In this document: piece by piece, positions 1 through 64,000 of the stretch | Numbering within the stretch: the first letter of the stretch is position 1 | Layout of the letters: every line of letters begins with the position of its first letter | IMG/VR virus record: IMGVR_UViG_3300046660_000716 | Span: 62,001 to 126,000 of that record | Length of the DNA stretch: 64,000 nt | Strand: one strand, 5' to 3' | Made by a program: the position numbers and the translations under genes | The notes under the pieces: generated by a model | Seen by the model: only the letters and a program-made list of their open reading frames with translations | What the model was told of the DNA's origin: nothing | Databases searched by the model: none

Positions 1-2
1 GC

Positions 3-2192
3 GGCATCCCGGTCGAGGAGCACCCGCAGCACCCGGGCGTCTCCACGCTGGAGGCCGTCCTGACCAAAGCCCACACGGGCGGCAAGTTCGGCAAGAGTTA
101 CGGCATCTCCGGCGGCCTGCACGGTACGGGTCTGAAAGCGGTCACCGCCACATCCACCCACCTCCGTGCCACCGTCTGGCGCAACGGCCTCGAGAGCGTC
201 CTGGTGTTCAACAACGCCAAGATCGTCGCGCCGCTGGCGTCGACCCCGCTGCCGAAGTCCCAGGCCAAGCTGACCGGCACGCGCATCGAGTTCGTGCTGG
301 ACAAGACCGTGTTCAAGGACGCCACCAGCCTGGTGCCGAACCGCGAGACCCTGCGCCGCATGCTCCGCGAGCGGGCGTACATCAACGCCGGCCTGACGCT
401 GACGCTGAACTGGGCCGGGCAGCCGAGCGAGACCTTCTTCGAGCGCGACGGCATCGCGGCCTTCGCGGCCCACCTGGCTGACGGTAAGCAGATCTTCAAG
501 AAGCCGTGCTACTTCCAGAACCCGGAAGACTCCGAGGTGCGCGTCGCGGTGGCCCTGGCCTGGACCTCCGGCTACGGTCGCGACAACGTGCAGGGCTTCA
601 CCAACAGCGTGCGCCAGAGCGAGGGCGGTACCCACATCACCGGCCTGAAGATGGCTGTACCGCAGGTCATGCGCGCCTACGTCGAAGCGAACGGGATCTT
701 GACTGGAAAGGACAAGGACCTGAAGATCGAGGCGCAGGACTTCTTCGAGGGCGTGATCGCGCTGGTGAGCATCCGCCACAAGTCGCCGGTCTTCAAGGGT
801 CAGCACAAGGGCGGGCTGTCCAACACCGACGCCCAGGGCGCAGTGATCAAGGCGGTCAACACCGCGCTGGCGCAGTGGCTGGAGGAGAATCCGAAGGAGG
901 CTCGCTCGGCCGCCCTTCGCGCGGTCGGTGCCGCCAAGGCCCGCATCGCCGCATCCAAGGCCCGCGAGGCCGTGCGCAAGAACGACGCCGGCACCTTCGG
1001 CATGAAGAACTTCGGCAAGCTGAAGGACTGCGCGTCCAAGGACCCGACCATCAACGAGCTCTTCCTGGTCGAGGGCGACTCCGCGGGCGGCAGCGCCAGC
1101 ATGGGCCGCAACCGCGAGACCCAGGCCATCTACGCCCTGCGCGGCAAGCCGCTCAACTCCTGGGAGGCCGACGCCAACCAGGTAATGAGCAACAACGAGC
1201 TGTCCGACCTGGCCGCCGCCGTGGGCACCGGCCTGTTCAACGACCAGATGACGCAGGAAGAGATCGATGAGCTGATGGCCAAGCTCCGGTACCACAAGAT
1301 CGTCATCCTGGCCGACGCCGACATCGACGGCTCGCACATCGACTGCCTGCTGAACGGCCACTTCTACAAGCACATGCTGCCGCTGATCGAGCGCGGTCAT
1401 ATCTACATCGGGCAGCCCCCGCTGTACCGCGTGACCGAGCGCGGCAAGCACACGTACCTGAAGGACGAGACGGCCCTGCGCGCGTTCTTCCGCAAGCGGG
1501 CCAAGGCGTCCATCGGGGACGACAAGGACCTGCTGGCCCTGGCCGGCGTCGCCACCCAGGTGCGCGGCGCGTTCGAGAAGGCCGCGTCCAGCGTCGGCGT
1601 GACCGCGGCGGACATCTCGCAGGCGTTCGAAGCGGTGATCAGCTACGACCAGAACCGCGAGGACTGGCTGATGGCGTTCGCCGAGCGGCTGGTGTCCATC
1701 CGCGAGCGCGACTGCGAGGCCGTGGAGGCGGGCATGCTGGAGAACGGCGCCGTCATCATGTCCGGCCTCGAACCGAGCGGGCGCTTCTTCACCACGGTGG
1801 TGAACGACGTGTTCTACGGCGCGGTGGCCGAGACGTGGAAGACCATCGGCGAGCTGATGGACGACGACTCCTTCGCGAACATCAACCACGGCGAGCCGCG
1901 CTCGATCGGCGAGCTGGTGTCGCGCGATCTCTTCCAGCTGGCCAAGGAGATCGAGCGTATCTCCACCAAGGGCATCTCCATCCAGCGCATCAAGGGGCTG
2001 GGCGAGATGCAGGCGGAGGAGCTGGGGGAAACCACGCTCGATCCGGCCACCCGCCGCATGGTGCGCGTGAGGGTCAGCGACTTCGACTCCACGGGCGCTT
2101 TCATCCGCGACATGCTCAGCAAGAGCACGGTGCCGGCCCGCGTCGAGATCATTCGCTCGACGCACATCGACAGCGAGATGGTGGACGCCTGA
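3..2192 (+). CDS. gyrB: DNA gyrase subunit B (5'-truncated by the window edge)
   Basis: The frame is open from base 3 (GIPVEEHP..HTGGKF..SGGLHGTG, the GHKL ATP-lid). Also GQHK, TOPRIM LVEGDSAGG, ALRGKPLN, ADADIDGSHI, PPLYRV, an insert of about 180 aa, and IKGLGEM. Confidence 0.95.
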   Translation, partial: GIPVEEHPQHPGVSTLEAVLTKAHTGGKFGKSYGISGGLHGTGLKAVTATSTHLRATVWRNGLESVLVFNNAKIVAPLASTPLPKSQAKLTGTRIEFVLDKTVFKDATSLVPNRETLRRMLRERAYINAGLTLTLNWAGQPSETFFERDGIAAFAAHLADGKQIFKKPCYFQNPEDSEVRVAVALAWTSGYGRDNVQGFTNSVRQSEGGTHITGLKMAVPQVMRAYVEANGILTGKDKDLKIEAQDFFEGVIALVSIRHKSPVFKGQHKGGLSNTDAQGAVIKAVNTALAQWLEENPKEARSAALRAVGAAKARIAASKAREAVRKNDAGTFGMKNFGKLKDCASKDPTINELFLVEGDSAGGSASMGRNRETQAIYALRGKPLNSWEADANQVMSNNELSDLAAAVGTGLFNDQMTQEEIDELMAKLRYHKIVILADADIDGSHIDCLLNGHFYKHMLPLIERGHIYIGQPPLYRVTERGKHTYLKDETALRAFFRKRAKASIGDDKDLLALAGVATQVRGAFEKAASSVGVTAADISQAFEAVISYDQNREDWLMAFAERLVSIRERDCEAVEAGMLENGAVIMSGLEPSGRFFTTVVNDVFYGAVAETWKTIGELMDDDSFANINHGEPRSIGELVSRDLFQLAKEIERISTKGISIQRIKGLGEMQAEELGETTLDPATRRMVRVRVSDFDSTGAFIRDMLSKSTVPARVEIIRSTHIDSEMVDA

Positions 2193-2497
2193 TGCGGTGC
2201 GACCACCGGGTCGCGCTGGTGGGGAACATCGACATACAGGAATCCGGCTGGGATGCGGGCGTGCGCAGGTACGCCCGGCTCCTGGCCTCCTGGTACGCGC
2301 TGGGCGAGGAGCGGCCGGCGGTACGCGTGCCGAGGCCCGGCAGCGTGGTCGTCCACAACTTCTGCCCGGACTGCGGGCGGCGGCTGGACGATCTGAAGGT
2401 TCGCGCTCTGCTGCACGACGCCTACGTGGCACCGATGGTGCTGCTCGGGCGCGAGGAGTACGTGGAGGAACTGAAACACATGGAGAGCGGCGCTTAG
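2192..2497 (+). CDS. hypothetical protein with a CPDC motif
   Basis: ATG overlaps the gyrB TGA; 101 aa. Confidence 0.7.
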   Translation: MRCDHRVALVGNIDIQESGWDAGVRRYARLLASWYALGEERPAVRVPRPGSVVVHNFCPDCGRRLDDLKVRALLHDAYVAPMVLLGREEYVEELKHMESGA

Positions 2498-2543
2498 GTC
2501 GCTCGTCGATCAACTGAACATCGCAACCGGGACGGGAACCACC

Positions 2544-2780
2544 ATGGCACACCGCCCCCTGAACCTCCCGGGGACCCACGAGTTCTTCGACATCCGCGAT
2601 GCCCAGAAGGCCGCCGACCTCGGCATGATACGGCCAGGGGCCATCGTCATGGTGGAGGGGAAAGCCTTCAAGGCCCTCTACTACGACGAGGAGAAGCGGG
2701 TCGTCCTCGTGGGCGGCCCTGACTACACATTGGGAAGCAGGGACCACCTGCTCCTGCCAGCAGACAAGAGAAGGAAGTGA
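2544..2780 (+). CDS. hypothetical protein
   Basis: 78-aa ORF with genome-typical codon bias, coupled to the next gene. Confidence 0.7.
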   Translation: MAHRPLNLPGTHEFFDIRDAQKAADLGMIRPGAIVMVEGKAFKALYYDEEKRVVLVGGPDYTLGSRDHLLLPADKRRK

Positions 2781-3733
2781 CAATGGAACTGATCCAGTAC
2801 GACGCGTGGATGGGCGGCCAGATCGTGGACACGTTCGGCGCCGCCGACAAGGCCCAGGCCAAGCGCCTCGCCATACAGCGCATCTCGCAGACGAAGGAGG
2901 GCGTGTTCGCCAGCGTCGTCGTCTGCCGCAAGGACGCCAGCGAGTCGGAGAAGGAGAACGCCTGGGCCGAGTCGCTGAACGACGCAGACCTGCGCGACGA
3001 CCACCCGCCGGAGGGACGCATGTCCAGCGTGACCGTGGGCGCCCCGGTCGAGAGCGCGGTCAACGCCGACCTCGTGGCGGACTACTCGATGACGTTCCGC
3101 ACCACCGACGGCTCGGAGCTCATCACGTTCGGTAAGGAAGCCGTGATCTACCGCGGTCGCCTGCTGACGGACGAGAAGGAGATCGTGGACGGCATGCGCG
3201 CGTTCCTGCGCAACACCATGAAGCCGACGCCCCGCGACGGCGTGATCAGCCGCGTGGTGTTCTCGGTCGCGACGCGGCACGTCATCAGCAAGATCGCCGG
3301 CCTGATCGCCAAGGAGACGGTCGAGGCCATCCAGCGCCTCGGGTTCCGGTCCGAGCCCGAGATCCGCGACTCCGGCATGCTGGTGGCGACCATGTACAGC
3401 GGGCTGGTGCCGGTCGAGGCCTTCGACGCCGTGGAGATCCACGACATGACGGTCAGCCTGGAGGACGGCGGGTTCGTTCCGCTCAACCTCCCGACGGACC
3501 GCGCGTGCGCGTTCTCCGTCCAGGCCCACTACGTCCGCGGCGGCGTGGACACGGTGGCGGACTTCCGGTTCGACCCGGACGACGCACACTCGAAGGCGGT
3601 CGCCACCATGGCGGCCAACGAGCTGGCGAACTCGCTCGGCAGCATGATCATGGCGGCCTCGCCGGACCTGAAGCGCGGCTTCGTCCTGCGCGGCGTCCCG
3701 GACCTGCCCGTGTCTGGCAGCAGGGGAGGCTGA
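2777..3733 (+). CDS. hypothetical protein
   Basis: 318-aa ORF; GTGA overlap; SD AGGAAG. Confidence 0.8.
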   Translation: MTMELIQYDAWMGGQIVDTFGAADKAQAKRLAIQRISQTKEGVFASVVVCRKDASESEKENAWAESLNDADLRDDHPPEGRMSSVTVGAPVESAVNADLVADYSMTFRTTDGSELITFGKEAVIYRGRLLTDEKEIVDGMRAFLRNTMKPTPRDGVISRVVFSVATRHVISKIAGLIAKETVEAIQRLGFRSEPEIRDSGMLVATMYSGLVPVEAFDAVEIHDMTVSLEDGGFVPLNLPTDRACAFSVQAHYVRGGVDTVADFRFDPDDAHSKAVATMAANELANSLGSMIMAASPDLKRGFVLRGVPDLPVSGSRGG

Positions 3734-3785
3734 CATCATGCAAGACGGAATCATTCTCAACGGACACAAAAAAGGAGCAGCACAG

Positions 3786-4034
3786 ATGATAGGAATGATC
3801 CCAACGGCGGAGCCGACGTGGACTTCAGAGGACGAAGAAACCTTGATGGCCTTGATGCGCCGCCGCCAGGAATTCGAGGGTCTCAAGCGCGATCGGGTGA
3901 AGCAGGCCGTAAACCTCTTCTTCGACGACAACCTGACGGTCGATGGCATCATTGATGGCCTGATCTCGCAGTCCGGTCACGTGTTGATCGCGCTGGAGGC
4001 GTACCGTCCCGAATGGGCCAGGGACGCGAAGTGA
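3786..4034 (+). CDS. hypothetical protein
   Basis: SD AAGGAG before ATG 3786 (the track starts at 3738). Confidence 0.7.
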   Translation: MIGMIPTAEPTWTSEDEETLMALMRRRQEFEGLKRDRVKQAVNLFFDDNLTVDGIIDGLISQSGHVLIALEAYRPEWARDAK

Positions 4035-4387
4035 TCCACGTCTACAACATCGTCCGGGCGTCCATGAACGGCGCCCCGGACGAACCGCTGCGCGCCGACG
4101 TCGTGTCCACGCACATCAACCCGAAGTTCAACGACCGCGCCGAGAAGTCGGCGACGCTGGCCTTCGAGGCCGCGTGCCAGGAGTTCCGGCGCGCGACGAT
4201 CGGCACGGACTACGAGCTGCTGGAGGAGCACGACTACTCGCGCTCCGACATGACCGGCCACTACATGCGCCTGGAGGCGGACCCGAAGGCGCCGAGCACC
4301 ATGATGCGCCTGCAGTTCACGCTGCGCCACCGCAACGGGGAGCTGCGCCACGTGACGTTTCAGCTCGTGCAGAGCTGCATAGCCTAG
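4031..4387 (+). CDS. hypothetical protein
   Basis: GTGA overlap with the upstream stop. Confidence 0.75.
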   Translation: MIHVYNIVRASMNGAPDEPLRADVVSTHINPKFNDRAEKSATLAFEAACQEFRRATIGTDYELLEEHDYSRSDMTGHYMRLEADPKAPSTMMRLQFTLRHRNGELRHVTFQLVQSCIA

Positions 4388-4397
4388 GAGGCGTGCC

Positions 4398-5426
4398 ATG
4401 TCTGTCTACACCGATATATATCAGTGGGCCGTGCAGACAACCAGCACGACCGCGACGTACTACACCACCAGCACAATGGGCGCCACGACATCCGGCGCCT
4501 TCATCACCACCCCCGCCGTCTGGCGCTCCGTCGAGGAGTGGGACGACGGGGGAAGAGGGGGTTGGCAGAGCGCCGACGCCCAATCCAACGGAATCAACCA
4601 AGGAGATCACCTAATGCGCGTATCAGAATTCACCCCCGGCGACGCCGACCGCTCAGTCTGGCAGAAGCCCCGCGACCTGTGGACCCTGTGGGTCGACGGC
4701 AACGTGAGCGGCCACCACCGGGGCGTACACGTCGCAAGCTTCCATCAGTCCATCAAGGTGGAGGAGCGCCGCAGCCTCGCGCTGCACATCGCCGACGTGA
4801 TGAACCGCGTCCCCGGCACCAAGTCCCTGGGCACCTGGACCCCGGCCGGCACGAGCTCGATCGCGCTGGACGGCAAGAAGGCCGTCACCTTCTCGACGCA
4901 CCTCGCCGAGGACACCTACAAGCACTTCGTCCAGATCGCCTGCGAGCGCCTGAGCGCCGACGTGCCGGAAGCCGAGCCGCAGCCGGAGGCGCCCGCGCTG
5001 GATTGGGGTCACACGTCCAAGGTGACGTTCGAAGCCACCGCCTTCGTCGCCGACCCGAGCCTCTACGAGGGCTGCGTGATGCAGGACACCCTGATCGGCT
5101 ACAACGACGCGGCGCGCATCGCCGGCCTCCTGCCGCCCGAAGTGATGGCCGTGACCTCGGCGCGCATCTCGGTGGACGATGACCAGCCCGAGGGCGACGC
5201 AAAGATCTTCATCAGCGTCACGCTGCTGGTCGATCTGCCGGAGGACCAGGCCGCACGCATCCCGGTCCCGGAGCAGCTGCTGAACACGGTCGCCGCGCTG
5301 ATCCCGACCGAGGGCGCTCCCGGGTTCGACATCGACGCGGCATGGGAGGTGTCCGACACCGACGAGACCCTGCCGACCGACATGGCGGAAGCCACCTCGG
5401 CCGTGTCCTACCGGCCGCAAGCGTAG
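4398..5426 (+). CDS. hypothetical protein with a second in-frame start at 4614
   Basis: SD GGAGG at 4388; internal CAACCAAGGAG..ATG at 4614. Confidence 0.75.
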   Translation: MSVYTDIYQWAVQTTSTTATYYTTSTMGATTSGAFITTPAVWRSVEEWDDGGRGGWQSADAQSNGINQGDHLMRVSEFTPGDADRSVWQKPRDLWTLWVDGNVSGHHRGVHVASFHQSIKVEERRSLALHIADVMNRVPGTKSLGTWTPAGTSSIALDGKKAVTFSTHLAEDTYKHFVQIACERLSADVPEAEPQPEAPALDWGHTSKVTFEATAFVADPSLYEGCVMQDTLIGYNDAARIAGLLPPEVMAVTSARISVDDDQPEGDAKIFISVTLLVDLPEDQAARIPVPEQLLNTVAALIPTEGAPGFDIDAAWEVSDTDETLPTDMAEATSAVSYRPQA

Positions 5427-5445
5427 CACCCTCCCTCCGGCGATC

Positions 5446-5453
5446 CATATCAT
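5446..5453 (+). promoter_or_regulatory. CATATCAT motif, putative early phage promoter
   Basis: Intergenic copy of a motif recurring before gene blocks. Confidence 0.6.
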
Positions 5454-5505
5454 GTGGTCGACAGGAGGGAACTCTCCCTCCGCTCAACCACACAAGGAGA
5501 TACAC

Positions 5506-5952
5506 ATGAAATCGAAACTCGCAGCAGCCCTCGCCATGGCGGCCTCGATGGTCGCCTGCCACAACGTCCAGGCCGCCAGCATGGAGGTCATCAAGAACTT
5601 CGACCAGTTCCTGGGCGCGGTGCACCGCAGCAAGGTGCAGGGCGAGTACACCGACAAGCGCATCAACTACGATGCGTTCGTCAGCCGCGTCGGCACCATG
5701 ATGGCCAACGACCACAAGTCGACCATCTACTTCGCCGAGCTCGGCCCGGTCCGCACCGGCGACCACGTGTCGCCCGGCCTGAGCAACATGACCTGCGTCC
5801 TGCGCAAGCAGGATTACGATCGCGTGCACAACGGCAACCGCATCGCATTCAACGGCGTCATCAAGCAGGTGACCGTCGATCCGCGCTGGAACGGCACGGT
5901 CGGCATGCGCGTGGACGAGCACACCGTCATCGCCGTCTGCGAGGTGGAGTGA
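5506..5952 (+). CDS. exported protein, possible OB-fold (tRNA_anti-like)
   Basis: Signal peptide MKSKLAAALAMAASMVAC; strand pattern ..MTCVL..GNRIAFNGVIK. Confidence 0.65.
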   Translation: MKSKLAAALAMAASMVACHNVQAASMEVIKNFDQFLGAVHRSKVQGEYTDKRINYDAFVSRVGTMMANDHKSTIYFAELGPVRTGDHVSPGLSNMTCVLRKQDYDRVHNGNRIAFNGVIKQVTVDPRWNGTVGMRVDEHTVIAVCEVE

Positions 5953-6398
5953 TGCGAATGGTGTACATCAAGTACGATGCGGAAAACGTGCGGAGGGACC
6001 TGGAAGCGTTGGGCGTGCAGCCCTACCGCTTCGTGGACACCAAGGGCTTCGGTCCTTCCGCCGAGCTGGTCGAACAGGCCGCCGCACTCAACAAAGAGCT
6101 GCTGTCCAACGATTACCTGGTCCATCCCGTCTTCCACGATGACGAGTGGATGGGAGAGTGGAAGTTCGCGCTGGTCGACCTGGGGCTCCAGACCGGGCCG
6201 CTGCCGGCGCGAGTCCTGACCGAGTTCATCGTGCCGAAGCACGCCGACTGGCACACGCTGTACCTCTTCGGCGAGGCCTGCCGCACGACCTGGCACCAGG
6301 CCAAGCTGGTGGGCAAAGCCGTGATGCTGGCTGGCCAGCTGCGCCAGACTTGCTCGCAGACTGGCGTGCCGGTTGAGCTCATCGTGGCGCACTTATGA
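5952..6398 (+). CDS. hypothetical protein
   Basis: TGATG coupling; 148 aa. Confidence 0.75.
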   Translation: MRMVYIKYDAENVRRDLEALGVQPYRFVDTKGFGPSAELVEQAAALNKELLSNDYLVHPVFHDDEWMGEWKFALVDLGLQTGPLPARVLTEFIVPKHADWHTLYLFGEACRTTWHQAKLVGKAVMLAGQLRQTCSQTGVPVELIVAHL

Positions 6399-6592
6399 TA
6401 GAGCCGCGCGAGATAGCCGGGCGACAGAATGCCCGCCACGTCGGCGACTGGATCTGCCAGGGCGTCACAGACGACTTCGGTACCCTGACCGGCATCTTCG
6501 AGCTGCCGCCGGGCGCCTACGCTGCACGCTACAGCTGGTTCTGGGACACGGACTACGAGTTCGAGTTCTTCGGCGCCGGACCCCGCCGCTAG
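6395..6592 (+). CDS. hypothetical protein
   Basis: ATGA overlap; followed by a terminator. Confidence 0.65.
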   Translation: MIEPREIAGRQNARHVGDWICQGVTDDFGTLTGIFELPPGAYAARYSWFWDTDYEFEFFGAGPRR

Positions 6593-6598
6593 GGGAGG

Positions 6599-6628
6599 AA
6601 GAGGGGTCGCCGGACCCCCTCTTTTTTT
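6599..6628 (+). terminator. intrinsic terminator
   Basis: AAGAGGGGTC / GACCCCCTCTT stem plus T7. Confidence 0.8.
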
Positions 6629-6651
6629 CAGCACAAAGACAGCGAAGAATC

Positions 6652-6659
6652 CATATTAT
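6652..6659 (+). promoter_or_regulatory. CATATTAT variant of the early motif
   Basis: Lies just after a terminator and before SD/ATG 6693. Confidence 0.55.
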
Positions 6660-6692
6660 ACCAATGCTATAGCAATTCCAAGAGAGGAAACC

Positions 6693-7061
6693 ATGGAAAC
6701 ATTTCACTTCACGCGCTTGAACGAGTTTCACTTCAAGCGTCTGCTGGACTACGTGCGCGGTCAGAAGTTCCCGATCCGGTTCAAGACGTCCCGGGACGGC
6801 GTGCTGCACTTCACGGCGCACTTGGACCCAGCCTACGAACTTGACTTCCAGCTGACTGCTGCCGACGTCATGAGCGAAGCAGCCATTGGCGCCCTCGGCA
6901 TCACGAGCTACCTGGAGAAGATATCGTCCAACATGTGCAGGGCCGTCGAGGCGGCGTTCTGCATGCGCGAGATGTTTGACGAAAACGGCGTGGTCACCGA
7001 GCTCGGTAAGAACTTCCCGGATCTGATCAAGTCCACCATCGAGTATATCGATGGAAATTAG
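6693..7061 (+). CDS. hypothetical protein
   Basis: SD GAGGA; 122 aa. Confidence 0.75.
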   Translation: METFHFTRLNEFHFKRLLDYVRGQKFPIRFKTSRDGVLHFTAHLDPAYELDFQLTAADVMSEAAIGALGITSYLEKISSNMCRAVEAAFCMREMFDENGVVTELGKNFPDLIKSTIEYIDGN

Positions 7062-7536
7062 GTCCGGCGCCGGCTACCCGGCATCCGCGCTGAGCAACTT
7101 CGCCGCCCACTTCTTCGTCTTCGACGGCGTGGAGTGCGGATCGATGGAGGGTCTCCTGCAGGCGCTCAAGTTCGACAAGCCGCACGTCCAGGCGAACGTT
7201 TGCCGCATGACGGGCATGGCGGCCAAGATCCGCGGTAAGAAGCGCAACAAGGCGTGGCAGTCCAAGCAGACGCTCTGGTGGAAGGGAGCGGCCTACGACC
7301 GACACGGAGCCGAGTACCAGGCCCTGCTCGACAGCGCGTACGGCGCGCTCGCGGACCAGAACGAGGGCTTCCGCCGGGCGCTGCTCGCCACGGGAAAGTC
7401 CGTTTTCACCCACGCGCTCGGCAGCTCCAAGGAGTCCGAGACCGTCCTGACCGCCAGGGAGTTCTGCTCCCGGCTCCACGCGATCCGCAATCGCATAACG
7501 AAACCCTGTGATCCGCCGACGAGGAAAACCAAATGA
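7051..7536 (+). CDS. NADAR-family protein, T4 gp30.3 / AdfN-like ADP-ribosyl-guanine hydrolase
   Basis: ALSNFA..F..DGV..GSMEGLLQALK, TLWWKG, QNEGFRRALLAT, ETVLT..EF. This follows the recalled T4 gp30.3 pattern along its whole length. Confidence 0.85.
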   Translation: MEIRSGAGYPASALSNFAAHFFVFDGVECGSMEGLLQALKFDKPHVQANVCRMTGMAAKIRGKKRNKAWQSKQTLWWKGAAYDRHGAEYQALLDSAYGALADQNEGFRRALLATGKSVFTHALGSSKESETVLTAREFCSRLHAIRNRITKPCDPPTRKTK

Positions 7537-7943
7537 GCGAGCGAACCGAAGAGACGTTCGACGAGTACTGCGAGCGCCAGCGCCGGCAGTTCTGGTGGCT
7601 CGCCCGGTGGATGGCGTTCATCATCGCCGCGATGATAGTTCACCTGGCGGTGAGCATATACTGTGGCGATCGCGATTCCGCGATCAATCGCCGCGAGATG
7701 GCGATCGCCGGCCACGTGCCGGCGGCTCTCACGGCGCCGCGCCCGGTCCGCGTCGGAGACACGATGTTCTGGTACGACAGGCGAGGGCACGGCAAGCGGC
7801 AAGCCCAGATCTACTGGTGCGAGGGCATCGGCGGCCGATACGAGTCGCTGGGGATGTGCCGCCTCAGCCACGTGCTCACCGAGGAGGACATGGCGCGCAT
7901 GCAGCACCTAGACATCCGCCTCGGCGACAGAGTTCGATTTTAA
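7533..7943 (+). CDS. single-TM membrane protein
   Basis: Hydrophobic WWLARWMAFIIAAMIVHLAVSIYC. Confidence 0.75.
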   Translation: MSERTEETFDEYCERQRRQFWWLARWMAFIIAAMIVHLAVSIYCGDRDSAINRREMAIAGHVPAALTAPRPVRVGDTMFWYDRRGHGKRQAQIYWCEGIGGRYESLGMCRLSHVLTEEDMARMQHLDIRLGDRVRF

Positions 7944-7958
7944 CGAAAGGAAGACCAA

Positions 7959-9074
7959 ATGAGCACACCGACACCCGCGTTCAAGGACGTCCCGACCCAG
8001 GCCAGCGGGCGCTGGGAGGTCGCCACGACCGGCATCTTCACGCACGAGCGCGCCCTGTGGGTGATGAGCGGCGGCGGTTACATCCAGCCGGCCATCACCG
8101 TGGCCACGCTCGGCGACGGGAGCGTCTTCCGCGTGGCAGTGCTGGAGGGCGGCGCTTGGTCTGGCGACGTCTGGACCGACTACGAGCCTGTGGGCGGCTA
8201 CAGCTACATGCCGCGCCAGTTGGACGACATGCGCGCATCGGCGTGGCTGCTGGCCTACGTCAACCACAAGATGCACGAGTACGACCACCCGCGCATGGGG
8301 CAGGCGAAGAAGGGACGGATGGACCGCCTGCTGTTCGACGTTGATGCCGCGCTGGAGAAGGTCGTCCGCGCGCTGGAGTACAAGGACCTGCGCACGCTGA
8401 TGGAGATGTACATCCCGTCGAACGCCCGGTCCGAGAGCGCCAGGAACCTCATGGGCTACGCCCTGAAGATCGGCGCGATTCCGGCCGACAGCGCCTACCG
8501 CGCCCATGCGATCATGCGTCAGCGCGAGGACGAAAATGGCGGCGAGGAGTTCTTCTTCACCGCCCTCCACCACCGCGACACCGCCCTCAGCAAGGGCGAG
8601 CGCTACCTGGACGGCTGGTTCGTGCCGGACGTCCTGCAACAGTCACCAACCGAGCAAGGAAAGAGCATCATGTCAATCGTACACATGGACGTCAAGTCCG
8701 ACGGCCCCGTGGCCCTCCTGAAGGCGCTGGACCTCGCCATGCTCTTCGATGGCCACTTCACCCACACGCGTGCGGGCAAGAACGAAGAGGGCTACGGCAC
8801 GATGGACTTCATCCGCCACTACGGAAGCCAAGCCCTGCCTCCCGAGTACACCCCTCTGCCGTTCAGCATGGACAAGAACCCGGCCGCGGTGGCCGACTTC
8901 GTGAGCGCGTGGCTGAAGAACGGCGACGTCTACCCCCGCCCCAACAACCGCGGCGACGGCTCCCTCAACCGCGGATGGCGGGTCCAGGTCCGCAGCGGCC
9001 TCGACGTCACGTTCGGGATGGACCCCACCCCGGCGATCCGCGTGACCACGTACTTCAACTACTACGGGAAGTGA
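7959..9074 (+). CDS. hypothetical protein, probably two fused units (internal start near 8670)
   Basis: 371 aa; internal A/C-rich leader with AAGGA before MSIVH. Confidence 0.75.
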   Translation: MSTPTPAFKDVPTQASGRWEVATTGIFTHERALWVMSGGGYIQPAITVATLGDGSVFRVAVLEGGAWSGDVWTDYEPVGGYSYMPRQLDDMRASAWLLAYVNHKMHEYDHPRMGQAKKGRMDRLLFDVDAALEKVVRALEYKDLRTLMEMYIPSNARSESARNLMGYALKIGAIPADSAYRAHAIMRQREDENGGEEFFFTALHHRDTALSKGERYLDGWFVPDVLQQSPTEQGKSIMSIVHMDVKSDGPVALLKALDLAMLFDGHFTHTRAGKNEEGYGTMDFIRHYGSQALPPEYTPLPFSMDKNPAAVADFVSAWLKNGDVYPRPNNRGDGSLNRGWRVQVRSGLDVTFGMDPTPAIRVTTYFNYYGK

Positions 9075-9445
9075 CCGTGAAGCTCATCAATCTGAGCCTG
9101 CATGTGCGGGACAACGGCCCGTGGAAGCGGCAAGCGGGCGGCGCGGCGTGGTCCGGCATGGAGTACCATCGCCAGCATATCATGGATGCGGTGAAGGCGC
9201 TGCACTCCTGCGGCGCCACGCTGATCCACATCCCGCTCGACCCGCTCTCGCTCGACCAGTCGAACGACGCGTTCGTGATGCACCGCTTCTTCGGCGACGA
9301 CCACCGCGTCTCTCCCGTCGTGCGCCGCCTGGCCGTCATCCCGGACGGGTCCGCGCGCATCGAGTGGTGGCAGGCGAACTCCAGCCGGCTGGTCTGCACC
9401 GACCAATTCACGCTCCCAGAAACCGAACCAGAAAGAACCGCATGA
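9071..9445 (+). CDS. hypothetical protein
   Basis: GTGA overlap; coupled to gyrA by ATGA. Confidence 0.65.
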   Translation: MTVKLINLSLHVRDNGPWKRQAGGAAWSGMEYHRQHIMDAVKALHSCGATLIHIPLDPLSLDQSNDAFVMHRFFGDDHRVSPVVRRLAVIPDGSARIEWWQANSSRLVCTDQFTLPETEPERTA

Positions 9446-11955
9446 CCAACATGGCAGACAGCAGCATCATCGACGGCGAACTGGAGGACATGTTCCGCCT
9501 CAAGTACACCGCCTTCGCCAAGTCCAGCAACGGCCGCGCCATCCCGGACGCGCGCGACGGCCAGAAGCCCGTGCACCGCCGCGTGCTCTTCCAGACCCTT
9601 CAGACCGCTCCGCCGAGCCGCGGCACCGTCAAGTGCGCCTCCATCGTGGGCAACGCGCTGGGGAACTACCACCCGCACGGCGACACGTCGGTGTACGACG
9701 CGATGTGCCGGATGGTGCGCCCCTACGCCAACAACGTCACCATGATCGTCGGCCAGGGCAACTTCGGCGCCATCGACGGCTCGTCCGCGGCCGCCATGCG
9801 CTACACCGAGGCCAAGCTGGACCCGCTGGCCAACTGGCTGATGATGGACGGCGTGGACGAGGGCGCGGTCCCGATGGCGCCGAACTACGACGGCCGCCTC
9901 ACGGAGCCGACGCTGCTGCCCGTGAAGATGCCCATGCTGCTCCTGAACGGCGTGCCTGCCGGCTCGATTGGGGTCGGCTTTGCCTCCGTCATCCCCTCCC
10001 ACAACGCGGCCGAGCTCGCGACCGCCTCGAAGTACGTGCTGCAGTGCATGGCGGCCGGCGTGGAGCCGCTGCTGGCGGACATCCTGACCGCGATGCCAGG
10101 CCCGGACTTCCCGACCGGCGGCACGGTGAGCTCCGCCGAGGAGATCGCCCGCATGTACGAGACGGGCCGCGGCCTGCTCAAGATCCGCGCCACCGCGAAG
10201 TGCGAGGACGGCGAGGGCCGCTCCGGCGGCCGCATCGTGATCACCTCCATCCCCTACGCCCAGAACACCACGTCACTGGTCGAGGAGATCATGGACGCCA
10301 AGCTGGGCAAGAAGCTGGCCGCCGGCAAGGGCCGCGCGGAGCCCCTGGTCCCGGAGGTCAAGGACGTCCGCGACGAGACCACCACAGACCGCGTGACCAA
10401 GCAGGTCAAGGTGCGCATGGTCATCGAGGTCAAGGCCGGCGAGGACCCGCGCGTGACGCTGGAGAAGCTCTACATCAACACGTCGCTGGAGACCACCTTC
10501 GCCGCCAACATGGTCGCGCTGGACGAGGAGGGCCAGCCGATCATGCTGACGCTCGTCGAGGCCATCACGCGCTGGGCCAACTTCCGCGCCGAGTGCGTGC
10601 GCCGCCAGGCCGCCGCCGACCTGGAGCGCGCCCGCGACCGGGAGCACGTCATCAACGGCCTCGTGGCCGCCATCCCGAAGATCGAGGACGTCATCTCCGT
10701 GGTCAAGGGGTCGGAGTCCGAGGAGGTCGCCAACTACCAGCTGCGCGTTCTCATTCCCTGCACCAGCAAGCAGGCGACCGCCATCCTGGCCATGCGCATC
10801 AGCCGCCTCACCGGCCTGCGCACCGAGGAGCTGGAGGCCGAGCGCGTCGAGCTGCACAACCGGGCGAACGACCTGATCGTGCTGCTGACATCCCAGGAGG
10901 CCGTCATCGCCCACATCGAGCGCGAGCTCGACGAGGCGTCAGCGAAGCTCGCCCGCCCGCGCCGCACGGTCATCGCCGAGTTCAGCGCCACGGGCGACCC
11001 GCGCGACCTGGTGGTCCCCGAGCACTGCCTGGTGCAGGTCACCGGCCGCGGCTACCTCAAGCGGTCGCAGGCCGACGAGTTCCGCACCCAGCTGCGCGGT
11101 GGCAAGGGCAACAAGAAGGCCACCGTCAAGGTCAAGGACGAGGACGTGCTGCAGTCGGTCGTCGGCTGCCACTCGCACGACCGCCTCTTCGCCGTGACGG
11201 ACGGGGGCGCGGTCGTGCGGCTTGAGGCCCACGAGGTGCCGGTCGTCAGCGCCGGCCGCCACGCCGCCAACCTCGGCTTCGAAGAGGGCGAGCTGGTCCG
11301 GGCGCTGCTGGTCAGCCCGTGGCCGGTGCCGGAGGAGGCGCAGGCCGTCTTCGCTACCACCGACGGCGAGGTCAAGCGCGTCGCCATGCCGGACCTGTCC
11401 AGCAAGATGACAAAGCGTCTGGTCTTCTTCCGCTCCGCGACGGAGAGCAACATCCGCGGCGGCATCGAGCTGCCGACCGGCGAGACCTCCGGCGACGTGT
11501 TCCTCGCGTCGGCGCACGGCCAGGGCACGCGCTTCGCCCCGAGCGAGGTCCGCCTGTCCAAGCGCGACAGCGGCGGGGTCCGCGGCATGGACCTCCGCGA
11601 GGACGACCGCCTGGTCTCCATCGGCCGCATCGACTCGGAGGACCAGCTGATCCTCTGCGTCACCAGCGACGGCATCGGCAAGCGCACCGCGTCGTCCGCG
11701 TTCCCCACCCAGGGCCGCGGCAACAAGGGCCGCATCCTGATCCGCCCGCGCCCCGGCGCCGAGCTGGTCCAGGCGCTGGTGGTCCGCGACGCCGACAGCG
11801 TGCTGATCGCGACGAAGGACGGCGTGACCGTCCGGATCCGCGTAGGCGAGGTCAAGGAGCTCGGCCGCTCAGCGATGGGCGTCAAGCTGATCGCCCTGAA
11901 CAAGGGCGACGTCGTCGTGTCCGCGGCGATCCTGCCGCTGGACGACGAGGAGTAA
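9442..11955 (+). CDS. gyrA: DNA gyrase subunit A
   Basis: RAIPDARDGQKPVHRR, YHPHGDTSVYD, GQGNFG, catalytic AAMRYTE, GPDFPTGG, GyrA-box QLRGGKG and beta-pinwheel blades. True start is ATG 9442. Confidence 0.95.
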   Translation: MTNMADSSIIDGELEDMFRLKYTAFAKSSNGRAIPDARDGQKPVHRRVLFQTLQTAPPSRGTVKCASIVGNALGNYHPHGDTSVYDAMCRMVRPYANNVTMIVGQGNFGAIDGSSAAAMRYTEAKLDPLANWLMMDGVDEGAVPMAPNYDGRLTEPTLLPVKMPMLLLNGVPAGSIGVGFASVIPSHNAAELATASKYVLQCMAAGVEPLLADILTAMPGPDFPTGGTVSSAEEIARMYETGRGLLKIRATAKCEDGEGRSGGRIVITSIPYAQNTTSLVEEIMDAKLGKKLAAGKGRAEPLVPEVKDVRDETTTDRVTKQVKVRMVIEVKAGEDPRVTLEKLYINTSLETTFAANMVALDEEGQPIMLTLVEAITRWANFRAECVRRQAAADLERARDREHVINGLVAAIPKIEDVISVVKGSESEEVANYQLRVLIPCTSKQATAILAMRISRLTGLRTEELEAERVELHNRANDLIVLLTSQEAVIAHIERELDEASAKLARPRRTVIAEFSATGDPRDLVVPEHCLVQVTGRGYLKRSQADEFRTQLRGGKGNKKATVKVKDEDVLQSVVGCHSHDRLFAVTDGGAVVRLEAHEVPVVSAGRHAANLGFEEGELVRALLVSPWPVPEEAQAVFATTDGEVKRVAMPDLSSKMTKRLVFFRSATESNIRGGIELPTGETSGDVFLASAHGQGTRFAPSEVRLSKRDSGGVRGMDLREDDRLVSIGRIDSEDQLILCVTSDGIGKRTASSAFPTQGRGNKGRILIRPRPGAELVQALVVRDADSVLIATKDGVTVRIRVGEVKELGRSAMGVKLIALNKGDVVVSAAILPLDDEE

Positions 11956-11962
11956 AACCACA

Positions 11963-11985
11963 CGGGGTATCCTCCGGGATGCCCC
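11963..11985 (+). terminator. hairpin after gyrA (no T-tract)
   Basis: CGGGGTATCC-tcc-GGGATGCCCCG; coordinates approximate. Confidence 0.4.
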
Positions 11986-12006
11986 GTTCACACACAGGAG
12001 CACCGA

Positions 12007-13026
12007 ATGAGCGACAAGAACTACAAGCAGATGACGACGCCGCAGCTGAGCAACGAGTACGCTCGTCGCCTCGGACCAGGTCACGTCTTTCTGAGCCCCG
12101 ACGAGGCCGGCTTCCGCAACGAGATGGTCGCCGCGCTGGAAAAGCAGGACGCCGTGGACCTGCCCGGCGAACTCGACGAGTACATGCAGATGCCGCTGAG
12201 CGCCCTGGAGAGCCTGGCCGTGCGCTACGACCGCCACTCCTACACCAGGCTCAGAGAAGTGCACGAATCGAGCCGGGGCAAGGAATCGGAGCTGCGCGCC
12301 GCCCACACCTTCCGCATGGCCATGGTCGCGCTGCTGAAGGGTCTGACGGTCGCGAAGGTCGAAGAGAATGTGGCTGAGGCCGGCAACCGCCGCATGACCC
12401 AGGCCGAGTCCGAGGCGATGGACGCGCCCACCGACATGACGGACGAGAAGGCTCGGCTGATGGCGGTGCAGATGAAGGCGCGCGCCAGGCCGGTGATCTT
12501 GAAGAGCTCCCTGCACAAGATCGTCGACACGCGACCGCGTCGCCGCCACGGGGGCGCGCCCCTTCCGAAATTCCTGCGGGAGGCGCTGAACCCGGCGTAC
12601 GGAGACGGCACGGTCGAAGGCGAGGTGCAGGTTCATATCGCGCAAAGTCGCAGAGCAGCCATCGAAGTTAAAGCCAACTTGACCTCCAGCGAGGTGCATC
12701 ACGTGGGGCTGGCAATCGACGCGCTGCTGTGCGGCTACTCGGGCGCATTCGTCGCGAGCGTCGACACCGACGACCGCGGCATCGTGATCGGCGCCGACTA
12801 CGAGGTCGGCTCGATCGAGTCCGACAGCAAGGGCGCTTCCGTGCGCGCCAGCGCCGAGGACGCCATGTACGACATCGTTTTCGACGACACCGAGGCGTCC
12901 GGCACGCTGAAGCTCGTGCGTCTGGTCCTGCTCGTGATGCTGCCGAACGGCCACGTCGCGCCGTGGGAGCCGCGGAGCACCAAGCCGTCCACCCGTGTGG
13001 CGTTCTGCAACCAGTACTACGCCTGA
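12007..13026 (+). CDS. hypothetical protein, C-terminal paralog family C domain
   Basis: TDDRGIVI..YDIVFD..LLVMLPNGHVAPW, shared with 19458 and 20822. Confidence 0.8.
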   Translation: MSDKNYKQMTTPQLSNEYARRLGPGHVFLSPDEAGFRNEMVAALEKQDAVDLPGELDEYMQMPLSALESLAVRYDRHSYTRLREVHESSRGKESELRAAHTFRMAMVALLKGLTVAKVEENVAEAGNRRMTQAESEAMDAPTDMTDEKARLMAVQMKARARPVILKSSLHKIVDTRPRRRHGGAPLPKFLREALNPAYGDGTVEGEVQVHIAQSRRAAIEVKANLTSSEVHHVGLAIDALLCGYSGAFVASVDTDDRGIVIGADYEVGSIESDSKGASVRASAEDAMYDIVFDDTEASGTLKLVRLVLLVMLPNGHVAPWEPRSTKPSTRVAFCNQYYA

Positions 13027-13059
13027 TCAACAACGCAACACCAACCGAAGGAGAATGAA

Positions 13060-13572
13060 GTGAACACCGAATCCAATACCGAAGTGGCGGTCGCGTCCCT
13101 GAAGCTGTCCGGCCAGAAGTCCATGGTCGTCGCGTCCCTGTACTCGTGCCGGGAGTCCAACGGCTACAGCGTCCAGTCGGACGGCTGGCGCGCGCTGGTC
13201 GTGCCGACCGAATTCCTCGACCTGCTCTCCGAGGGCGACAGCCCCGTTTCCAAGACCGACGTCACCAACGGCCGCGAGCTGGACTTGGCCAACAATCCGA
13301 CCGCTTACGCCGACCAGATCGGCCTGGAGTTCGACACCACTCAGGACCAGTACGACGACTTCGAGCTGTGGCTGGCCGACGGCGAGTCCAAGCTGGGCGC
13401 CCTGTTCGGCCGCTGCGAGCTGCTGCCGAACGAAGTGACGAGCCTCGTCAGTATGTGCGGCGACGTCGAGCAGGCCGCCAAGATGGCGCTGTCGGCCGGC
13501 CAGGGCATGGCAAACACCCGCTTCACCGGAAAGCCCGTCTTCTTCGGCCTCTGCATCCACTGGGACAACTGA
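13060..13572 (+). CDS. hypothetical protein, paralog family A copy 1
   Basis: Aligns by eye with 14088..14609 over its full length. Confidence 0.8.
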   Translation: MNTESNTEVAVASLKLSGQKSMVVASLYSCRESNGYSVQSDGWRALVVPTEFLDLLSEGDSPVSKTDVTNGRELDLANNPTAYADQIGLEFDTTQDQYDDFELWLADGESKLGALFGRCELLPNEVTSLVSMCGDVEQAAKMALSAGQGMANTRFTGKPVFFGLCIHWDN

Positions 13573-13573
13573 T

Positions 13574-14086
13574 ATGAACTCCATCCAAGACGTATACAGT
13601 CAGCTCGACACCAACACGCTGGGGCACCTGCTGTCCGAGCGCGCCCCCGCGGTGGCGGCCTCCGTCACCGCCCATGCTGTGCACCGCCGTCGCGAGCTGC
13701 TGACGGCACTGCGCAAGCTGGCGGAGCCAGGCCGCGTCGATACCATGAGCATCATTCCGGTCCGGCGCGGCTCGTTTGTCGATGCTGTACTCGCAGTAAT
13801 CGGCACGCGCGTGATCGTGTCGCCGGTGGAACCGGACGAGGACGGCAATCTGAAGCTGCTGCCGGACTCGACAGGCCAGCTGATGATCGACGACGATCTG
13901 ATCTGCCTGCTCCCGGTCGTCGCAGCCTACGTCACTACCAAAGGCCACCTGACGCTCCTGGCCGACCACCCGGAGCGTGGCTGGATCGAGTTCGCCGTCA
14001 CCGCCGCGGAAGAGGACGATCACATCCTGCCGCTGGAGCCGAAGCAAGTCAAGATCATGTACAACCTGAACGTGAAAGAAGACTGA
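13574..14086 (+). CDS. hypothetical protein, paralog family B copy 1
   Basis: FVDAVLAVIGTRVIV..GQLMI..VAAYVTTKGHL. Confidence 0.8.
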   Translation: MNSIQDVYSQLDTNTLGHLLSERAPAVAASVTAHAVHRRRELLTALRKLAEPGRVDTMSIIPVRRGSFVDAVLAVIGTRVIVSPVEPDEDGNLKLLPDSTGQLMIDDDLICLLPVVAAYVTTKGHLTLLADHPERGWIEFAVTAAEEDDHILPLEPKQVKIMYNLNVKED

Positions 14087-14087
14087 C

Positions 14088-14609
14088 ATGGGCGCAGCAC
14101 AAATGGATCTGAACCTCGCCGAGCGCGACGACCTGAGCGTCGGCGAGACGCTCGACATCATCAACAGCGGCGAGATGGTCCTCGTCGCGGCGGTCATCTA
14201 CTCGATGACCGAGCAGACCGGCTGGACCACCGTGATCAACGGCATCGTCGTGGCCCTGGTGCCACCGACGTTTCTCGGCATGCTCACGCACGGCAGCGAC
14301 GTGCGCGTGCTGGGCATCGATTACAAGCTGGACCTGGTGAACGAGCGCACGGTCGCCTCGGACTACTGCGCCCTCGACTTCGAGAGCGAGCACGAGCAGG
14401 CCGAAGACTTCGCCACGTGGGTCACCGGGCAGGACAGCGCGTTCGAGGAGGCGCTTGGGATGGCCACCATGCTGCGCCGCGTAACCGGCACCGACGCCGA
14501 GTCGATGGCCCAGGCGTTCCACGACGTCCCGGAGGCGCTCGAGCACGCGCTCGGAACCGAGCTGGCGGACTGCGTCCTGCCGTTCGCCCTGTGCGCAAAC
14601 TACGGCTAA
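14088..14609 (+). CDS. hypothetical protein, paralog family A copy 2
   Basis: Aligns by eye with 13060..13572. Confidence 0.8.
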   Translation: MGAAQMDLNLAERDDLSVGETLDIINSGEMVLVAAVIYSMTEQTGWTTVINGIVVALVPPTFLGMLTHGSDVRVLGIDYKLDLVNERTVASDYCALDFESEHEQAEDFATWVTGQDSAFEEALGMATMLRRVTGTDAESMAQAFHDVPEALEHALGTELADCVLPFALCANYG

Positions 14610-14621
14610 GGGGGATTCGTC

Positions 14622-15017
14622 ATGCATACAGTGACCCAGGACATGCTGTCCCTAATTCGCCCGGAGCATTTGAACCCGCTGGTACGGCGTGTGATCGCTG
14701 AGCTGGGGCAGTACGTCACGATCAAGATGGAGGACGAAGTCGACGACATCGCCGACGAAACCAACGAGTACGAGTTCCCCGAGCGCACCGCAAATACGCT
14801 GCTTTGCGGCGGCGAGGACTCGTGGGGTGCGCTGGTCGGCGCCTTCGTCCTCGAGGGCGAATTTGTGATCGCAGCCAACTTCGGCGACGACGGCGTGGTC
14901 TTCTACTCGCTGTCCGGAACCGAATCACCGCTGTGCCACGTCAGCAATGTGCTCTCAGCCAAGGACATCATCATCGGCCGATCGCTCGACGAGCTCAACC
15001 CGGAACTGGCAGAATGA
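14622..15017 (+). CDS. hypothetical protein, paralog family B copy 2
   Basis: LVRRVIAELGQYVTI..SWGALVGAFVLEGEFVIAANF. Confidence 0.8.
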   Translation: MHTVTQDMLSLIRPEHLNPLVRRVIAELGQYVTIKMEDEVDDIADETNEYEFPERTANTLLCGGEDSWGALVGAFVLEGEFVIAANFGDDGVVFYSLSGTESPLCHVSNVLSAKDIIIGRSLDELNPELAE

Positions 15018-15433
15018 GCGCCACTGAGACCATCAGCCTGGGAACCGGCATCGCCGAGGGGAACAGGACGCGGCTCGTCGAGTCCGTGCTGAACTACCTC
15101 GGCGACAAGGTGATCATCACCACGGACGACGAGGGACTCAAAACCTACGAGATGGCCACGCCGCACCGCGGGCGCCTCATGGTCAGCGAGGAAGGCGCAT
15201 GGGGCGAGGTCATCGGCGCCTACACGGAGAAGGGCCACCTGGTCATGGTGGCCCGGTTCAGCGACCCGGAGTCGCTGGAAGTCCAGGATGACCCGCTCCG
15301 CGGCGTGTTCACCTTTTCGATCACGAAGATCCACGAGTACTATCCGACCGCGTTCACCCGGCCGCGCGTGCTGAAGGGTCACGAGATCTGCGTCTTCAGC
15401 ACGATCGCCGAAATCTACCCGGAGGCCGCGTGA
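15014..15433 (+). CDS. hypothetical protein, paralog family B copy 3
   Basis: LVESVLNYLGDKVII..GRLMV..AWGEVIGAYTEKGHLVMVARF; ATGA overlap. Confidence 0.8.
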   Translation: MSATETISLGTGIAEGNRTRLVESVLNYLGDKVIITTDDEGLKTYEMATPHRGRLMVSEEGAWGEVIGAYTEKGHLVMVARFSDPESLEVQDDPLRGVFTFSITKIHEYYPTAFTRPRVLKGHEICVFSTIAEIYPEAA

Positions 15434-15840
15434 GCTGGCAGCAGGGGCGGCTCGTCACGCTACAGGAGATACTGGAATCGGCCACGTCGGTCCTGCCGTC
15501 GCGCTTTCAGATCGCCGATCCAGTGTGGGTCTGGGTCAACGAGGAGCACGGCTTCGAGCGCCCGATCGAGGGAGTGATAGTAGGCGCGTCGTTCGGCCTG
15601 CTCGGACGGATGTCCTACAGCATCGCTTTCCGCATCGGGACTGGACCGTACTACGCCGTCGCCACCGGCGTGCGCGGCTGGCTCACATCCCCGGGTGAAT
15701 CCCTATCGCCGGAGGACGGCCTTGTCGAAGTCACGAAAATCGAGGGCGCCGTGAGGAGTGTGAAGGCCGTCGAGCGCCGCGCTTCTATGCGCATCGTACC
15801 ACCTCCCGGCACGCCGCCGGAACCGGAGGAACCGGATTAG
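15430..15840 (+). CDS. hypothetical protein
   Basis: GTGA overlap; last gene before a terminator. Confidence 0.7.
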   Translation: MSWQQGRLVTLQEILESATSVLPSRFQIADPVWVWVNEEHGFERPIEGVIVGASFGLLGRMSYSIAFRIGTGPYYAVATGVRGWLTSPGESLSPEDGLVEVTKIEGAVRSVKAVERRASMRIVPPPGTPPEPEEPD

Positions 15841-15843
15841 ACG

Positions 15844-15871
15844 GATGCGGCCGAGCGCCGCATCTTTTTTT
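15844..15871 (+). terminator. intrinsic terminator
   Basis: GATGCGGC-cgagc-GCCGCATC plus T7. Confidence 0.85.
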
Positions 15872-15898
15872 CACGAGTTGAGCCCCTCCGCTTATGAG

Positions 15899-15906
15899 CA
15901 TATCAT
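15899..15906 (+). promoter_or_regulatory. CATATCAT motif
   Basis: Lies after a terminator and before SD/ATG 15941. Confidence 0.65.
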
Positions 15907-15940
15907 TCCTGTGAGACTAACCCACACAAAGGAGAACCAC

Positions 15941-16381
15941 ATGTCACTATCACCAGCAAACACGCAGCAGACCGACCCGCGCGTCCGCGCCAGCGCCCAC
16001 GACGACCTCAAGATTCTCGCCAAGGCATGTCTGGTCACCGCCAACCTGGCGGACAGCCTGATGTCGCGCAACATGGTCGCGTCCCTGTACGCGGACGGCA
16101 TCGGCGAGGCGCTGACGGAGTACTTCATCGGCGACCCGTTCACCCGCACCGAGGTGGACTGCGCCGGGGCGCTGGTCAAGGCAGCCTTCGAAGAGGCGGA
16201 CGTTGGCCCGCTGGTGAACCGCTGCGGCGACCTGGAAGTCACCTACGGTGAAGATCTGAACAGCGACGACGCCGTCGAGAACCAAGCGTGCATGATCCGC
16301 ATCCGCTTCGAGGCCCGCTCGACCAAGCGCCGCCACTGCATCGAGGTGCCGTTCGGCTGCAACGGCGCGAGGCGCCTGTGA
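15941..16381 (+). CDS. hypothetical protein
   Basis: SD AAGGAG before ATG 15941. Confidence 0.75.
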   Translation: MSLSPANTQQTDPRVRASAHDDLKILAKACLVTANLADSLMSRNMVASLYADGIGEALTEYFIGDPFTRTEVDCAGALVKAAFEEADVGPLVNRCGDLEVTYGEDLNSDDAVENQACMIRIRFEARSTKRRHCIEVPFGCNGARRL

Positions 16382-16698
16382 CCGGTCTGCCAGAAGCCAT
16401 GTTCCCCACCAGCGGTCCGACCGTCATCTCCGAGCACATCGATGACTACGTCAAGGGCATGCGCCATGAGGACGGTCGCGTCGAGATCTTCATCAAGTCG
16501 GACTTGGTGATCGCATTTCCGACCCAGGAAGCAGCCCTCGCCAAGCTCAACGAGATGGCGCCGGACATGAAAAACCGCGGCCACTTCATCCGCGTCGTCG
16601 GCCGCCGCACCATGCGGTCCTACGACGTGAAATCTATGGTCCGGGTGCTCCGCAAGATCCTGAAGCCCATCAAGCCACCGAAAGCGAAGAAAGCATGA
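16378..16698 (+). CDS. hypothetical basic protein
   Basis: GTGA overlap. Confidence 0.65.
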   Translation: MTGLPEAMFPTSGPTVISEHIDDYVKGMRHEDGRVEIFIKSDLVIAFPTQEAALAKLNEMAPDMKNRGHFIRVVGRRTMRSYDVKSMVRVLRKILKPIKPPKAKKA

Positions 16699-17234
16699 AG
16701 AAGATGAACCAAGAGAAGGGTCCGGCCTACGTGGACTTCAGCCGCGAGACCATGTACCCCGTCGTGCGCGCCGTGCTTGCGGCCACGCGGTTCTCCGGCC
16801 ACATCTACAACCTGGAGCGCGTAGACCATCCGGTAACGTCCGACGCGCTCTGCGCCGAGGCGGTCCGCGTGCTCAAGGCGGCAGGATACACCGACCGCGT
16901 GTACAACTGCATCACGCCGCGCATGACGCTGCAGCGCGAGGGCTTCCCGTGGGAGTACGCGGAAGTGGAGGTCGACCTGCGCAAGTTCGCCCACGGCGAC
17001 GACGCCTGCCAGCATGAGTACATCCGCCTGTACTGGGAGGAGGGCGGCGGCGCGATGGACAGCGGCACGCCGCACACGTATATCATGTGCATGCGCTGTG
17101 CCAAGAGCCCGGTCCTGCCGAGCATCGGCACACGCCGCAAGCCCGGCGCCGGGCTGACCGTGGAGCGCGTGCCAGCTCCGCCCAGCCTCTGGCGTCGCGT
17201 CCTGCAGTTCCTGAACCCCTGCGACAAAACGTAA
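16695..17234 (+). CDS. hypothetical protein (CQH..CMRC motif)
   Basis: ATGA overlap; 179 aa. Confidence 0.75.
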   Translation: MKKMNQEKGPAYVDFSRETMYPVVRAVLAATRFSGHIYNLERVDHPVTSDALCAEAVRVLKAAGYTDRVYNCITPRMTLQREGFPWEYAEVEVDLRKFAHGDDACQHEYIRLYWEEGGGAMDSGTPHTYIMCMRCAKSPVLPSIGTRRKPGAGLTVERVPAPPSLWRRVLQFLNPCDKT

Positions 17235-17246
17235 AGGAAGCAATCA

Positions 17247-17594
17247 ATGAAAAAAGTGATCTACGTCGCGCTGGCCCTGGCCTTCGCGCTCCCGGCACAC
17301 GCCGGATTCGTCACCGGCGTGATCGTCGGGAGCGCGATGTCCGACAAGGGCAAGAAGCCTCCGGGCGACTCCATGGTCGTGGCCTCCGACACCCACGACG
17401 TCCTGGTCTGCGTGCGCAAGCGAGACAGTCCCGGGCTGTGCAACGACGTGTGCTTCTGGGACGAGGCCAAGAGGATCAACCGCTGCCTGACGCCGGCCGA
17501 GTACGCGGGTCGCGCCGGCTACAAGACGCTGCACCGCGTCGGCGCCGCGTTCCACGACGGGACGAGCTACATCACCATGGAGGTCTCCCGCTAG
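17247..17594 (+). CDS. exported Cys-containing protein
   Basis: Signal peptide MKKVIYVALALAFALPAHA. Confidence 0.75.
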   Translation: MKKVIYVALALAFALPAHAGFVTGVIVGSAMSDKGKKPPGDSMVVASDTHDVLVCVRKRDSPGLCNDVCFWDEAKRINRCLTPAEYAGRAGYKTLHRVGAAFHDGTSYITMEVSR

Positions 17595-17631
17595 GGGACT
17601 CCGACCAACCATAACCGAAGGAGAATCACCA

Positions 17632-18078
17632 ATGACCGAACAAGACCAACTCATCCAGAAGCTGGAGGCGGTCGGCGCCTCCACCGAGGAGATGAAGTCC
17701 ATCGCCAAGGACCTGAAGACGCCGGTCTGTCCGTACGGCTGGATCATCGACATCGACCACATCCCGAGTGAGGGCGCGGCCGAAGGCACCAACAGCAACG
17801 CCAAGGGCATGATGGGGCCGCGTGGCATCAACGACGACGTCGCGGCCCTCCTGAAGCTCGGCTCCGGCCGCGAGTTCCGCATGTACGACGACGACGCCGA
17901 GCTGTACTACACCGGCCGCATCATCGTCCGCGGCGACCCGTGCAGCACCGGCGATATGAAGAGCGACGCCTTCGGCGAGGAGTACTTCGCGCCGCTGGAC
18001 GACTTCGGCATGCCGAACGCCGGCGCCGTCCGCATCGACTACCAGAATGCCGGAAGCGGCAAGTGGGAGACGCTGTGA
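17632..18078 (+). CDS. conserved phage hypothetical protein
   Basis: FRMYDDD..LYY.G..PLDDFGMPNAG motif, recalled from other phages. Confidence 0.8.
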   Translation: MTEQDQLIQKLEAVGASTEEMKSIAKDLKTPVCPYGWIIDIDHIPSEGAAEGTNSNAKGMMGPRGINDDVAALLKLGSGREFRMYDDDAELYYTGRIIVRGDPCSTGDMKSDAFGEEYFAPLDDFGMPNAGAVRIDYQNAGSGKWETL

Positions 18079-19397
18079 GCGCCGCCGCGACCGTGCAGGA
18101 ACCGGAGATCGAATTCGACATCCGCCTGGTCTGGCCCGACGGCAGCCACGGCGAGTACAAGCAGAAGGCCCCGAACCCGACCGTCGCCATGGACCGCCTG
18201 CTGTTCCGCATCATGCCCGACGCGCAGCGCGCTGACGACTTCCGGCGCCAGCTCGCGGAGAACCAGGCCGGCGCCACCGTGTCCTGGCCCGGCACGGCGA
18301 GGTTCGGCTGGCACCTCTCGCCGGACACCGAGTACAACCGCGAGTACGTCGTCACCCTGCCGTGGAACCCGGACAACCCCGGCTCCGACGAGGGCGACTA
18401 CTCGACGAGCGTCTGGGCCTCGTCCGACACCAGCGCCATCCTCCAGGTGGCCGAGGAGATGGCCGACCACAGGGACTCCGGCGCGCAGACCGAGCAGGAG
18501 CAGGCCGAGTTCGCCGCGCGCCTGGTCGATCTCGCGTCGGGCGAGCCGTGCCGCTACGCCCTGCTGAGGGAGCAGCCGCTCCTCCCGCCGGCCCTTCCTC
18601 CCGCCCTCGATCGCAAGCGCGAGACGGTGCTCTACCAGGTCTTCGAGCGCTACCGCCGCCTCGTCATCGCGTGCCTCCAGACCGTCGTCCTGGCGCCGTA
18701 CGACAGCCCGTCGAGCAACGGTCGCTTCGAGATCCTGGAGGAGCTCCCGCCGTCCGAGTACATCCGGGCGCTGGAGGGCCACCGCATCCTGACGGTCGAC
18801 CGCATGGCCGACTTCATGGACGACCACGCCGTATCGATCCTCGACTTCTGCGAGGACCTGTCGAACAAGGCCGTCGCGGAGATGACCAAGTTCGTGCACC
18901 TGCACGGCGAGTCGATCGCGGCGGTCAAGATCATGGCGAGCAAGGTGCTCGGCGCCCACGGCAAGGAGCCGGTGGAGATGGACCCCAACGTCCACAACCA
19001 GCACTCCCGCTTCCGCGTCGAAGCGTTCTCCCCCACCAGCCAGGTCTACGTGATCGAGTGGCAGCCGCGCGGCGCGCCGTTCGTTCGGCTGCGCACCGTC
19101 GAGCGCGTCAACGTGTCGATCGGCCCGAACATGGAGCAGACGTTCACTTACGTCTTCATCCGTGTGCCGGGGGACGACGCGTACTCGGACATGACCAACA
19201 GCATCAACGTGCACGGCCGTCTCGAGAGCGCCGAGCGCCAGCTGAGTCGAATCGGCCACTGCAGCCTCTCCACCGACACGATCCGCACCGCCGGTCAGCC
19301 GGACGTCCATAAGCTCGTGTACAAGTCCACCGTCAAAGGCTGGACGCATCACGAGGACGGCTGGGATGCCGCCGACGAGCACTGGACCAAATCGTAA
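18075..19397 (+). CDS. hypothetical multidomain protein
   Basis: GTGA overlap; 440 aa. Confidence 0.8.
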   Translation: MSAAATVQEPEIEFDIRLVWPDGSHGEYKQKAPNPTVAMDRLLFRIMPDAQRADDFRRQLAENQAGATVSWPGTARFGWHLSPDTEYNREYVVTLPWNPDNPGSDEGDYSTSVWASSDTSAILQVAEEMADHRDSGAQTEQEQAEFAARLVDLASGEPCRYALLREQPLLPPALPPALDRKRETVLYQVFERYRRLVIACLQTVVLAPYDSPSSNGRFEILEELPPSEYIRALEGHRILTVDRMADFMDDHAVSILDFCEDLSNKAVAEMTKFVHLHGESIAAVKIMASKVLGAHGKEPVEMDPNVHNQHSRFRVEAFSPTSQVYVIEWQPRGAPFVRLRTVERVNVSIGPNMEQTFTYVFIRVPGDDAYSDMTNSINVHGRLESAERQLSRIGHCSLSTDTIRTAGQPDVHKLVYKSTVKGWTHHEDGWDAADEHWTKS

Positions 19398-19457
19398 ACG
19401 CAGCACCCCGACCCGGCACCCCGCCGGGCGGGCAACCCAAAGAAAGGTAAGCTCCCC

Positions 19458-20393
19458 ATGAAGATCGTATCCACCAACAACACCCTGCCCAACACCCACA
19501 AGCTGGCGGCCCAGTCCACCATGACCGACCCGCGCTTCCCGAACGGCGAGCTGCAGGCGATCGCGGCGGCCCTGGGCTCGTCCTTCCCGGCCCACCTGGA
19601 GAGCGGCGTCCAGGAGACGATGCAGAAGGTCGCGACCATGCCCAAGCTGCGCGTCTGGGCTGACAAATCGGCCCTGTCTGCCAGCGTCGTGCGCTTCCTG
19701 ACCCACGCATGCGGCGCCACGCTGTACTCCAAGCTGAACGCCGGCCGCAGCCCCGTCTTCGTGCGCAACAACAAGACCGAGGACATCGGCCTGGCCTACG
19801 ACGTGGCGTACTCGGCCCACGGCGTGTCCGACGCGCAGGACGAGACCATCCGCAACGCATGCGGCGTCGAGGGCACGAACGGCGTGACCGTGATCGAAGA
19901 CGACGGCAAACACTTCGTCGCAGCCATCCATGTGATGGCCCTGCTGCCGACCGGCTTCGTCGCTGCGTGGCCGCTGGTGGAGTGCACGTTCGGCAAGGAC
20001 GATGACGAGGAAGAGCCGACCAACCTGATGAGCGCCATCATCCGCACGGTCACCACCTCGGCCCGCAAGATCAATGCTGACGCCTTCCGCGCCCAGTACT
20101 GGAACGACGCCGAAGGCAACATCGTCGTGGCCGGCCCGCACCTGACCAACACGGGTAAAAACATGACCGTGATCGGCCGGCTGGAGGGCATGGAGGTCGC
20201 CCGCTTCGACGCCATCGAGCTGTGCTGCGAGGCCCACGCGGAGCAGCACAAGGAAAGCCTGATGGACGCGTATCGCGGCCAGATCGCCAACACGCTGGGC
20301 CTGGACGCGGCTCAGTGGGCGGCGCTGGAGGTCGATCTGGTGAAGAGCGACACCGCGGTGGCGGAGACCTGCACGTCCCGCCACGTGCACTAG
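19458..20393 (+). CDS. hypothetical protein, family C domain
   Basis: TEDIGLAYDVAYSAHG..VMALLPTGFVAAW. Confidence 0.8.
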   Translation: MKIVSTNNTLPNTHKLAAQSTMTDPRFPNGELQAIAAALGSSFPAHLESGVQETMQKVATMPKLRVWADKSALSASVVRFLTHACGATLYSKLNAGRSPVFVRNNKTEDIGLAYDVAYSAHGVSDAQDETIRNACGVEGTNGVTVIEDDGKHFVAAIHVMALLPTGFVAAWPLVECTFGKDDDEEEPTNLMSAIIRTVTTSARKINADAFRAQYWNDAEGNIVVAGPHLTNTGKNMTVIGRLEGMEVARFDAIELCCEAHAEQHKESLMDAYRGQIANTLGLDAAQWAALEVDLVKSDTAVAETCTSRHVH

Positions 20394-20402
20394 GAGCGGA
20401 GG

Positions 20403-20732
20403 ATGACCACTCACCTGCCCGAGACCATAGTGCTGGACGACATCCTCCGCCCGGAGGCGGTCGTCGTCCACAACCACCTGGCGTTCCTGTGGGAAGCCAG
20501 CCCGAAAGCGAAGCGGGATGAGGTCAAGGAGGGGGACGTCGTGCTCTTCCAGGGCTTCGACACCGAGGACCTGGAGCGCCCGGCCGACGCCCCGACGTAC
20601 CACTTCGCCACCGTGTACTGCGCCCAGGACGGCCGCCTGATGCTGGCGATCAGCGGCATGCACACGATCCAGGGCCGGATAACGGTCGATGACCCCGAAG
20701 AGCAGTTCGTAGTCATGGTCCCGCGAGACTAA
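20403..20732 (+). CDS. hypothetical protein
   Basis: SD AGGAG; weak family B-like ATVYCAQDGRLML. Confidence 0.75.
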   Translation: MTTHLPETIVLDDILRPEAVVVHNHLAFLWEASPKAKRDEVKEGDVVLFQGFDTEDLERPADAPTYHFATVYCAQDGRLMLAISGMHTIQGRITVDDPEEQFVVMVPRD

Positions 20733-20752
20733 AGCGGGCCCAACCAGGGAAT

Positions 20753-20798
20753 AGCTCCGGCGGTGGCCCCTGAAGGCCACCGCCTAGCTTTCCCTTTT
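20753..20798 (+). terminator. intrinsic terminator
   Basis: GGCGGTGGCC-cctgaa-GGCCACCGCC plus a T-rich tail. Confidence 0.7.
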
Positions 20799-20821
20799 GA
20801 AACCAAACCAGAGAGAACCGC

Positions 20822-21637
20822 ATGACAATCACCCAAGTAGTAGCATCGAACCCGAAGCCAATTCGCTTCCTGGTAAGCGCCAGCGCCGAGCAGGATCCGC
20901 TGGGCCGCGCCTCCGCGATGGCCATGATCGCCCAGCCGGGTCACCTCCCCCAGTGGCTGAGCTACGCTGACATCATGGTCGGCAGCCTGGTGGCGGCGAA
21001 GCACTTCGAGCTCGACAACGACATGCCGCCTGGGATCGAGCCGATGCCCGGCGAGTACATGCTGGCGGAGCACACCCTGAATCTGGTCCTCGCGAAGAAG
21101 CTGAGCGCTTTGCCGGCATCGTCGGTGTTCGGCGAGGACATCATGTTCGTGCAGAACGAGGGCTCGGACGACGTCGGCATCGTGATCGACATGGCCGCGC
21201 GCATCTACGGGCTGGAAAACGGAAACGACGAGAATAACGAGTTCGATCTGATCATCGAGCGCGACGGCAATTACCTCGGCTTCCAGACCCTGCTGCTGGT
21301 GGCTCTTCCGAACGGCGCCGTCGATCGCTGGGACGCCGACAAGGTCAGCCACATCGAAGGCGAGGACGGGCTGGAGCTGTACCGCGCCCAGATCTGGGTC
21401 GTGGGCGACGACATCGCCGCGCCGACCCCGCCGGCCGACGTCCAGCTGCCGAAGAACTGGGCCGTGAGCGGAACCGACGTCAACGGCGAGTTCTACACCC
21501 ACATCTACAACAGCATGGACGAGGAAACCGCCAAGGCCACTTTCATCTCCGAGATGGGCACCGAGGGCGACGAGGCCGGCGCGGCTGCGCAGATCCTGGG
21601 CGTCGTCAGCTCCTACACCGAGATCATGTCTGCATAA
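20822..21637 (+). CDS. hypothetical protein, family C domain
   Basis: SDDVGIVIDMAARIYG..FDLIIE..LLVALPNGAVDRW. Confidence 0.8.
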   Translation: MTITQVVASNPKPIRFLVSASAEQDPLGRASAMAMIAQPGHLPQWLSYADIMVGSLVAAKHFELDNDMPPGIEPMPGEYMLAEHTLNLVLAKKLSALPASSVFGEDIMFVQNEGSDDVGIVIDMAARIYGLENGNDENNEFDLIIERDGNYLGFQTLLLVALPNGAVDRWDADKVSHIEGEDGLELYRAQIWVVGDDIAAPTPPADVQLPKNWAVSGTDVNGEFYTHIYNSMDEETAKATFISEMGTEGDEAGAAAQILGVVSSYTEIMSA

Positions 21638-21649
21638 CCGGAGAGCGAC

Positions 21650-22816
21650 ATGGAAGGACTGGAAAAGATAGGATTCGAGGTGGGCTGGGATCACGCCGAG
21701 TACGGCCTGTCCCTGCCTGCCGACTTCTCCGGGCCGGGCGTGATGCTTGACGGTTACAAGGCCGGCATCCTCAGACTGGGCCAGGCCAGGCCCAAGGAGC
21801 ACGACATCTTCACCAAGAAGTGGCTGCAGCTGCGCCGGTCGGCGTGGCGCCGCGGCCGCATCTTCGAGGAGGCGGTGACCCCGCGCTTCCTGGTGCAGAT
21901 CGCGCAGGACAACTGCCCGATCTGCCGGTTCGAGATGACCTCCGGGACGGGCGAGGACACGGACTGGTCCGTCGACCGCCTCAACAACGACGGCGGCTAC
22001 GCCCGGGGAAACCTGGTCGTGATGAGCGTCAGGGCCAACAAGGCCAAGGCAGCGCTCACGGTCGAGGAGATCGTGAAGCGCTCCACCGAGTTCAGCGAGG
22101 AGCACCAGGCGATGGTCCTCGACAGCACGCCCCTGTACGGTCTGACCGTGCAGGAGACGATGCGGCTCTACACCCTGACCGTGCTCACGTCCGTCGAGCA
22201 CATGGTCATCCCCTCGGTCGTGATGGTGCCCCCTCACGTGCCGACGGGCGTGCCGTACATCCTGCAGTGCTACCTCGCCCGCCTGTCGGTGATCGCCGTG
22301 TTCTCGGCGAAGCTGATGAGGGAGCTCAAGGCGCTCGACGGCCGCCCGAACGGTATCTGGCGCGTCGTCCGCCTCATGATGGAGCGCGCCAAGCCGCGCA
22401 TCGCCGACCACCCGAACAGCGCCAGCTGGTTCGACTGGGGCGCGCGGGAGTACGTCATCGGAGGCCAGGACGTCGACTGGCTGGCCGAGGACATCTGGCT
22501 CTACAACGCGGACGTGTACAAGGCGTTCCACAAGTGGGCGCTTAACGCCCCTCCGAAGGTGTTCGAGTACGTGACCCGCTCCGTGTTCGACCTCGCCGCC
22601 CGCCAGGGGTGCGGCACCTCCTTCAACCGCACCACGAACGTGGACCGCGAGGCGCTGGGCCACCGCATCGGCCTGGACACGCGCGGGTTCGTCGACGCGC
22701 ACGACCGCCGGGCCTCCCCGCGCCCGGACTCCGAGGACCGGCGCGCGCCGATCGAAATGCCTCCCGGCACGGATATCATTCCCGTGCAACCAACCGAAGG
22801 AGTAAGCACCGCATGA
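21650..22816 (+). CDS. His-Me finger (HNH-like) nuclease-domain protein
   Basis: CPIC..WSVDRLNNDGGYARGNLVVMSVRANKAK, a bba-Me pattern. Confidence 0.65.
   Translation: MEGLEKIGFEVGWDHAEYGLSLPADFSGPGVMLDGYKAGILRLGQARPKEHDIFTKKWLQLRRSAWRRGRIFEEAVTPRFLVQIAQDNCPICRFEMTSGTGEDTDWSVDRLNNDGGYARGNLVVMSVRANKAKAALTVEEIVKRSTEFSEEHQAMVLDSTPLYGLTVQETMRLYTLTVLTSVEHMVIPSVVMVPPHVPTGVPYILQCYLARLSVIAVFSAKLMRELKALDGRPNGIWRVVRLMMERAKPRIADHPNSASWFDWGAREYVIGGQDVDWLAEDIWLYNADVYKAFHKWALNAPPKVFEYVTRSVFDLAARQGCGTSFNRTTNVDREALGHRIGLDTRGFVDAHDRRASPRPDSEDRRAPIEMPPGTDIIPVQPTEGVSTA
22772..22779 (+). promoter_or_regulatory. GATATCAT motif
   Basis: At the 3' end of the upstream CDS, 34 nt before ATG 22813. Confidence 0.5.
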
Positions 22817-23382
22817 GCCAAGAGAAACTGAACGAGATGCAGAAGGTAGTGTGCGCCCACTACTGCCAGGGCGAGTACGCCGATCTGGAGACGGCCGAGG
22901 AGGTCGAGCAGGTCGGCGACCTCCTCTTCCAGTTCCTGGTCCTAGAGGCCGAGGAAGTCAAGACCCTGGCGGACCTCCAGGACCGCCTGCAGACCGCCAT
23001 GAACGACATCCAGAACATGGGCGACTCCATCGAGGACGCGGTGTCCTCCGGCGAGATGACGACCGTCCCCCTCGCCGAGCGCTACGCGCACAAGGTCATC
23101 ACCAACCCGGCCGACGTCGTGCAGCTCGAGATCGAGGGCGTGCGCTACACGTCGCCGGCCAGGGACAACATCACCGTCGACAACGAGGCGCCCGACTTCT
23201 TCACGGTCTACGCGCGCATTCGCTGCCCGGTCGGCGAGGGCGTGCAGGACCTGGCGGCCGCCGTCGGCGACTTCATGGACGTGGACGCGTGCCGCCACTA
23301 CGCCGGCCAGCTGATCAACGAGCGCTACAAGCGCCCCGAGTGGCCGCTGGTCGACCGCTACTACGAGGTTAGCGGCAAGTAA
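22813..23382 (+). CDS. hypothetical protein
   Basis: SD GAAGGAG; ATGA overlap. Confidence 0.8.
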   Translation: MSQEKLNEMQKVVCAHYCQGEYADLETAEEVEQVGDLLFQFLVLEAEEVKTLADLQDRLQTAMNDIQNMGDSIEDAVSSGEMTTVPLAERYAHKVITNPADVVQLEIEGVRYTSPARDNITVDNEAPDFFTVYARIRCPVGEGVQDLAAAVGDFMDVDACRHYAGQLINERYKRPEWPLVDRYYEVSGK

Positions 23383-23386
23383 TTCC

Positions 23387-23429
23387 GGGACGGGAGCGGC
23401 TGCGGTCGCTCCCGCCTCTTTCGTTTTTT
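23387..23429 (+). terminator. intrinsic terminator
   Basis: CGGGAGCG..CGCTCCCG stem plus a T-rich tail. Confidence 0.75.
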
Positions 23430-23459
23430 CTGCGCTCCGCAACCTGGGCTCGATCCTGG

Positions 23460-23471
23460 AACATCCACTTA
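23460..23471 (+). promoter_or_regulatory. AACA-N6-TA, putative non-virion RNAP promoter
   Basis: AACAtccactTA between a terminator and the sigma-like gene; matches the AR9 late consensus. Confidence 0.5.
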
Positions 23472-23492
23472 GCCAAACAGAGGATCACGCTC

Positions 23493-24719
23493 ATGTCCAA
23501 CACAACGCAGGGTAAGGTCTTCCTTTCCCGAGAGTACCACAAGGTCGAGGAGGCGCTGTCGCGCCCCGGCGCCGCGGCCCGCCTGCACGCCCACATGCAG
23601 GGCGTCATCGGGTCCGACCGGCTCATGAAGGCCCTGGAGGCCACGCATCCCGGCGAGACGGTCTACTTCGGCGACAAGGAGGGCAGCGCCGACCAGGTGC
23701 CGGTTTACGAGATCTCCGGGCTGAACCCGCTCGAGGTGCGCAAGGCCATCAAGGACACCGGCGTCGTCCAGGCGTCCTGGGCGCACGCCAACAAGCCGCT
23801 GTACTGGACGATGATGATGATCATCCGCTTCCACGCGCGCCAGAAGAACACCGCCCCGACCGCGATGAAGGTCGGCTTCCGCGCCGCCGAGATCGAGGAG
23901 AACACGAAGATGGCCGTCATGTTCATGGCCACCGCCATGTACGCCGGCCTGCAGTTCCGCTACTTCCGCCGCTTTTACCAGCCGAACGCCATGGCCTACG
24001 CGATGAACACGCTGACGGACAAGTTCACGCTGAAGCAGGAGGGCACGATGATCAAGACCATCTTGACCATCGCGTGGCGCGCGCACCTCAAGTACGCCCC
24101 GGACCTGGAGAACGGCTCCGACCTGCTCCTGCTCAAGTACCTCGTCAGCATGTGGGGCCGCCTGAACGGGATGGTCAAGGCGCTGAAGAACCAGTACGAG
24201 AACACCAAGCTCGCCGGCAACTACCTCAACCAGTCCCGCGACCGCCACGACGACGGCGAGATGGTCGAGCGCGAGACGGACGGCGGGCGGGTGGAGGCCA
24301 CGGTCAACAAGGTCAACGAGGCGTTCTTCGGGGAGCCGATGCCGCCGCGCATCGTCGACATCGCCGCGCAGATGACCGACACGCCGCAGCAGAGCCTGGT
24401 GCTGGCGGTCAACGAGATCCGACAGGGCGACCCAGGCCCGGTCCAGGAGGCCATCCACATCATCGTGGAGCTCTTCTTCGAGGAGACGCGGGGCACACGC
24501 GAGGACATCAGGACGCGGAACTTCCTGTCGTTCTGCAACAGCGTGTACATGCGATCAAATACAGTGGATCAAAGAGTCGAAAAGCTCAAGGCGATCCTTG
24601 ATAAACTCCTCCGCGAGCGCAGCCCGCAGTACCTCCGCACGAACCGGGAGGCCACCAAGGGCGCGTTCCGCAAGGCCATGTACCTGACCCTGGTGCTCTA
24701 CATCCAGACCAAAGCCTAG
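23493..24719 (+). CDS. probable promoter-specificity (sigma-like) subunit of the non-virion RNAP, AR9 gp226 / phiKZ gp68-like
   Basis: YF....NAMAYAMNTLTDKFTLKQ, RLNGMVKAL, YLNQ, FLSFCNSVYMRSNT..KLKAILDKLL, FRKAMY. These follow the recalled AR9 gp226 pattern; all-helical, 408 aa. Confidence 0.7.
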   Translation: MSNTTQGKVFLSREYHKVEEALSRPGAAARLHAHMQGVIGSDRLMKALEATHPGETVYFGDKEGSADQVPVYEISGLNPLEVRKAIKDTGVVQASWAHANKPLYWTMMMIIRFHARQKNTAPTAMKVGFRAAEIEENTKMAVMFMATAMYAGLQFRYFRRFYQPNAMAYAMNTLTDKFTLKQEGTMIKTILTIAWRAHLKYAPDLENGSDLLLLKYLVSMWGRLNGMVKALKNQYENTKLAGNYLNQSRDRHDDGEMVERETDGGRVEATVNKVNEAFFGEPMPPRIVDIAAQMTDTPQQSLVLAVNEIRQGDPGPVQEAIHIIVELFFEETRGTREDIRTRNFLSFCNSVYMRSNTVDQRVEKLKAILDKLLRERSPQYLRTNREATKGAFRKAMYLTLVLYIQTKA

Positions 24720-24729
24720 GAGGGCGATT

Positions 24730-24957
24730 ATGAAACGTGGTGTCTTCAACGAAGCCGATCTGATTCGGTGCTACGCCCCGCCTAACCTTCTTTCGGTCAT
24801 GCCCGGAAACCGCGTGATGCTCCGATCGGGCGGCCCTGAGATGACCGTCTACGACGTGGCGGAGAACGGCGACGCCCTCTGCCAGTGGATGGCCGGGGGC
24901 AAGCTGGAGAAACATGCTTTCACCCTCGCCTGCCTCACGTGCTACGGTGCGCGCTAG
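24730..24957 (+). CDS. YodC/DUF2158-family protein
   Basis: GNRVMLRSGGPEMTV..CQW..F..L. Confidence 0.75.
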   Translation: MKRGVFNEADLIRCYAPPNLLSVMPGNRVMLRSGGPEMTVYDVAENGDALCQWMAGGKLEKHAFTLACLTCYGAR

Positions 24958-24987
24958 GCGGGCCGCCGCAGCAGAGAACCATGCCAG

Positions 24988-24995
24988 CATATCAT
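24988..24995 (+). promoter_or_regulatory. CATATCAT motif
   Basis: Intergenic, before SD AAGGAG / ATG 25033. Confidence 0.65.
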
Positions 24996-25032
24996 TCTCC
25001 TGTCCAAGCCGGACTACTAAGGAGAATTCGAT

Positions 25033-25494
25033 ATGCTGGCATCATCCGCACCACTGATCAAGTTCCACGGCCACGTCGAAGCGACGACGGGCATGCTCTT
25101 CGACGCCGACACGATCAAGAAGCTGAGCTACAAGGTCACGTCGCCGACCAAGTTCGAGGTGCGCAACCTGGAGGGCCTCCACACGGAGCCGTTCATGGAC
25201 AACCTGGCCGCGCTGGTGGGCATCGACCGCGAGAAGCTGGACTTCGTCTACTTCAGCGTCTGCACCGGCGCCGAGCCGCACACCGACTCGCTGGACCACC
25301 AGAAGTTCACCCCGACGACCTTCGTCGTGCCGATCGTCCTGCCGAAGGGCCGCTCGGTGATCACCTCCGAGGAGGAGGAGAAAGAGGTGGAGCTGTTCGG
25401 CGTGTACGAGTTCAACCACGAGCGCACGCACTCGATGGTGCTGGAGGACAACGAGTCCGGCTGCGTCGTAGTCATGGTCGCGGTCAAGTACTAA
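25033..25494 (+). CDS. cupin / 2OG-Fe(II) oxygenase-like protein
   Basis: PHTD (HxD) plus distal FNHERTHS His, with a double-stranded beta-helix strand pattern. Confidence 0.55.
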   Translation: MLASSAPLIKFHGHVEATTGMLFDADTIKKLSYKVTSPTKFEVRNLEGLHTEPFMDNLAALVGIDREKLDFVYFSVCTGAEPHTDSLDHQKFTPTTFVVPIVLPKGRSVITSEEEEKEVELFGVYEFNHERTHSMVLEDNESGCVVVMVAVKY

Positions 25495-25513
25495 CCCAAC
25501 CGAAAGAGAACCG

Positions 25514-26083
25514 ATGCACGTTGAAACCACCAGAACCCGGATCGTCCTGGAGCGCCCCGACGGGCACGTCCTGGCGCTCGTCCGCAACTTCCTCGACCGC
25601 CTCGGATACGACTGGATGAGCATCCAGATGCCGGGCGGCGGCATCGACGAGGGCGAAGACGCCCTCCAGGCCCTCATCCGCGAGATCCGCGAGGAGCTCG
25701 GTCTGGAGCTCGACCCGAAGACGGTGAGGCTGCTGTACGTCTACCGCGAGACCCGCGAGGCGGACGCCGTGGAGAAGGCCGTGTGGCCGGGCTGCACCAC
25801 GATCACCAACCACTTCATCTTCTTCAACGCGGACGTCACGACCGAGGCCGCATACTCCGTGTTCCTGGCGGAGCCGCACAAGTTCAAGGCGATGGAGTGG
25901 ATCCCGCCCTACCAGGTCGCGACGGAGATGGCCGGGCGCTTCGGCGCCCGCCTGGGCGACGGCATCAGCGAGGCCATGGCCAACGTCCAGGGCCGGCGCA
26001 CCTTCTACAGGAGCAATCCGAACGTCGACGTGGTGGGCATGGACGCCCGCTGGGCGGCCCAGTGGAGCAGCGCCCCCGTGTGA
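25514..26083 (+). CDS. Nudix hydrolase
   Basis: Exact Nudix box GGIDEGEDALQALIREIREELGL. Confidence 0.9.
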   Translation: MHVETTRTRIVLERPDGHVLALVRNFLDRLGYDWMSIQMPGGGIDEGEDALQALIREIREELGLELDPKTVRLLYVYRETREADAVEKAVWPGCTTITNHFIFFNADVTTEAAYSVFLAEPHKFKAMEWIPPYQVATEMAGRFGARLGDGISEAMANVQGRRTFYRSNPNVDVVGMDARWAAQWSSAPV

Positions 26084-26089
26084 CGCACC

Positions 26090-26097
26090 AATATCAT
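26090..26097 (+). promoter_or_regulatory. AATATCAT motif
   Basis: Intergenic, before SD AAGGAG / ATG 26130. Confidence 0.6.
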
Positions 26098-26129
26098 ACT
26101 TTCGCAAGACCAACAACCAAGGAGCAGCA

Positions 26130-27056
26130 ATGCACATCAAGGACATACAGCCAACGGAGCACGGCTGGGTCATCTACCTGACCCGCAACGGCGAGACCGG
26201 CCCGATGCTCAACGTCGGCCGCATGGACGACGATCCGGTGGCGTGCCTCATGCGCCGCCTGGAAACCGAGGCGGCCCGCCAGTGGACCATCGCCACGGCG
26301 CCGCAGGGGCTCGTGCCGGTCTATAGCCGCCGCCCGGACCCGATCGGCGAACTGGAACCCCGCCGCCCCAACGCGAACGACGAGGCCATCGCGCTCTATG
26401 CCAGCATGGGCGGAGTAGTCCTGGACTCCGACACGGAATTCACGGACTACCCCATCGAGAGCTGGTCCAAGACCGACAAGGGCTACGACCTGAACATCGA
26501 CGGCGGAACGCTGCACGTGACGCCGGAGGACTTCACGCCGGCCGAGCCGCTGACCAGCGTGCGCATCTACGGCAATGCACGCACGATGCAGATCCGCGGA
26601 CTGATGCTGGACGGCAAGCTGGTCCACTACCGTACCCCGGGCGAGTACCGGCAGGACTCGCTGAACGCCAAGTACGCGGCCACGGGCGCCGAGTGGCTCG
26701 AGCGCTGGGATCGCGGCGAGGTCGTCTACTCCGTCAAGATGGCGGGCATGTACGGGCCGGCAGTCGAGCAGATCATCCAGATCACCGCGGCGGAGAACCT
26801 CCGCGTGATGGTCAACCGCAAGATGGATGTGGCCTTCTGGGCCAATCGCGACGCGTGGGAAGAGGATCGCAAGATCGTCTTCGATGCGTCGATCACCAAT
26901 CCCCGCATCGCAGGGCTTGGTCTGGGCGGCAACCAGTTCAGCGCTGCGCTGAGCCTGGCAGTCGCCCTCTACAAGGACGGCCCCGTCGTGGCCGTCGGCA
27001 CGCAAACGCAGGAGCGCCAGATCATGGTCTCCAGCACGTTTCCCACCGTTGTATGA
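26130..27056 (+). CDS. hypothetical protein
   Basis: 308 aa with a good SD. Confidence 0.8.
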   Translation: MHIKDIQPTEHGWVIYLTRNGETGPMLNVGRMDDDPVACLMRRLETEAARQWTIATAPQGLVPVYSRRPDPIGELEPRRPNANDEAIALYASMGGVVLDSDTEFTDYPIESWSKTDKGYDLNIDGGTLHVTPEDFTPAEPLTSVRIYGNARTMQIRGLMLDGKLVHYRTPGEYRQDSLNAKYAATGAEWLERWDRGEVVYSVKMAGMYGPAVEQIIQITAAENLRVMVNRKMDVAFWANRDAWEEDRKIVFDASITNPRIAGLGLGGNQFSAALSLAVALYKDGPVVAVGTQTQERQIMVSSTFPTVV

Positions 27057-27211
27057 AGGGGGTGATGCCATGGGCGATAACGACCACGTGATCGGCATCT
27101 GAGCCGGCTGAGGGGCAGTCCAGCGGCCCCGCATATGGCGCCCGTCCTTGCGCAGGACGGGCACGTCAACACACTCATGGGAGCTCCGGCCGGAGCTCTC
27201 TTTTTTTTTTT
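27057..27211 (+). other. structured intergenic element (3 hairpins, terminator, 10-codon ORF)
   Basis: GATGCC..GGCATC, GGGGC..GCCCC, GCCCGTCCT-tgcgc-AGGACGGGC, GAGCTCCGG/CCGGAGCTC plus T11. Confidence 0.45.
27181..27211 (+). terminator. intrinsic terminator
   Basis: 18-bp palindrome plus T11. Confidence 0.85.
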
Positions 27212-27229
27212 GCCATTTGCGGAAGCTGT

Positions 27230-27697
27230 ATGACAGGATACATCAGAGTAGGCAACAAGCACGGCGGGAAAGAGATCCTGGCCGAGGGCGAGGCGATGGT
27301 ATCCGTCGACCGGGGGACCGACTTCGGGAACCCCTGGCCGCTGAGGGACGCGAAGGACGACGCGGCGAGGAACCTGTGCTGCGACAGGTTCGCGCGCATG
27401 GCGGATCGCGACATGGCCGTGCACGGCCCCATCTGGCGGGCGGTGCAGGAGCTGGCACGCCGCGTCATGGACGGAGAGCGCATCGTCCTGATGTGCTGGT
27501 GCACGCCGAAGCGGTGCCACGGACACTACATAGCCATGCTCGTCGAACGGGTCGTGGCGCAACTAACGGAAGCTAAAAATGAACGTATGCGGAGAGCAGT
27601 GCCGGCGCGCAGGACTGGCGACGCCGTCGAACGCCGTGGGAACGGAGGTCCAGTTCTTCGATCCAACTACCGGCTGGACCGCGACGCCGAAGACTAA
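27230..27697 (+). CDS. DUF4326-family protein
   Basis: VDRGTDFGNPW..LMCWCTPKRCHG. Confidence 0.75.
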   Translation: MTGYIRVGNKHGGKEILAEGEAMVSVDRGTDFGNPWPLRDAKDDAARNLCCDRFARMADRDMAVHGPIWRAVQELARRVMDGERIVLMCWCTPKRCHGHYIAMLVERVVAQLTEAKNERMRRAVPARRTGDAVERRGNGGPVLRSNYRLDRDAED

Positions 27698-27794
27698 GTT
27701 CGGCACCTGCCGCGAGGCGTGCAAGGCGCTGAGCGAGGTTCCCGAGGGGAAGGAGGCGCGCCTCTACGCGACGCTGGGAGAGGCCCATGGCTAA
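27579..27794 (+). CDS. hypothetical protein
   Basis: 71 aa; overlaps the DUF4326 tail; 8-nt overlap with the next gene. Confidence 0.5.
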   Translation: MNVCGEQCRRAGLATPSNAVGTEVQFFDPTTGWTATPKTKFGTCREACKALSEVPEGKEARLYATLGEAHG

Positions 27795-28530
27795 GCTGAC
27801 ACCCGACAAGCGCGCCCGGATCGAGAAGCTGGTGGTCTCGGCCTTCGCCGCCCTCGACGAAACGGGCGCGAACGCGGCCAAGTACGAGAAGGAGCTCAAG
27901 GGAATGAGCGACGCCCAGTTCACGAGGTGGCTGGACGAGTTCGTTCGCAACGAGGACAAGCACTTCTACCTGGACGTGCAGCCCTTCCACAACGAACCGA
28001 CGCTGGAGCAGATCGAGAAGGCTGCCAAGATCACCGGCACGAAGCTCCACCAGTACGTCTACTTCAAGCACGACGGCGCCCAGGGCGACCCGGTGCGCAC
28101 CGCGAAGCGCCTGCCCTGCGGCTACATCCACGTCCGCCGCCTGCAGCAGATCCTGGCCAAGAAGACGTCCTACTCGACCGAGGCCAGCAAGCGCAGCCAG
28201 CTGACAGGCCAGCTCTCAGGCGACGACGCCGTTGGCCGCCTGGCCGACGAAGAGGCGTACGCCCTCAAGACCGTCGGCGCCAACGCCATCCTGCGCGAGC
28301 TCCTGGGTCCGCGCGCCGACAACCGGGGCAAGCGCCTCGGCATGTACCACGCGATCGAGCGCGACGGCTACGTGCAGTACAAGGACCTCGTGGGCGACAC
28401 GAAGGACCAGCCGACGCTGAACTACCTCAACACGCTGCTCCTGGCGGCCGGGCTCAAGTCCGACCTCGTCGACTCGACCGAGCTGCTGCGCGTGAGCGTC
28501 GATCGCCCCATCGAAAACCAAAGGAAATGA
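27787..28530 (+). CDS. virion RNA polymerase beta C-terminal subunit (SPN3US gp244-like)
   Basis: GYIHVRRLQQILAKK..LTGQ..GRLADEEAYAL..GANAILRELLGPRAD corresponds to the RpoB C-terminus. The N-terminus YEKELKGMSDAQF and the size of about 245 aa match the small vRNAP beta-C subunit. Confidence 0.8.
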   Translation: MAKLTPDKRARIEKLVVSAFAALDETGANAAKYEKELKGMSDAQFTRWLDEFVRNEDKHFYLDVQPFHNEPTLEQIEKAAKITGTKLHQYVYFKHDGAQGDPVRTAKRLPCGYIHVRRLQQILAKKTSYSTEASKRSQLTGQLSGDDAVGRLADEEAYALKTVGANAILRELLGPRADNRGKRLGMYHAIERDGYVQYKDLVGDTKDQPTLNYLNTLLLAAGLKSDLVDSTELLRVSVDRPIENQRK

Positions 28531-28531
28531 C

Positions 28532-29086
28532 ATGATCATCGAAGACATGGGCCTCATGGAGGCCCTCGAGATGCCGTACGCACCGATCAAGATCTGCGCC
28601 GCCGGTCTGACCGGCACCTCCGGCACCTACGCGCGCGCCGACCCGATCTACGACGACGTGGCCGCCGTCCTGGCCGCGATGCCGGCCGCGTGCCCGTTCG
28701 ACGCGAAGACGCTGCGCGAGGAGGCACACGTGACCATCGTGTACTCCCGCGAGCACGCCGCCGACATGTCGCTCATCGACAAGTCCGCGTTCGACCTGCG
28801 CTGCATCGAAGCCAAGATCACCGGCATCGAGCACTGGGACGGCCACGACGGCGACGGGTACGTCGTACTGAAGCTGGCGAGCGAGTCGCTGGCGGCCTGG
28901 AACCGCTACCTGATCGACGCGGGCGCCCAGCATAGCTTCCCGGACTACTCGCCACACCTGAGCCTCTGCTCCAAGGCCGGCCCGAAGACGCCGGAGATGG
29001 TGAGCTGGATGGAGTCGGCGTGCGAGAAGCTGGTGGGCATGTGCCTGTGCTTCGACGCCATCATCATCGAAGACATCAAGAAGTAG
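28532..29086 (+). CDS. acb1: anti-CBASS nuclease Acb1-like 2H phosphoesterase (T4 gp57B family)
   Basis: GTYA, HVTIVYSR and GAQHSFPDYSPHLSL, versus recalled T4 GLYV, HSTICYSR and GATHDFDDYTPHITL. Confidence 0.85.
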   Translation: MIIEDMGLMEALEMPYAPIKICAAGLTGTSGTYARADPIYDDVAAVLAAMPAACPFDAKTLREEAHVTIVYSREHAADMSLIDKSAFDLRCIEAKITGIEHWDGHDGDGYVVLKLASESLAAWNRYLIDAGAQHSFPDYSPHLSLCSKAGPKTPEMVSWMESACEKLVGMCLCFDAIIIEDIKK

Positions 29087-29089
29087 GCC

Positions 29090-29437
29090 ATGGACCTCCT
29101 CGAGCCCGTCGAGCTGATGGAGGCGTACAGCGAGTACCGGAGCTTCTTCTTCCACCAGGGGCGCCGGTACAGCCTCAACAAACTGCTCGCCGCCACGGCC
29201 AAGCTAAAGACCGAGCGGGTGCCCATGTCCAGGCTGGCGTGGAACCTGGCCGGCGACGCCGACCCGGAGCGCGTGGCCGCCGCCGATCCGTCCGTGCCCA
29301 TCCTGGTCTTCCGCCAGGGCACGCGCGAGGTGATCGTCGACGGGCTGCACCGCACCAAGAAGGCGCTCGCCCTCGGCGACTCCTCGATGGGCGCGCGCCG
29401 CATCTCCCAGTCCATGCTGAACGCCGCCGCCCTGTAG
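29090..29437 (+). CDS. stand-alone ParB/Sulfiredoxin-like domain protein
   Basis: VPILV....VIVDGLHR.KKAL. Confidence 0.75.
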   Translation: MDLLEPVELMEAYSEYRSFFFHQGRRYSLNKLLAATAKLKTERVPMSRLAWNLAGDADPERVAAADPSVPILVFRQGTREVIVDGLHRTKKALALGDSSMGARRISQSMLNAAAL

Positions 29438-29464
29438 GGGCGTCGGAGCCCCGCAGAGCGAGCG

Positions 29465-29472
29465 CATATCAT
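29465..29472 (+). promoter_or_regulatory. CATATCAT motif
   Basis: Intergenic. Confidence 0.6.
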
Positions 29473-29542
29473 GCGTTTGAACCAACAGAGACCATGCGCC
29501 CAAAGGCGCATGGTCCTCTTTCCAACCTTTCAGGAGCCGACC

Positions 29543-29680
29543 ATGAGAACCCTCACCACACTCGCGCTGCTCGCCGCCCTGGCGGTCTGCATCGACAACG
29601 TAGCAAACGACGGCCGCTTCAGCGACCGCGCCCTGGTCCTCTTGAAGAGCGGGATCGATTACGCACGCACACAGTCATAA
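29543..29680 (+). CDS. small hydrophobic/exported peptide
   Basis: SD AGGAG; MRTLTTLALLAALAVC. Confidence 0.55.
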   Translation: MRTLTTLALLAALAVCIDNVANDGRFSDRALVLLKSGIDYARTQS

Positions 29681-29696
29681 GACGAAAGGAAGCAAG

Positions 29697-30152
29697 ATGC
29701 TGAAGCAAGAGCCACGCCCGACCCTGTCCCCGGTCAAGATCACCAAGCAGTGCGCCAGGAAGTTCGGCGACGCCGAGACCATCGCCATGCTGCTGAACGA
29801 CGCGACCCGGACGCTGAGCGACTACGCCGGCCGGGCGCACCGCGACGACCGCTCCGTCGTGGCCGCCTGCGCCCTGCAGTACGCCAAGGAGCTGGACGGC
29901 GGGGTGCCGCACGTCGTCACCTGGCTGCTGGACGCGATCGCCCTGGACCTGTCCGACTCCCAGCTCGGCTCCCACGCCGCGGATATCCTGCGCTCCGCCT
30001 CCACGGCGGCCTCCGAGTCGATCAACGCGGCCGGCTGCTGGATGACCAAGTACGTCGGCTCCCACGGGCGCGGCCGCCACGAGGCCATCCTCCAGCACAC
30101 CGCCGGGATCGGCGCCCTCGTGCGCCACGCGCAGCGCCGCACGCTGATGTGA
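29697..30152 (+). CDS. hypothetical protein
   Basis: SD AAGGAAG; 151 aa. Confidence 0.75.
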   Translation: MLKQEPRPTLSPVKITKQCARKFGDAETIAMLLNDATRTLSDYAGRAHRDDRSVVAACALQYAKELDGGVPHVVTWLLDAIALDLSDSQLGSHAADILRSASTAASESINAAGCWMTKYVGSHGRGRHEAILQHTAGIGALVRHAQRRTLM

Positions 30153-30177
30153 CCGTAGGAGCCCCGAAAAGCGGGCC

Positions 30178-30185
30178 CATATCAT
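30178..30185 (+). promoter_or_regulatory. CATATCAT motif
   Basis: Intergenic. Confidence 0.65.
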
Positions 30186-30238
30186 ACTCTCGAACCGATA
30201 GCCGTACTACCTCAACCCCACAAGAAAGGTACCACACC

Positions 30239-30949
30239 ATGACCACCGCAGCCAACAACGCACAAGACGCAACCAACAACGCCAACGAAGAAGCCAAGGG
30301 CGCAGAGCAGCCGAAGGCCAAGAAGGAGTCCCTGTGGAACCGCATGAAGGCGAAGGCCAAGGCCGCCACCACGCCGACGCCGCGCAACCACGGCATGATC
30401 CACGCCCAGGCCTCGAAGGCCATCATGGAAGACACCGACACCTCCTACAGCGAGCGTCGCGTCGCGGCCCTGGCCGGCCTGGTGGACACCTACGCCACGT
30501 TCAAGTTCATCCCGGCCAACGCCTGGATCCTGCGCCTGATCGACTACACCCGCATGTACGTCCTGCGCAATCCCGGTGCCGTGGGCATGGTCGTCTTCGC
30601 CGAAGAGCTGGTCCTGCAGCTCAAGACGATGAACGCCAGCGCCGGCCTGGACTCCGCCAAGAAGGCCATCGACGTCATCGACAGCATCGTCAAGCTGCTG
30701 GGAGTGAAGAACACGGTCAGCAAGAGCAACATGGACAAGTACTACAAGGGCAAGGACAAGCTGCTGCACGCCGAGACCGAGGCCATCCTGAAAGAGATGC
30801 GCTCGATGGTCCGTTACACCAACGTGCCGCCACAGTGGTCGCTGATCAATCTGGACGCTCCTGTCGTGGAAGAGCGCGCCATCCGCAAGTCCGTGGACAT
30901 CGACCCGGTGCAGTCCATGCACGACGGCGAGCTGATCGCCGCCGAATGA
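30239..30949 (+). CDS. hypothetical protein
   Basis: Strongly biased codons; ATG 30239 follows an A/C-rich leader. Confidence 0.8.
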   Translation: MTTAANNAQDATNNANEEAKGAEQPKAKKESLWNRMKAKAKAATTPTPRNHGMIHAQASKAIMEDTDTSYSERRVAALAGLVDTYATFKFIPANAWILRLIDYTRMYVLRNPGAVGMVVFAEELVLQLKTMNASAGLDSAKKAIDVIDSIVKLLGVKNTVSKSNMDKYYKGKDKLLHAETEAILKEMRSMVRYTNVPPQWSLINLDAPVVEERAIRKSVDIDPVQSMHDGELIAAE

Positions 30950-30952
30950 TTC

Positions 30953-30985
30953 GAAGGAGGGGGGCCACCGCGCCCCTTCTTTTTT
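30953..30985 (+). terminator. intrinsic terminator
   Basis: GAAGG..GGGGC / GCCCCTTC plus T6. Confidence 0.7.
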
Positions 30986-31006
30986 CACAACCAACACGAG
31001 GATGCC

Positions 31007-31540
31007 ATGAGCTTCTACACCGTACTCCAAATGCAGTTCACTCTGCGCCAGGCCGCACCCGTCTTCGTGCGCGACATCGTCCGCGGCCTGATGTACATGC
31101 CCGTAGAGGGGGCAACGCCAGCCAATGAAGAGGAAGACCTCTGCGTGGCCGTGCTGCGCGCCGAGCGGAGCCTGAACAGGCCCGATTCGCTGTCGGACCA
31201 CCAGCTGTTCAGCGAAGAGCGCTGGACCGGGCTGTGTGGCAACAACGGCTTCGATCTGATCATGAAGCGCCACTCCGGCCTGTACGACGGCTACAAGCTG
31301 GAGTACACAGACAACCAGGACGGCAGCGCCACGGTCGACATCGCATCCTACGTCAACCGCACCGGCACGTGCCCGGAGCTGTTCGCCTCGTTCGTCATCC
31401 CGTGGCTCAAGGCCGGGGAGCGAGCGGTGTTCACGCGCCACGACGAGGACAGAATGTGGAACGACCCGCTGGTGATCTACGGGCGCAACATGGTCGACAC
31501 GCCGGACGTCAACAACGTACACATCCGGCCAACAAGATAA
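31007..31540 (+). CDS. conserved phage hypothetical protein
   Basis: MSFYT.L..F.L..HQLF.EERW motif. Confidence 0.75.
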   Translation: MSFYTVLQMQFTLRQAAPVFVRDIVRGLMYMPVEGATPANEEEDLCVAVLRAERSLNRPDSLSDHQLFSEERWTGLCGNNGFDLIMKRHSGLYDGYKLEYTDNQDGSATVDIASYVNRTGTCPELFASFVIPWLKAGERAVFTRHDEDRMWNDPLVIYGRNMVDTPDVNNVHIRPTR

Positions 31541-31555
31541 ACAAGGAGAAAGACG

Positions 31556-31924
31556 ATGGGCAAGATCGAGGTTTTGCTGTGCTCCTTCTGCCCAAAGTCG
31601 GGCTGGAGGGTTAAGGGGGTGGCTCGCGCCGATAGCGACAGGATCGCCGTGGTGGTTGTGGACGGGCGCAAGCTCCTCCAGATACCGGTGGCGAAGGCCG
31701 TCAAGGGCGGGCGCTTCTGCAACCCCCGCAAGCTGGCCGTCGAGTACGTGCGCGCCAAGTGGGCGCCCCTGACCGGCGCTCCGGCGCCGAGCGGACCGAT
31801 AGTGCTTGCGCCAGCCAGGGAAGAGCGGAAGCCGATCCAGCAACAAGTCCCGCCGGCGATCACCGCCGCGGTTTTGAGAGCACTGAGGGAGATGGACGAT
31901 GGGCAAGCGCAGAACACCGGCTGA
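31556..31924 (+). CDS. hypothetical protein
   Basis: SD AAGGAG. Confidence 0.65.
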   Translation: MGKIEVLLCSFCPKSGWRVKGVARADSDRIAVVVVDGRKLLQIPVAKAVKGGRFCNPRKLAVEYVRAKWAPLTGAPAPSGPIVLAPAREERKPIQQQVPPAITAAVLRALREMDDGQAQNTG

Positions 31925-32198
31925 GCTGCAGGCCGATGGCTACTACGAGATCAGGGTCGTCGACGGCGTCACGTGCGCCCTGAAGAACTTTCTGACCACG
32001 GTGGCCGTGTGCGTGGGCATCACGTCCGCGTGCGAGGGTCGCCGGTACTGCTTCAGAGAGGCGTCGGACGCCCGGGCCGCTCTTCGCGAGTACGAGCGCC
32101 CGAGGGAGCACGTCTCCGGTCCCTGGCTGAAGTGCAAGGGAATACACAGTGGCATGATCGTAGACATGCCGAATCCAAACGAAGGAGAGCACAAATGA
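31899..32198 (+). CDS. hypothetical protein
   Basis: 99 aa; coupled to the next gene. Confidence 0.65.
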   Translation: MGKRRTPAELQADGYYEIRVVDGVTCALKNFLTTVAVCVGITSACEGRRYCFREASDARAALREYERPREHVSGPWLKCKGIHSGMIVDMPNPNEGEHK

Positions 32199-33163
32199 GT
32201 TTTTCGGAAGTCTACCACGACGGGTCCGCCCACATGGTCGAGGGCATGCGGGCCGCCACCAGGAGAAAGCCGCACGACCGGGGCCTCGCGAAGACGGCGG
32301 CCATGGCCGAGCGATGGATCGCCCGGAGCGTGCGCTTCACCCTGCCGCACGAGGGGTACCACATCGTCCGCAAGCCCGTGCCGATGTTCCCCGCGAACAT
32401 GGCCCAGCTGGTCTTCCCGCCGTTCCCCAAGACGTACATGCAGTTCACGAGCAGCGACGAGAAGATCAGGCACGGCATGTTCTTCATGGAGCTTACGCCC
32501 GACTTGCTGCACGACCTGCTGCTCTCCGACATGCAGGCGCTCGACGTCGGCTCGCACGGAAACATCAACCGGCCCGAGTTCGCGGCCGAGATCGAGGCCG
32601 GCGAGTGGATGGCCCTCGCGTGCGTCGTCTGCCAGCCAAGGGCGGAGGTGGTGGCCCCTCCGACCATGGTCATGCTCTTCCGCCGCGGCGCCCTGGAGTT
32701 CGGCCTCGCGGACCGCATGGAGCTGGGCGGCTTCAGGCTCAAGGTCGAGTCGGCCGTCTTCGGGTTCTTCAAGACGGAGATGGAGTTCGACCAGGACCGG
32801 GCGACGAGCTTCGCCGAGTGGATGATGTCCCTCGTGTGGGTCGCGCTGGACTTCTGCCTGACGCTGAGCTGCTCGAACATCCGGCAGGAGGTCATCCAGC
32901 CTCCCGAGAAGCTCAACAGGAAGCGGATCAAGAACGGCCGCGTGCCGTTCTCCGAGTTCCGCGTGCTCGACCTCGCCCGCCCGCCCGGCGCGCTGCGCGA
33001 TCCGGAGGACTACGAGGAGGGACCGAGCCGGAACAGCCCCCGCCTGCACCTGCGCCGGTGCCACATCCGCCACTACACGAGGACGGGAAAGAGCGTGATG
33101 ATCGCCAGCCAGATGATCGGCAAGGCGGACCTTGGCACGATCCAGAAGACGTACAGGACCTGA
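32195..33163 (+). CDS. conserved phage hypothetical protein (SPRxHxRRxH family)
   Basis: KLNRKR..SPRLHLRRCHIRH..IG..G.IQKTY. Confidence 0.8.
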   Translation: MSFSEVYHDGSAHMVEGMRAATRRKPHDRGLAKTAAMAERWIARSVRFTLPHEGYHIVRKPVPMFPANMAQLVFPPFPKTYMQFTSSDEKIRHGMFFMELTPDLLHDLLLSDMQALDVGSHGNINRPEFAAEIEAGEWMALACVVCQPRAEVVAPPTMVMLFRRGALEFGLADRMELGGFRLKVESAVFGFFKTEMEFDQDRATSFAEWMMSLVWVALDFCLTLSCSNIRQEVIQPPEKLNRKRIKNGRVPFSEFRVLDLARPPGALRDPEDYEEGPSRNSPRLHLRRCHIRHYTRTGKSVMIASQMIGKADLGTIQKTYRT

Positions 33164-33164
33164 A

Positions 33165-33216
33165 GGACGGGAGCGGGCCAGAGCGGTTCGCTCCCAATCC
33201 CACTCGTTCTTTTTTT
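33165..33216 (+). terminator. intrinsic terminator related to the one at 23387
   Basis: GGACGGGAGCGG..CGCTCCC plus T7. Confidence 0.65.
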
Positions 33217-33236
33217 ATCAAAACTAGCGGAACCGT

Positions 33237-33244
33237 GATATAAT
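33237..33244 (+). promoter_or_regulatory. GATATAAT variant of the early motif
   Basis: After a terminator and before the recA-like gene; contains TATAAT. Confidence 0.6.
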
Positions 33245-33289
33245 TGTATCGTACGACCACCGATTCACCCATTCACAAGGAAGCACACA

Positions 33290-34606
33290 ATGGCAACTCG
33301 TAAAGCGCTGGAAGAAGCGAAGGCCGCGAAGGCAGCTGAGAAAGCAGCGAACAAGGCGGCAGCGCTGACCGCCGGCGGTTTGATGGACATGATGAAGGAC
33401 ATCGCGGGCAAGGCCGGCATCAAGGAAGCCAAGTCCTACAAGCCGGTCCCGACCGGCCTGAACGTCATGGACTACTACAACGCCCGCTACTTCATGAACC
33501 ACGAGTCGAAGCAGCACGAGCTGTTCACGGGCCTGCCAACCGGCAAGCTGATCATGATGATCGGCTACACCGGCACGGGCAAGACCACCCTGGCAGTCCA
33601 GAACGCCTGGTCGATGGTAGCCCCGTTCCAGGAAGGCAGCATCTTCCACATCGACCTCGAGAACGCCTGGTCGATCGAGCGCACCGCCGACATCACGGGC
33701 GTGAGCGTCGACACGGTCAAGACCAAGTACTTCCGCACCGAGCCGATCTCGCTGGACAAGATCTACGCCTTCATCAAGCGCGTCATCTTCGCCAAGCAAG
33801 AGCGGATGAAGAACCCGAACGACCCGATCTGGGTCACGAACCCGCACACCGGCGAGCGCATGGTCACGCCGACCGTCTTCCTGATCGACACCGTCGCGGC
33901 CCTCCAGTCCGAGGAGGTCCTCTCCGAGAACGAGGAGATGGGCAAGCTGATGTACGAGAAGGGCGCCCAGGCCGGCGCCAACAATGCGTTCGCGCAGCGC
34001 CTGGCCGGCATGATCGGCGAGGTCAACATCACCATCTTCGCGATCAACCACGTCCGCGTCGGCATCAGCGACGGCGGTTCGCCGAAGCCGAAGCGCGTCC
34101 AGTACCTGGCGGCCGACGAGACCGTCCCGGGCGGCACCGGCTTCCCGCAGTACGCCGACTACTTCCTGCACCTGCGCCCGACCGACTCACTGACCATGAA
34201 GGCCGACGAGGGCTTCGCCATCCCGGGCAAGATCGTCAAGTGCTCGATCATCAAGTCGCGTCTGTCCTACGACGGCCGCCAGTTCGACCTGGTCCTGACC
34301 GACAACGGCTTCAGCAACGCCTGGTCCAACCTGCAGTTCCTGAAGAGCGTCAAGGCGATCAAGGGCGCGGGCGCCCACCTGTTCATCGAGGCGCCGGACG
34401 GCCGCGCCACGCGTAAGTTCGCCCAGCGCAACTGGTCCGAGTTCTACGAGGGCGACCAGGAATTCCGCGAGGTCGCCGACGCGCGGCTCGAGTACGAGCT
34501 GCTGGGCCTGGTTCCGCAGCCAGGCACCGCCGAAGAGCAAGAAGTCATGGCAGGCGCCGAAGCCGTGGCAGGCGACCTCGACGAGGCGCTGACCGCCACC
34601 GAGTAA
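33290..34606 (+). CDS. RecA/UvsX-like recombinase
   Basis: VPTG..MD, GLPTG, Walker A GYTGTGKT, Walker B FLIDTVAAL, INHVR, IIKSR. Confidence 0.85.
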   Translation: MATRKALEEAKAAKAAEKAANKAAALTAGGLMDMMKDIAGKAGIKEAKSYKPVPTGLNVMDYYNARYFMNHESKQHELFTGLPTGKLIMMIGYTGTGKTTLAVQNAWSMVAPFQEGSIFHIDLENAWSIERTADITGVSVDTVKTKYFRTEPISLDKIYAFIKRVIFAKQERMKNPNDPIWVTNPHTGERMVTPTVFLIDTVAALQSEEVLSENEEMGKLMYEKGAQAGANNAFAQRLAGMIGEVNITIFAINHVRVGISDGGSPKPKRVQYLAADETVPGGTGFPQYADYFLHLRPTDSLTMKADEGFAIPGKIVKCSIIKSRLSYDGRQFDLVLTDNGFSNAWSNLQFLKSVKAIKGAGAHLFIEAPDGRATRKFAQRNWSEFYEGDQEFREVADARLEYELLGLVPQPGTAEEQEVMAGAEAVAGDLDEALTATE

Positions 34607-34622
34607 CACCCGCACCAAGCGC

Positions 34623-34652
34623 AGCGCCTCCGGCCCATCGGTCGGAGGCGCT
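34623..34652 (+). other. 13-bp stem hairpin between the recA-like and RNAP genes
   Basis: AGCGCCTCCGGCC-catc-GGTCGGAGGCGCT; no T-tract. Confidence 0.55.
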
Positions 34653-34676
34653 TCCGCAACCCGAAGGAGAAGAAGA

Positions 34677-36761
34677 ATGGCAGGATCAGTAATCAAGGAC
34701 GCAGCACAGTTCGACGGCGGGCACAAGTTCCTCGCGGAGGAGCTGCTGCAGCCGATGTCGGACAAGTGCGACGTCGGCCGCACCAACATGTGGGCCGGCC
34801 ACTTCGTCCAGGCCGTGACGCTGGACCACCCGGAGCGCCCGCGCATCTTCAGTCGCTTCGAGGACGCCATCGGTGCGTACACCACCGCCGTGAAGGTGCT
34901 GCCGGCCGACGCCGAGATCGTGGCCGTGTTCCAGAAGAACGCCCTGCAGAGCGTGTACGCGATCCGCTACGCAGACGGGAAGATGGACGTGCACTTCGCC
35001 AAGCCGGTGCGCCACCTGACCGAGAACTACGGCTACACCCTGAGCAGCCACCTGGAGGGCCGCCAGGCCGGCGAGAAGCTCCCGTCCGGCTCCGTCATCC
35101 AGAGCTGGGCCTGCACGAACGAGGAGGGCAGCTTCCAGTTCGGCCAGAACCTGCGCACCGTGTACATGAACAAGGACGGCAAGACCTACGAGGACGGCTA
35201 CATCATCGGCGAGTCCGCGGCCGACAACATGTCGCACACCTCGGTCGAGGAAGTCACGGTCGTGCTCAACGCCAACGACCTGCTCGTCAACCACTACAGC
35301 GGGAACGAGGAGCACCAGGGCTTCCCGAACGTGGGCGAGAAGATCAAGAACGGCCTCATGTCCGTCCGCCGCCGGATCAACCACGAGTCGATCCTGTTCG
35401 ACCTGGCGGCGCAGCAGCTGGGCAAGATCCACTGGGACGCCGACCAGCCGTTCTACGTCGACGGCACGGTGGTGGACATCGACGTCTACTCGAACCTGTC
35501 GGCCGAGGAGCTGGACAAGCACCCGTTCAACAGCCAGATCCTGCAGTACCACAACAAGTGGCTGGAGTTCCGCGACTGGTTCACCGAGGTCTTCAGCGAG
35601 GTCACCCAGTCCGAGGGTCCGCGCATGTACTCCGACGACGTGGCCTACTGGTGGCGCCTGTGCCGCGACACCCGCACGGAGCGGTGGCGCCACGAGCGCC
35701 GCGAGTTCGACGGCGTGGTCATCCGCTTCACGGTGGCAAAGCGCAACCCGGTCAAGGCGGGCTCGAAGCTCACCAACCGCTTCGGCGGCAAGGGCGTCGT
35801 CTCGGAGGTCCGCCCGGACCACCTGATGCCGAAGACCAAGGACGGCGTCTACGCGCAGCTGATCGTCAACAGCCTGGGCGTGGTTAACCGCCTCAACCCG
35901 GCCCAGCTGTACGAGTCCGAGGTGAACTACATCGGAGAGTGCGTGGAAGCCCAGATGCGCGCGATGCCCGGCGTCGAGGCGGCCGCGACCCACTTCCTGA
36001 AGTTCCACTCGTTCGTCGACCCCGTGCACGGTGCGTTCCTGGCCGAGCAGCCCGAGCTGTACGATCTCGTGGGCGAGATCCTGCGCGGCGAGGAGCACAT
36101 CTACATCCACCAGCCGCCCTTCTTCGGCAACATCTCGCTGGATACGCTCGAGCTCACCTACAAGGAGTTCGGCGTCGAGAAGGTGTACTACGAGGGCCTG
36201 GAGGAGCCGCAGATCCCGGGCACCAACTACTACCTGAAGCTGCGCCACGAGCCGCTGTCGAAGATGTCCGCCCGCTCGGCCAAGCACCTGTCGATCAGCG
36301 GCGTCCCGACCAAGAACAGCCGGGGCGTGCGCGGCAGCACGGAGCACCACAGCACGACGCCTATCCGCCTGGGCGAGCAGGAGCTCCAGAACTTGCTGAT
36401 AGCCAACCAGCCGGACGAGCTGAAGCGCCTGCTGCGCCTGTACGCCACCGACGACCTGTCCCGCGAAGGGGCGATCGCCGAGCTGCTGGTGCGCCAGGAC
36501 GCGTTCTCGCACGAGCGCATCGAGCCGCGCGGCACGGGCATCACCCGCCCCGTCGCCGGCCTGAAGGCGCTGCTCGAGTCCATCGGGCTCAAGCTCCAGA
36601 CCACCGGCGAGATCGTGGACGAGTCCCTGGACGACGTCCCCCTGCCTACCACCTACGCCACATTGGAGATCGAAAATGAGCATGAAGAAACCGCAGCCAC
36701 CGAGGCCGCAATTGCCGTCGAAGAGCTCGACCCAGTCGACCCAGACGCCGAAGACGAGTGA
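34677..36761 (+). CDS. non-virion RNA polymerase beta C-terminal subunit (AR9 gp089 / phiKZ gp71-73-like)
   Basis: TYEDG, GSKLTNRFGGKGVVS, IVNSLGVVNRLNPAQLYE, YYLKLRHEP.SKMSARS, IRLGEQE. Confidence 0.9.
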   Translation: MAGSVIKDAAQFDGGHKFLAEELLQPMSDKCDVGRTNMWAGHFVQAVTLDHPERPRIFSRFEDAIGAYTTAVKVLPADAEIVAVFQKNALQSVYAIRYADGKMDVHFAKPVRHLTENYGYTLSSHLEGRQAGEKLPSGSVIQSWACTNEEGSFQFGQNLRTVYMNKDGKTYEDGYIIGESAADNMSHTSVEEVTVVLNANDLLVNHYSGNEEHQGFPNVGEKIKNGLMSVRRRINHESILFDLAAQQLGKIHWDADQPFYVDGTVVDIDVYSNLSAEELDKHPFNSQILQYHNKWLEFRDWFTEVFSEVTQSEGPRMYSDDVAYWWRLCRDTRTERWRHERREFDGVVIRFTVAKRNPVKAGSKLTNRFGGKGVVSEVRPDHLMPKTKDGVYAQLIVNSLGVVNRLNPAQLYESEVNYIGECVEAQMRAMPGVEAAATHFLKFHSFVDPVHGAFLAEQPELYDLVGEILRGEEHIYIHQPPFFGNISLDTLELTYKEFGVEKVYYEGLEEPQIPGTNYYLKLRHEPLSKMSARSAKHLSISGVPTKNSRGVRGSTEHHSTTPIRLGEQELQNLLIANQPDELKRLLRLYATDDLSREGAIAELLVRQDAFSHERIEPRGTGITRPVAGLKALLESIGLKLQTTGEIVDESLDDVPLPTTYATLEIENEHEETAATEAAIAVEELDPVDPDAEDE

Positions 36762-37407
36762 CCTCGTCCCGGCCGACGGCCTGCTGGAGTCCGGCTCGGA
36801 CAGCGCCCCGTCGATGCCCTCGGGCTCGTCGGACGGCCTGACCGAGGTGGCGTCGGAGCCGGAGACTCCGGCGGCCGAGGGGCTCACCGTGACCTCGGCC
36901 ACCGACGACTTCGACGGTGACGCCGGTGCGGCGATCGAGGTACCGCCCGGCGACCACCGCGAGTTCGAGAGCGAGGCGTTCGTGCCGCTGGTCGCCCCCG
37001 ACCCGCTGCCGTCCGCCCCGGTGGTCGGCGAGCCCGTGTCGCCGGTGTCCGAGGCGCTCCCGGACGGCGCGATGCCGTACCTGGGCGTCCTGGTCCAGGC
37101 CAACATGGTGGGTCGCTCCGGCTCCGGCCGGGTGGCCGGCCTGCCCGTGGTGATCCGCAGCACGGAGGCTGCTCCCCGCACCCTGGGGGTCCTGGTGCTG
37201 TCCGACCCGGGCACCACCATGGCCATCGAGCGCAAGCTCACGGAGGCGGGCTACGTCGGCCCGTTCGCCGTGTTCCTGCCCCACGAGCTGTCCCGCGAGC
37301 TGAAGCTGGCCGCGGCGAAGGCGATCGCTCCGCAGGCCCAGGAAGACGGGCTGGACCGCGCCGCGGCGCTGTCCGCGCTCGGCCACAGCTTCCAATCCCT
37401 CGCCTAG
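36676..37407 (+). CDS. hypothetical protein with a Pro/Ser/acidic disordered N-terminus
   Basis: 243 aa; overlaps the RNAP gene tail by 86 nt. Confidence 0.65.
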   Translation: MSMKKPQPPRPQLPSKSSTQSTQTPKTSDLVPADGLLESGSDSAPSMPSGSSDGLTEVASEPETPAAEGLTVTSATDDFDGDAGAAIEVPPGDHREFESEAFVPLVAPDPLPSAPVVGEPVSPVSEALPDGAMPYLGVLVQANMVGRSGSGRVAGLPVVIRSTEAAPRTLGVLVLSDPGTTMAIERKLTEAGYVGPFAVFLPHELSRELKLAAAKAIAPQAQEDGLDRAAALSALGHSFQSLA

Positions 37408-37410
37408 CGA

Positions 37411-37418
37411 GATATCAT
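37411..37418 (+). promoter_or_regulatory. GATATCAT motif
   Basis: Intergenic, directly followed by a hairpin. Confidence 0.55.
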
Positions 37419-37423
37419 TGACA

Positions 37424-37468
37424 TGGACGGATGAGCCCTTTGGCTCATCCGCCATTCCTTTACTTTTT
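37424..37468 (+). terminator. hairpin with a T-rich tail
   Basis: CGGATGAGCC-cttt-GGCTCATCCG then TTCCTTTACTTTTT. Confidence 0.6.
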
Positions 37469-37483
37469 CCCGAAGGACAGAAA

Positions 37484-37798
37484 ATGTCGATCGACAAGAA
37501 ATTCGATACGTTCGCAGAGACGCAGACCAAGGGGCCGCGCCTGCGCGGAGCCACCCGTGCGGTGATGATGGCCGTGCCGCCGCCCGGCCACACCTCGCCC
37601 ATCGAGGCCACGGTCCTGGAGGGCACCCCGGACCAGGCGTTCGCCGCCCTGCGCCACAAGTGCTTCAACCGCGGCGCAGTCGAGATCGTCAAGAGCATCG
37701 TGCACATGAGCTCCACGCCGAACAGCCTGGCCAACTTCGCGGTCATCATGGAGAGCGATGCCCGCATCCAGCTGTCCTTCATGAAGGCCGCCGCGTGA
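37484..37798 (+). CDS. hypothetical protein
   Basis: SD GAAGGA. Confidence 0.7.
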   Translation: MSIDKKFDTFAETQTKGPRLRGATRAVMMAVPPPGHTSPIEATVLEGTPDQAFAALRHKCFNRGAVEIVKSIVHMSSTPNSLANFAVIMESDARIQLSFMKAAA

Positions 37799-38112
37799 AA
37801 GTCGCTGGCAAGGCGATCGCCTTCGTGCAGATAGGCGAGCCGAACGGCAAGGAGATCCCGTATCTCCTCGAGGTGGTCAAGGAGACCCCGACGACGTATT
37901 TCACGGTCGAGGCGATCGCGCTCGGCCTGCGCGACCTGGCGCCCACCTACCGCGCGAAGCGCGTGGTGCGCTGGAGTAAGCTGGAGCGCCGCCGCAACGG
38001 CGACAACACGTCCGACCCCCATTTCAAGATCTGCCGCACGCTGTCCCGCCCCGAGGCAGACATGCTGCGCGGCAAAGTAGTGATTCTGACACAAGCAAAG
38101 GAAGCAGCATGA
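37795..38112 (+). CDS. hypothetical protein
   Basis: GTGA overlap. Confidence 0.65.
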   Translation: MKVAGKAIAFVQIGEPNGKEIPYLLEVVKETPTTYFTVEAIALGLRDLAPTYRAKRVVRWSKLERRRNGDNTSDPHFKICRTLSRPEADMLRGKVVILTQAKEAA

Positions 38113-38654
38113 ACGCAACTAAGAAGGAAGACAACCTGCGGGCCGTGGGCCACCATGAGACCGAGCAGGGCCGCACGCTCGACGCCGTGAACGGGTACTT
38201 CGGCCGCGGCGCCAAGAAGGTCATCGTGACCCTGCTTGATTCCGACCCGGCGAACGTCGAGTGGGACATCGTGGTCATTGGCCGCGAGAAGGACCTCGGC
38301 GGCATCATGGGCTACGCGGTCAATCCGAGCGAGTTCATCGTGGACTTCGAGCTGACTCCAAAGTTCGCGGACGGCAACGAGGTGTGGGTAGTATTCGGCC
38401 GGGGAACCCTGCGCTCCGGCACGATCATCGGTCGCCGCCAGACGCGATTCTCCGCCGAGAATACGGAATTCAACCGGACGGGCGTGCCGTCCCAGCAGGA
38501 AGAGTGGCTGGTACAGTGGATGTTCCCGCTGGACGAGAACCACGCCGGTGCGCAGAAGCCCGAGTGGATGCCGACACCTCGCTGCTTTCACACGGCTGAG
38601 GAGGCCGCGAGCAAGATGTGCATCAGCCTCTTCAGCTCCAAGGTGCAATCGTGA
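38109..38654 (+). CDS. hypothetical protein
   Basis: ATGA overlap. Confidence 0.75.
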   Translation: MNATKKEDNLRAVGHHETEQGRTLDAVNGYFGRGAKKVIVTLLDSDPANVEWDIVVIGREKDLGGIMGYAVNPSEFIVDFELTPKFADGNEVWVVFGRGTLRSGTIIGRRQTRFSAENTEFNRTGVPSQQEEWLVQWMFPLDENHAGAQKPEWMPTPRCFHTAEEAASKMCISLFSSKVQS

Positions 38655-39115
38655 TCGACCCGCGCCCCGTTCCCCCGAACGTCAACCCCGAGACCGGCGT
38701 GCGCTACGGCGCCGTCTCGGCCCGCCTGCTCTACGACGAGGTGATCGAGACCATCCAGAACGACGGTACCGACCTCACCCGCGCCGCCGAAGCGGCGGCG
38801 CTCCGCGCGGAGATCCAGACGAAGCGCCCGTACATCGGCGAGACCGAGCTGGCCAACGAGGTCTACTTCGCGCTGGAGGGCGAGTGCTACGACCAGCCCG
38901 AGCACCGCTACACTCGCCCCGACGGTCTCGACGTGCTGACGATGTGGCTGGGCGGTGCCATGCACGTCATGGTGCTGCGCTCGCCGCACTTCACGGCGAC
39001 CAACCTGTGCTCGCCCTGCATGCCGGGCGCGGGCAACCTGGACGAGGCACCCGTCAACGGCGGCCACCGCTGCTACGACGTGCCGCCGGACTGGTACCGC
39101 AAGGAGGTCGCATGA
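38651..39115 (+). CDS. conserved phage hypothetical protein (CSPCxPGAG motif)
   Basis: NVNPETGVRYG..LCSPCMPGAGNLD. Confidence 0.75.
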   Translation: MIDPRPVPPNVNPETGVRYGAVSARLLYDEVIETIQNDGTDLTRAAEAAALRAEIQTKRPYIGETELANEVYFALEGECYDQPEHRYTRPDGLDVLTMWLGGAMHVMVLRSPHFTATNLCSPCMPGAGNLDEAPVNGGHRCYDVPPDWYRKEVA

Positions 39116-39447
39116 GCATCCTCCTCCCGCAGGACGCACAGCAGAAGTCCGCCACCGCGGCGCACATGAAGCAGCTGAAGACGCTGGACAGAGTGCGCGC
39201 GAGCGATACGCTCACCAAGCACATAAACGCCGTCGGCGCCCTGGTCGAGCGCGCCGCGGCCGCCGGCGAGTACAGCGTCTGCTTCAATCTGGTGGAGTTC
39301 TTCGGTAACGAGCCGACGGCTCACAAAGGCGTGAGCTTGATAGACCCGATTCTGCGTGACCTGGGCTACAAGACCGACTTCACGTTCTCCAGCAACTACA
39401 TCAACGAGCGCATGACCGTATCGTGGTCAAAGAAAGGCAAGGAATGA
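39112..39447 (+). CDS. hypothetical protein
   Basis: SD AAGGAGG; ATGA overlap. Confidence 0.7.
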   Translation: MSILLPQDAQQKSATAAHMKQLKTLDRVRASDTLTKHINAVGALVERAAAAGEYSVCFNLVEFFGNEPTAHKGVSLIDPILRDLGYKTDFTFSSNYINERMTVSWSKKGKE

Positions 39448-39743
39448 GCGACGTCCCCAACATGTCCGGCACGCTGCTGGCGAACTACATCAAGCGCCTG
39501 AAGACCGCGCTCGACGACAAGGCCAAGGCCGAGTATCTGGCCGGCACCGGACGCGAGCCTATCGAGGGCACGGACCTGTACGCTGGTGCCTGGGTGTTCT
39601 TCCACAAGGGCGCCAGCGTGTTCGTCGACGACGCCCAATCGGTGAACGCCGACTGGATCATGCTCCACACGCCTTTCGCCAAGACGGGACGTATGACGGT
39701 TCCCCTCACCAACATCCGCGGCATCATATTTGACAGCGAGTAA
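39444..39743 (+). CDS. hypothetical protein
   Basis: ATGA overlap. Confidence 0.7.
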   Translation: MSDVPNMSGTLLANYIKRLKTALDDKAKAEYLAGTGREPIEGTDLYAGAWVFFHKGASVFVDDAQSVNADWIMLHTPFAKTGRMTVPLTNIRGIIFDSE

Positions 39744-39746
39744 TCC

Positions 39747-40499
39747 ATGACCGAATCAGCAGTATTCTCTCTCAGCGCGGCCGTCCAGGAGATAGCCAAC
39801 CGCACCGGGCGCATCATCACCGTAGAAACGGACGATGCCGTCGCCAGCTCGTTCGTTGCGTCGCCCCACCTGCCGGCGCCGACCATGAAGGTCGAGGACA
39901 TCCACGCAGCCCTCAAGCGCCACGCTCCGCATGCGATCATCTCGTGCAAGCTCCCGACCCACCGCCAGTCCCACGTCGAGCAGTTCATGCTCGACGTCGC
40001 CCACGACATCGGCAAGATCGGGCAGAAGTCGCTCGTTATCGAGGTCGACCCGCGGGCCGTCGTACGGCCCGTTCGCATGGCGAACGCCATCCCCTCGGCG
40101 GCGGACCTGGAGACCATGTGGTCGCCGAGCGGCGACGGCGAGCACCCCGGTTTTCCGCGCGAGGACTGGCGAGCCGCCGTGGCCAATGACGACACCATTC
40201 AGGGTTACTGGGACTGGCTGCACCACGAGCTGGCGAAAGAAGCCGACCTCAAGGTCGAGCAGGCACGCGAGCAGCACAACGGCTGCGACGTCTACGTCCA
40301 GTTCGAAATGCCGTCCGACCAGGACATGCAGAAGCTCGGCCCGTTCGCCTACGCCCAGATCACCTACGGCGAGCTCCGCGTCGAGCTGCCGGACGGCACC
40401 ATGGTGGACGACCTCGCTGTCCTGGACAAGGAGAGCGGCATGTGGCGCGAGTCGGCCACGGGCAAACTGTGGACCGACATCGTCATCTTCACCGACTAA
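39747..40499 (+). CDS. hypothetical protein
   Basis: 250 aa; EHP.F.REDW..V.NDDT..GYW.W motif. Confidence 0.75.
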   Translation: MTESAVFSLSAAVQEIANRTGRIITVETDDAVASSFVASPHLPAPTMKVEDIHAALKRHAPHAIISCKLPTHRQSHVEQFMLDVAHDIGKIGQKSLVIEVDPRAVVRPVRMANAIPSAADLETMWSPSGDGEHPGFPREDWRAAVANDDTIQGYWDWLHHELAKEADLKVEQAREQHNGCDVYVQFEMPSDQDMQKLGPFAYAQITYGELRVELPDGTMVDDLAVLDKESGMWRESATGKLWTDIVIFTD

Positions 40500-40511
40500 G
40501 GAGCAACCGAT

Positions 40512-41012
40512 ATGGGCAACGCCCACCAGAAGAAAATCCTCGGCATCGTCACCCAGGCGATCGTCGACAACGGGCTGGACCCGGTGCACCGTGGCAAGTT
40601 CTCCAACATGGGCGCGATCGGAATCCAGCTTTCGACCAAGCCGGTGGACATCGCGCTGGTCAACTACGATTTCCAGAGCGACACGATGACGCTCTCGATC
40701 TACGTCAAGAACGCCGCCGGCGCCATGGTCGGCGTCCAGAGCCAGCCGCCGCGTCAGAACTACTTCGACTTCTACATGAAGTACGAGGACGAGCGCGGCT
40801 ACGACCGCTTCTACACCGCGCTGATGCAGGAGCTGAAGAAGCTGAAGCCAAAGCAGCCCAAGGGCGTGCAGGCGGCACCGCCTCCCCCGGTCGAGGCCGA
40901 GGGCCTGGTGCGCGACCTGGTCAAGGCGCTGGACGACTCCTCGCCGCTCTGGCGGGCCGCCCTGCCCGTCCTCCTGGACCGCGTCGAACGCTTCCTCGCG
41001 CCGAAAAAGTAA
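40512..41012 (+). CDS. hypothetical protein
   Basis: SD TAAGGAG. Confidence 0.8.
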   Translation: MGNAHQKKILGIVTQAIVDNGLDPVHRGKFSNMGAIGIQLSTKPVDIALVNYDFQSDTMTLSIYVKNAAGAMVGVQSQPPRQNYFDFYMKYEDERGYDRFYTALMQELKKLKPKQPKGVQAAPPPPVEAEGLVRDLVKALDDSSPLWRAALPVLLDRVERFLAPKK

Positions 41013-41057
41013 ACGCTCGCAACAAGCGATGTGTTCGATCAACAACGGAGAAACTTC

Positions 41058-41336
41058 ATGACCCGCAATACCCAAGTCAGTATCAGCACGGAACTCCCCA
41101 ACGCGCCCATCCGCGACTCCCTTCAGCCTGGCGACGTATTCGTCTACGCGCACCGCCGCAACGATCTGCGCCTGGTGCCGAACGTGTCGTTCTCCAGCAT
41201 GGGCCAGCACCTCGTCGGCAAGGACGTCATCCTGAGCGGCGAGCACGCCGGCATGACCGACGACTCGACGCCAAGCGCGCAGGTCATCGCCATGGACATC
41301 GTTGCGTCCCCATCCTCGACGGCGGTGCCGGCATGA
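41058..41336 (+). CDS. hypothetical protein
   Basis: SD GGAG; coupled to the ligase gene. Confidence 0.65.
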   Translation: MTRNTQVSISTELPNAPIRDSLQPGDVFVYAHRRNDLRLVPNVSFSSMGQHLVGKDVILSGEHAGMTDDSTPSAQVIAMDIVASPSSTAVPA

Positions 41337-43528
41337 GCACCAAGACCGCGTACCACGCCGTCCTCGCGGCGGTCCAGGCCGGCAACCTGGAGCTCTCCCA
41401 GCGCCTGCTGAAGGAGCACAACGATGCGTACTACGAGAACGGCTCGTCCGCCATGACGGACCCCGAGTTCGACCACGCGTGCAAGATCTACACCGGTCGC
41501 TTCGGTCTGGTTTTCAAGACCGGTTCCGTCGCGCAGAAGGCGCAGGTCGAGGGTCACAGTCGCCACGCCGTGCACGCGCACGAGTGGCCTCTGCTGTCCG
41601 GCTGGCTGGCCAAGGCCGACGGTCCCGCAGAGATGGCCGCGTGGCTGACCAAACGCGTGCGCTCCGGCGCCAACATGATCGGCAGCCCGAAGTGGGATGG
41701 CATGAGCCTGGTCTTCACCTACAGCCAGTTCGGCATCGTCAAGCGCGTGCTGACGCGCGGTGAGGACGGCAAGGGCGTGGACGTCACCCGCCACTTCAGG
41801 GACGAGTCGCACTTCGGCGGCTACGACTTCGGCGTCGCGAAGTTCGGCGTCAAGTACGAGGCCGTGCTGTCCTGGACCGACCTCGAGCGCATGAACGAGG
41901 ACCTGGGCGGCGAGTACAAGAACCCGCGCAATACCATCGCCGGCATCATCGCCAAGGACGACAGCTCCGAGCGCCGCCAGTACGTCACGCTGGTGCCGTT
42001 GGAGATCGAGTGGAAGGACATGACCGACGACCGCGTCGAGCGTCTGACCTTCATGCAGCAGCTGTTCGCCGGCACCGAGCAGACCACGGATGAGGATACC
42101 GGGTTGGTAACTCCTGCAGCCGGACCGATCTTCAACGACGGCCACAACGCCGCACCGTTCTTCTGGTGGGGCACTGGCGATGCCGAAGCGTTCAGCGCGT
42201 GCTCGGACATCTACCAGACCGTCCACGACATGCGCGACACCTGCGACTACATGCTCGACGGCACGGTCATCGAGTTCGCCGAGGACCAGGACGTCGAGCG
42301 TCTGGGCGGCCTGGAGAACGACTGCCCGGACTACGCCCTGGCCGTCAAGTTCCCGAGCATGGTCGGCCGCACGTTCGCGCGCACGATCGACTTCGACACG
42401 GGCAACACCGGCCGGCGCACGCCGTGCGTCAACTACGACCCGATCACGCTCGACGGACGCACATTCAGCCGAACGTCACTCGCGAACATGACACGGTTTG
42501 ATCAGTTAAAGCTCGCCCCGGGAACACCAATCTTAGTCGAAATCCGTGGTGACATCATCGGCTGGGTGGACCGCGACGGGGACGACCCGGCCGGCGCCGT
42601 GCCGTTCGTCGAGCCGGAAGGCATGACGTACACGTACAACCGCAAGCTGGGCTACCGGGTCTTCGCCTACAGCGAGGCCCCGCTGGAGGGCCGCGTCGAG
42701 CGGATGGTCATCAAGTGCGGCATCAAGGGCCTGCGCATTGAGACTGCCCGCAAGCTCGTCGAGGCCGGTGTCGTGACGAAGCTGTCGGACATGTGGGACC
42801 TCGAGCCCAAGTTCGCGCAGATCGCCTCGATCCCCGGCATGGGCGAGGGCTCGGCCAACATCGTGCTGGACGCCATCGACCGCGTCCGCCGCGACGGCCT
42901 GTGGGACTGGCAGATCCTCGCCAGCATCGGGATCAACAACGTGGGCCGCACGCTGTCCAAGGAGGCGCTGAAGGTGCGCACCCTGGAGGAGCTGCTGGCC
43001 GCCACGGCCCCGTTCCCGCTCAGCGAGGCATCGATGCTGGAGAGCCGCGCCATCCTCATCGCAGAAGCGACTCAGGACCTTGTGGCTATACTCGGTAAGG
43101 AGCGCGGACCGATGGTGATGGAGGGCGTGGAGCGGTGCTGGTCGGACCTGTCTGACCTCATGCACGCCAACCTGCCCAAGGTGAACGTCACCAAGACGGC
43201 GATGCTTGCCGCCACCACAGGACAGAAGTACAAGGTCGTCGTAACCGGCGATCTCACGCACTGGGACCGAGACGTCTTCCGGGACTACATCGAGACCCTC
43301 GGCCACAAGATGGTCGGCTCGATGAGCAGAAAGGTCGACCTGCTCATCACCAACACCCCGAAGTCGGGGACGAAGAAGAACAAGGAGGCGCAAGCCCTCG
43401 AGATCCGCATCGTCACCGAGCAGGAGGCCATCGAAATCATGGGCCTGACCCCTCCCGCCGCGAAGGCGGGTTACGTTCCGGGCGCACCGGAAGCAGGAGT
43501 GCGCGAAGGCTCGCTCGACGAGCTGTGA
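41333..43528 (+). CDS. ligA: NAD-dependent DNA ligase
   Basis: HNDAYY..D.EFD, SPKWDG (KxDG), NPRN..AG, LDG.VI, AVKFP, G.TG..TP, HhH repeats, BRCT VVVTG..KVDLLI..K.KEA. True start is 41333. Confidence 0.95.
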   Translation: MSTKTAYHAVLAAVQAGNLELSQRLLKEHNDAYYENGSSAMTDPEFDHACKIYTGRFGLVFKTGSVAQKAQVEGHSRHAVHAHEWPLLSGWLAKADGPAEMAAWLTKRVRSGANMIGSPKWDGMSLVFTYSQFGIVKRVLTRGEDGKGVDVTRHFRDESHFGGYDFGVAKFGVKYEAVLSWTDLERMNEDLGGEYKNPRNTIAGIIAKDDSSERRQYVTLVPLEIEWKDMTDDRVERLTFMQQLFAGTEQTTDEDTGLVTPAAGPIFNDGHNAAPFFWWGTGDAEAFSACSDIYQTVHDMRDTCDYMLDGTVIEFAEDQDVERLGGLENDCPDYALAVKFPSMVGRTFARTIDFDTGNTGRRTPCVNYDPITLDGRTFSRTSLANMTRFDQLKLAPGTPILVEIRGDIIGWVDRDGDDPAGAVPFVEPEGMTYTYNRKLGYRVFAYSEAPLEGRVERMVIKCGIKGLRIETARKLVEAGVVTKLSDMWDLEPKFAQIASIPGMGEGSANIVLDAIDRVRRDGLWDWQILASIGINNVGRTLSKEALKVRTLEELLAATAPFPLSEASMLESRAILIAEATQDLVAILGKERGPMVMEGVERCWSDLSDLMHANLPKVNVTKTAMLAATTGQKYKVVVTGDLTHWDRDVFRDYIETLGHKMVGSMSRKVDLLITNTPKSGTKKNKEAQALEIRIVTEQEAIEIMGLTPPAAKAGYVPGAPEAGVREGSLDEL

Positions 43529-43576
43529 CCGCCGCAACCGCAACACCATCCCAACTCACACAAGAGGAATACAGCA

Positions 43577-43894
43577 ATGGCAAATGCAGCTAGCAACCCG
43601 ATCATGAACAAAGACGCCATCATCACCGCGATGGCCGCCAAGACCGGCACCACCAAGGCCGAGTCCGAGCGTCACTTCAGCGCCCTGCTGGACTCCGTGA
43701 CCGAGGGCCTGAAGGCCGGCAACGACGTGCGCCTGGTCGGCGTCGGCACCCTGAAGACCAAGATGGTCGCCGCGCGCGCCGGTCGCAACGTGCGCACCCA
43801 GGAGTCCATCCAGATCCCGGCGCACACCGAAGTCAAGTTCAGCGTGTCGGCCGAGCTGAAGGCCGCCGTCCGCGGCGAAGAAGCGGCAGCGTAA
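43577..43894 (+). CDS. hup: HU-family histone-like DNA-binding protein
   Basis: MNK..II..A..TG.TK..G.DV.L.G.GT..AR.GRN..T.E.I.IPA..VKF..LK.AV. Confidence 0.9.
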   Translation: MANAASNPIMNKDAIITAMAAKTGTTKAESERHFSALLDSVTEGLKAGNDVRLVGVGTLKTKMVAARAGRNVRTQESIQIPAHTEVKFSVSAELKAAVRGEEAAA

Positions 43895-43914
43895 GCGCCA
43901 TGCAGTGAGGAGGC

Positions 43915-43946
43915 CCATCCCCGCGGGGATGGGCTTTCGTTTTTTG
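43915..43946 (+). terminator. intrinsic terminator
   Basis: 22-bp palindrome GCCCATCCCCGCGGGGATGGGC plus TTTCGTTTTTT. Confidence 0.8.
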
Positions 43947-43958
43947 CAGGAGGTAGAG

Positions 43959-44603
43959 ATGTACGCACTTCCAGAATTCGACAACCCGCGCAACTGGTCG
44001 GAAGACTACGCGGCGAACGGCAGCGGCATGTACACCAACACGTGCTGCGATTGCAAGGTCCCGTTCTTCGGACACAAGCGTCGCTTCATCTGCAAGGTGT
44101 GCGACAAACAGAAAACCGACGCCGCGGCGGCGCTGCAGAAGCAGATCGCCGACGGCGCACTCACGGAAGAAGAGATGAGCATACTGCCAAAGATTTCCCT
44201 GATCGACGGGCTGACCGCGCACCTCGCGGCGTCCCTCCAGATCGACACCGCCAACCAGGAAGAGATGGCCGGCGTCGAGAAGATCGCCCAGTCGGCGGTC
44301 GAGTACTTCCAGTACAGCACGAAGGGCGCCCCCAACGGGTCCGGCGCCGTCATGCAGTGGATCCTGTTCTCCGCGGCGTGGGAGGGCAAGGTGGCCCAGG
44401 CCGAGATCGACGCGTTCTTCTCCAACGTGAACATGGACCCGACGCGCATGCTCGCCGCGTGGCGCTCGATGAGCCCGCAGGAGCGCCAGGGTGTGTTCAC
44501 GGTCGCCCTGATCCCGGGCAAGCTGGACGAAGCTGACATCAGCGACGTCGCCGCCGCCCTCTTCCACAACCGCGGCGCCGCGACCGGCGGCCTCCCGGGC
44601 TAG
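43959..44603 (+). CDS. hypothetical protein with an N-terminal zinc ribbon
   Basis: CCDC..F.GHKRRF.C..C; SD AGGAGGT. Confidence 0.75.
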   Translation: MYALPEFDNPRNWSEDYAANGSGMYTNTCCDCKVPFFGHKRRFICKVCDKQKTDAAAALQKQIADGALTEEEMSILPKISLIDGLTAHLAASLQIDTANQEEMAGVEKIAQSAVEYFQYSTKGAPNGSGAVMQWILFSAAWEGKVAQAEIDAFFSNVNMDPTRMLAAWRSMSPQERQGVFTVALIPGKLDEADISDVAAALFHNRGAATGGLPG

Positions 44604-44656
44604 CGCTCGCGGGCCGGGCAACAGCCAATCGCAGACAACACCAATCAGGAGAACCA

Positions 44657-45292
44657 ATGAAGCAAGACCAAATCACATCCCTGCCGCAGATCACGGTGAC
44701 GGACAAGTTCGACGTGCCGGACGTGCGCGCCGTGCTGCTGGCCGAGTTTGGCCCGGACGTGGGCGTGCGCGAGATCGTCGCCGCCGAGGCCGATCCGGCC
44801 GCCAATGAAGCGGAAGCGGCACCCGCGACCGCGCTGGAAGAGTACGACGCGGTGCTCGAAGCCGCAGCCGGACTGGAGGAGTTCCCCGAGACCGTCCCGG
44901 TGGCGCAGATGTCGGGCGTGCGCCTCGTGCGCGTGCTGGACTCCAAGGTCGACGGCGCGGGCAACGTGTTGCACGACCTCGTCACGGCGTTCGACGCCGG
45001 TACCGGCATGACCCCGCTGACCTTCCTGCTGGGCGGAGGCGCCGTCCTGGCCTCGACCCGCCCAGGCGAGACCTACGCCTGGCAGCTGGTCAAGGTCGGG
45101 CAGATCCCGGACGAGTCCGCGACCGCCGTGCAGATCGAGGGCTGCCGCCTGGCGACCGCCGAGGAGACGGTCACGCTGAACGAGATGTACCCGGGCTGGC
45201 TGGAGGCATGCAAGAAGGTGGACGAGGCCGCCAAGGGCGACGACTTCACCGAGACGCTGCTGAAGGCGCCGCGCATCGGCATGATGCACTAG
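44657..45292 (+). CDS. hypothetical acidic protein
   Basis: SD AGGAG. Confidence 0.75.
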   Translation: MKQDQITSLPQITVTDKFDVPDVRAVLLAEFGPDVGVREIVAAEADPAANEAEAAPATALEEYDAVLEAAAGLEEFPETVPVAQMSGVRLVRVLDSKVDGAGNVLHDLVTAFDAGTGMTPLTFLLGGGAVLASTRPGETYAWQLVKVGQIPDESATAVQIEGCRLATAEETVTLNEMYPGWLEACKKVDEAAKGDDFTETLLKAPRIGMMH

Positions 45293-45966
45293 GCGCCGTT
45301 GATGTCGACCACCAGGATCAGGCGGCCGTCCGCCATCACGGCGTAGGGCTGCGGCTCCGCGTCGGGGTAGACCTCCTCCGCCTGGACGTCGGCCCGCTCG
45401 GCGCCGTTCTCGCCGACCACCCACAGGTTCCCCTGCGGGTCCGACACGGTGTCGCCGACGCTGATGTCGGCCGGCAGCTCCCGCTCCTCCTCTTCCTCGT
45501 ACGGCTCCAGGGCCGCCGCGGGGGAGGGGAGGGCCGCGCCCTCGTTTTTTGGCTCGTCGCCGCCCACGGGGTCGAGCATGGCCGCGGCCGGGGCGGTCCC
45601 GCCCTTGAGCATGGTCTGGATCGACTGCAGCAGGCTGGCGTTCACGCCGGACGCGCGCTCGTCGTTCTTGGCCGCGTCGTCCTGCTGGGCGATCTTGATC
45701 TCGCGGTCGGCCATGTCCTTCTTGGTCGCCTTGAGCTCCTTGATCAGCGCCAGGCGCTGGTTGCGGTTCGAGATCACCTGCTCCGTCGTTCGCACGACGA
45801 GGGCGGCGGCCCCGCGCGCGCGGTCCATCGTGGGGTACAGCTTGTCCAGAAGCTCGTTCAGGCGCTTGTCGAGGGCCTCGCACTCTCGGATCGCCTCCAG
45901 AATGCGCTTGGTCTCGGCCTGGTAGGACGCGCGGAACTTCTTGTCTGAGTAGTCGGCGATAGCCAT
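45289..45966 (-). CDS. hypothetical coiled-coil protein
   Basis: 225 aa; heptad N-terminal half and acidic tail; genome-typical codon bias on the minus strand. Confidence 0.75.
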   Translation of the reverse strand: MAIADYSDKKFRASYQAETKRILEAIRECEALDKRLNELLDKLYPTMDRARGAAALVVRTTEQVISNRNQRLALIKELKATKKDMADREIKIAQQDDAAKNDERASGVNASLLQSIQTMLKGGTAPAAAMLDPVGGDEPKNEGAALPSPAAALEPYEEEEERELPADISVGDTVSDPQGNLWVVGENGAERADVQAEEVYPDAEPQPYAVMADGRLILVVDINGA

Positions 45967-46039
45967 GATTGTGTCCAGTGAGGGCGCCGGCCATGGTGCG
46001 ACAACGGGTCGCGGGCTGCGGGCGCTTGGGTGCTTCGGT

Positions 46040-46051
46040 CAACTTGATGTT
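46040..46051 (-). promoter_or_regulatory. AACA-N6-TG, putative late promoter
   Basis: AACAtcaagtTG upstream of the minus-strand gene, divergent from CATATCAT. Confidence 0.45.
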
Positions 46052-46073
46052 CCGCCAACGCGGAGGCCGCACG

Positions 46074-46081
46074 CATATCAT
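46074..46081 (+). promoter_or_regulatory. CATATCAT motif
   Basis: Intergenic, heads the HNH-polB unit. Confidence 0.6.
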
Positions 46082-46122
46082 TGTCCGGAGACGCCCCGTA
46101 AATCAGACTCCTGGAAGAGCAG

Positions 46123-46332
46123 ATGAACCTAACCAAACTTTCGAAGATCCAACCCGCCCACCTGGGCGCGCTGATCCTGGTCCTCATGCCCGTGCTGCAT
46201 CTGCTGATGTGGCTGGCCATGGCGGTGATCGCGGTCATCGCAGCCCGGGACGTGCTCCGCTGCATCGGCCGCCACGCGCGCGCCCTGTGGTCCGGCCGGG
46301 CGGACACCGCCGCACTAGGAGAACCAGAGTAA
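46123..46332 (+). CDS. small membrane protein
   Basis: Long hydrophobic segment; TAATG coupling to the HNH gene. Confidence 0.6.
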   Translation: MNLTKLSKIQPAHLGALILVLMPVLHLLMWLAMAVIAVIAARDVLRCIGRHARALWSGRADTAALGEPE

Positions 46333-46967
46333 TGCCGAAGCTGATAGACCTGTCGGGACAGACGTTTGGAAGGCTCACCGTTGTGCGGCGCCACGGCCTG
46401 GACGGACGAAACACGACGTGGCTGTGCACGTGCGACTGCGGAGGTCCGAAGGCAGATGAGGTTATCGTGCAGACCTACAACCTGCGGCACGCAAAGACGG
46501 TGTCGTGCGGATGCGTTCGCAAGGAGAACTCGGCCGCTGCAACGATCACGCATGGTATGTCCGAGACGCGCGTGTACCACATATGGAAGATGATGCTGCA
46601 GCGATGCACGAATCCGAAGGCCGATGCGTACAGCAACTACGGTGGCCGAGGAATCACCGTCGACCCGTCGTGGCATGAATTCGAGAAATTCTATGCGGAC
46701 ATGGGCGAACCGCCATCGCCAAAGCACACCCTCGAACGCGAGGACAACAACGGCAACTACACATCGTCAAACTGCAAGTGGGCGACCGATGAGGAGCAGG
46801 CCAACAACCGTCGGACCAATGTGACACTCACGTTGGGCGAGCGCACGATGACGAAAGCCCAATGGGCTCGCGAGTTAGGAATCACTGATTGCTCGCTGCA
46901 GAACCGACTGGATGCCGGATGGAGCGTCGAGCGCGCACTTACCACCAAGAAACGAGGAACACAATGA
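46332..46967 (+). mobile_element. free-standing HNH homing endonuclease
   Basis: DL.GQ.FGRLTV..W.C.CDCG..SCGC, YGGRGI.V..W..FE.FY.DMG, TLER.DNNGNY..NC.WAT..EQANN; AT-richer codons than its neighbours. Confidence 0.85.
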
Positions 46968-48814
46968 CCGAAACGGTATCGAAGCCTGTGGTACGCCACC
47001 AGCTGATTAACGTAATCCATCATAACATGGCGCTCTACCATTCCGACTGGTTTGGCAAGGGCCAGTGCGTGATGCTGGTCGAGAAGCTGCACTTCCCCGA
47101 CGGCACGACCAAGAAGCAGGTGCTGAAGGTCGAGAAGCCGACCCAGCAGTACTCGCTGACCGCCCCCGAGTTCCAGGCCGAGCACGAGCTGCCCGAGCTG
47201 GCCTACCCGTCGAACCGCTGCGAGCTGTACGAGAGCCCGATCGACCAGCTGGACCGCCACGTCGCCGAGCTGACCGGCCAGATGGCCTACTACAACGAGA
47301 CCAAGGGTCCGGGCGCCAACCGCCGCCGCCGGAAGCTCCACGACCACCGCTGGCTGCACGGCTCCGACGCCAACATCGCCGACGCGTACATCGACCGCTA
47401 CATGGAGAAGTACGCCAAGGAGGGCGTGCTGGACACGACCTCCCCGCTCGAGCAGGCTTTCGCCGACATCGAGGTGGACGGCGTGGACTATCGCGGCTTC
47501 CCGGACGAGCGCATCGCCCCGGTCCCGGTCAACCTGATCACGTACTTCCACCGCCCCACGCGCAAGATGACCCAGTTCATCCTGCGCAACACGGTGCGCG
47601 ACAACCCGGCCATCGCCCAGTTCGAGAGCGACACGGGCTACTGGCTCGTCCGGCTGATGGCCGAGTACAACCGCGCGCCGCTCGAGAAGGCCCGCAAGGG
47701 CGCGGACGGCGTCAAGCTGGCGCCGCTGGTCCCGAAGGACTGCGAGTGGGAGGTCATCGCCGGCCAGATCGGACTGACCGAGGGCGTGGATGCCGATCCG
47801 GACTCCGTGGCCGCCTGCCGCCTCCAGGACCTGGACCTGCTGTTCTACGACACCGAGCTCGAGCTCCTGGAGGCGTTCTTCCACCTCGTCAACGAGGTCG
47901 ACCGCCCGGACACGCTGGCCTACTGGAACGCGTCGTTCGACATCCGCACCATGATGGGCCGCGTGCAGCAGCTGGGCTTCAACCCGGCCGAGGCTTTCTC
48001 GCCGCAGGACTTCCGCCCGTGGTGCATCGCGGACTACAACGAGGACACGTTCAACGCGCTGAAGCCGACCGAGTCGGGCGACGTCTTCACCGTGAGCGCG
48101 TACACGATCTACATCGACCAGATGCTGCTGTACGCGCAGCTGCGGAAGGCCGGCGGCCTCAAGGAGAGCTACAGCCTGGACTTCACCATCGAGGCCGAGC
48201 TGGGGCAGAACAAGCTCGAATTCGCCGGTCCGATCAGCCAGTTCTCGTACAACGACTTCCCGCGCTTCGTCGAGTACGGCGGCAAGGACGTCCTGCCGAT
48301 GGCGGACCTGGAGGACAAGACCGAGGACATCGCGCAGGCGTACCAGCTGTCGATGGTCACCCGCACCCGGTTCCACAAGATCCTGAAGAAGACCGTCTGC
48401 CTGCGCAACCTGGCCAACGTCTACTACCGGGACCGCGGCCTGACGCTCAGCAACAATCGCAACCGCAACAAGGAGCGCATCGACACCGAGAAGTTCCGCG
48501 GCGCGTTCGTCGCGGACCCGCAGCTCATGGGCGCCACCGGCATCATCATGGGCGGCACGAGGTCCGACCGGGTGTTCGACGACGTGGTCGACTTCGACGC
48601 GACGGCGCTGTACCCGTCCATCATCATCGGCTTCAACATCGACCAGTCGGGCCAGGTCGGCCGCCTGGTGACGCTCGACGAGTACGGGCAGGACGTGAAC
48701 TCGTTCACGCTGATGGAGAACTGGGCGTGCGGCGACCCGCTGGAGGTCGGCCGCGAGTGGCTGGGCCTGCCGGGTGTGGCCGAGCTGGCCGAGCTGGTCC
48801 GCGACCCGCAGTAG
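46964..48814 (+). CDS. family B DNA polymerase, N-terminal (exonuclease + motif A) subunit of a split enzyme
   Basis: ExoI ADIEVD, ExoII YWNASFD, SYSLD, ExoIII EYGGKD, FRGAFV, motif A DFDATALYPS. No KxxxNSxYG or YxDTDS before the stop. Confidence 0.9.
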   Translation: MTETVSKPVVRHQLINVIHHNMALYHSDWFGKGQCVMLVEKLHFPDGTTKKQVLKVEKPTQQYSLTAPEFQAEHELPELAYPSNRCELYESPIDQLDRHVAELTGQMAYYNETKGPGANRRRRKLHDHRWLHGSDANIADAYIDRYMEKYAKEGVLDTTSPLEQAFADIEVDGVDYRGFPDERIAPVPVNLITYFHRPTRKMTQFILRNTVRDNPAIAQFESDTGYWLVRLMAEYNRAPLEKARKGADGVKLAPLVPKDCEWEVIAGQIGLTEGVDADPDSVAACRLQDLDLLFYDTELELLEAFFHLVNEVDRPDTLAYWNASFDIRTMMGRVQQLGFNPAEAFSPQDFRPWCIADYNEDTFNALKPTESGDVFTVSAYTIYIDQMLLYAQLRKAGGLKESYSLDFTIEAELGQNKLEFAGPISQFSYNDFPRFVEYGGKDVLPMADLEDKTEDIAQAYQLSMVTRTRFHKILKKTVCLRNLANVYYRDRGLTLSNNRNRNKERIDTEKFRGAFVADPQLMGATGIIMGGTRSDRVFDDVVDFDATALYPSIIIGFNIDQSGQVGRLVTLDEYGQDVNSFTLMENWACGDPLEVGREWLGLPGVAELAELVRDPQ

Positions 48815-48823
48815 CGCAATGAG

Positions 48824-48850
48824 ACCGAAGCGGGGAAACCCGCTTCGGCC
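48824..48850 (+). terminator. hairpin after polB
   Basis: CCGAAGCGGG-gaaa-CCCGCTTCGG; no T-tract. Confidence 0.45.
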
Positions 48851-48875
48851 CATCAATCAACCGAAGGAGAATGCA

Positions 48876-49400
48876 ATGTCAATCAAGCGACACTCGCGAC
48901 CGTTCGCCGGCCTCCGCGTGCTGCCGGTCCCGTACTGGGCCAACAGCCAGCGACTCCGCACTCACATGCTGGCGAGCGGAGCCATGATGACGCGCATCGA
49001 CCCGATCGTGGGCCGCAGCGGGTACTACAACGTCCGCGCGCACGGGCAGTCCCAGCGCGACGGCTCGCCCCACACCGAGTTCCCGGCGATGACCTGGATC
49101 GAGAAGGACGGACTGGCCTGGAGGCTCGATGCGCAGGACGCGAGCGACAGCTTCACCCACGCTCTGATGCTCATGGGCGACGACGACCGCATCACCCAGC
49201 GCGAGGCCGCCGCCCTGCGCACCGTCATCAGCCTGACGACCAGCCCCCTGACCCTGACGGCCTGCCGCATGCGCCTGCAGCGCGGCCTGGAGGCGAACGA
49301 GCTGGCGAGCATCGGTCGGAAAGCCCGCCGGGCAGGCAAGCGAATCCGCGCAGCGCGCCAGGCGTTCCTGGCCAAGGTAGATTCAGACAAGAAGGAGTAA
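48876..49400 (+). CDS. hypothetical protein
   Basis: SD GAAGGAG. Confidence 0.7.
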   Translation: MSIKRHSRPFAGLRVLPVPYWANSQRLRTHMLASGAMMTRIDPIVGRSGYYNVRAHGQSQRDGSPHTEFPAMTWIEKDGLAWRLDAQDASDSFTHALMLMGDDDRITQREAAALRTVISLTTSPLTLTACRMRLQRGLEANELASIGRKARRAGKRIRAARQAFLAKVDSDKKE

Positions 49401-49403
49401 AGA

Positions 49404-49700
49404 ATGGACGTCACCAAAGACACCGAGCACTGCGACCGGTGCGCCAACCCGCTGGAGGAGTCCCAGATCGGCCTGTGCGACTCGTGCCAGGAAGACGACA
49501 CGCCCGCCGACAACGGCGAGTGGATGCACGTGCTGGGCGGCGTGGACCCGAATCCGCCGAAGCCCGCGATCCCATGGTCCGAACCGACCCTGGAGTTCGA
49601 CCCGCGCGACCGTCTCGAGACGCGCATGCAGATGCGCCGCAACCACCGCGAGGCCCATCCCGAGCTGTACGTCGACCCCAACGAGCGGAACGTGTTCTGA
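49404..49700 (+). CDS. hypothetical protein with CxxC..CxxC
   Basis: SD AAGGAG. Confidence 0.7.
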   Translation: MDVTKDTEHCDRCANPLEESQIGLCDSCQEDDTPADNGEWMHVLGGVDPNPPKPAIPWSEPTLEFDPRDRLETRMQMRRNHREAHPELYVDPNERNVF

Positions 49701-50260
49701 TGGAGCCGGGTGACTTCGCGGCGATGGACGCCGCCAACGAAGAAATCGCGCAGCGCGTGCGATTCAGCCCGTCCTGCGACATGCAGGTCAGCGTTCACAT
49801 GGACGAGATCATGGCCGTGGAGGCGGGCAACGGGTGGGTGGCTAAGTGGGTGGCAGAAAAGGGCATTGCCGACCTGCCTGGTTACAAGGTCCACGCATCC
49901 GACTACGACGTGCCGTCCCGCTCCGACGGGTCCGGCGGCGGAATGGTCCGGGTCAAGTGGTACGGCGTCTTTGATGACTACGACCGCTTGGTGCACGGGT
50001 ACCTGCTCAATCGCGACCTCAAGAACTGGACGCAGCTGACGTGCTTCACCATGCAGGCCGACGACCCGTGGAAACCTGTGCCCGTCTCGGCCCTGGCGCG
50101 CGAGGAAAGGGGTGAGCTCGTCTTTGCCAGGCAAATGGAATCCGGCGAGTGGGAGTACGCCATGGGCCGGTTCTACATGGGGAGCGTGCACGCCAACGGC
50201 ATGCAGCGCACCTGGAGGCCCACGCACTACCGGCCGCTGTTCCCACCGAAAGGACAATGA
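49700..50260 (+). CDS. hypothetical protein
   Basis: TGATG coupling. Confidence 0.7.
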   Translation: MEPGDFAAMDAANEEIAQRVRFSPSCDMQVSVHMDEIMAVEAGNGWVAKWVAEKGIADLPGYKVHASDYDVPSRSDGSGGGMVRVKWYGVFDDYDRLVHGYLLNRDLKNWTQLTCFTMQADDPWKPVPVSALAREERGELVFARQMESGEWEYAMGRFYMGSVHANGMQRTWRPTHYRPLFPPKGQ

Positions 50261-50263
50261 ACG

Positions 50264-51013
50264 ATGAACGACAACATAGAGAATTTGCTCCGCGACGCGC
50301 AGCACGCGCTGCGGGCGCACCACCAGGCCGGCGTGGCCGAGGGCTCGGCCTACACGGACGAGAAGCTGTCTACCGACACGGTGGACGTCATCCAGCGCCT
50401 GCAATCCGTGCGCTCGCACCTGGCCGCGCTGCACCGCGATCCGATGCCGGCGAACGCCTGGCCCGGATACAGGCTGGTCCCGATGACGCTCACCGGCGCC
50501 GAGGTCGAGGCGCTGCAGAACCGGGCCGCCGCTATGCTGGACAAGCCCCGCAGCGCCCTGTCCCAGGGCGACCGGCACACGGCCTCGGTCGAGCTACTGG
50601 CCGCCGTGGCGAGCTACACGATCCGGCCGGACGACTCGTGGGCCCGCCTGCTGCAGAACCACATCGAACTCCACCTCTCGTCGCCCCGGGCGCATCCGGC
50701 GCACACTCTGCGAGCGGCCATCGAGGCGGTCCAGATGCACTGCGCCCGGCGCGAGGCCCTTGCGGTCGAGCCGGTCATGGACAACCTGCGCGTCGCCGTG
50801 GCAAGGGCATGGAAGGCCGACGCCCGGCTGACCAAGCTCGGATCCCAGATCCGCGCGGCCGGCTACGACATCGACTCCGACGACAACCTGGTCGCGCGCC
50901 GCCCTCCGGTGACGATGGGGGCAGTCGGCGACGGCGGCGTCATGCTCTGCGCCGGGGAACCCGAACTCAACCAGCGGGGCGGATCCGGTAACGCGGACCC
51001 GGCTCAGCGATAA
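50264..51013 (+). CDS. hypothetical protein
   Basis: 249 aa. Confidence 0.75.
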   Translation: MNDNIENLLRDAQHALRAHHQAGVAEGSAYTDEKLSTDTVDVIQRLQSVRSHLAALHRDPMPANAWPGYRLVPMTLTGAEVEALQNRAAAMLDKPRSALSQGDRHTASVELLAAVASYTIRPDDSWARLLQNHIELHLSSPRAHPAHTLRAAIEAVQMHCARREALAVEPVMDNLRVAVARAWKADARLTKLGSQIRAAGYDIDSDDNLVARRPPVTMGAVGDGGVMLCAGEPELNQRGGSGNADPAQR

Positions 51014-51033
51014 CACACCAGAAGGAAGACAGA

Positions 51034-51786
51034 ATGATCGAACTGACCGAGAACGGCCTGATGACCTCGGCTCCCGAGCTGGCGCAGGAGGCGGCCGACC
51101 GGGTCATCGGCGGCGCGCTGAAGGCCGCGCGCGCCTACGTGCCGACCCGCGAGAACGCCGAGGGCAAGAAGGAGCACTGCGACGTGTCGCTGCACAACGG
51201 CAAGATCTACGTCGGCACGGACCACTCCGTCTACGCGGCAGTCATCACGATGAAGCTGCACGAGCTCTGCAAGAAGCGGTCGCCCCTGCGCGCCGCCGTC
51301 GAGCAGATGCAGGAGAAGGCTTGCGCCCGCCTGAACTACGGCGACGCGTCGCCGTGGCTGAAGACCCACAAGGCCAACATCAAGGTCGCGGAGATCGGCA
51401 CCCGGGTCACGCGCATGACGGTGGTCGAGGGCGTGGTCGAGCTGGACCTCTCCCCGACGCCGGAGAGCACAGCCTACGCGGTGCAGGTGGCCGCCCTCAT
51501 CGAGGAACGCGTGCGCGACGACATGGCGATCGCGGGGCCGCACGAGATGCCCGGCCTGACCGGCGACTCGTGGGTCGTCGTGGTTGGCGCCGAAGGCATC
51601 CGCCTGGAGCAGGCCCTGGCGCCCGAGTGCACCGACACCCAGGTCAAGCTGCGGGCGTCCATGCTGCCCGGGTGCCCCTGCACGGTGACGGCGTACGAGG
51701 ACCCGAACGGCGACCGCATCGTGCGGTTCGTCGCCGACACCCCGACGATGAAGGTCGAGCAGTTCTTCAGGGTGCTCGTGGTGTAG
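51034..51786 (+). CDS. hypothetical protein
   Basis: SD GAAGGAAG; 250 aa. Confidence 0.8.
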   Translation: MIELTENGLMTSAPELAQEAADRVIGGALKAARAYVPTRENAEGKKEHCDVSLHNGKIYVGTDHSVYAAVITMKLHELCKKRSPLRAAVEQMQEKACARLNYGDASPWLKTHKANIKVAEIGTRVTRMTVVEGVVELDLSPTPESTAYAVQVAALIEERVRDDMAIAGPHEMPGLTGDSWVVVVGAEGIRLEQALAPECTDTQVKLRASMLPGCPCTVTAYEDPNGDRIVRFVADTPTMKVEQFFRVLVV

Positions 51787-51816
51787 CGCATCGCCTTGGT
51801 CCTCCTCGGAGGGCCG

Positions 51817-51830
51817 AACACTCTGATAGC
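51817..51830 (+). promoter_or_regulatory. AACA-CTCTGA-TAGC, putative late promoter
   Basis: Matches AACA-N6-TA; shares the 11-mer ACTCTGATAGC with 55106. Confidence 0.6.
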
Positions 51831-51883
51831 AAGGCCGGGCCGGAAGGTCCGGCCGCCTACCCCGATTTTTTTGAGAGGCGACA

Positions 51884-52405
51884 ATGCAGCTCACGTTCAC
51901 ACAGATGCAGGATTACGTGAATCGCCTCCCCGTCACCGAGGCGAACTACTACATCTTCGAGGCGCTCCTGCGCCAGCCGTACGACCTGTACCGCCCGATC
52001 ATGGACATGCTCTTCGACGGCACCATCGTCGTCGAGGACCTCGTGGCGGCCGACGGCGCACCGGCCACCGGCGCGGCCCTGGCCGACATAGCGGCGGCCC
52101 GAGGCCGGCTGGCTCTGGCCTCGCGGGACGCGACGGCCGAGGCCACGTCGCAGCGCGCCCAGTCCCTGGCCTACGGTGTGCAGCCCGGCGCCGTGGTGCT
52201 CCAGCGCGACGCGACGCCGCTCACCGCCAACCCGGACGGCTCTCCGGGGTCCGTCTACGTCCCCGGCACAACGTCGGTGGTCGGCGCGGACGCGTCGTCC
52301 ATCTCCCCGAACCCGATCGAGCTGGAACGCGCGGGCTCCCTGGAGGACGCGCAGAAGGCGTCCCAGGAGGCTGTCATCGCGGCCATGCAACCTCAGATAG
52401 CATAG
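51884..52405 (+). CDS. hypothetical protein, probably virion-associated
   Basis: First gene of the block leading to the portal. Confidence 0.7.
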   Translation: MQLTFTQMQDYVNRLPVTEANYYIFEALLRQPYDLYRPIMDMLFDGTIVVEDLVAADGAPATGAALADIAAARGRLALASRDATAEATSQRAQSLAYGVQPGAVVLQRDATPLTANPDGSPGSVYVPGTTSVVGADASSISPNPIELERAGSLEDAQKASQEAVIAAMQPQIA

Positions 52406-52415
52406 AAAGTACACA

Positions 52416-53498
52416 ATGCCACTAACACTGCTCACCGACGCCCAGGTGTCGGAGTACGTCGCCGGGCTCGACCTCGCGCAGGGCAGCACCGCGTACACCA
52501 CCATGAACGCCATGCTGCTCCTCCCGCCCGCCTCCTTCGCGCAGGCGGTGTCGGCGATCGCGCAGGGCCTGATCACCATGGCCGACATGCGCAACCTCCC
52601 GGCTATGAACGCGCGACTCGTGGAGGCGCTCATCAGCAGCACGATGTCAGTCACCGACGAGTCCGTGCTGGCGTGGCGGTACCGCTCCGAGTGGCTCCCG
52701 GCCAGCATCGACGTCGCCAGGCTGCGAGCCGACTCGATCGGAGACGCCGCCGCGTCCATCGCCGCCAGGTACACCGACAAGTGGGGCGGCATCATCCGCC
52801 CCGCCTACGACTACACGAAGACCGACGAGACCAAGTACCACAGCTACGGCGAGGCGTACGCGGCCTACCTCGTGATCGCCAACGACCCGCTCTGCCTCGC
52901 CGAGGCGGACGCCTTCCGCGCCGCCCACGCGGCGTTCCGCGCCGCCCACCCCGACCTGCTGCAGGCCACGGATTCCCTGTGCCCCGTGCTGGGCCTCGTC
53001 AACGCCGCCGTGTCCACCAGCCTCTTCATGGAGCGCGTGAACGGCGGCCGCGGAGCGAACGTCCTCCTGGACTACGTGACGTCGGCGTCCTGGCGGCGCT
53101 GCCTGCCGGGCGACTACGCGCGCTTCATGGACGAAGTGGCGTACCCGGCCATGGCGGCCTCCGTCGACCCGGCGCGCACGGGCCTCCCCGGCGCCCAGGC
53201 GGCGTTCGACGCGGCAACGTGGCTGCCGATCGCCCTCCCGGCTCCGGGCTGGGACATGGACAGGGCCAGGATGGCTCGCATCAACCTCCCCTCGGCCTAC
53301 GGCGCGTCGCTGGTCGGGTTCGACCGCCCCGCAGAGGTCGCGCAGGAGGCGGCGCTGCTCGGCTACCTGGAGGCGGCGCGCACCGCTTTGCTCAACATCC
53401 ACGAGCTGATCAGCCGCAAGGTGGCGGGCGACGCGTCGCTGTACCGCGCCGGACCAGGCCAGTCGGTCGGCATCCTCCTCGCAATCACCAACCCATAA
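52416..53498 (+). CDS. hypothetical protein, probably virion-associated
   Basis: 360 aa; context. Confidence 0.75.
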   Translation: MPLTLLTDAQVSEYVAGLDLAQGSTAYTTMNAMLLLPPASFAQAVSAIAQGLITMADMRNLPAMNARLVEALISSTMSVTDESVLAWRYRSEWLPASIDVARLRADSIGDAAASIAARYTDKWGGIIRPAYDYTKTDETKYHSYGEAYAAYLVIANDPLCLAEADAFRAAHAAFRAAHPDLLQATDSLCPVLGLVNAAVSTSLFMERVNGGRGANVLLDYVTSASWRRCLPGDYARFMDEVAYPAMAASVDPARTGLPGAQAAFDAATWLPIALPAPGWDMDRARMARINLPSAYGASLVGFDRPAEVAQEAALLGYLEAARTALLNIHELISRKVAGDASLYRAGPGQSVGILLAITNP

Positions 53499-53510
53499 AC
53501 GGAAACCACC

Positions 53511-54062
53511 ATGGCCCTCTCAGTAACCGCCGGATTCGGCACCATCATCGCGACCGAGATCATCGGCGGCGCCCACCACCAGTCCGTCATCGTCTTCGAG
53601 AACCACTTCCGGTCGCAGGTGGAATCGCCCACGACCGCCGGCGCGGACTACAGCTCAGGCATGTACCTCGGAGCCCAGCTCTCGTTCGCGGCGGCGACGC
53701 GCGGGCCGGGCCAGTTCTCCATACTGGACGGCCTGCAGGTGATCCTGCGCGACATGCAGGCCGCGCCTGATCTGGACATCGTGTTCTACACGGACGCGCT
53801 GGACAACCCTCCGGTGGACGCGACCCACGCCGTCCTGTCGGCGGGCGACATCCTGGCCGTGACCGGCGTCCTGCGCATTCCAGGATCGGCCTTCGTCGAA
53901 CTTGGCGGCCACATGATCGCCGACGTGGCGCTGCCGCGATCGCTGGTCGTGCAGGCCGGCGCGGGCGAGGGTTCGTCCCACGCCGCGATCGTGGTCCGCG
54001 AGGACGTGACGATCCCGGCGGTCGACACCCTGGTCGTGTCCGCCGTGTTCCGCCGGGACTGA
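53511..54062 (+). CDS. hypothetical beta-rich protein, probably virion structural
   Basis: 183 aa; context. Confidence 0.75.
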   Translation: MALSVTAGFGTIIATEIIGGAHHQSVIVFENHFRSQVESPTTAGADYSSGMYLGAQLSFAAATRGPGQFSILDGLQVILRDMQAAPDLDIVFYTDALDNPPVDATHAVLSAGDILAVTGVLRIPGSAFVELGGHMIADVALPRSLVVQAGAGEGSSHAAIVVREDVTIPAVDTLVVSAVFRRD

Positions 54063-54064
54063 CC

Positions 54065-55099
54065 ATGGACCGCGCACAAGTGACGGGCGCGTCCGTCCGC
54101 AACTACATGGACGCCAACCTCGACCGGACCAACTACCACCTCTTCTACGGGCTGCACCTGCTGCCGAGGGACCGCTTCCTAGCGGTCATGGACGCACTTC
54201 TCAACAACGAGTTGCAGCCCGAGGAGCTGGTTCGCCTTGGCGGATTCACAGCGGCCGAGGCGGATTCGCTGCTCAAAGACTCGCTGGGAAGCTGGACCAA
54301 CCCGTCGGTGGCCCAGCCGGTCGTTGGCACCGACGGGTACACGTACCTCGCCGAGACCCTGGGCCTGGCCCAGCTGGTGAAGGACGCGTCGCTCGCCGTG
54401 GCGGGTCCGGCCGCGTCCCGCACTCTGGGAGCGCACGTCCGCATCGGCGGCCGCGATGGGCACATTAACGAGGCGGCAGCCGAGTCGATCTTCCGAAGCG
54501 CGGTGCTTCCCGCCGCGCTGGGCGTGAGCGCGCTCGAGAGCGTGCTGCCGGGAAACGAGGCCGAGTACAGGGCTCTCCCGTGCGCCGCGGGCGCCCAGGA
54601 CCAGGCCTGGCTGTGGGGGTCTGGCGTGTTTGGTCCCCTCATCTCCCCCGACGACGGGCTCCTCCTGCGACGGCTGGTGTGGACGGGCATGGTGCCGTCC
54701 TCCCTGCAGCTGAACCCGGCCCTGGCAGAGTGGGTCATCACCACCCCCATGCCAGCGTACGACACGCACCTCCTGCTGCACAGGGTGGCTGTCGAGCGCA
54801 CCGTCGCCGGCCCGTACACCTCGGCCGAGCTGTCGGCCCTGCTGGACGAGCTCGAGTCCGCCCGGCCCAACCACGTCGGCACCTCGCGCAAGATCAGCTT
54901 CCTCGATCTCAAGGTGCGGATCGCCCGCGCCGCCGCGGCGCACCACTTCCCGGACGACGCGGTGCTGAACGGCCGCGCCGCCGTGCTGACCGGCGCGATG
55001 CAGCAACTGACGGACCACCGCGCCGTGCTGCGCTCGTTCATGGCCGCCGTGCTGGCCGGCTGCGCCTCCAACCTGCTCGGCGACTACCCGCCGGGCTGA
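54065..55099 (+). CDS. hypothetical protein
   Basis: 344 aa; directly upstream of the portal. Confidence 0.75.
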   Translation: MDRAQVTGASVRNYMDANLDRTNYHLFYGLHLLPRDRFLAVMDALLNNELQPEELVRLGGFTAAEADSLLKDSLGSWTNPSVAQPVVGTDGYTYLAETLGLAQLVKDASLAVAGPAASRTLGAHVRIGGRDGHINEAAAESIFRSAVLPAALGVSALESVLPGNEAEYRALPCAAGAQDQAWLWGSGVFGPLISPDDGLLLRRLVWTGMVPSSLQLNPALAEWVITTPMPAYDTHLLLHRVAVERTVAGPYTSAELSALLDELESARPNHVGTSRKISFLDLKVRIARAAAAHHFPDDAVLNGRAAVLTGAMQQLTDHRAVLRSFMAAVLAGCASNLLGDYPPG

Positions 55100-55102
55100 A
55101 CC

Positions 55103-55116
55103 ACAACTCTGATAGC
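55103..55116 (+). promoter_or_regulatory. ACAA-CTCTGA-TAGC, putative late promoter of the portal gene
   Basis: Same 11-mer as 51820-51830, in a 28-nt gap. Confidence 0.55.
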
Positions 55117-55127
55117 GACGACACAAG

Positions 55128-57683
55128 ATGGCAACCACTCCACAGAACGGCCGCAACCGCGGCGGCAAGCGCAACAATCCGGCCGAGAAGGCGCTCGGCC
55201 GGGCGGAGCGCTCTGCCGACAGCGCCGATCAGCTGCTGACCGGCGGGATCGAACCCGAGCTGCAGGGTGCGCGCGACCTCGACAGCGTGGTCCGCACCAT
55301 CGCCCGGCAGGTGGGCGCGGCCAACACGCGCCTGACCGGCGGCAACACGCTGGAGACCATGTCCCGCCTCAAGCAGGACACGCTGCTCTCCACCCCACTC
55401 GTGCAGCAGAACGCCTCCAACCAGATCAAGATCACCGACGGCGGCGCGACGCTGAAGGACGCGCTGGACGAGGTCGAGTCCAGCATGATCAACGAGCTCT
55501 TCGCCACGGAGAAGGGTCGGCTGGACGATTACCAGACCTACGCGCAGATCGCCGACCTGATCACCCAGGCGGGCGAGTCCATCCAGGCGTTCACCGACAA
55601 TATCGTGAGCCCGGACGACTTCACCAAGCGCGATGTGGCAGTGTTCTACGACGGCACCGACGAAGAGGGCAAGCTGATCAAGCAGGTCAAGGCCAAGGCC
55701 GACGACCTGATCAAGAAGTACATGCTGGAGGACCGCGCGGAGGAGGCCATCACCAAGGCGCTGGTCAAGGGCGACTACTTCATGGTCATCCTGAACCTAC
55801 GCCAGGAGCTCGAGGGCATCCTGAACGAGCAGGGCGCGCTGGTGGAGAACGCCCAGGCCCTGCTGGACGAGCACCGCGTGTCGCAGAAGTTCGAGGCGCA
55901 GCACGTGCCGAACCTGGAGGACCCGGACGTCAAGGGCCTCATGGAAATCATGAAGCTCGAGATCAAGGCGAGCGAGGCCAAGGGCGCCAAGGACGGAGCC
56001 CTGACCGAGAGCACGCTGGTCGCCGAGTCGTCCAAGTTCCGCGAGGAGCTGGCCGCCTACTTCAACGAGCTGCTCGTGGTCAACGAGGACGCGTCGGGCC
56101 TGGTCGGCAAGCAGGCCATGTCGATGAAGTTCGCGCAGGACCTGCCGAGCAAGCAGCGCGTCCGGGCCGGCGGCAAGATGGTCGCCCCCGGCGAGGGCAG
56201 GGGCGCCAGCCTCGCGGGCTCCAAGGTCACCGGCTCGGTGGTGAAGATGGTCCCTCCGGAGAACGTCGTCAAGCTGTACCAGGACGACACGCTGTTCGGC
56301 TACTACTTCATCGAGCTGTCCGGCCCGGACATCGCCGACTTCGCGCGCCGCGGCACGATGGACCAGACCGCCATGGTCCGCGCCATCGACCAGAACCTGT
56401 CGGTGCGCGCGCTGGGCGGCAACACGGGCGCCGTGCCGAAGGGCAAGGACGCGCTGATCAGCCGCATCATCATCAAGACGCTGAGCACGAAGCTGGGCAA
56501 CTCGAAGTACCTGAAGGACCACGAGGAGTTCGCCTCCGACGCGTACGCGATCCTGTCGCGCGCCCGCCGGGAGCGCCGCCGCGCCACCTTCACGTACGTG
56601 GCCCCGGACCAGATGGTCCACTTCACGCCGAACGGCTCTACGGCCTACGGCGAGTCCGTGCTGAGCCGCATCAAGTTCCTGTCCAAGCTGTACCTGGGCG
56701 CGATGACCAACGCGTTCATGCGCAACTCCATCCGGCGCCCCGAGCGCCTGGTGTGGTACATCGACATCGGCACGGACAACGACGGCAGCAACTCGGTCCA
56801 GAACTTCATCCGCACGATCAAGCAGCGCGAGGTCAAGTTCTCGAACCTGCGGGACATCACGACCACGATCAACCAGATCGGCGAGTTCCACGACTTCTAC
56901 GTGCCGACCTACAACGGAGAGCGCCCCGTCGACGTTGAGACGCTGAACATGGGCGCCGCCGCCGAGGTCGACAACGCCTACCTGGAGTACCTGCGCAAGG
57001 CCATCATCGGCGGCACGGGCGTCCCTGCGGCGTACCTGGGCTACTCCGAGGAGGTGGCGTTCGCCCGCTCCCTGACGATGGACAACGGCCGCTTCCTGCG
57101 CCGCGTGATCCGCAACCAGAAGCACTTCGGTGCGGCCATGACCCGCGTGCTGCAGATCCTGTGGCGCAACGAGTACATGAGCCTGGAGGAGCTGGTCGGC
57201 AAGACCAAGGACCAGTCCGCCGACGACGTGGAGCGGGCCAGCAAGGAGCGCAGCGACAAGGAGAACGCCAAGGCCGGCGTCGACCGAGCTCTGGCAGACA
57301 TCGACATCTCGAAGATCGTCGTGCGCTACCCTAGCCCGGCCACGCTGAACATGACCAACCTGGCCGACGCGATGAACCAGGGCCAACCCGTGGCCGAGTT
57401 CATCACCGACGTGGTCGGCTCCGGCGAGGAGGATGACGTCAAGAACGAGCTGAAGAAGCAGGTGCTGCAGGACCTGATGCCTCAGATCCACTGGTCGAAG
57501 TACCACGACATGCTGGACAACGCACGCAAGGCCATCGAGAAGAAGAAGGCCGGCGAATCGACGACGCCGGCCGCCGGTGGCGGCGACGGTCTCGAAGGGG
57601 GCGGCGACGGCCTCGGTGCTGCCGGCATGGATGCGGGCGGCGACGGCGGAGACACAGCCGAAGCCGACTTCCCTCCTCCGTAA
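55128..57683 (+). CDS. portal vertex protein (T4 gp20-like)
   Basis: RRPERLVWYIDIG, DFYVP..GER..DVETL, YLRKAIIGGTGVPAAYL correspond to T4 gp20 PERRVFYIDVG, EDYWLP and YF.KKL..L.VP.SR. Confidence 0.85.
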   Translation: MATTPQNGRNRGGKRNNPAEKALGRAERSADSADQLLTGGIEPELQGARDLDSVVRTIARQVGAANTRLTGGNTLETMSRLKQDTLLSTPLVQQNASNQIKITDGGATLKDALDEVESSMINELFATEKGRLDDYQTYAQIADLITQAGESIQAFTDNIVSPDDFTKRDVAVFYDGTDEEGKLIKQVKAKADDLIKKYMLEDRAEEAITKALVKGDYFMVILNLRQELEGILNEQGALVENAQALLDEHRVSQKFEAQHVPNLEDPDVKGLMEIMKLEIKASEAKGAKDGALTESTLVAESSKFREELAAYFNELLVVNEDASGLVGKQAMSMKFAQDLPSKQRVRAGGKMVAPGEGRGASLAGSKVTGSVVKMVPPENVVKLYQDDTLFGYYFIELSGPDIADFARRGTMDQTAMVRAIDQNLSVRALGGNTGAVPKGKDALISRIIIKTLSTKLGNSKYLKDHEEFASDAYAILSRARRERRRATFTYVAPDQMVHFTPNGSTAYGESVLSRIKFLSKLYLGAMTNAFMRNSIRRPERLVWYIDIGTDNDGSNSVQNFIRTIKQREVKFSNLRDITTTINQIGEFHDFYVPTYNGERPVDVETLNMGAAAEVDNAYLEYLRKAIIGGTGVPAAYLGYSEEVAFARSLTMDNGRFLRRVIRNQKHFGAAMTRVLQILWRNEYMSLEELVGKTKDQSADDVERASKERSDKENAKAGVDRALADIDISKIVVRYPSPATLNMTNLADAMNQGQPVAEFITDVVGSGEEDDVKNELKKQVLQDLMPQIHWSKYHDMLDNARKAIEKKKAGESTTPAAGGGDGLEGGGDGLGAAGMDAGGDGGDTAEADFPPP

Positions 57684-57690
57684 AGTATAG

Positions 57691-57728
57691 AAAGAGCCCA
57701 TACCCCAGCTGGGGTATGGGCGTCTTTT
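57691..57728. terminator. bidirectional terminator between convergent genes
   Basis: AAAGAG-CCCATACCCCAGCTGGGGTATGGG-CGTCTTTT (24-bp palindrome). Confidence 0.8.
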
Positions 57729-57990
57729 ACGGAGCGTCGCGGAAGAACGCCACGAGCTCGACCTGGTCGACCTCGGTGCACTCGACCACCGGCATGACCT
57801 CGGGGCCGACCTCCTCGTTGTGCGTGAAGATCAGCGTGCCGCCGTCGATCACCAGGCTGTAGCGCGCCTTCACGCCCACTGAGGAGTGCATGTTCCAGTT
57901 TTTGCCGGATGTGGTGGCGATGTAGCGGACGTTCTCGAGGTCCGTGCCGCCATGGGTGGCGATGAGATCGTCGAATCGTGCTTGTTGCAT
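57727..57990 (-). CDS. hypothetical protein downstream of the tail fibre (possible chaperone)
   Basis: SD GAGAGG; 87 aa. Confidence 0.7.
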   Translation of the reverse strand: MQQARFDDLIATHGGTDLENVRYIATTSGKNWNMHSSVGVKARYSLVIDGGTLIFTHNEEVGPEVMPVVECTEVDQVELVAFFRDAP

Positions 57991-58011
57991 TGTGTTCCTC
58001 TCTTCCTGTGG

Positions 58012-58031
58012 GGAGGGGCCGAAGCCCCTCC
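58012..58031 (-). other. cUUCGg hairpin after the tail fibre stop
   Basis: GGAGGGGC-ttcg-GCCCCTCC on the minus strand; no U-tract. Confidence 0.55.
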
Positions 58032-58038
58032 TTGTCGT

Positions 58039-61000
58039 TTACGCGGTGGTCCAGGTGCCGAAGCCGCCAGTGATGTGCCAGACGTAGGTGCTGGCACCGG
58101 TCTGCACGCACGTCAGCATGACGCTGGCGTTGGTCTCCGTCGCGGTCGAGTTCGTCAGAGTGCCCGCCGCCGTGGAGTCCTGTATGGTATCAGTTCCCAC
58201 GGCTTTGATCACGAAGTTCTGAGCGTTGACCTTGAAGAAGCGCAGGGTCTGGCCCACCATCGTCGAGCCTGCAGGCAGGGTGTCGGTGATGGCGCCCGCT
58301 GCACCGCGGTTGGTCAGCATCGAGCCGACGTCCGTCGACAGCACCGTGTAGGATGCGGTTTTCGGGTTGTCGACCAGGGCCGCAGCCGCGCCGTCCGTGA
58401 TGCCGTAGCCGGCCAGGGTGGTCGGCTTGCCGGTGATGCTGGCGAAGGCAGGGGTCACGGTCACATTCGCAGCCAGGACCAGGCGGCCCTTGGAGTCGAC
58501 CGTGAAGGTCGGGATCTGGGTCGCCGAGCCGTAGGCCGCCGCCGCCACCGCCGTGTTGGCCAGAGTCAGAGCGCCCGTCGCCGCAGCCGAGCCGTCGAAG
58601 TTCGTCGTCCAGGTGGCGTCGCCGGTGATCGAGATCGCCCGAGCGGTCGCCAGCTTGGTCGCCGTGTCGGCGTTGCCCGTGACGTTGCCCGTGACGTTGC
58701 CGGTCACGTTGCCCGCGACGTTGCCCTGCAGGTTCATCTGGGCGGTGCCCACCGAGCCGCTGAAGACCTCGCCGGTGTTCGACGCGTCCGGGATGAACGT
58801 GAAGAAGCCGGTGGAGTCGTCGAAGCCGAAGTAGCCCACCTTCGCGGTGGTGCCGTTGTGCCAGCGGTACTCGATGCCGCGGTCCTTGTTGTCGTCGACG
58901 GTCGGAGCCGTGTCGCCGCCCAGGGTGAAGATAGGGTCGTCGATGGTCACGGTCGTCGAGTTGAACGTGGTCGTGGTGCCGTTGAACGTCACGTTGCCCG
59001 TGAAGGTGGTGGTGCCGTTCACGACCAGCGACGCGGCGGTCAGCGCGCCCGCGGTCGTCAGGTTGGCCGAGCCAGCCCAGGTGGACAGCGCGGTGTTCTC
59101 CACGTTGCCCAGTCCGACGGCCGCGGCGTTCAGCGCTGCCATCACCTTGTCGCCGCGGTAGTACTGCGCCGCGGTGCCAGCAGCGATGAGCGGCTGCGAG
59201 TCAGTGATGCCGTATCCGGCCAGGGTGGTCGGCAGGCCCGTGATGTTGGCGAAGGCCGGGGTCACGGTCACGTTGGCCGCCAGGACCAGGCGGCCCTTGG
59301 AATCGACCGTGAAGGTCGGGATCTGGGAGCCGGAGCCGTAGGCCGCCGCCGCCACGGCGGTGTTGGCCAGGGTCAGCGCGCCGGTGGCGTTGGCCGAGCC
59401 GTCGAAGCTGGTGGTCCAGGTGGCGTCGCCGGTGATCGAGACGCTGCGGGCGGTCGCCAGCTTGGTCGCGGTCGAGGCGTTGCCCGTGAAGCCGGCCGTC
59501 GTGTTGATGGTCAGCTTGTTGTTGACGTCGTCGTAGGCCACCGAGATGTTGGTGCCGGAGACGATGTCCAGGCGCTCGGCCGTGGTGTACGAGATCTGCG
59601 CGCTGGTGCCGTCGCCGATCGACAGCGTGTGCGTGTGGTTGGACAGCGCCGCGTCGGTGATGCCGTAGCCGGCCAGGGTGGTCGGCTTGGACGTGATGCT
59701 TGAGAACAGCGGCGTGATCGTCACCGGCGCGCCGACGCTGATGATGCGGCCCTTGGAGTCGACCGTGTACGGCGTGACCGCGGTCGCCGTCGCGTTGTAC
59801 GTGCCGGCGGCGACGCCCGATGCGGCCAGCGTCATGGCGCCCGTGGCTGCGGCGGTGCCGTCGAAGTTCGTCGTCCAGGTGCCGTCGCCGGTCATGGAGA
59901 TCGCGCGGGTCGTCGCCAGAGCCGTGGCGGTCGAGGCGTTGCCCGTGAAGCCTGCGGTCGTGTTGACCGTGAGCTTATTGGTGGCGTCGTCGTAGACCAG
60001 CGAGATGTTCGTGCCGGACACGATGTCCAGGCGATCGCTGGTCAGGTAGTTGATCTGCGTCGCGGTCCCGTCGCCGATCTTCAGCGCGTGGGTGTGCACC
60101 AGCGGCGCAGCGTCGGTGATGCCGTAGCCGCCCAGCGTGGTCGGCAGACCCGTGATGTTGGCGAACGCCGGGGTCACGGCGGTGCTACCGGCGACGGTCA
60201 GGCGACCCTTGGAGTCGACCGTGAAGGTCGGAACCAGGGCGCCCGAGCCGTAGGAGGCCGCAGCGACGCCGGTGTTGGCCAGCGTGCCGGCAGCCGTGGC
60301 GTTGGCCGAGCCGTCGAAGTTGGTGGTCCAGGACACGTCGCCGGTCATCGAGATCGAGCGGGCGTTGGCCAGCTTGGTCGCGGTGTCGGCATTGCCGGTG
60401 AAGCTCGCGCTCGAACCGATCGTGATCTTGTTGTTGACGTCGTCGTAGGCCACCGTGATGTTGCTGCCCGACACGATGTCCAGGCGGTCGCTGGTGAGGT
60501 AGTTCACCCGCGCGGCGGTCCCGTCGCCGATCGTCAGCGCGTGGGTGTGCACCAGGGCCGCGGCGTCGGTGATGCCGTAGCCGCCCAGCGTGGTGGGCTT
60601 GCCGGTCACGCTGGCGAAGGCCGGGGTGATCGTGACCGCGGCGCCGGTTGCCACGATGCGGCCCTTGGCGTCCACGGTGAACGGCGTGATCGCGGTCGCC
60701 GAGTTGTTGTACTGGGCGGCGGCGACGCCGGTGTTGGCCAGCGTCAGGGCGCCGGTCGCGGCAGCGGTGCCGTCAAAATTCGTCGTCCAGGTGGCGTCGC
60801 CGGTGATCGAGATCGCACGGCTGGTGGCCAGAGCGGTCGCAGTCGAGGCGTTACCGGTCACGGCGCCCGTCAGGTTGCCGGTGACGTTGCCCAGCAGGTT
60901 AGCCTCCAGGGTGCCCACCGCGCCGGAGAAGACCTCGCCGGCATTCACCGCGTCCGGGATGAAGGTCATGCGGCCGGTGCTTCGGTCGAAGCCGAAGAAG

Positions 61001-62892
61001 CCAACCTTGGCCGCGCCGTTGTACCAGCGGTACTCGATGCCGCGGTCCTTGCCGTCGTCCAGCACCGGAGCGGTGTCGCCGCCCAGGGTCAGGATCGGGT
61101 CGTCCAGTGTCACGGTGGTCGAGTTGACGGTGGTCGTGGGGCCGTTGAAGACCACGGCTCCGGTGACGGTCAGCGAGTCCACGGTCAGGGCACCCGCGGT
61201 CGTCAGGTTCGACGAGCCAGCCCAGGTGGACAGCGCGGTGTTCTCCACCAGACCCAAGCCGACTGCGGCCTTGTCCAGGGTCGCGAAGACCTTGTCACCG
61301 CGGTAGTACTGTGCGGCGGTGCCAGCTGCGATCAGGCCCTGCGCGTCGACGATGCCGTACCCGGCCAGGGTGGTGGGCTTGCCCGTGACGCTGGCGAAGG
61401 CCGGGGTGATCGTGACAGGAGCGCCGGTCGCGACAATGCGGCCCTTCGCGTCCACAGTGAACGGCGTCACCTGGGTCGCCGAGTTGTTGTAGGTGCCGGC
61501 GGCTACGGCGGTGTTGGCCAGGGTGGCCGCGCCGGTGGCGTTGCCGCTGCCGTCGAAGTTCGTGGTCCAGGTCACGTCGCCGGTGGACGAGATCGAGCGG
61601 CTGGTGGCCAGCTTGGTCGCGGTGTCGGCGTTGCCGGTGAAGGAGCCGCTGGTGCCGATCGTGATCTTGTTGTTGACGTCGTCGTAGCCGATGGTGACGT
61701 TGGCGCCGGAGACGATGTCGAGGCGCTCTGCGGACGTGAACGAGATCTGGCTCGCGGTGCCGTCGCCGATGGACAGGGCGTGGGTGTGGCCAGCCAGCGC
61801 CGCGTCGGTGATGCCGTAGCCGGCCACGGTGGTCGGCGTGTTGGTCACGCTGCCCCAGGCCGGGGTGATCGTGACGGCCGGGCCCACGAAGGTCAGGCGG
61901 CCCTTGGCATCCACGGTGTACGGCGACAGCTGGGTGGCCGAGTTGTTGTAGGCTCCCGCAGCGACGCCGGAGTCGCCGAAGGTGATCGCAATGTCAGCGG
62001 CGGCGTGGCCGTCGAACTGCACGGTGCCGGACGCGTCGCCCGAGACGGACAGCGCCACGGCGTTGGCCAGCTTGGTAGCGGTGGACGCATTGCCAGCCAG
62101 GGCCGCGGTCACGGTGCCGGCGGCGAAGTTGCCGCTCGCGTCGCGGTAGACCAGGGTGCTAGGCGTGTTCAGGTTGTCCGAGGCGATGACGATCTGCGGG
62201 CTCGCCGCCTGTCCGTCGCCGTTGGCCACGCTCACGCCCAGACCGGTCGCGCCGATGGTGCGCAGTGCGGCGGCGCCGTCGGCCGTGCGGGCCAGCATGC
62301 CGGTGCCGGTCAGGGCGGCGATCGCCGTCAGGTCCGAGTCCAGCGCCTGCGCGTCGGTGATGCCGTAGCCAGCGCGGGTGGTCGGCTTGCCGGTCAGGTT
62401 GGTGAACGTGTGGGTGTGGCTGTCGTTCAGCACGGTGACGGTGATCGTTGCGTCGTCGGAGCCGTCGAAGAAGACGGAGCCGGTGGCGTCGCCGCCGAGC
62501 TGGATGATGCGCGCGGTCAGCAGCTTCGTCGCGGTCGCGGCGTTGCCGACGCCCTGGCCCGAGGCCAGCAGGTCGCGCAGCGACTTCTGGTTGACGATCT
62601 GGCCGTCGGGGGACTGGCCGTCCAGGTTCGGCGCCAGCGGCACGCCTGTCAGGTGCGGCGAGTCCAGCGACGCCAGGAGTGCGAGGGCGTTCTGCAGGCC
62701 GACGATCTCCGAGATGCCGTGCGTGTGGTCGGAGTTGGCGGTCAGGATGCCGCCGGGGGTGATGCCGTCCTGGACGCGGATCTGCTTCAGATCCATGTCA
62801 ATCACGACTTCACCGAACTGGCCGATGTACGCCGCTGCCAGCTCCGTGGTGCCGCGCTTCAGGCGGATATTGCGGATTTCAGTAGTGCTCAT
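58039..62892 (-). CDS. long tail fibre protein with Mtd_N-like head and modular repeats
   Basis: IRLKRGT..GE..D..QDG.TPGG N-terminus; 8x GNAxTAT..FDG..KPTTLxGYGITD; six HTH motifs; 2x DDPI.TLGGD..DRGIEYRW. Confidence 0.9.
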   Translation of the reverse strand: MSTTEIRNIRLKRGTTELAAAYIGQFGEVVIDMDLKQIRVQDGITPGGILTANSDHTHGISEIVGLQNALALLASLDSPHLTGVPLAPNLDGQSPDGQIVNQKSLRDLLASGQGVGNAATATKLLTARIIQLGGDATGSVFFDGSDDATITVTVLNDSHTHTFTNLTGKPTTRAGYGITDAQALDSDLTAIAALTGTGMLARTADGAAALRTIGATGLGVSVANGDGQAASPQIVIASDNLNTPSTLVYRDASGNFAAGTVTAALAGNASTATKLANAVALSVSGDASGTVQFDGHAAADIAITFGDSGVAAGAYNNSATQLSPYTVDAKGRLTFVGPAVTITPAWGSVTNTPTTVAGYGITDAALAGHTHALSIGDGTASQISFTSAERLDIVSGANVTIGYDDVNNKITIGTSGSFTGNADTATKLATSRSISSTGDVTWTTNFDGSGNATGAATLANTAVAAGTYNNSATQVTPFTVDAKGRIVATGAPVTITPAFASVTGKPTTLAGYGIVDAQGLIAAGTAAQYYRGDKVFATLDKAAVGLGLVENTALSTWAGSSNLTTAGALTVDSLTVTGAVVFNGPTTTVNSTTVTLDDPILTLGGDTAPVLDDGKDRGIEYRWYNGAAKVGFFGFDRSTGRMTFIPDAVNAGEVFSGAVGTLEANLLGNVTGNLTGAVTGNASTATALATSRAISITGDATWTTNFDGTAAATGALTLANTGVAAAQYNNSATAITPFTVDAKGRIVATGAAVTITPAFASVTGKPTTLGGYGITDAAALVHTHALTIGDGTAARVNYLTSDRLDIVSGSNITVAYDDVNNKITIGSSASFTGNADTATKLANARSISMTGDVSWTTNFDGSANATAAGTLANTGVAAASYGSGALVPTFTVDSKGRLTVAGSTAVTPAFANITGLPTTLGGYGITDAAPLVHTHALKIGDGTATQINYLTSDRLDIVSGTNISLVYDDATNKLTVNTTAGFTGNASTATALATTRAISMTGDGTWTTNFDGTAAATGAMTLAASGVAAGTYNATATAVTPYTVDSKGRIISVGAPVTITPLFSSITSKPTTLAGYGITDAALSNHTHTLSIGDGTSAQISYTTAERLDIVSGTNISVAYDDVNNKLTINTTAGFTGNASTATKLATARSVSITGDATWTTSFDGSANATGALTLANTAVAAAAYGSGSQIPTFTVDSKGRLVLAANVTVTPAFANITGLPTTLAGYGITDSQPLIAAGTAAQYYRGDKVMAALNAAAVGLGNVENTALSTWAGSANLTTAGALTAASLVVNGTTTFTGNVTFNGTTTTFNSTTVTIDDPIFTLGGDTAPTVDDNKDRGIEYRWHNGTTAKVGYFGFDDSTGFFTFIPDASNTGEVFSGSVGTAQMNLQGNVAGNVTGNVTGNVTGNADTATKLATARAISITGDATWTTNFDGSAAATGALTLANTAVAAAAYGSATQIPTFTVDSKGRLVLAANVTVTPAFASITGKPTTLAGYGITDGAAAALVDNPKTASYTVLSTDVGSMLTNRGAAGAITDTLPAGSTMVGQTLRFFKVNAQNFVIKAVGTDTIQDSTAAGTLTNSTATETNASVMLTCVQTGASTYVWHITGGFGTWTTA
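58671..58730. repeat. 12-bp tandem repeat x5 (GNVT peptide repeat)
   Basis: CGTTGCCCGTGA-like unit, five consecutive copies. Confidence 0.9.
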
Positions 62893-62913
62893 GGGGTGCT
62901 TTCCTAGCAGTGG

Positions 62914-63510
62914 TTATTGGAGCTCGCCGCAGTCGATGTCGGTGCCGACCAGGGAGAAGAGCGAGTCGGACTCGGACTTGGTGTACGACGCGCCGGCCAC
63001 CTGCACCGCCACGCCGTTGATGAACAGGCCGGAGCTGTTGGCGGTCACGACGCCGGCTACGTCCAGCGTGAGGGCGTTGACGTTGCCCGCCTCGACCGTC
63101 GCCAGGAAGCGCTGCGCGTCGGCGAAGATCACCGCGCTGCCGGTGAACGCCTCCGGCATGGTGATCTTGAACGAGTCGTCGTCGACCAGCACCCGGTCCT
63201 GCCCCTGGATGATCGATCCGTCGTCGTGGTACGCCACGAAGATCACGTCGGTCGTGCCGAGGCCGTGGTTGACGGTCCACTCCGCGGACGCGATCGCCTG
63301 GTGGTGGGCCGCGCTGTTCTTCGGGTTGGTCAGCGGGAACCAGGCCGGGATTCCGGCGACCGTGGTGTAGGCCCAGATGGCGCCCTGCACCAAGCTGATC
63401 GAGTTGGGCTTCGGTTCCGGCGGAAAGTCTTCGTGGTTCGTCCCGATGATGAGCGCACCGCCGAAGTGCGCGTCGGCGCGAAAGCGCACCGTGGAATTTG
63501 TGTTGGACAT
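62914..63510 (-). CDS. tail/fibre-associated structural protein
   Basis: WTVNHGLG..V..D.G..DD.SFKI..F.GSAV motif; adjacent to the fibre gene. Confidence 0.75.
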   Translation of the reverse strand: MSNTNSTVRFRADAHFGGALIIGTNHEDFPPEPKPNSISLVQGAIWAYTTVAGIPAWFPLTNPKNSAAHHQAIASAEWTVNHGLGTTDVIFVAYHDDGSIIQGQDRVLVDDDSFKITMPEAFTGSAVIFADAQRFLATVEAGNVNALTLDVAGVVTANSSGLFINGVAVQVAGASYTKSESDSLFSLVGTDIDCGELQ

Positions 63511-63562
63511 TGAGTGCTCCGCTTAGAAGAGGTGTAGGGCGCCATAGCGGCGATCCTGTTTT

Positions 63563-63772
63563 TCAATCATCTGTTGTCCCGGATGGTGGATCTGCCTTCG
63601 GGCGGGGCGCGCCGGAGAACACGGCCTTCCCCTCCAGGACCTTCAGGGTGACCGCCAGGATTGCGTATTGCTGCGAGAAGCTCTCGGCGTCGGCCCCGGT
63701 CCGCTGGAGGCGCGCGATGTTGTCGTCGCACTTGGACAGCCAGTCCACGATCCTTGCGTTGATTGCTTTCAT
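63563..63772 (-). CDS. hypothetical protein
   Basis: Starts MKAINARI, overlapping the upstream stop. Confidence 0.6.
   Translation of the reverse strand: MKAINARIVDWLSKCDDNIARLQRTGADAESFSQQYAILAVTLKVLEGKAVFSGAPRPKADPPSGTTDD
63564..63575 (-). promoter_or_regulatory. AACA-N6-TG, possible late promoter
   Basis: AACAgatgatTG upstream of the structural gene. The TG coincides with an upstream stop codon, so it may be chance. Confidence 0.35.
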
Positions 63773-63984
63773 GGCGCGCTCCCTGCGTGGATGAGGGACC
63801 CGACGCGGCTGTAACACTGCTTGAGGAAGTCCATGTTCGCCCGGAAGACGTCGACTGTCTCCTCGTCGGAAAAGTCAGCTTTAGTGGACGCGTTTTTCAG
63901 AGCGGCGATGCAGGACCGGATGTGGGCGAGCCCGTCCTCGACCGTGGCGATCGAGGCGATGTCGAAATTCGGGAGAGGCGTCAT
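63769..63984 (-). CDS. hypothetical protein
   Basis: SD GAGGA; 71 aa. Confidence 0.65.
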   Translation of the reverse strand: MTPLPNFDIASIATVEDGLAHIRSCIAALKNASTKADFSDEETVDVFRANMDFLKQCYSRVGSLIHAGSAP

Positions 63985-64000
63985 GGCGTTGTCCTCGGTG

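What the first reader, a model, noticed from the sequence alone, without database searches (positions are those of the whole stretch)
23460..63575. AR9-type late promoter consensus AACA-N6-TR in a high-GC phage: is the genome uracil-containing or has specificity changed?
Seen: AACAtccactTA (23460, before the sigma-like gene); AACActctgaTA (51817, head of the virion block); ACAActctgaTA (55103, before the portal, same ACTCTGATAGC 11-mer); minus-strand AACAtcaagtTG (46051) and AACAgatgatTG (63575); AACAcactcaTG (27168, upstream of the vRNAP beta-C unit). Established: AR9 nvRNAP recognises template 3'-UUGU-N6-AY-5' and needs deoxyuridine at -11/-10, and known dU phages are AT-rich. Inference: either this is a high-GC dU (or modified-T) phage, or its gp226 homolog reads thymine. 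Chance matches do occur (see rejected list).
Basis: partly seen in the sequence, partly recalled or inferred. Interest (0 to 1): 0.7.

Follow-up and report, generated by a model that had tools for sequence, protein, structure and literature searches.

The report
AR9-type late promoters in high-GC phage
An uncultured 259-kb, 66 %-GC soil phage uses the same short late-gene start signal (AACA, six bases, T, then a purine) as the uracil-DNA Bacillus phage AR9, and it encodes the matching polymerase subunit and a dUTP-making enzyme, so it is probably a high-GC phage with uracil in its DNA, though nobody has measured that.

Summary
All six sequences are at the stated coordinates.

The window-wide excess (33 vs 15) is mostly codon periodicity. 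The intergenic signal across the 259,338-bp genome is real:
- 43 intergenic hits at N6, against 5-15 at N3-N9.
- 24 sense vs 1 antisense in co-directional gaps.
- The purine lies 21-30 nt before the ATG at 17 of 40 sites.
- The motif sits nearest structural/virion genes (16:2), while an ATAT[C/A/T]AT motif sits nearest replication/nvRNAP genes (16:6); p = 1e-4.

The phage is a distant AR9/PBS1/phiR1-37/S6 relative with both split RNA polymerases. The gp226 homologue lies outside the window; the gene at 23493 is not it. It keeps the U-versus-T discriminating valine (AR9 V206), I207 and Y210. All 33 aligned family members have V or I there.

The genome encodes a dCTP deaminase and a homologue of the AR9 HAD nucleotidase. 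No ThyA, ThyX, dUTPase or UDG was found.

Verdict: genuine AR9-type late promoters (about 0.85). A dU genome is favoured over changed specificity (about 0.6) but unproven. This is a new member of a known kind.

The parts
23460..23471 (+). Predicted late promoter AACATCCACTTA. The +1 A is at 23471, 22 nt before the ATG of the gene at 23493. A T-run lies upstream of it.
   Evidence: intergenic and in sense orientation.
23493..24719 (+). 408-aa homologue of AR9 g052 / phiR1-37 g205 ('phage structural protein'). It is not the sigma-like gp226.
27168..27179 (+). AACACACTCATG, a doubtful site. The +1 G is the first base of a GC hairpin (27179-27200) followed by T11. It lies 51 nt before a DUF4326 gene (27230-27697), which precedes the vRNAP-subunit piece.
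27787..28530 (+). Virion RNA polymerase subunit piece (homologue of AR9 g078).
30993..31004 (+). AACACGAGGATG, 3 nt from the start codon and overlapping the ribosome-binding site. Most likely a chance match.
34677..36761 (+). Non-virion RNA polymerase beta C-terminal subunit (homologue of AR9 g089). It is reached from an ATATAAT early-type motif at 33238.
46040..46051 (-). Predicted late-type promoter AACATCAAGTTG. The +1 G is at 46040, 74 nt before the 225-aa minus-strand ORFan 45289-45966. It shares a divergent gap with an early-type motif at 46075 (+).
51817..51828 (+). Predicted late promoter AACACTCTGATA heading the 5-gene block 51884-57683 that ends in the portal gene. It is followed by a hairpin (51833-51854) and a T7 run.
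   Evidence: The promoter + hairpin + T-run arrangement is conserved before the 174-aa orthologue in relative L046.
55103..55114 (+). ACAACTCTGATA. It is non-consensus (ACAA) and repeats the 11-mer of the 51817 site. The gap before the portal gene is 28 nt. The portal can be served by the 51817 promoter.
55128..57683 (+). Portal protein. Its best phage matches (24-29 % identity) are AR9/PBS1, BpSp, Staphylococcus S6-like phages and phiR1-37.
63564..63575 (-). Predicted late promoter AACAGATGATTG overlapping the stop codon of 63563-63772. The +1 G is at 63564, 54 nt before gene 62914-63510, which is followed by the 1617-aa fibre/decoration-like gene 58039-62892.
46075..46081 (+). One of ten early-type ATAT[C/A/T]AT motifs in the window. 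The others start at 5447, 6653, 15900, 24989, 26091, 29466, 30179, 33238 and 37412, all on the + strand.

Best explanation
The intergenic AACA-N6-T-R sites are late promoters of an AR9-like jumbo phage.

Proposed mechanism (inferred by homology to AR9):
1. A virion-packaged split RNA polymerase transcribes early genes from ATAT[C/A/T]AT-N5-YG promoters. These early genes include the four non-virion polymerase core subunits and the gp226-like specificity subunit.
2. The resulting five-subunit non-virion polymerase reads 3'-UUGU-5' at -11 to -8 on the template strand. The reading pocket is formed by the gp226-type 2.1bis helix and the beta-N subunit.
3. It starts at the purine 11 nt downstream and transcribes structural, packaging and virion-polymerase genes.

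Because the valine that excludes a thymine methyl group is retained, the promoters are most probably read as deoxyuridine. That implies a dU-substituted genome, made with a phage dCTP deaminase (dCTP to dUTP) and an AR9 g151-type nucleotidase that removes dTMP.

What is shown: the motif statistics, the gene content and the residue conservation. What is inferred: the start sites, U-dependence and the base composition of the DNA.
For: Motif:
- It matches the published AR9 consensus.
- The intergenic peak is specific to N6. AR9 itself shows the same N6 peak with the same script.
- An unbiased scan recovers it.
- Sense versus antisense is 24:1, and the +1-to-ATG distance clusters at 21-30 nt.
- The nearest promoter type differs by gene class: structural genes 16 late-type / 2 early-type, replication and nvRNAP genes 6 / 16, Fisher p = 1.2e-4.

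Conservation in relatives:
- 7 of 12 relatives carry the motif within 140 nt upstream of the sheath gene, against 1.7 expected, and other spacings give 0-2.
- The sheath and 51817-type promoters are positionally conserved in L046.
- L023 has AACA-N6-TR sites in the corresponding gaps: before its DCD gene, and in the divergent gap upstream of the GroEL block.

Machinery:
- 57 proteins are shared with AR9, including all 4 nvRNAP core subunits, 4 vRNAP subunits and gp226.
- The gp226 homologue matches PDB 7S01/7UM0 chain A with E = 1e-38.

U pocket:
- V206, I207, W208 and Y210 are conserved.
- Position 206 is V in 31 and I in 2 of the 33 aligned family members (27 metagenomic homologues, this phage, 5 cultured phages), never G, A or S.
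- gp105 R363 is conserved.
- The meaning of V206 comes from PMC9209446.

dU metabolism:
- A TIGR02274 dCTP deaminase scores 103.8 bits (cut-off 92.8) and carries an RSSxxR segment and a glutamate in its FEL segment.
- Its gene is conserved near gp226 in high-GC relatives.
- The g151-type HAD nucleotidase keeps DxDxV. Its homologues occur in only 20 of 50,697 phage records, all AR9-, S6-, phiR1-37- or LPJP1-like phages.
- No ThyA, ThyX, Zn deaminase, UDG or thymidylate kinase was found.
Against: - No transcription start data exist for this uncultured phage.
- Three small loci from high-GC relatives (4.5 kb of upstream DNA, mostly early regions) show no clear N6 peak.
- gp105 K375, which hydrogen-bonds the -10 U in AR9, aligns with Ser next to an Arg, beside an alignment gap.
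- No Ugi homologue was detected, and no dUTPase inhibitor can be searched for.
- The dCTP deaminase belongs to a different family from the Zn-dependent enzymes characterised in PBS1, phiR1-37 and DSS3_VP1. It could be a dUMP-forming bifunctional enzyme.
- The nucleotidase does not reach any Pfam NT5C threshold.
- Two of the six listed sites are weak (55103, 27168).
Confidence: 0.75

Rival explanations
1. The sites are genuine nvRNAP late promoters, but the genome contains ordinary thymine. The high-GC lineage's polymerase tolerates T at -11/-10 through changes elsewhere in the pocket. The dCTP deaminase merely feeds dUMP into host thymidylate synthesis.
For: - gp105 K375 is not conserved.
- I207 is Met in most metagenomic relatives.
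- The Dcd family differs from the characterised dU-phage deaminases, and some members of this fold are bifunctional dUMP-forming enzymes (PDB 1OGH-type hits).
- No Ugi was found.
- The genome assembled at about 195x word depth from a metagenome whose library method is not on record. That would be harder if a uracil-stalling polymerase was used for the library (inference).
Against: - Position 206 is V or I in all 33 family members. The only substitution shown to admit T is V206G.
- Discrimination at -11 in AR9 comes from the DNA backbone conformation itself.
- No thymidylate synthase, dUTPase or thymidylate kinase is encoded.
- The clade-specific dTMP-phosphatase-type nucleotidase is retained.
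- Every characterised member of this phage group has dU-DNA.
Confidence: 0.2
2. The motif is real but is read by something other than the phage non-virion polymerase, for example a host sigma factor or a phage DNA-binding regulator.
For: - No direct link between the motif and the polymerase was tested here.
- The AACA-N6-CA and AACA-N6-GA counts in intergenic DNA are also raised. That hints at compositional or leader effects.
Against: - It is identical to the experimentally defined AR9 nvRNAP consensus, including the spacing and the -1/+1 bases.
- The full cognate polymerase is encoded.
- The motif is conserved across relatives whose GC content ranges from 29 to 66 % and which presumably infect very different hosts.
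- It shows a strict sense orientation and a fixed distance to start codons.
Confidence: 0.04
3. The matches are chance or codon-usage artefacts.
For: - Most of the 33 window matches are in-frame coding patterns, and coding counts are periodic at N3/N6/N9.
- Sites 30993, 27168 and 55103 are individually unconvincing.
Against: - The intergenic enrichment is specific to N6 (43 vs 5-15).
- The scan gives z of about 10-11 against a Markov null.
- Strand bias is 24:1.
- The motif associates with structural genes.
- It is conserved in relatives.
Confidence: 0.01

Closest known systems
Late promoters of Bacillus phage AR9/PBS1, read by the gp226-containing non-virion RNA polymerase (PMC5449584, PMC9209446)
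   Same: - Same consensus (AACA at -11 to -8, T at -1, A/G at +1) and same spacing.
- The same five polymerase genes are present.
- The 2.1bis helix residues V206, I207, W208 and Y210 and beta-N R363 are conserved.
- The early-promoter architecture also matches (ATATTAT-N5-TG in AR9, ATAT[C/A/T]AT-N5-YG here).
- nvRNAP genes sit behind early-type promoters.
   Different: - The genome is 65.6 % GC, against about 28 % for AR9.
- Proteins are only 22-45 % identical.
- The phage is uncultured, from a rhizosphere metagenome.
- dUTP supply is by a dUTPase-fold dCTP deaminase instead of the Zn-dependent 'dCMP deaminase-like' Dcd.
- No Ugi homologue was found.
- beta-N K375 is not conserved.
- Start sites and U-dependence are untested.
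phiKZ non-virion RNA polymerase late promoters
   Same: A split multisubunit phage polymerase with a sigma-like fifth subunit (gp68 / gp226 family) transcribes late genes independently of the host.
   Different: The phiKZ consensus is TATG overlapping the start site, on thymine DNA (PMC7618050). It has no AACA -10-like element. This phage's specificity subunit matches AR9 gp226 and not gp68.
dU-DNA phages phiR1-37 (Yersinia), S6 (Staphylococcus) and roseophage DSS3_VP1
   Same: phiR1-37 and S6-like phages share the portal, gp226, g052 and nucleotidase homologues with this genome. All three pair a dCTP-deaminating enzyme with a dT-nucleotide hydrolase (PMC12697855).
   Different: Their deaminases are Zn-dependent. 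phiR1-37 uses a Ham1-type dTTP pyrophosphatase and DSS3_VP1 uses a YfbR-type HD phosphatase. Neither of those is found here.

Membership tests
AR9-type nvRNAP late promoter | Non-template consensus AACA at -11 to -8, a 6-nt spacer, T at -1 and a purine at +1 | tested here: met
   The intergenic peak is specific to N6, the AACA tetramer beats every one-base variant, and TA/TG are preferred. The consensus is taken from PMC5449584.
AR9-type nvRNAP late promoter | Located upstream of late (structural, packaging, vRNAP) genes, in sense orientation | tested here: met
   16 of 18 structural genes that have a detectable promoter have this motif nearest, against 6 of 22 early-type genes (Fisher p = 1.2e-4). 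Sense versus antisense is 24:1.
AR9-type nvRNAP late promoter | Transcription starts at the purine 11 nt downstream of the first A | not testable with these tools
   Only a source DNA run and an unrelated wastewater RNA run with fragments of relatives were found.
AR9-type nvRNAP late promoter | The cognate five-subunit polymerase, including a gp226-type specificity subunit, is encoded | tested here: met
   Homologues of AR9 g270, g154, g105, g089 and g226 are present. The gp226 homologue matches PDB 7S01_A with E = 1.4e-38.
AR9-type nvRNAP late promoter | Deoxyuridine is required at template positions -11/-10 | not testable with these tools
   Only the determinants could be checked. V206, I207 and Y210 are conserved, R363 is conserved and K375 is not.
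dU-DNA phage (thymidine replaced by deoxyuridine) | A phage enzyme supplies dUTP (dCTP deaminase activity) | tested here: met
   A TIGR02274 dCTP deaminase scores above its cut-off at genome 239182-239817. It belongs to a different family from the characterised phage Dcds. Its activity and product were not assayed.
dU-DNA phage (thymidine replaced by deoxyuridine) | A phage enzyme removes dT nucleotides (Dtm or Dtt) | tested here: inconclusive
   A homologue of the AR9 g151 5'(3')-deoxyribonucleotidase is present (26 % identity, E = 2e-19, DxDxV kept). No Pfam NT5C, Ham1 or YfbR hit was found. That AR9 g151 is the same protein as Dtm_PBS1 is my inference from the annotation.
dU-DNA phage (thymidine replaced by deoxyuridine) | A uracil-DNA glycosylase inhibitor (Ugi-type) | tested here: not met
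   AR9 g104 (Ugi) has no tblastn counterpart. Such small inhibitors diverge fast, so absence of a hit is weak evidence.
dU-DNA phage (thymidine replaced by deoxyuridine) | Chemical demonstration of dU in place of dT in virion DNA | not testable with these tools
   Sequencing reads report U as T. No isolate exists.
AR9/PBS1-like jumbo phage supergroup | A shared core of virion, replication and two split RNA polymerase gene sets | tested here: met
   57 of 318 predicted proteins hit AR9 by tblastn, with local synteny. The portal, gp226, g052 and nucleotidase homologues hit only this group among 50,697 phage records. Identities of 22-45 % place it far outside the genus Takahashivirus.

The most novel reading that the evidence does not exclude
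This genome represents a large uncultured clade of AR9-like jumbo phages. There are 41 gp226 homologues, and the loci fetched around gp226 and sheath homologues run from 29 % to 73 % GC. The whole clade would retain uracil-dependent, template-strand promoter recognition. Its high-GC soil members would then be the first high-GC jumbo phages with dU-DNA. They would make dUTP with a dUTPase-fold dCTP deaminase, a further independent enzymatic route to dU-DNA.
Probability: 0.5. Interest if true: 0.65.

Novelty: new member of a known kind. Interest (0 to 1): 0.5.

Why it matters
If the inference holds, uracil-DNA and the template-strand, U-specific promoter reading described for AR9 are not curiosities of a few AT-rich phages. 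They would be ancestral traits of a widespread soil and water phage clade that has tracked hosts across the whole GC range.

The high-GC background makes the promoter signal unusually clean: 17 of the 22 AACA-N6-TA copies in the genome are intergenic. That gives a ready-made promoter set for testing U versus T recognition in vitro.

The gene signature (gp226 with the conserved valine, a Dcd, and the g151-type nucleotidase) could be used to flag dU-DNA phages in metagenomes. That matters for library preparation bias and for restriction/CRISPR evasion studies.

Tried and rejected
- A portal-based search of IMG/VR found no confirmed relative.
- The sequencing-run search gave only the source rhizosphere DNA run and a wastewater RNA run holding 85-92 %-identical fragments of relatives. 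No read starts or TSS evidence came from it.
- No tRNA and no Rfam family was found in the window.
- The 'sigma-like' reading of 23493-24719 was rejected. It is the AR9 g052 homologue with no Pfam or PDB match.
- The apparent 722-nt gap at 36762-37483 is a missed ORF, not a regulatory region.
- A scan for small acidic proteins as Ugi candidates gave too many unspecific candidates and was dropped.
- The pooled spacing test on three high-GC relative loci was uninformative: N6 sense gave 4, other spacings 1-5, in 4.5 kb.
- No depletion of the motif inside genes is evident from the counts at other in-phase spacings.
- Whether the Dcd is mono- or bifunctional could not be decided from PDB matches.
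- No complex or structure prediction was run. It would not discriminate U from T.
Full report
CONTEXT. The window is bases 62001-126000 of a single 259,338-bp contig. It is an IMG/VR virus record with direct terminal repeats, rated 100 % complete, and is 65.6 % GC. The only DNA run that holds it is a rhizosphere metagenome, at about 195x word depth. I called 318 genes with a GC3-based script. It is approximate and missed at least the ORF at window 36676-37407.

WHAT THE PHAGE IS. The portal protein (window 55128-57683) finds only 26 of 50,697 phage records. The best matches (24-29 % identity) are AR9/PBS1, vB_BpuM-BpSp, Staphylococcus S6-like phages and Yersinia phiR1-37. A tblastn of all predicted proteins against the AR9 genome gives 57 hits with local synteny. 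They include:
- the four non-virion RNA polymerase (nvRNAP) core subunits (AR9 g270, g154, g105, g089; the g089 homologue is window 34677-36761);
- four virion polymerase subunits (g078, g145, g189, g264);
- the major capsid protein, sheath, terminase, tape measure and gyrase;
- the split family-B DNA polymerase;
- gp226, the promoter-specificity subunit.

The gp226 homologue lies at genome 234921-236438, outside the window. It matches PDB 7S01/7UM0 chain A with E = 1.4e-38. It has no Pfam or PDB match.

THE OBSERVATION. All six sequences are at the stated coordinates. Five match AACA-N6-TR. The window excess (33 vs 15.0 +/- 3.7) is mainly a coding artefact: hits inside genes peak at the in-phase spacings N3, N6 and N9.

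The informative signal is in intergenic DNA, which is 6.7 % of the genome:
- AACA-Nx-TR for x = 3 to 9 gives 15, 7, 6, 43, 8, 14, 5 intergenic hits. 17 of the 22 AACA-N6-TA copies in the genome are intergenic.
- A scan of all 4-mer + gap(0-10) + 2-mer patterns over 155 upstream regions, against a first-order Markov null, ranks AACA-N6-TA (17 vs 2.1) and AACA-N6-TG (23 vs 3.7) directly after an ATATCAT-type motif, terminator T-runs and the Shine-Dalgarno sequence.
- No one-base variant of AACA comes close (at most 25, against 43). The 25 belongs to ATCA, which is part of the early-type motif.
- In gaps between co-directional genes, 24 sites point with the genes and 1 against (p = 1.5e-6).
- The distance from the purine to the start codon clusters at 21-30 nt for 17 of 40 sites.
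- As a positive control, the same script on AR9 shows the same N6 peak, 117 vs 39-75.

IDENTITY WITH THE AR9 LATE PROMOTER. The published consensus is 5'-A(-11)ACA-(6N)-U-A/G(+1). It is read on the template strand as 3'-UUGU-5', and U is strictly required at -11 and -10 (PMC5449584; PMC9209446). phiKZ-type nvRNAPs use an unrelated TATG start-site motif (PMC7618050).

GENE-CLASS TEST. For each gene with an AR9 homologue I walked upstream through co-directional genes to the first intergenic AACA-N6-TR or ATAT[C/A/T]AT. My script mislabelled nvRNAP genes as structural, and I corrected that by hand.
- Structural, packaging and vRNAP genes: 16 late-type, 2 early-type.
- Replication, nucleotide-metabolism and nvRNAP genes: 6 late-type, 16 early-type.
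- Fisher p = 1.2e-4.

Sheath, terminase, capsid operon, tape measure, portal block, several 'virion protein' homologues and vRNAP subunits sit behind the AACA motif. Four nvRNAP genes, the gp226 homologue, gyrase, DnaB, SbcC/D, UvsX, ligase, primase and RNR sit behind ATAT[C/A/T]AT. That second motif has the architecture ATAT[C/A/T]AT-N5-YG, parallel to the 33 annotated AR9 early promoters (ATATTAT-N5-TG). Both tiers of the AR9 programme therefore appear to be conserved.

CONSERVATION IN RELATIVES. The gp226 homologue has 41 metagenomic homologues at 30-75 % identity and the sheath has 50.
- Loci fetched around them range from 29 % to 73 % GC.
- Within 140 nt upstream of the sheath gene, 7 of 12 relatives carry AACA-N6-TR, against 1.7 in shuffles. 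Only 2 of 5000 shuffles reach 7, and other spacings give 0-2.
- In L046 (41 % GC, sheath 72 % identical) the sheath promoter sits at the same place as here. The orthologue of the gene at 51884 is preceded by AACACTACTATA + hairpin + T-run, mirroring window 51817.
- In L023 (61 % GC), AACA-N6-TR sites precede the DCD gene and both sides of the divergent gap upstream of the GroEL block. Genome sites lie in the corresponding gaps here.
- Pooled upstream DNA of three AT-rich or mid-GC loci shows the N6 peak (17 vs 3-9). Three small high-GC loci, mostly early regions, do not (4 vs 1-5). I report that as a limitation.

THE SIX SITES.
- 23460 is intergenic, 22 nt from the ATG, and lies after a T-run. 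This is a good candidate.
- 51817 heads the five-gene portal block and is conserved in L046. This is a good candidate.
- 46040 (-) and 63564 (-) are plausible. The latter drives an operon that contains a 1617-aa fibre/decoration-like protein.
- 55103 does not fit at -10/-9. The portal can be served from 51817.
- At 27168 the start purine is the first base of a strong hairpin followed by T11. I rate this site doubtful.
- A seventh match at 30993 overlaps the ribosome-binding site and is probably chance.

URACIL OR THYMINE. In AR9 the -10 U sits in a pocket between gp226 I207 and gp105 R363. Its C5 atom is 3.9 A from the C-beta of V206. The V206G change makes the enzyme accept T, and the valine is invariant in the twelve homologues from dU phages known in 2022.
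- Here the helix reads T-R-Y-S-D-K-V-I-W-N-Y, so V206, I207, W208 and Y210 are all kept.
- Across 33 family members (27 of the metagenomic homologues, this phage and 5 cultured phages) the position is V in 31 and I in 2, never a small residue.
- gp105 R363 is kept. K375 aligns with Ser beside an Arg, next to an alignment gap, which I treat as inconclusive.

A 2025 study defines dU-DNA synthesis as a dCTP deaminase plus a dT-nucleotide hydrolase (PMC12697855).
- This genome encodes a dCTP deaminase (TIGR02274, 103.8 bits against a 92.8 cut-off). It carries an RSSxxR segment and a glutamate in its FEL segment, which match my recollection of the E. coli Dcd catalytic residues. It lies at genome 239182-239817 behind an AACA-N6-TA site.
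- The deaminase gene is conserved next to gp226 in high-GC relatives.
- The enzyme belongs to the metal-independent dUTPase-fold family, not the Zn-dependent family used by PBS1, phiR1-37 and DSS3_VP1.
- A homologue of the AR9 g151 5'(3')-deoxyribonucleotidase keeps the DxDxV motif. It sits two genes downstream of the DNA polymerase catalytic-subunit gene (adjacent in AR9). Its homologues occur in only 20 phage records, all from the AR9, S6, phiR1-37 or LPJP1 group.
- ThyA, ThyX, Zn deaminase, a separate dUTPase, UDG, thymidylate kinase, Ham1 and YfbR were not found.
- No Ugi homologue was detected.

This pattern favours a dU genome, but it is indirect.

VERDICT. The finding is real and correctly identified as AR9-type late promoters. 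It is a new, uncultured, high-GC member of a known system. The dU inference is favoured (about 0.6) over changed specificity (about 0.2-0.25), and an experiment is needed to settle it.

Noticed in passing
window 5447, 6653, 15900, 24989, 26091, 29466, 30179, 33238, 37412, 46075 (all + strand): A second, stronger intergenic motif, ATAT[C/A/T]AT-N5-YG. 30 of its 38 genome copies are intergenic. It parallels the annotated AR9 early (virion-polymerase) promoters ATATTAT-N5-TG. It precedes nvRNAP subunit genes, the gp226 homologue and replication genes.
   Followed up: partly
window 51828-51886 and 27179-27232; L046 15656-15736 (-): A predicted late promoter is followed by a strong GC hairpin and a T-run before the gene (dG -26.5 and -19.8 kcal/mol for the folded leaders). 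The 51817 arrangement is conserved in a 41 %-GC relative. This could be an attenuator, a leader structure, or a terminator that the phage polymerase ignores.
   Followed up: partly
L023-L046 (relatives): The uncultured clade spans 29-73 % GC while sheath proteins stay 56-76 % identical. For example, L026 is 40 % GC at 71 % identity and L046 is 41 % GC at 72 % identity, against 66 % GC here. That implies large, fairly recent shifts in base composition.
   Followed up: no
genome 239182-239817 (outside the window); L023 16247-16879; L024 13462-13752: A dUTPase-fold dCTP deaminase is conserved near the gp226 homologue in the high-GC relatives. AR9, PBS1 and phiR1-37 use a Zn-dependent deaminase instead. 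This looks like a non-orthologous replacement.
   Followed up: partly
window 58039-62892 (-): A 1617-aa repeat-rich protein with strong multi-copy matches to PHROG head-decoration and tail-fibre families and unusually high GC at codon position 2 (0.57).
   Followed up: no
window 36676-37407 (+): A 243-aa ORF overlaps the 3' end of the nvRNAP beta-C gene by 86 nt. My gene caller dropped it, so the apparent 722-nt gap is coding.
   Followed up: partly
window 46332-46967 (+): A predicted 211-aa gene with atypically low GC3 (0.73, against about 0.9 elsewhere). It may be a recent acquisition or a miscall.
   Followed up: no
window 46964-48814 (+) and genome 159976-161967: The family-B DNA polymerase is split into an exonuclease/partial-catalytic gene and a separate catalytic gene, as in AR9 (g132 / g152).
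   Followed up: no

What the first reader, a model, noticed from the sequence alone, without database searches (positions are those of the whole stretch)
28535..29076. acb1 is bracketed by a perfect, in-frame 14-bp direct repeat
Seen: ATCATCGAAGACAT at 28535-28548 (codons 2-6, IIEDM) and at 29063-29076 (IIEDI, just before KK-stop), 528 bp (176 codons) apart. Recombination would leave ATG-ATC-ATC-GAA-GAC-ATC-AAG-AAG-TAG (MIIEDIKK) and keep the operon's coupling intact. Inference: an insertion scar or a precisely excisable anti-CBASS cassette giving ON/OFF heterogeneity. Alternatively, a functional IIED peptide at both termini.
Basis: partly seen in the sequence, partly recalled or inferred. Interest (0 to 1): 0.6.

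Follow-up and report, generated by a model that had tools for sequence, protein, structure and literature searches.

The report
Chance terminal repeat in phage acb1
The 14-base repeat at both ends of this jumbo phage's anti-CBASS gene is real, but it is most likely a by-product of two conserved protein end-motifs and strong codon bias, not an insertion scar or an on/off excision switch.

Summary
ATCATCGAAGACAT occurs exactly twice in the window, at 28535-28548 and 29063-29076. The copies are 528 bp apart and in frame, inside a 184-aa Acb1-family 2H phosphodiesterase (28532-29086) of a 259-kb, 66% GC jumbo phage.

The main interpretation does not hold. Eight related contigs all carry acb1 downstream of the same RNA-polymerase-fragment gene. 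None has an empty site and none has the repeat. The one available run, held only as contigs, shows no 528-bp deletion.

Each copy lies in a separately conserved peptide motif:
- The 5' copy is in a flexible acidic N-terminal tail, M-I-phi-E-(D/E)-phi-x-L-phi-E-A.
- The 3' copy is in the family-wide last beta-strand, phi-x-phi-E-D-phi-K.

Codon bias (ATC 92%, GAC 89%) and a preference for GAA at gene ends turn similar peptides into identical DNA. The 9-nt core CGAAGACAT recurs at both ends of acb1 in two relatives.

The full 14-nt match is still unusual: about 0.02 gene-bracketing cases are expected per genome. A small DNA-level copying event therefore cannot be excluded.

Verdict: an ordinary new Acb1 of the N-terminal-lid class, with an incidental repeat. 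Low interest.

The parts
28535..28548 (+). Repeat copy 1: ATCATCGAAGACAT, codons 2-5 (I-I-E-D) plus the AT of M6
29063..29076 (+). Repeat copy 2: ATCATCGAAGACAT, I178-I179-E180-D181 plus the AT of I182
28532..29086 (+). acb1 CDS (184 aa), an Acb1-family 2H phosphodiesterase
   Evidence: Pfam PF23474 scores 66.6 bits against a cut-off of 27. phrog_755 matches. The AF2 model has pLDDT 93.3. Foldseek's top matches are 9q2y/9q2g and 7t26.
28532..28573 (+). N-terminal acidic tail, residues 1-14 (MIIEDMGLMEALEM). It matches the subfamily motif M-I-phi-E-(D/E)-phi-x-L-phi-E-A, is predicted flexible, and holds copy 1.
   Evidence: Alignments. AF2 gives coil for residues 1-19, with mean pLDDT 59 for residues 1-10 and 79 for 11-20.
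29042..29083 (+). C-terminal element, residues 171-184. It is the last beta-strand (E171-180) plus EDIKK, carries the family-wide motif phi-x-phi-E-D-phi-K, and holds copy 2.
   Evidence: AF2 secondary structure. C-termini of 65 and 159 family members.
28727..28735 (+). First catalytic H-x-T motif (H66-V-T68)
   Evidence: H66 is invariant and T68 nearly invariant in alignments A2 and A3.
28955..28963 (+). Second catalytic H-x-S/T motif (H142-L-S144)
   Evidence: H142 is invariant in A3.
28521..28527 (+). Shine-Dalgarno-like AAGGAAA, 5-11 nt before the acb1 ATG. It overlaps the end of the upstream gene and supports M1 as the true start.
   Evidence: Sequence read. Homologues align from residue 1.
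27787..28530 (+). Upstream gene: a phage multisubunit RNA polymerase beta-subunit fragment (247 aa). It is the conserved syntenic anchor.
   Evidence: phrog_3233 and phrog_23439 match. tblastn finds AR9, PBS1 and phiR1-37. Relatives are 61-84% identical.
29090..29437 (+). Downstream gene (115 aa, phrog_17560). Its N-terminus MDLLEPVELMEA carries the same L-M-E-A tail motif as Acb1.

Best explanation
The repeat is real sequence identity but not a genetic element. It is a by-product of protein-level constraint on both ends of a resident acb1 gene, combined with codon bias.

The gene encodes an Acb1-family 2H phosphodiesterase. By homology it would cleave cyclic-oligonucleotide immune signals such as those of CBASS. 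It belongs to the structural class of the Burkholderia phage BCSR5 enzyme PDE-9, whose lid is N-terminal.

In this subfamily the protein starts with a flexible acidic tail, M-I-phi-E-(D/E)-phi-x-L-phi-E-A. It ends with the last core beta-strand, phi-x-phi-E-D-phi-K. In this phage both motifs happen to read I-I-E-D followed by M or I.

Ile is ATC in 92% of cases and Asp is GAC in 89%. GAA, rare inside genes, is the preferred or common Glu codon at gene ends. The same peptide is therefore encoded by the same 14 nt.

Shown here: the repeat, the conservation of each motif, the structural setting, the codon statistics, the conserved synteny, and the absence of the repeat and of empty sites in relatives. 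Inferred: that the coincidence of the two Ile residues is chance, and that no selection acts on the DNA repeat as such.
For: 1. Both copies lie in conserved peptide motifs.
- C-termini of family members read IIEDLKH, CVEDIKK, SIEDLKE, IVEDVN, IIDDIRK, KVEDIKR and similar. A (E/D)-D-phi C-terminal motif, almost always E-D-phi, followed by a polar (often basic) residue is found in at least 36 of 159 representatives.
- N-termini of the long subfamily read MINDELDLMEA, MHMESIELLEA, MMYEDMSLMEA, MILTEDMDLMG and MIMEESMDLTLA.
- These motifs hold across loci of 29-69% GC with different codons, so the conservation is at protein level.

2. The two copies encode different structural elements. Residues 1-19 are low-confidence coil. 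Residues 171-180 are a confident beta-strand.

3. The 9-nt core CGAAGACAT (E-D-M at the start, E-D-I at the end) recurs at both ends of acb1 in L016 and L017. That is 3 of 11 loci read at DNA level.

4. Codon usage explains the DNA identity. ATC is 0.918 of Ile codons and GAC 0.891 of Asp codons. GAA is 0.57 of Glu codons at positions 2-9, 0.35 in the last 8 codons, and 0.146 in gene interiors. From these numbers, identical peptides at these positions give identical DNA with probability about 0.15.

5. acb1 is an old resident of this site. It lies downstream of the RNAP-fragment gene in 8 of 8 relatives. The flanking protein is 61-84% identical while Acb1 is only 35-43% identical. A perfect scar could not have survived that much divergence.

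6. Repeats of at least 14 nt within 600 bp are common in this genome: 21 observed against 6.5 expected from codon shuffling.

7. No deletion joint appears in the available contigs.
Against: - The full 14-nt match at both gene ends remains improbable. About 0.02 such genes are expected per genome.
- IIED occurs only 3 times in about 79,800 residues, and two of those are in this protein.
- My rough estimate from the small family alignments is of the order of 1e-4 per lineage for the complete match. The motifs explain the E-D-phi core well. They explain the two Ile residues only weakly: Ile at N-terminal position 3 is seen only here.
- Rare deletion variants could not be examined. Only assembled contigs were available, not raw reads.
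Confidence: 0.7

Rival explanations
1. Short-patch DNA homogenisation. The two ends already shared the 9-nt core CGAAGACAT. A transient template switch or slipped mispairing during replication then copied a few adjacent bases (ATCAT) from one site to the other. The change was tolerated because Ile-Ile fits both motifs. The repeat would record a real DNA-level event but would have no function.
For: The complete match is rarer than the motifs alone predict. The 9-nt core exists as a pre-existing microhomology in relatives. Ile at N-terminal position 3 is not seen in any other subfamily member.
Against: No direct evidence exists. Both end peptides look typical for the family, so no direction of copying can be read. 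The shared GAA codon, which might have suggested copying, is explained by end-specific codon usage. Such events between sites 528 bp apart are themselves rare (general knowledge).
Confidence: 0.15
2. A functional pairing of the two IIED peptides. The identical end peptides would do the same job, for example by binding the same site or partner or by pairing with each other, and selection would keep them alike.
For: Both ends are conserved and both carry an acidic pair followed by a hydrophobic residue.
Against: In relatives the two ends differ from each other, for example MINDELD against LIIEDLKH and MHMESIE against ISIEDLKE. Likeness between the ends is therefore not conserved. One end is a disordered tail and the other a buried terminal strand of the fold. 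The short Acb1 forms lack the tail altogether.
Confidence: 0.06
3. A selected, precisely excisable cassette. Slippage or recombination between the 14-mers would remove acb1 in frame and create an acb1-minus subpopulation. That could be useful on hosts whose defences sense anti-CBASS proteins.
For: The repeat is in frame and the deletion would leave an 8-codon ORF with the gene spacing intact. Losing anti-CBASS genes can pay: Panoptes selects acb2 loss-of-function mutants, and over-expressed acb1 reduced colony formation with Panoptes (PMC12657218). L017 carries an acb1 broken by frameshifts.
Against: No deletion joint in the run's contigs. No empty site in 8 relatives and no repeat in 10 homologous loci. 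This genome has 21 comparable repeats. A 14-nt repeat gives only rare and irreversible deletion, so OFF could not return to ON (general knowledge). Deleting acb1 in T4 had no effect on Panoptes defence.
Confidence: 0.04
4. An insertion scar. acb1 would have entered this site recently, by integration of a circular intermediate at the 14-mer or with a target-site duplication.
For: A direct repeat brackets almost exactly one gene. The number of small genes between the RNAP fragment and acb1 varies from 0 to 6 among relatives, so the region is plastic.
Against: The repeat lies inside the coding sequence, in residues that are conserved in homologues. The implied empty site is a meaningless 8-codon ORF. 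acb1 occupies this position in all 8 relatives despite only 35-43% protein identity. No integrase, transposase, homing endonuclease or inverted repeats flank it. Its GC3 matches its neighbours.
Confidence: 0.03

Closest known systems
Burkholderia phage BCSR5 2H phosphodiesterase PDE-9 (PDB 9Q2G closed, 9Q2Y open; bioRxiv 10.1101/2025.08.21.671373)
   Same: It is the best structural match (Foldseek E 1.6e-10, TM 0.82-0.84 normalised by the target) and the best PDB sequence match (E 9e-11). Both have two H-x-T/S motifs. Both end right after the last beta-strand with no C-terminal lid. In PDE-9 the lid is the N-terminal 15 residues, which align roughly with residues 15-30 here.
   Different: Only 24-29% identical. 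The window protein carries about 14 further N-terminal residues, the acidic tail that holds repeat copy 1, which PDE-9 lacks. PDE-9's C-terminus (LKATRMM) lacks the E-D-phi-K motif.
T4 / Erwinia phage FBB1 Acb1 (PDB 7T26, 7T27; PMC9117128)
   Same: Same Pfam family (PF23474) and the same 2H fold and catalytic histidines. The aromatic positions Y33, W102 and F136 are conserved and probably correspond to Y12, W74 and F107.
   Different: T4 and FBB1 Acb1 close a C-terminal lid (residues 145-152, with W147) over the ligand. This protein has no such extension. It also sits in a different genomic context, beside RNA polymerase subunit genes of a jumbo phage.
Deletion between short direct repeats by replication slippage, as described for T4 rII and T7 (general knowledge)
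   Same: Any 14-nt direct repeat 528 bp apart is a possible substrate for rare, precise, RecA-independent deletion.
   Different: No deletion product was seen. The repeat is not conserved. The genome holds about 20 similar repeats. Nothing marks this one as selected for that role.
T4 capsid-targeting sequences of internal proteins (10-20-residue N-terminal propeptides removed by the prohead protease after Glu; PMC5694885)
   Same: The N-terminal tail is 10-13 residues long, acidic, and ends in L-x-E followed by Ala. It is shared by unrelated proteins of the clade.
   Different: This is a resemblance only. No virion proteomics exist. Only two proteins in this genome carry L-M-E-A. The protease specificity of this phage is unknown.

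Membership tests
Acb1 / 2H phosphoesterase (Pfam PF23474) | Profile match above the curated threshold | tested here: met
   66.6 bits against a cut-off of 27, E 2.6e-18, over residues 31-157.
Acb1 / 2H phosphoesterase (Pfam PF23474) | Two catalytic H-x-T/S motifs | tested here: met
   H66-V-T68 and H142-L-S144 are present. H66 and H142 are invariant in the 65-sequence alignment A3.
Acb1 / 2H phosphoesterase (Pfam PF23474) | 2H fold with a U-shaped beta-sheet pocket | tested here: met
   The AF2 model has pLDDT 93.3 and pTM 0.86. Foldseek's top hits are 9q2y, 9q2g, 7t26 and 7t27, followed by other 2H enzymes.
Acb1 / 2H phosphoesterase (Pfam PF23474) | C-terminal lid with a stacking Trp (T4/FBB1 type) | tested here: not met
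   The protein ends 4 residues after the last strand. It resembles the N-terminal-lid class of PDE-9 instead. The lid position varies within the family, so this does not exclude membership.
Acb1 / 2H phosphoesterase (Pfam PF23474) | Cleavage of cyclic di- or trinucleotides and rescue from CBASS | not testable with these tools
   This needs enzyme and plaque assays.
Mobile cassette with target-site duplication (insertion scar) | Presence/absence polymorphism at the site among relatives | tested here: not met
   acb1 is present downstream of the RNAP-fragment gene in L009, L010, L011, L013, L014, L015, L016 and L017. No empty site was seen.
Mobile cassette with target-site duplication (insertion scar) | Mobility gene or terminal inverted repeats next to the unit; foreign composition | tested here: not met
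   The neighbours are an RNAP fragment, a DUF4326 protein and a phrog_17560 protein. Only weak scattered inverted repeats occur. GC3 is 0.95 against 0.93 and 0.97 in the neighbours.
Programmed or phase-variable deletion between direct repeats | Deletion allele present in the population | tested here: inconclusive
   The only run is kept as contigs. One 91-kb contig spans the locus unchanged and there is no joint from 28548 to 29077. Rare variants would not appear in contigs.
Programmed or phase-variable deletion between direct repeats | Repeat conserved at DNA level in homologues | tested here: not met
   The longest shared terminal word in ten homologous loci is 5-9 nt.
T4-type capsid-targeting propeptide (considered for the N-terminal tail only) | Short N-terminal peptide ending in a hydrophobic-x-Glu protease site, shared by several packaged proteins | tested here: inconclusive
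   The L-M-E|A pattern occurs at residues 8-11 of Acb1 and 9-12 of the next gene. It also occurs in L013's 115-aa protein and the N-domain of the Acb1 fusions. A genome-wide scan with a loose pattern gave 4 N-terminal hits against 1.6 expected.
T4-type capsid-targeting propeptide (considered for the N-terminal tail only) | Cleavage by the prohead protease and presence of the mature protein in virions | not testable with these tools
   This needs virion mass spectrometry.

The most novel reading that the evidence does not exclude
The 5' copy of the repeat lies in a short acidic N-terminal tag, about 10-13 residues ending in L-(M/L)-E followed by Ala. In this jumbo-phage clade the tag is shared by at least three unrelated proteins:
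- Acb1;
- the phrog_17560 protein encoded next to it;
- the roughly 100-aa domain that is fused to Acb1, or encoded just upstream of it, in relatives.

The most novel reading not excluded is that this tag is a targeting or propeptide signal, like the T4 capsid-targeting sequence. Acb1 would then be packaged into the virion beside the virion RNA polymerase and injected ready-made to destroy CBASS signals at the start of infection.

Probability: 0.1. Interest if true: 0.65.

Novelty: not a real feature. Interest (0 to 1): 0.15.

Why it matters
If the repeat had been an excision switch, it would have been the first built-in ON/OFF device for a phage counter-defence gene. That would matter now that bacterial systems are known to sense such genes. 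The evidence points the other way, and there are two practical lessons.
- In a strongly codon-biased genome, similar peptide motifs produce perfect DNA repeats. Codon usage at gene ends differs from that of gene interiors. Both must be allowed for before a short repeat is read as a recombination footprint.
- The gene itself extends the recently described N-terminal-lid class of Acb1-like phosphodiesterases to a clade of environmental jumbo phages, where it is a conserved but fast-evolving neighbour of RNA polymerase subunit genes.

The shared N-terminal tag is a small lead of its own.

Tried and rejected
Searches that gave little or nothing:
- Megablast of 27000-30500 against GenBank phages found no match.
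- The search for related loci in viral contigs with Acb1 and with the RNAP fragment found nothing. With the alignment of the RNAP fragment it found one distant locus, L012, at 36% identity and without acb1 within 3.5 kb.
- The metagenome-contig scan found nothing.
- The word-based protein search found only one Acb1 relative, and ten when given an alignment. I therefore used the exhaustive search, because the claim rests on relatives. It found 355 hits.
- Reads: one run, kept as contigs. I gave read laying 2,401 letters. The two listed 'joints' have 21-letter sides from unrelated low-depth contigs and do not sit at the repeat.

Ideas tested and dropped:
- The 14-mer as a regulatory motif spread over the genome. 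Only these 2 copies exist at up to 1 mismatch, and the looser matches are scattered in-frame coding hits.
- The shared rare GAA codon as evidence of DNA copying. GAA is 57% and 35% of Glu codons at gene starts and ends.
- L-M-E-A as a proteome-wide tag. There are only 2 exact cases, both in this gene pair.
- Homology between the downstream 115-aa gene and L013's 115-aa gene, which would imply a swap in gene order. The pairwise E-value is 1e-4 and rests largely on the tag, and they share no PHROG. Not supported.
- An internal start at M14, behind the GGAGG inside L-M-E-A. The tail is conserved as a peptide with different codons in AT-rich relatives, so it is translated.

No alternative genetic code was used.

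Full report
**What is there**

The window is positions 62001-126000 of a 259,338-bp viral contig with direct terminal repeats. The contig is 65.6% GC. The one public run that holds this sequence is a rhizosphere metagenome.

The ORF at 28532-29086 encodes a 184-aa protein that matches Pfam Acb1 (PF23474) at 66.6 bits against a cut-off of 27. It also matches phrog_755. It has the two catalytic motifs H66-V-T68 and H142-L-S144, and both histidines are invariant across 65 homologues.

An AlphaFold2 model built on that alignment is confident, with pLDDT 93.3. Its best structural matches are:
- the Burkholderia phage BCSR5 phosphodiesterase, 9q2y and 9q2g, with TM up to 0.84 normalised by the target;
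- FBB1 Acb1, 7t26.

The upstream gene (27787-28530) is a fragment of a phage multisubunit RNA polymerase beta subunit of the AR9/PBS1/phiR1-37 kind. The downstream gene (29090-29437) belongs to phrog_17560. The three genes are separated by 1 and 3 nt.

**The observation**

ATCATCGAAGACAT lies at 28535-28548 and 29063-29076, 528 nt apart and in frame. Identity extends to 17 of 18 nt. No further copy with up to 1 mismatch exists in the genome.

**How unusual is it?**

As a short-range repeat it is ordinary. Outside one repetitive gene region, the genome has 21 exact direct-repeat pairs of at least 14 nt within 600 bp. Genomes with codons shuffled within genes give 6.5 +/- 2.0. A 16-mer and another 14-mer link acb1 to the gene before it.

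Its placement is what is unusual. Among 298 rough gene calls, acb1 is the only one whose two ends share at least 14 nt. Random pairing of gene starts and ends puts the expectation near 0.02 per genome. The peptide IIED occurs three times in about 79,800 residues against 0.6 expected from composition, and twice in this protein. The coincidence therefore calls for an explanation, although the test was chosen after the fact.

**Relatives**

GenBank phages hold no close relative. The word-based search found one Acb1 at 47% identity. The exhaustive search found 355 homologues. About a dozen of them are 183-194 aa long and 35-46% identical.

I fetched contigs for several of these, and also contigs for homologues of the well-conserved upstream RNA polymerase fragment. 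In eight contigs (L009, L010, L011, L013, L014, L015, L016, L017) acb1 lies downstream of that fragment in the same orientation. Between the two genes there are 0 to 6 small genes. The flanking protein is 61-84% identical to the window's, while Acb1 is only 35-43% identical.

Further conserved genes follow in L008, L011 and L016: a RecA-like protein and a large RNA polymerase subunit. acb1 is thus an old, fast-evolving resident of this region. I saw no empty site.

At DNA level, none of ten homologous loci has a terminal repeat. The longest words shared by the two gene ends are 5-9 nt. The only run with this sequence is stored as contigs. One 91-kb contig crosses the locus unchanged and no joint sits at the repeat. 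That says nothing about rare variants.

**What the two copies encode**

The 3' copy lies in the last beta-strand of the fold (residues 171-180, confident in the model). It is followed by D-I-K-K. This end is conserved across the whole family as phi-x-phi-E-D-phi-K. Examples are IIEDLKH, CVEDIKK, SIEDLKE, KVEDIKR and IIDDIRK. At least 36 of 159 representatives end with a (E/D)-D-phi motif, nearly always E-D-phi, followed by a polar, often basic, residue.

The 5' copy lies in a low-confidence N-terminal coil. It belongs to a tail found only in the long subfamily: M-I-phi-E-(D/E)-phi-x-L-phi-E-A. Examples are MINDELDLMEA, MHMESIELLEA, MINDDPVELMEA, MMYEDMSLMEA, MILTEDMDLMG and MIMEESMDLTLA.

These loci range from 29% to 69% GC and use different codons for the same residues. 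Both motifs are therefore kept at protein level.

In PDE-9, the solved BCSR5 enzyme, residues 1-15 form the lid over the active site. T4 and FBB1 Acb1 use a C-terminal lid instead. By alignment, PDE-9's lid corresponds to about residues 15-30 here. The acidic tail is thus an extra 14 residues in front of the lid region.

**From similar peptides to identical DNA**

Ile is ATC in 91.8% of cases and Asp is GAC in 89.1%. Glu is GAA in only 14.6% of cases inside genes, but in 57% at codons 2-9 and 35% in the last eight codons. The shared 'rare' GAA is therefore expected at both positions.

With these numbers, identical I-I-E-D peptides at a gene start and a gene end have identical DNA with probability about 0.15. 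The core CGAAGACAT (E-D-M at the start, E-D-I at the end) is in fact found at both ends of acb1 in two other loci, L016 and L017. Nine of the fourteen bases are thus a recurrent consequence of the family's motifs.

The remaining five bases reflect Ile-Ile at both ends. Ile is common at N-terminal position 2, and Ile or Val is usual in the last strand. Ile at N-terminal position 3, however, is seen only here. My rough estimate for the full match is of the order of 1e-4 per lineage. It is a rare coincidence, found by a reader looking for oddities.

**Verdict on mechanisms**

The best explanation, at 0.7, is an incidental repeat produced by two conserved terminal motifs and codon bias.

A small DNA-level homogenisation between the pre-existing 9-nt microhomologies would explain the extra identity. 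It cannot be tested with these data, and I give it 0.15.

An insertion scar (0.03) is contradicted on four points:
- the conserved synteny;
- the position of both copies inside conserved coding sequence;
- the meaningless 8-codon 'empty' ORF it implies;
- the lack of any mobility gene, inverted repeats or compositional difference.

A selected excision switch (0.04) has no supporting observation. A selective rationale can be imagined: Panoptes selects loss of acb2, and over-expressed acb1 reduced colony formation with Panoptes, although deleting acb1 in T4 had no effect (PMC12657218). However, deletion between 14-nt repeats is rare and irreversible, the repeat is not conserved, and the genome has about twenty like it.

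**A side lead**

The N-terminal tail motif is not confined to Acb1.
- The next gene in the window starts MDLLEPVELMEA.
- In L013 a 115-aa protein encoded just before acb1 starts MTYDCNDTIELMEA.
- The same roughly 100-aa domain is fused to the front of Acb1 in L014 and L016, giving proteins of 293-294 aa, again with the tail at the very start.

These proteins are otherwise unrelated. In this genome exact L-M-E-A occurs only in these two adjacent genes, both times at residues 8-12.

A short acidic N-terminal peptide ending in L-x-E followed by Ala recalls the capsid-targeting propeptides of T4 internal proteins, which the prohead protease removes after a Glu (PMC5694885). The homologue of the upstream gene in phiR1-37 is annotated as a structural protein. 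This is only a resemblance. I give the 'packaged and injected Acb1' reading about 0.1.

- Read laying received 2,401 letters.
- No other genetic code was used.
- The exhaustive protein search was used only after the word search left a single relative.

Noticed in passing
window 29090-29125; L013:4238-4285; L014:4232-4270; L016:4241-4280: The acidic N-terminal tail motif of Acb1, ending in L-(M/L)-E-A, also starts the unrelated downstream gene (MDLLEPVELMEA). In relatives it starts a roughly 100-aa domain that is either a separate gene before acb1 (L013) or fused to Acb1 (L014 and L016, 293-294 aa). It may be a shared tag or propeptide.
   Followed up: partly
L010:2036-4004 and L017:255-1751: In two relatives the RNA polymerase beta-fragment gene is interrupted by an ORF of 347-349 aa with no clear Pfam family (a faint treble-clef zinc-finger hit in L017). 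The two halves of the polymerase fragment flank it. This looks like an intron or a free-standing endonuclease-type insertion.
   Followed up: partly
L017:1748-2320: The acb1 of this relative is read through only by changing frame twice, and it lacks a short stretch before the second His motif. It is either a decaying gene or an assembly error in a low-coverage contig.
   Followed up: partly
window 29441-29483 and 30154-30196: A 43-nt intergenic direct repeat (79% identity; the 28-nt core GGAGCCCCG..CATATCAT occurs only twice in the window). Each copy lies just after a gene end. It may be a regulatory or promoter-like element.
   Followed up: partly
window about 58400-62400: A dense set of 14-33-nt exact direct repeats at spacings of 453-459, 780-807, 912, 1239 and about 1700 nt. 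This indicates a gene or genes built of tandem repeated domains.
   Followed up: no
window 28024-28039 / 28811-28826 and 27822-27835 / 29023-29036: An exact 16-mer (GCCAAGATCACCGGCA) and an exact 14-mer (CGAGAAGCTGGTGG) are shared between the RNA polymerase fragment gene and acb1. They are examples of the background of short repeats in this codon-biased genome.
   Followed up: yes
window 28804-28814: A third near-copy of the repeat core, CATCGAAGCCA (10 of 11), lies almost midway between the two copies. It encodes I-E-A at the start of the central strand 92-102.
   Followed up: no
window 27179-27210: A strong terminator-like hairpin (9 pairs) followed by ten T's lies between the gene ending at 27056 and the DUF4326 gene (27230-27697). 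It probably marks the start of the transcription unit that includes acb1.
   Followed up: no
genome-wide (G000): Codon usage differs sharply at gene ends. GAA is 57% of Glu codons at positions 2-9 and 35% in the last eight codons, against 15% inside genes.
   Followed up: yes
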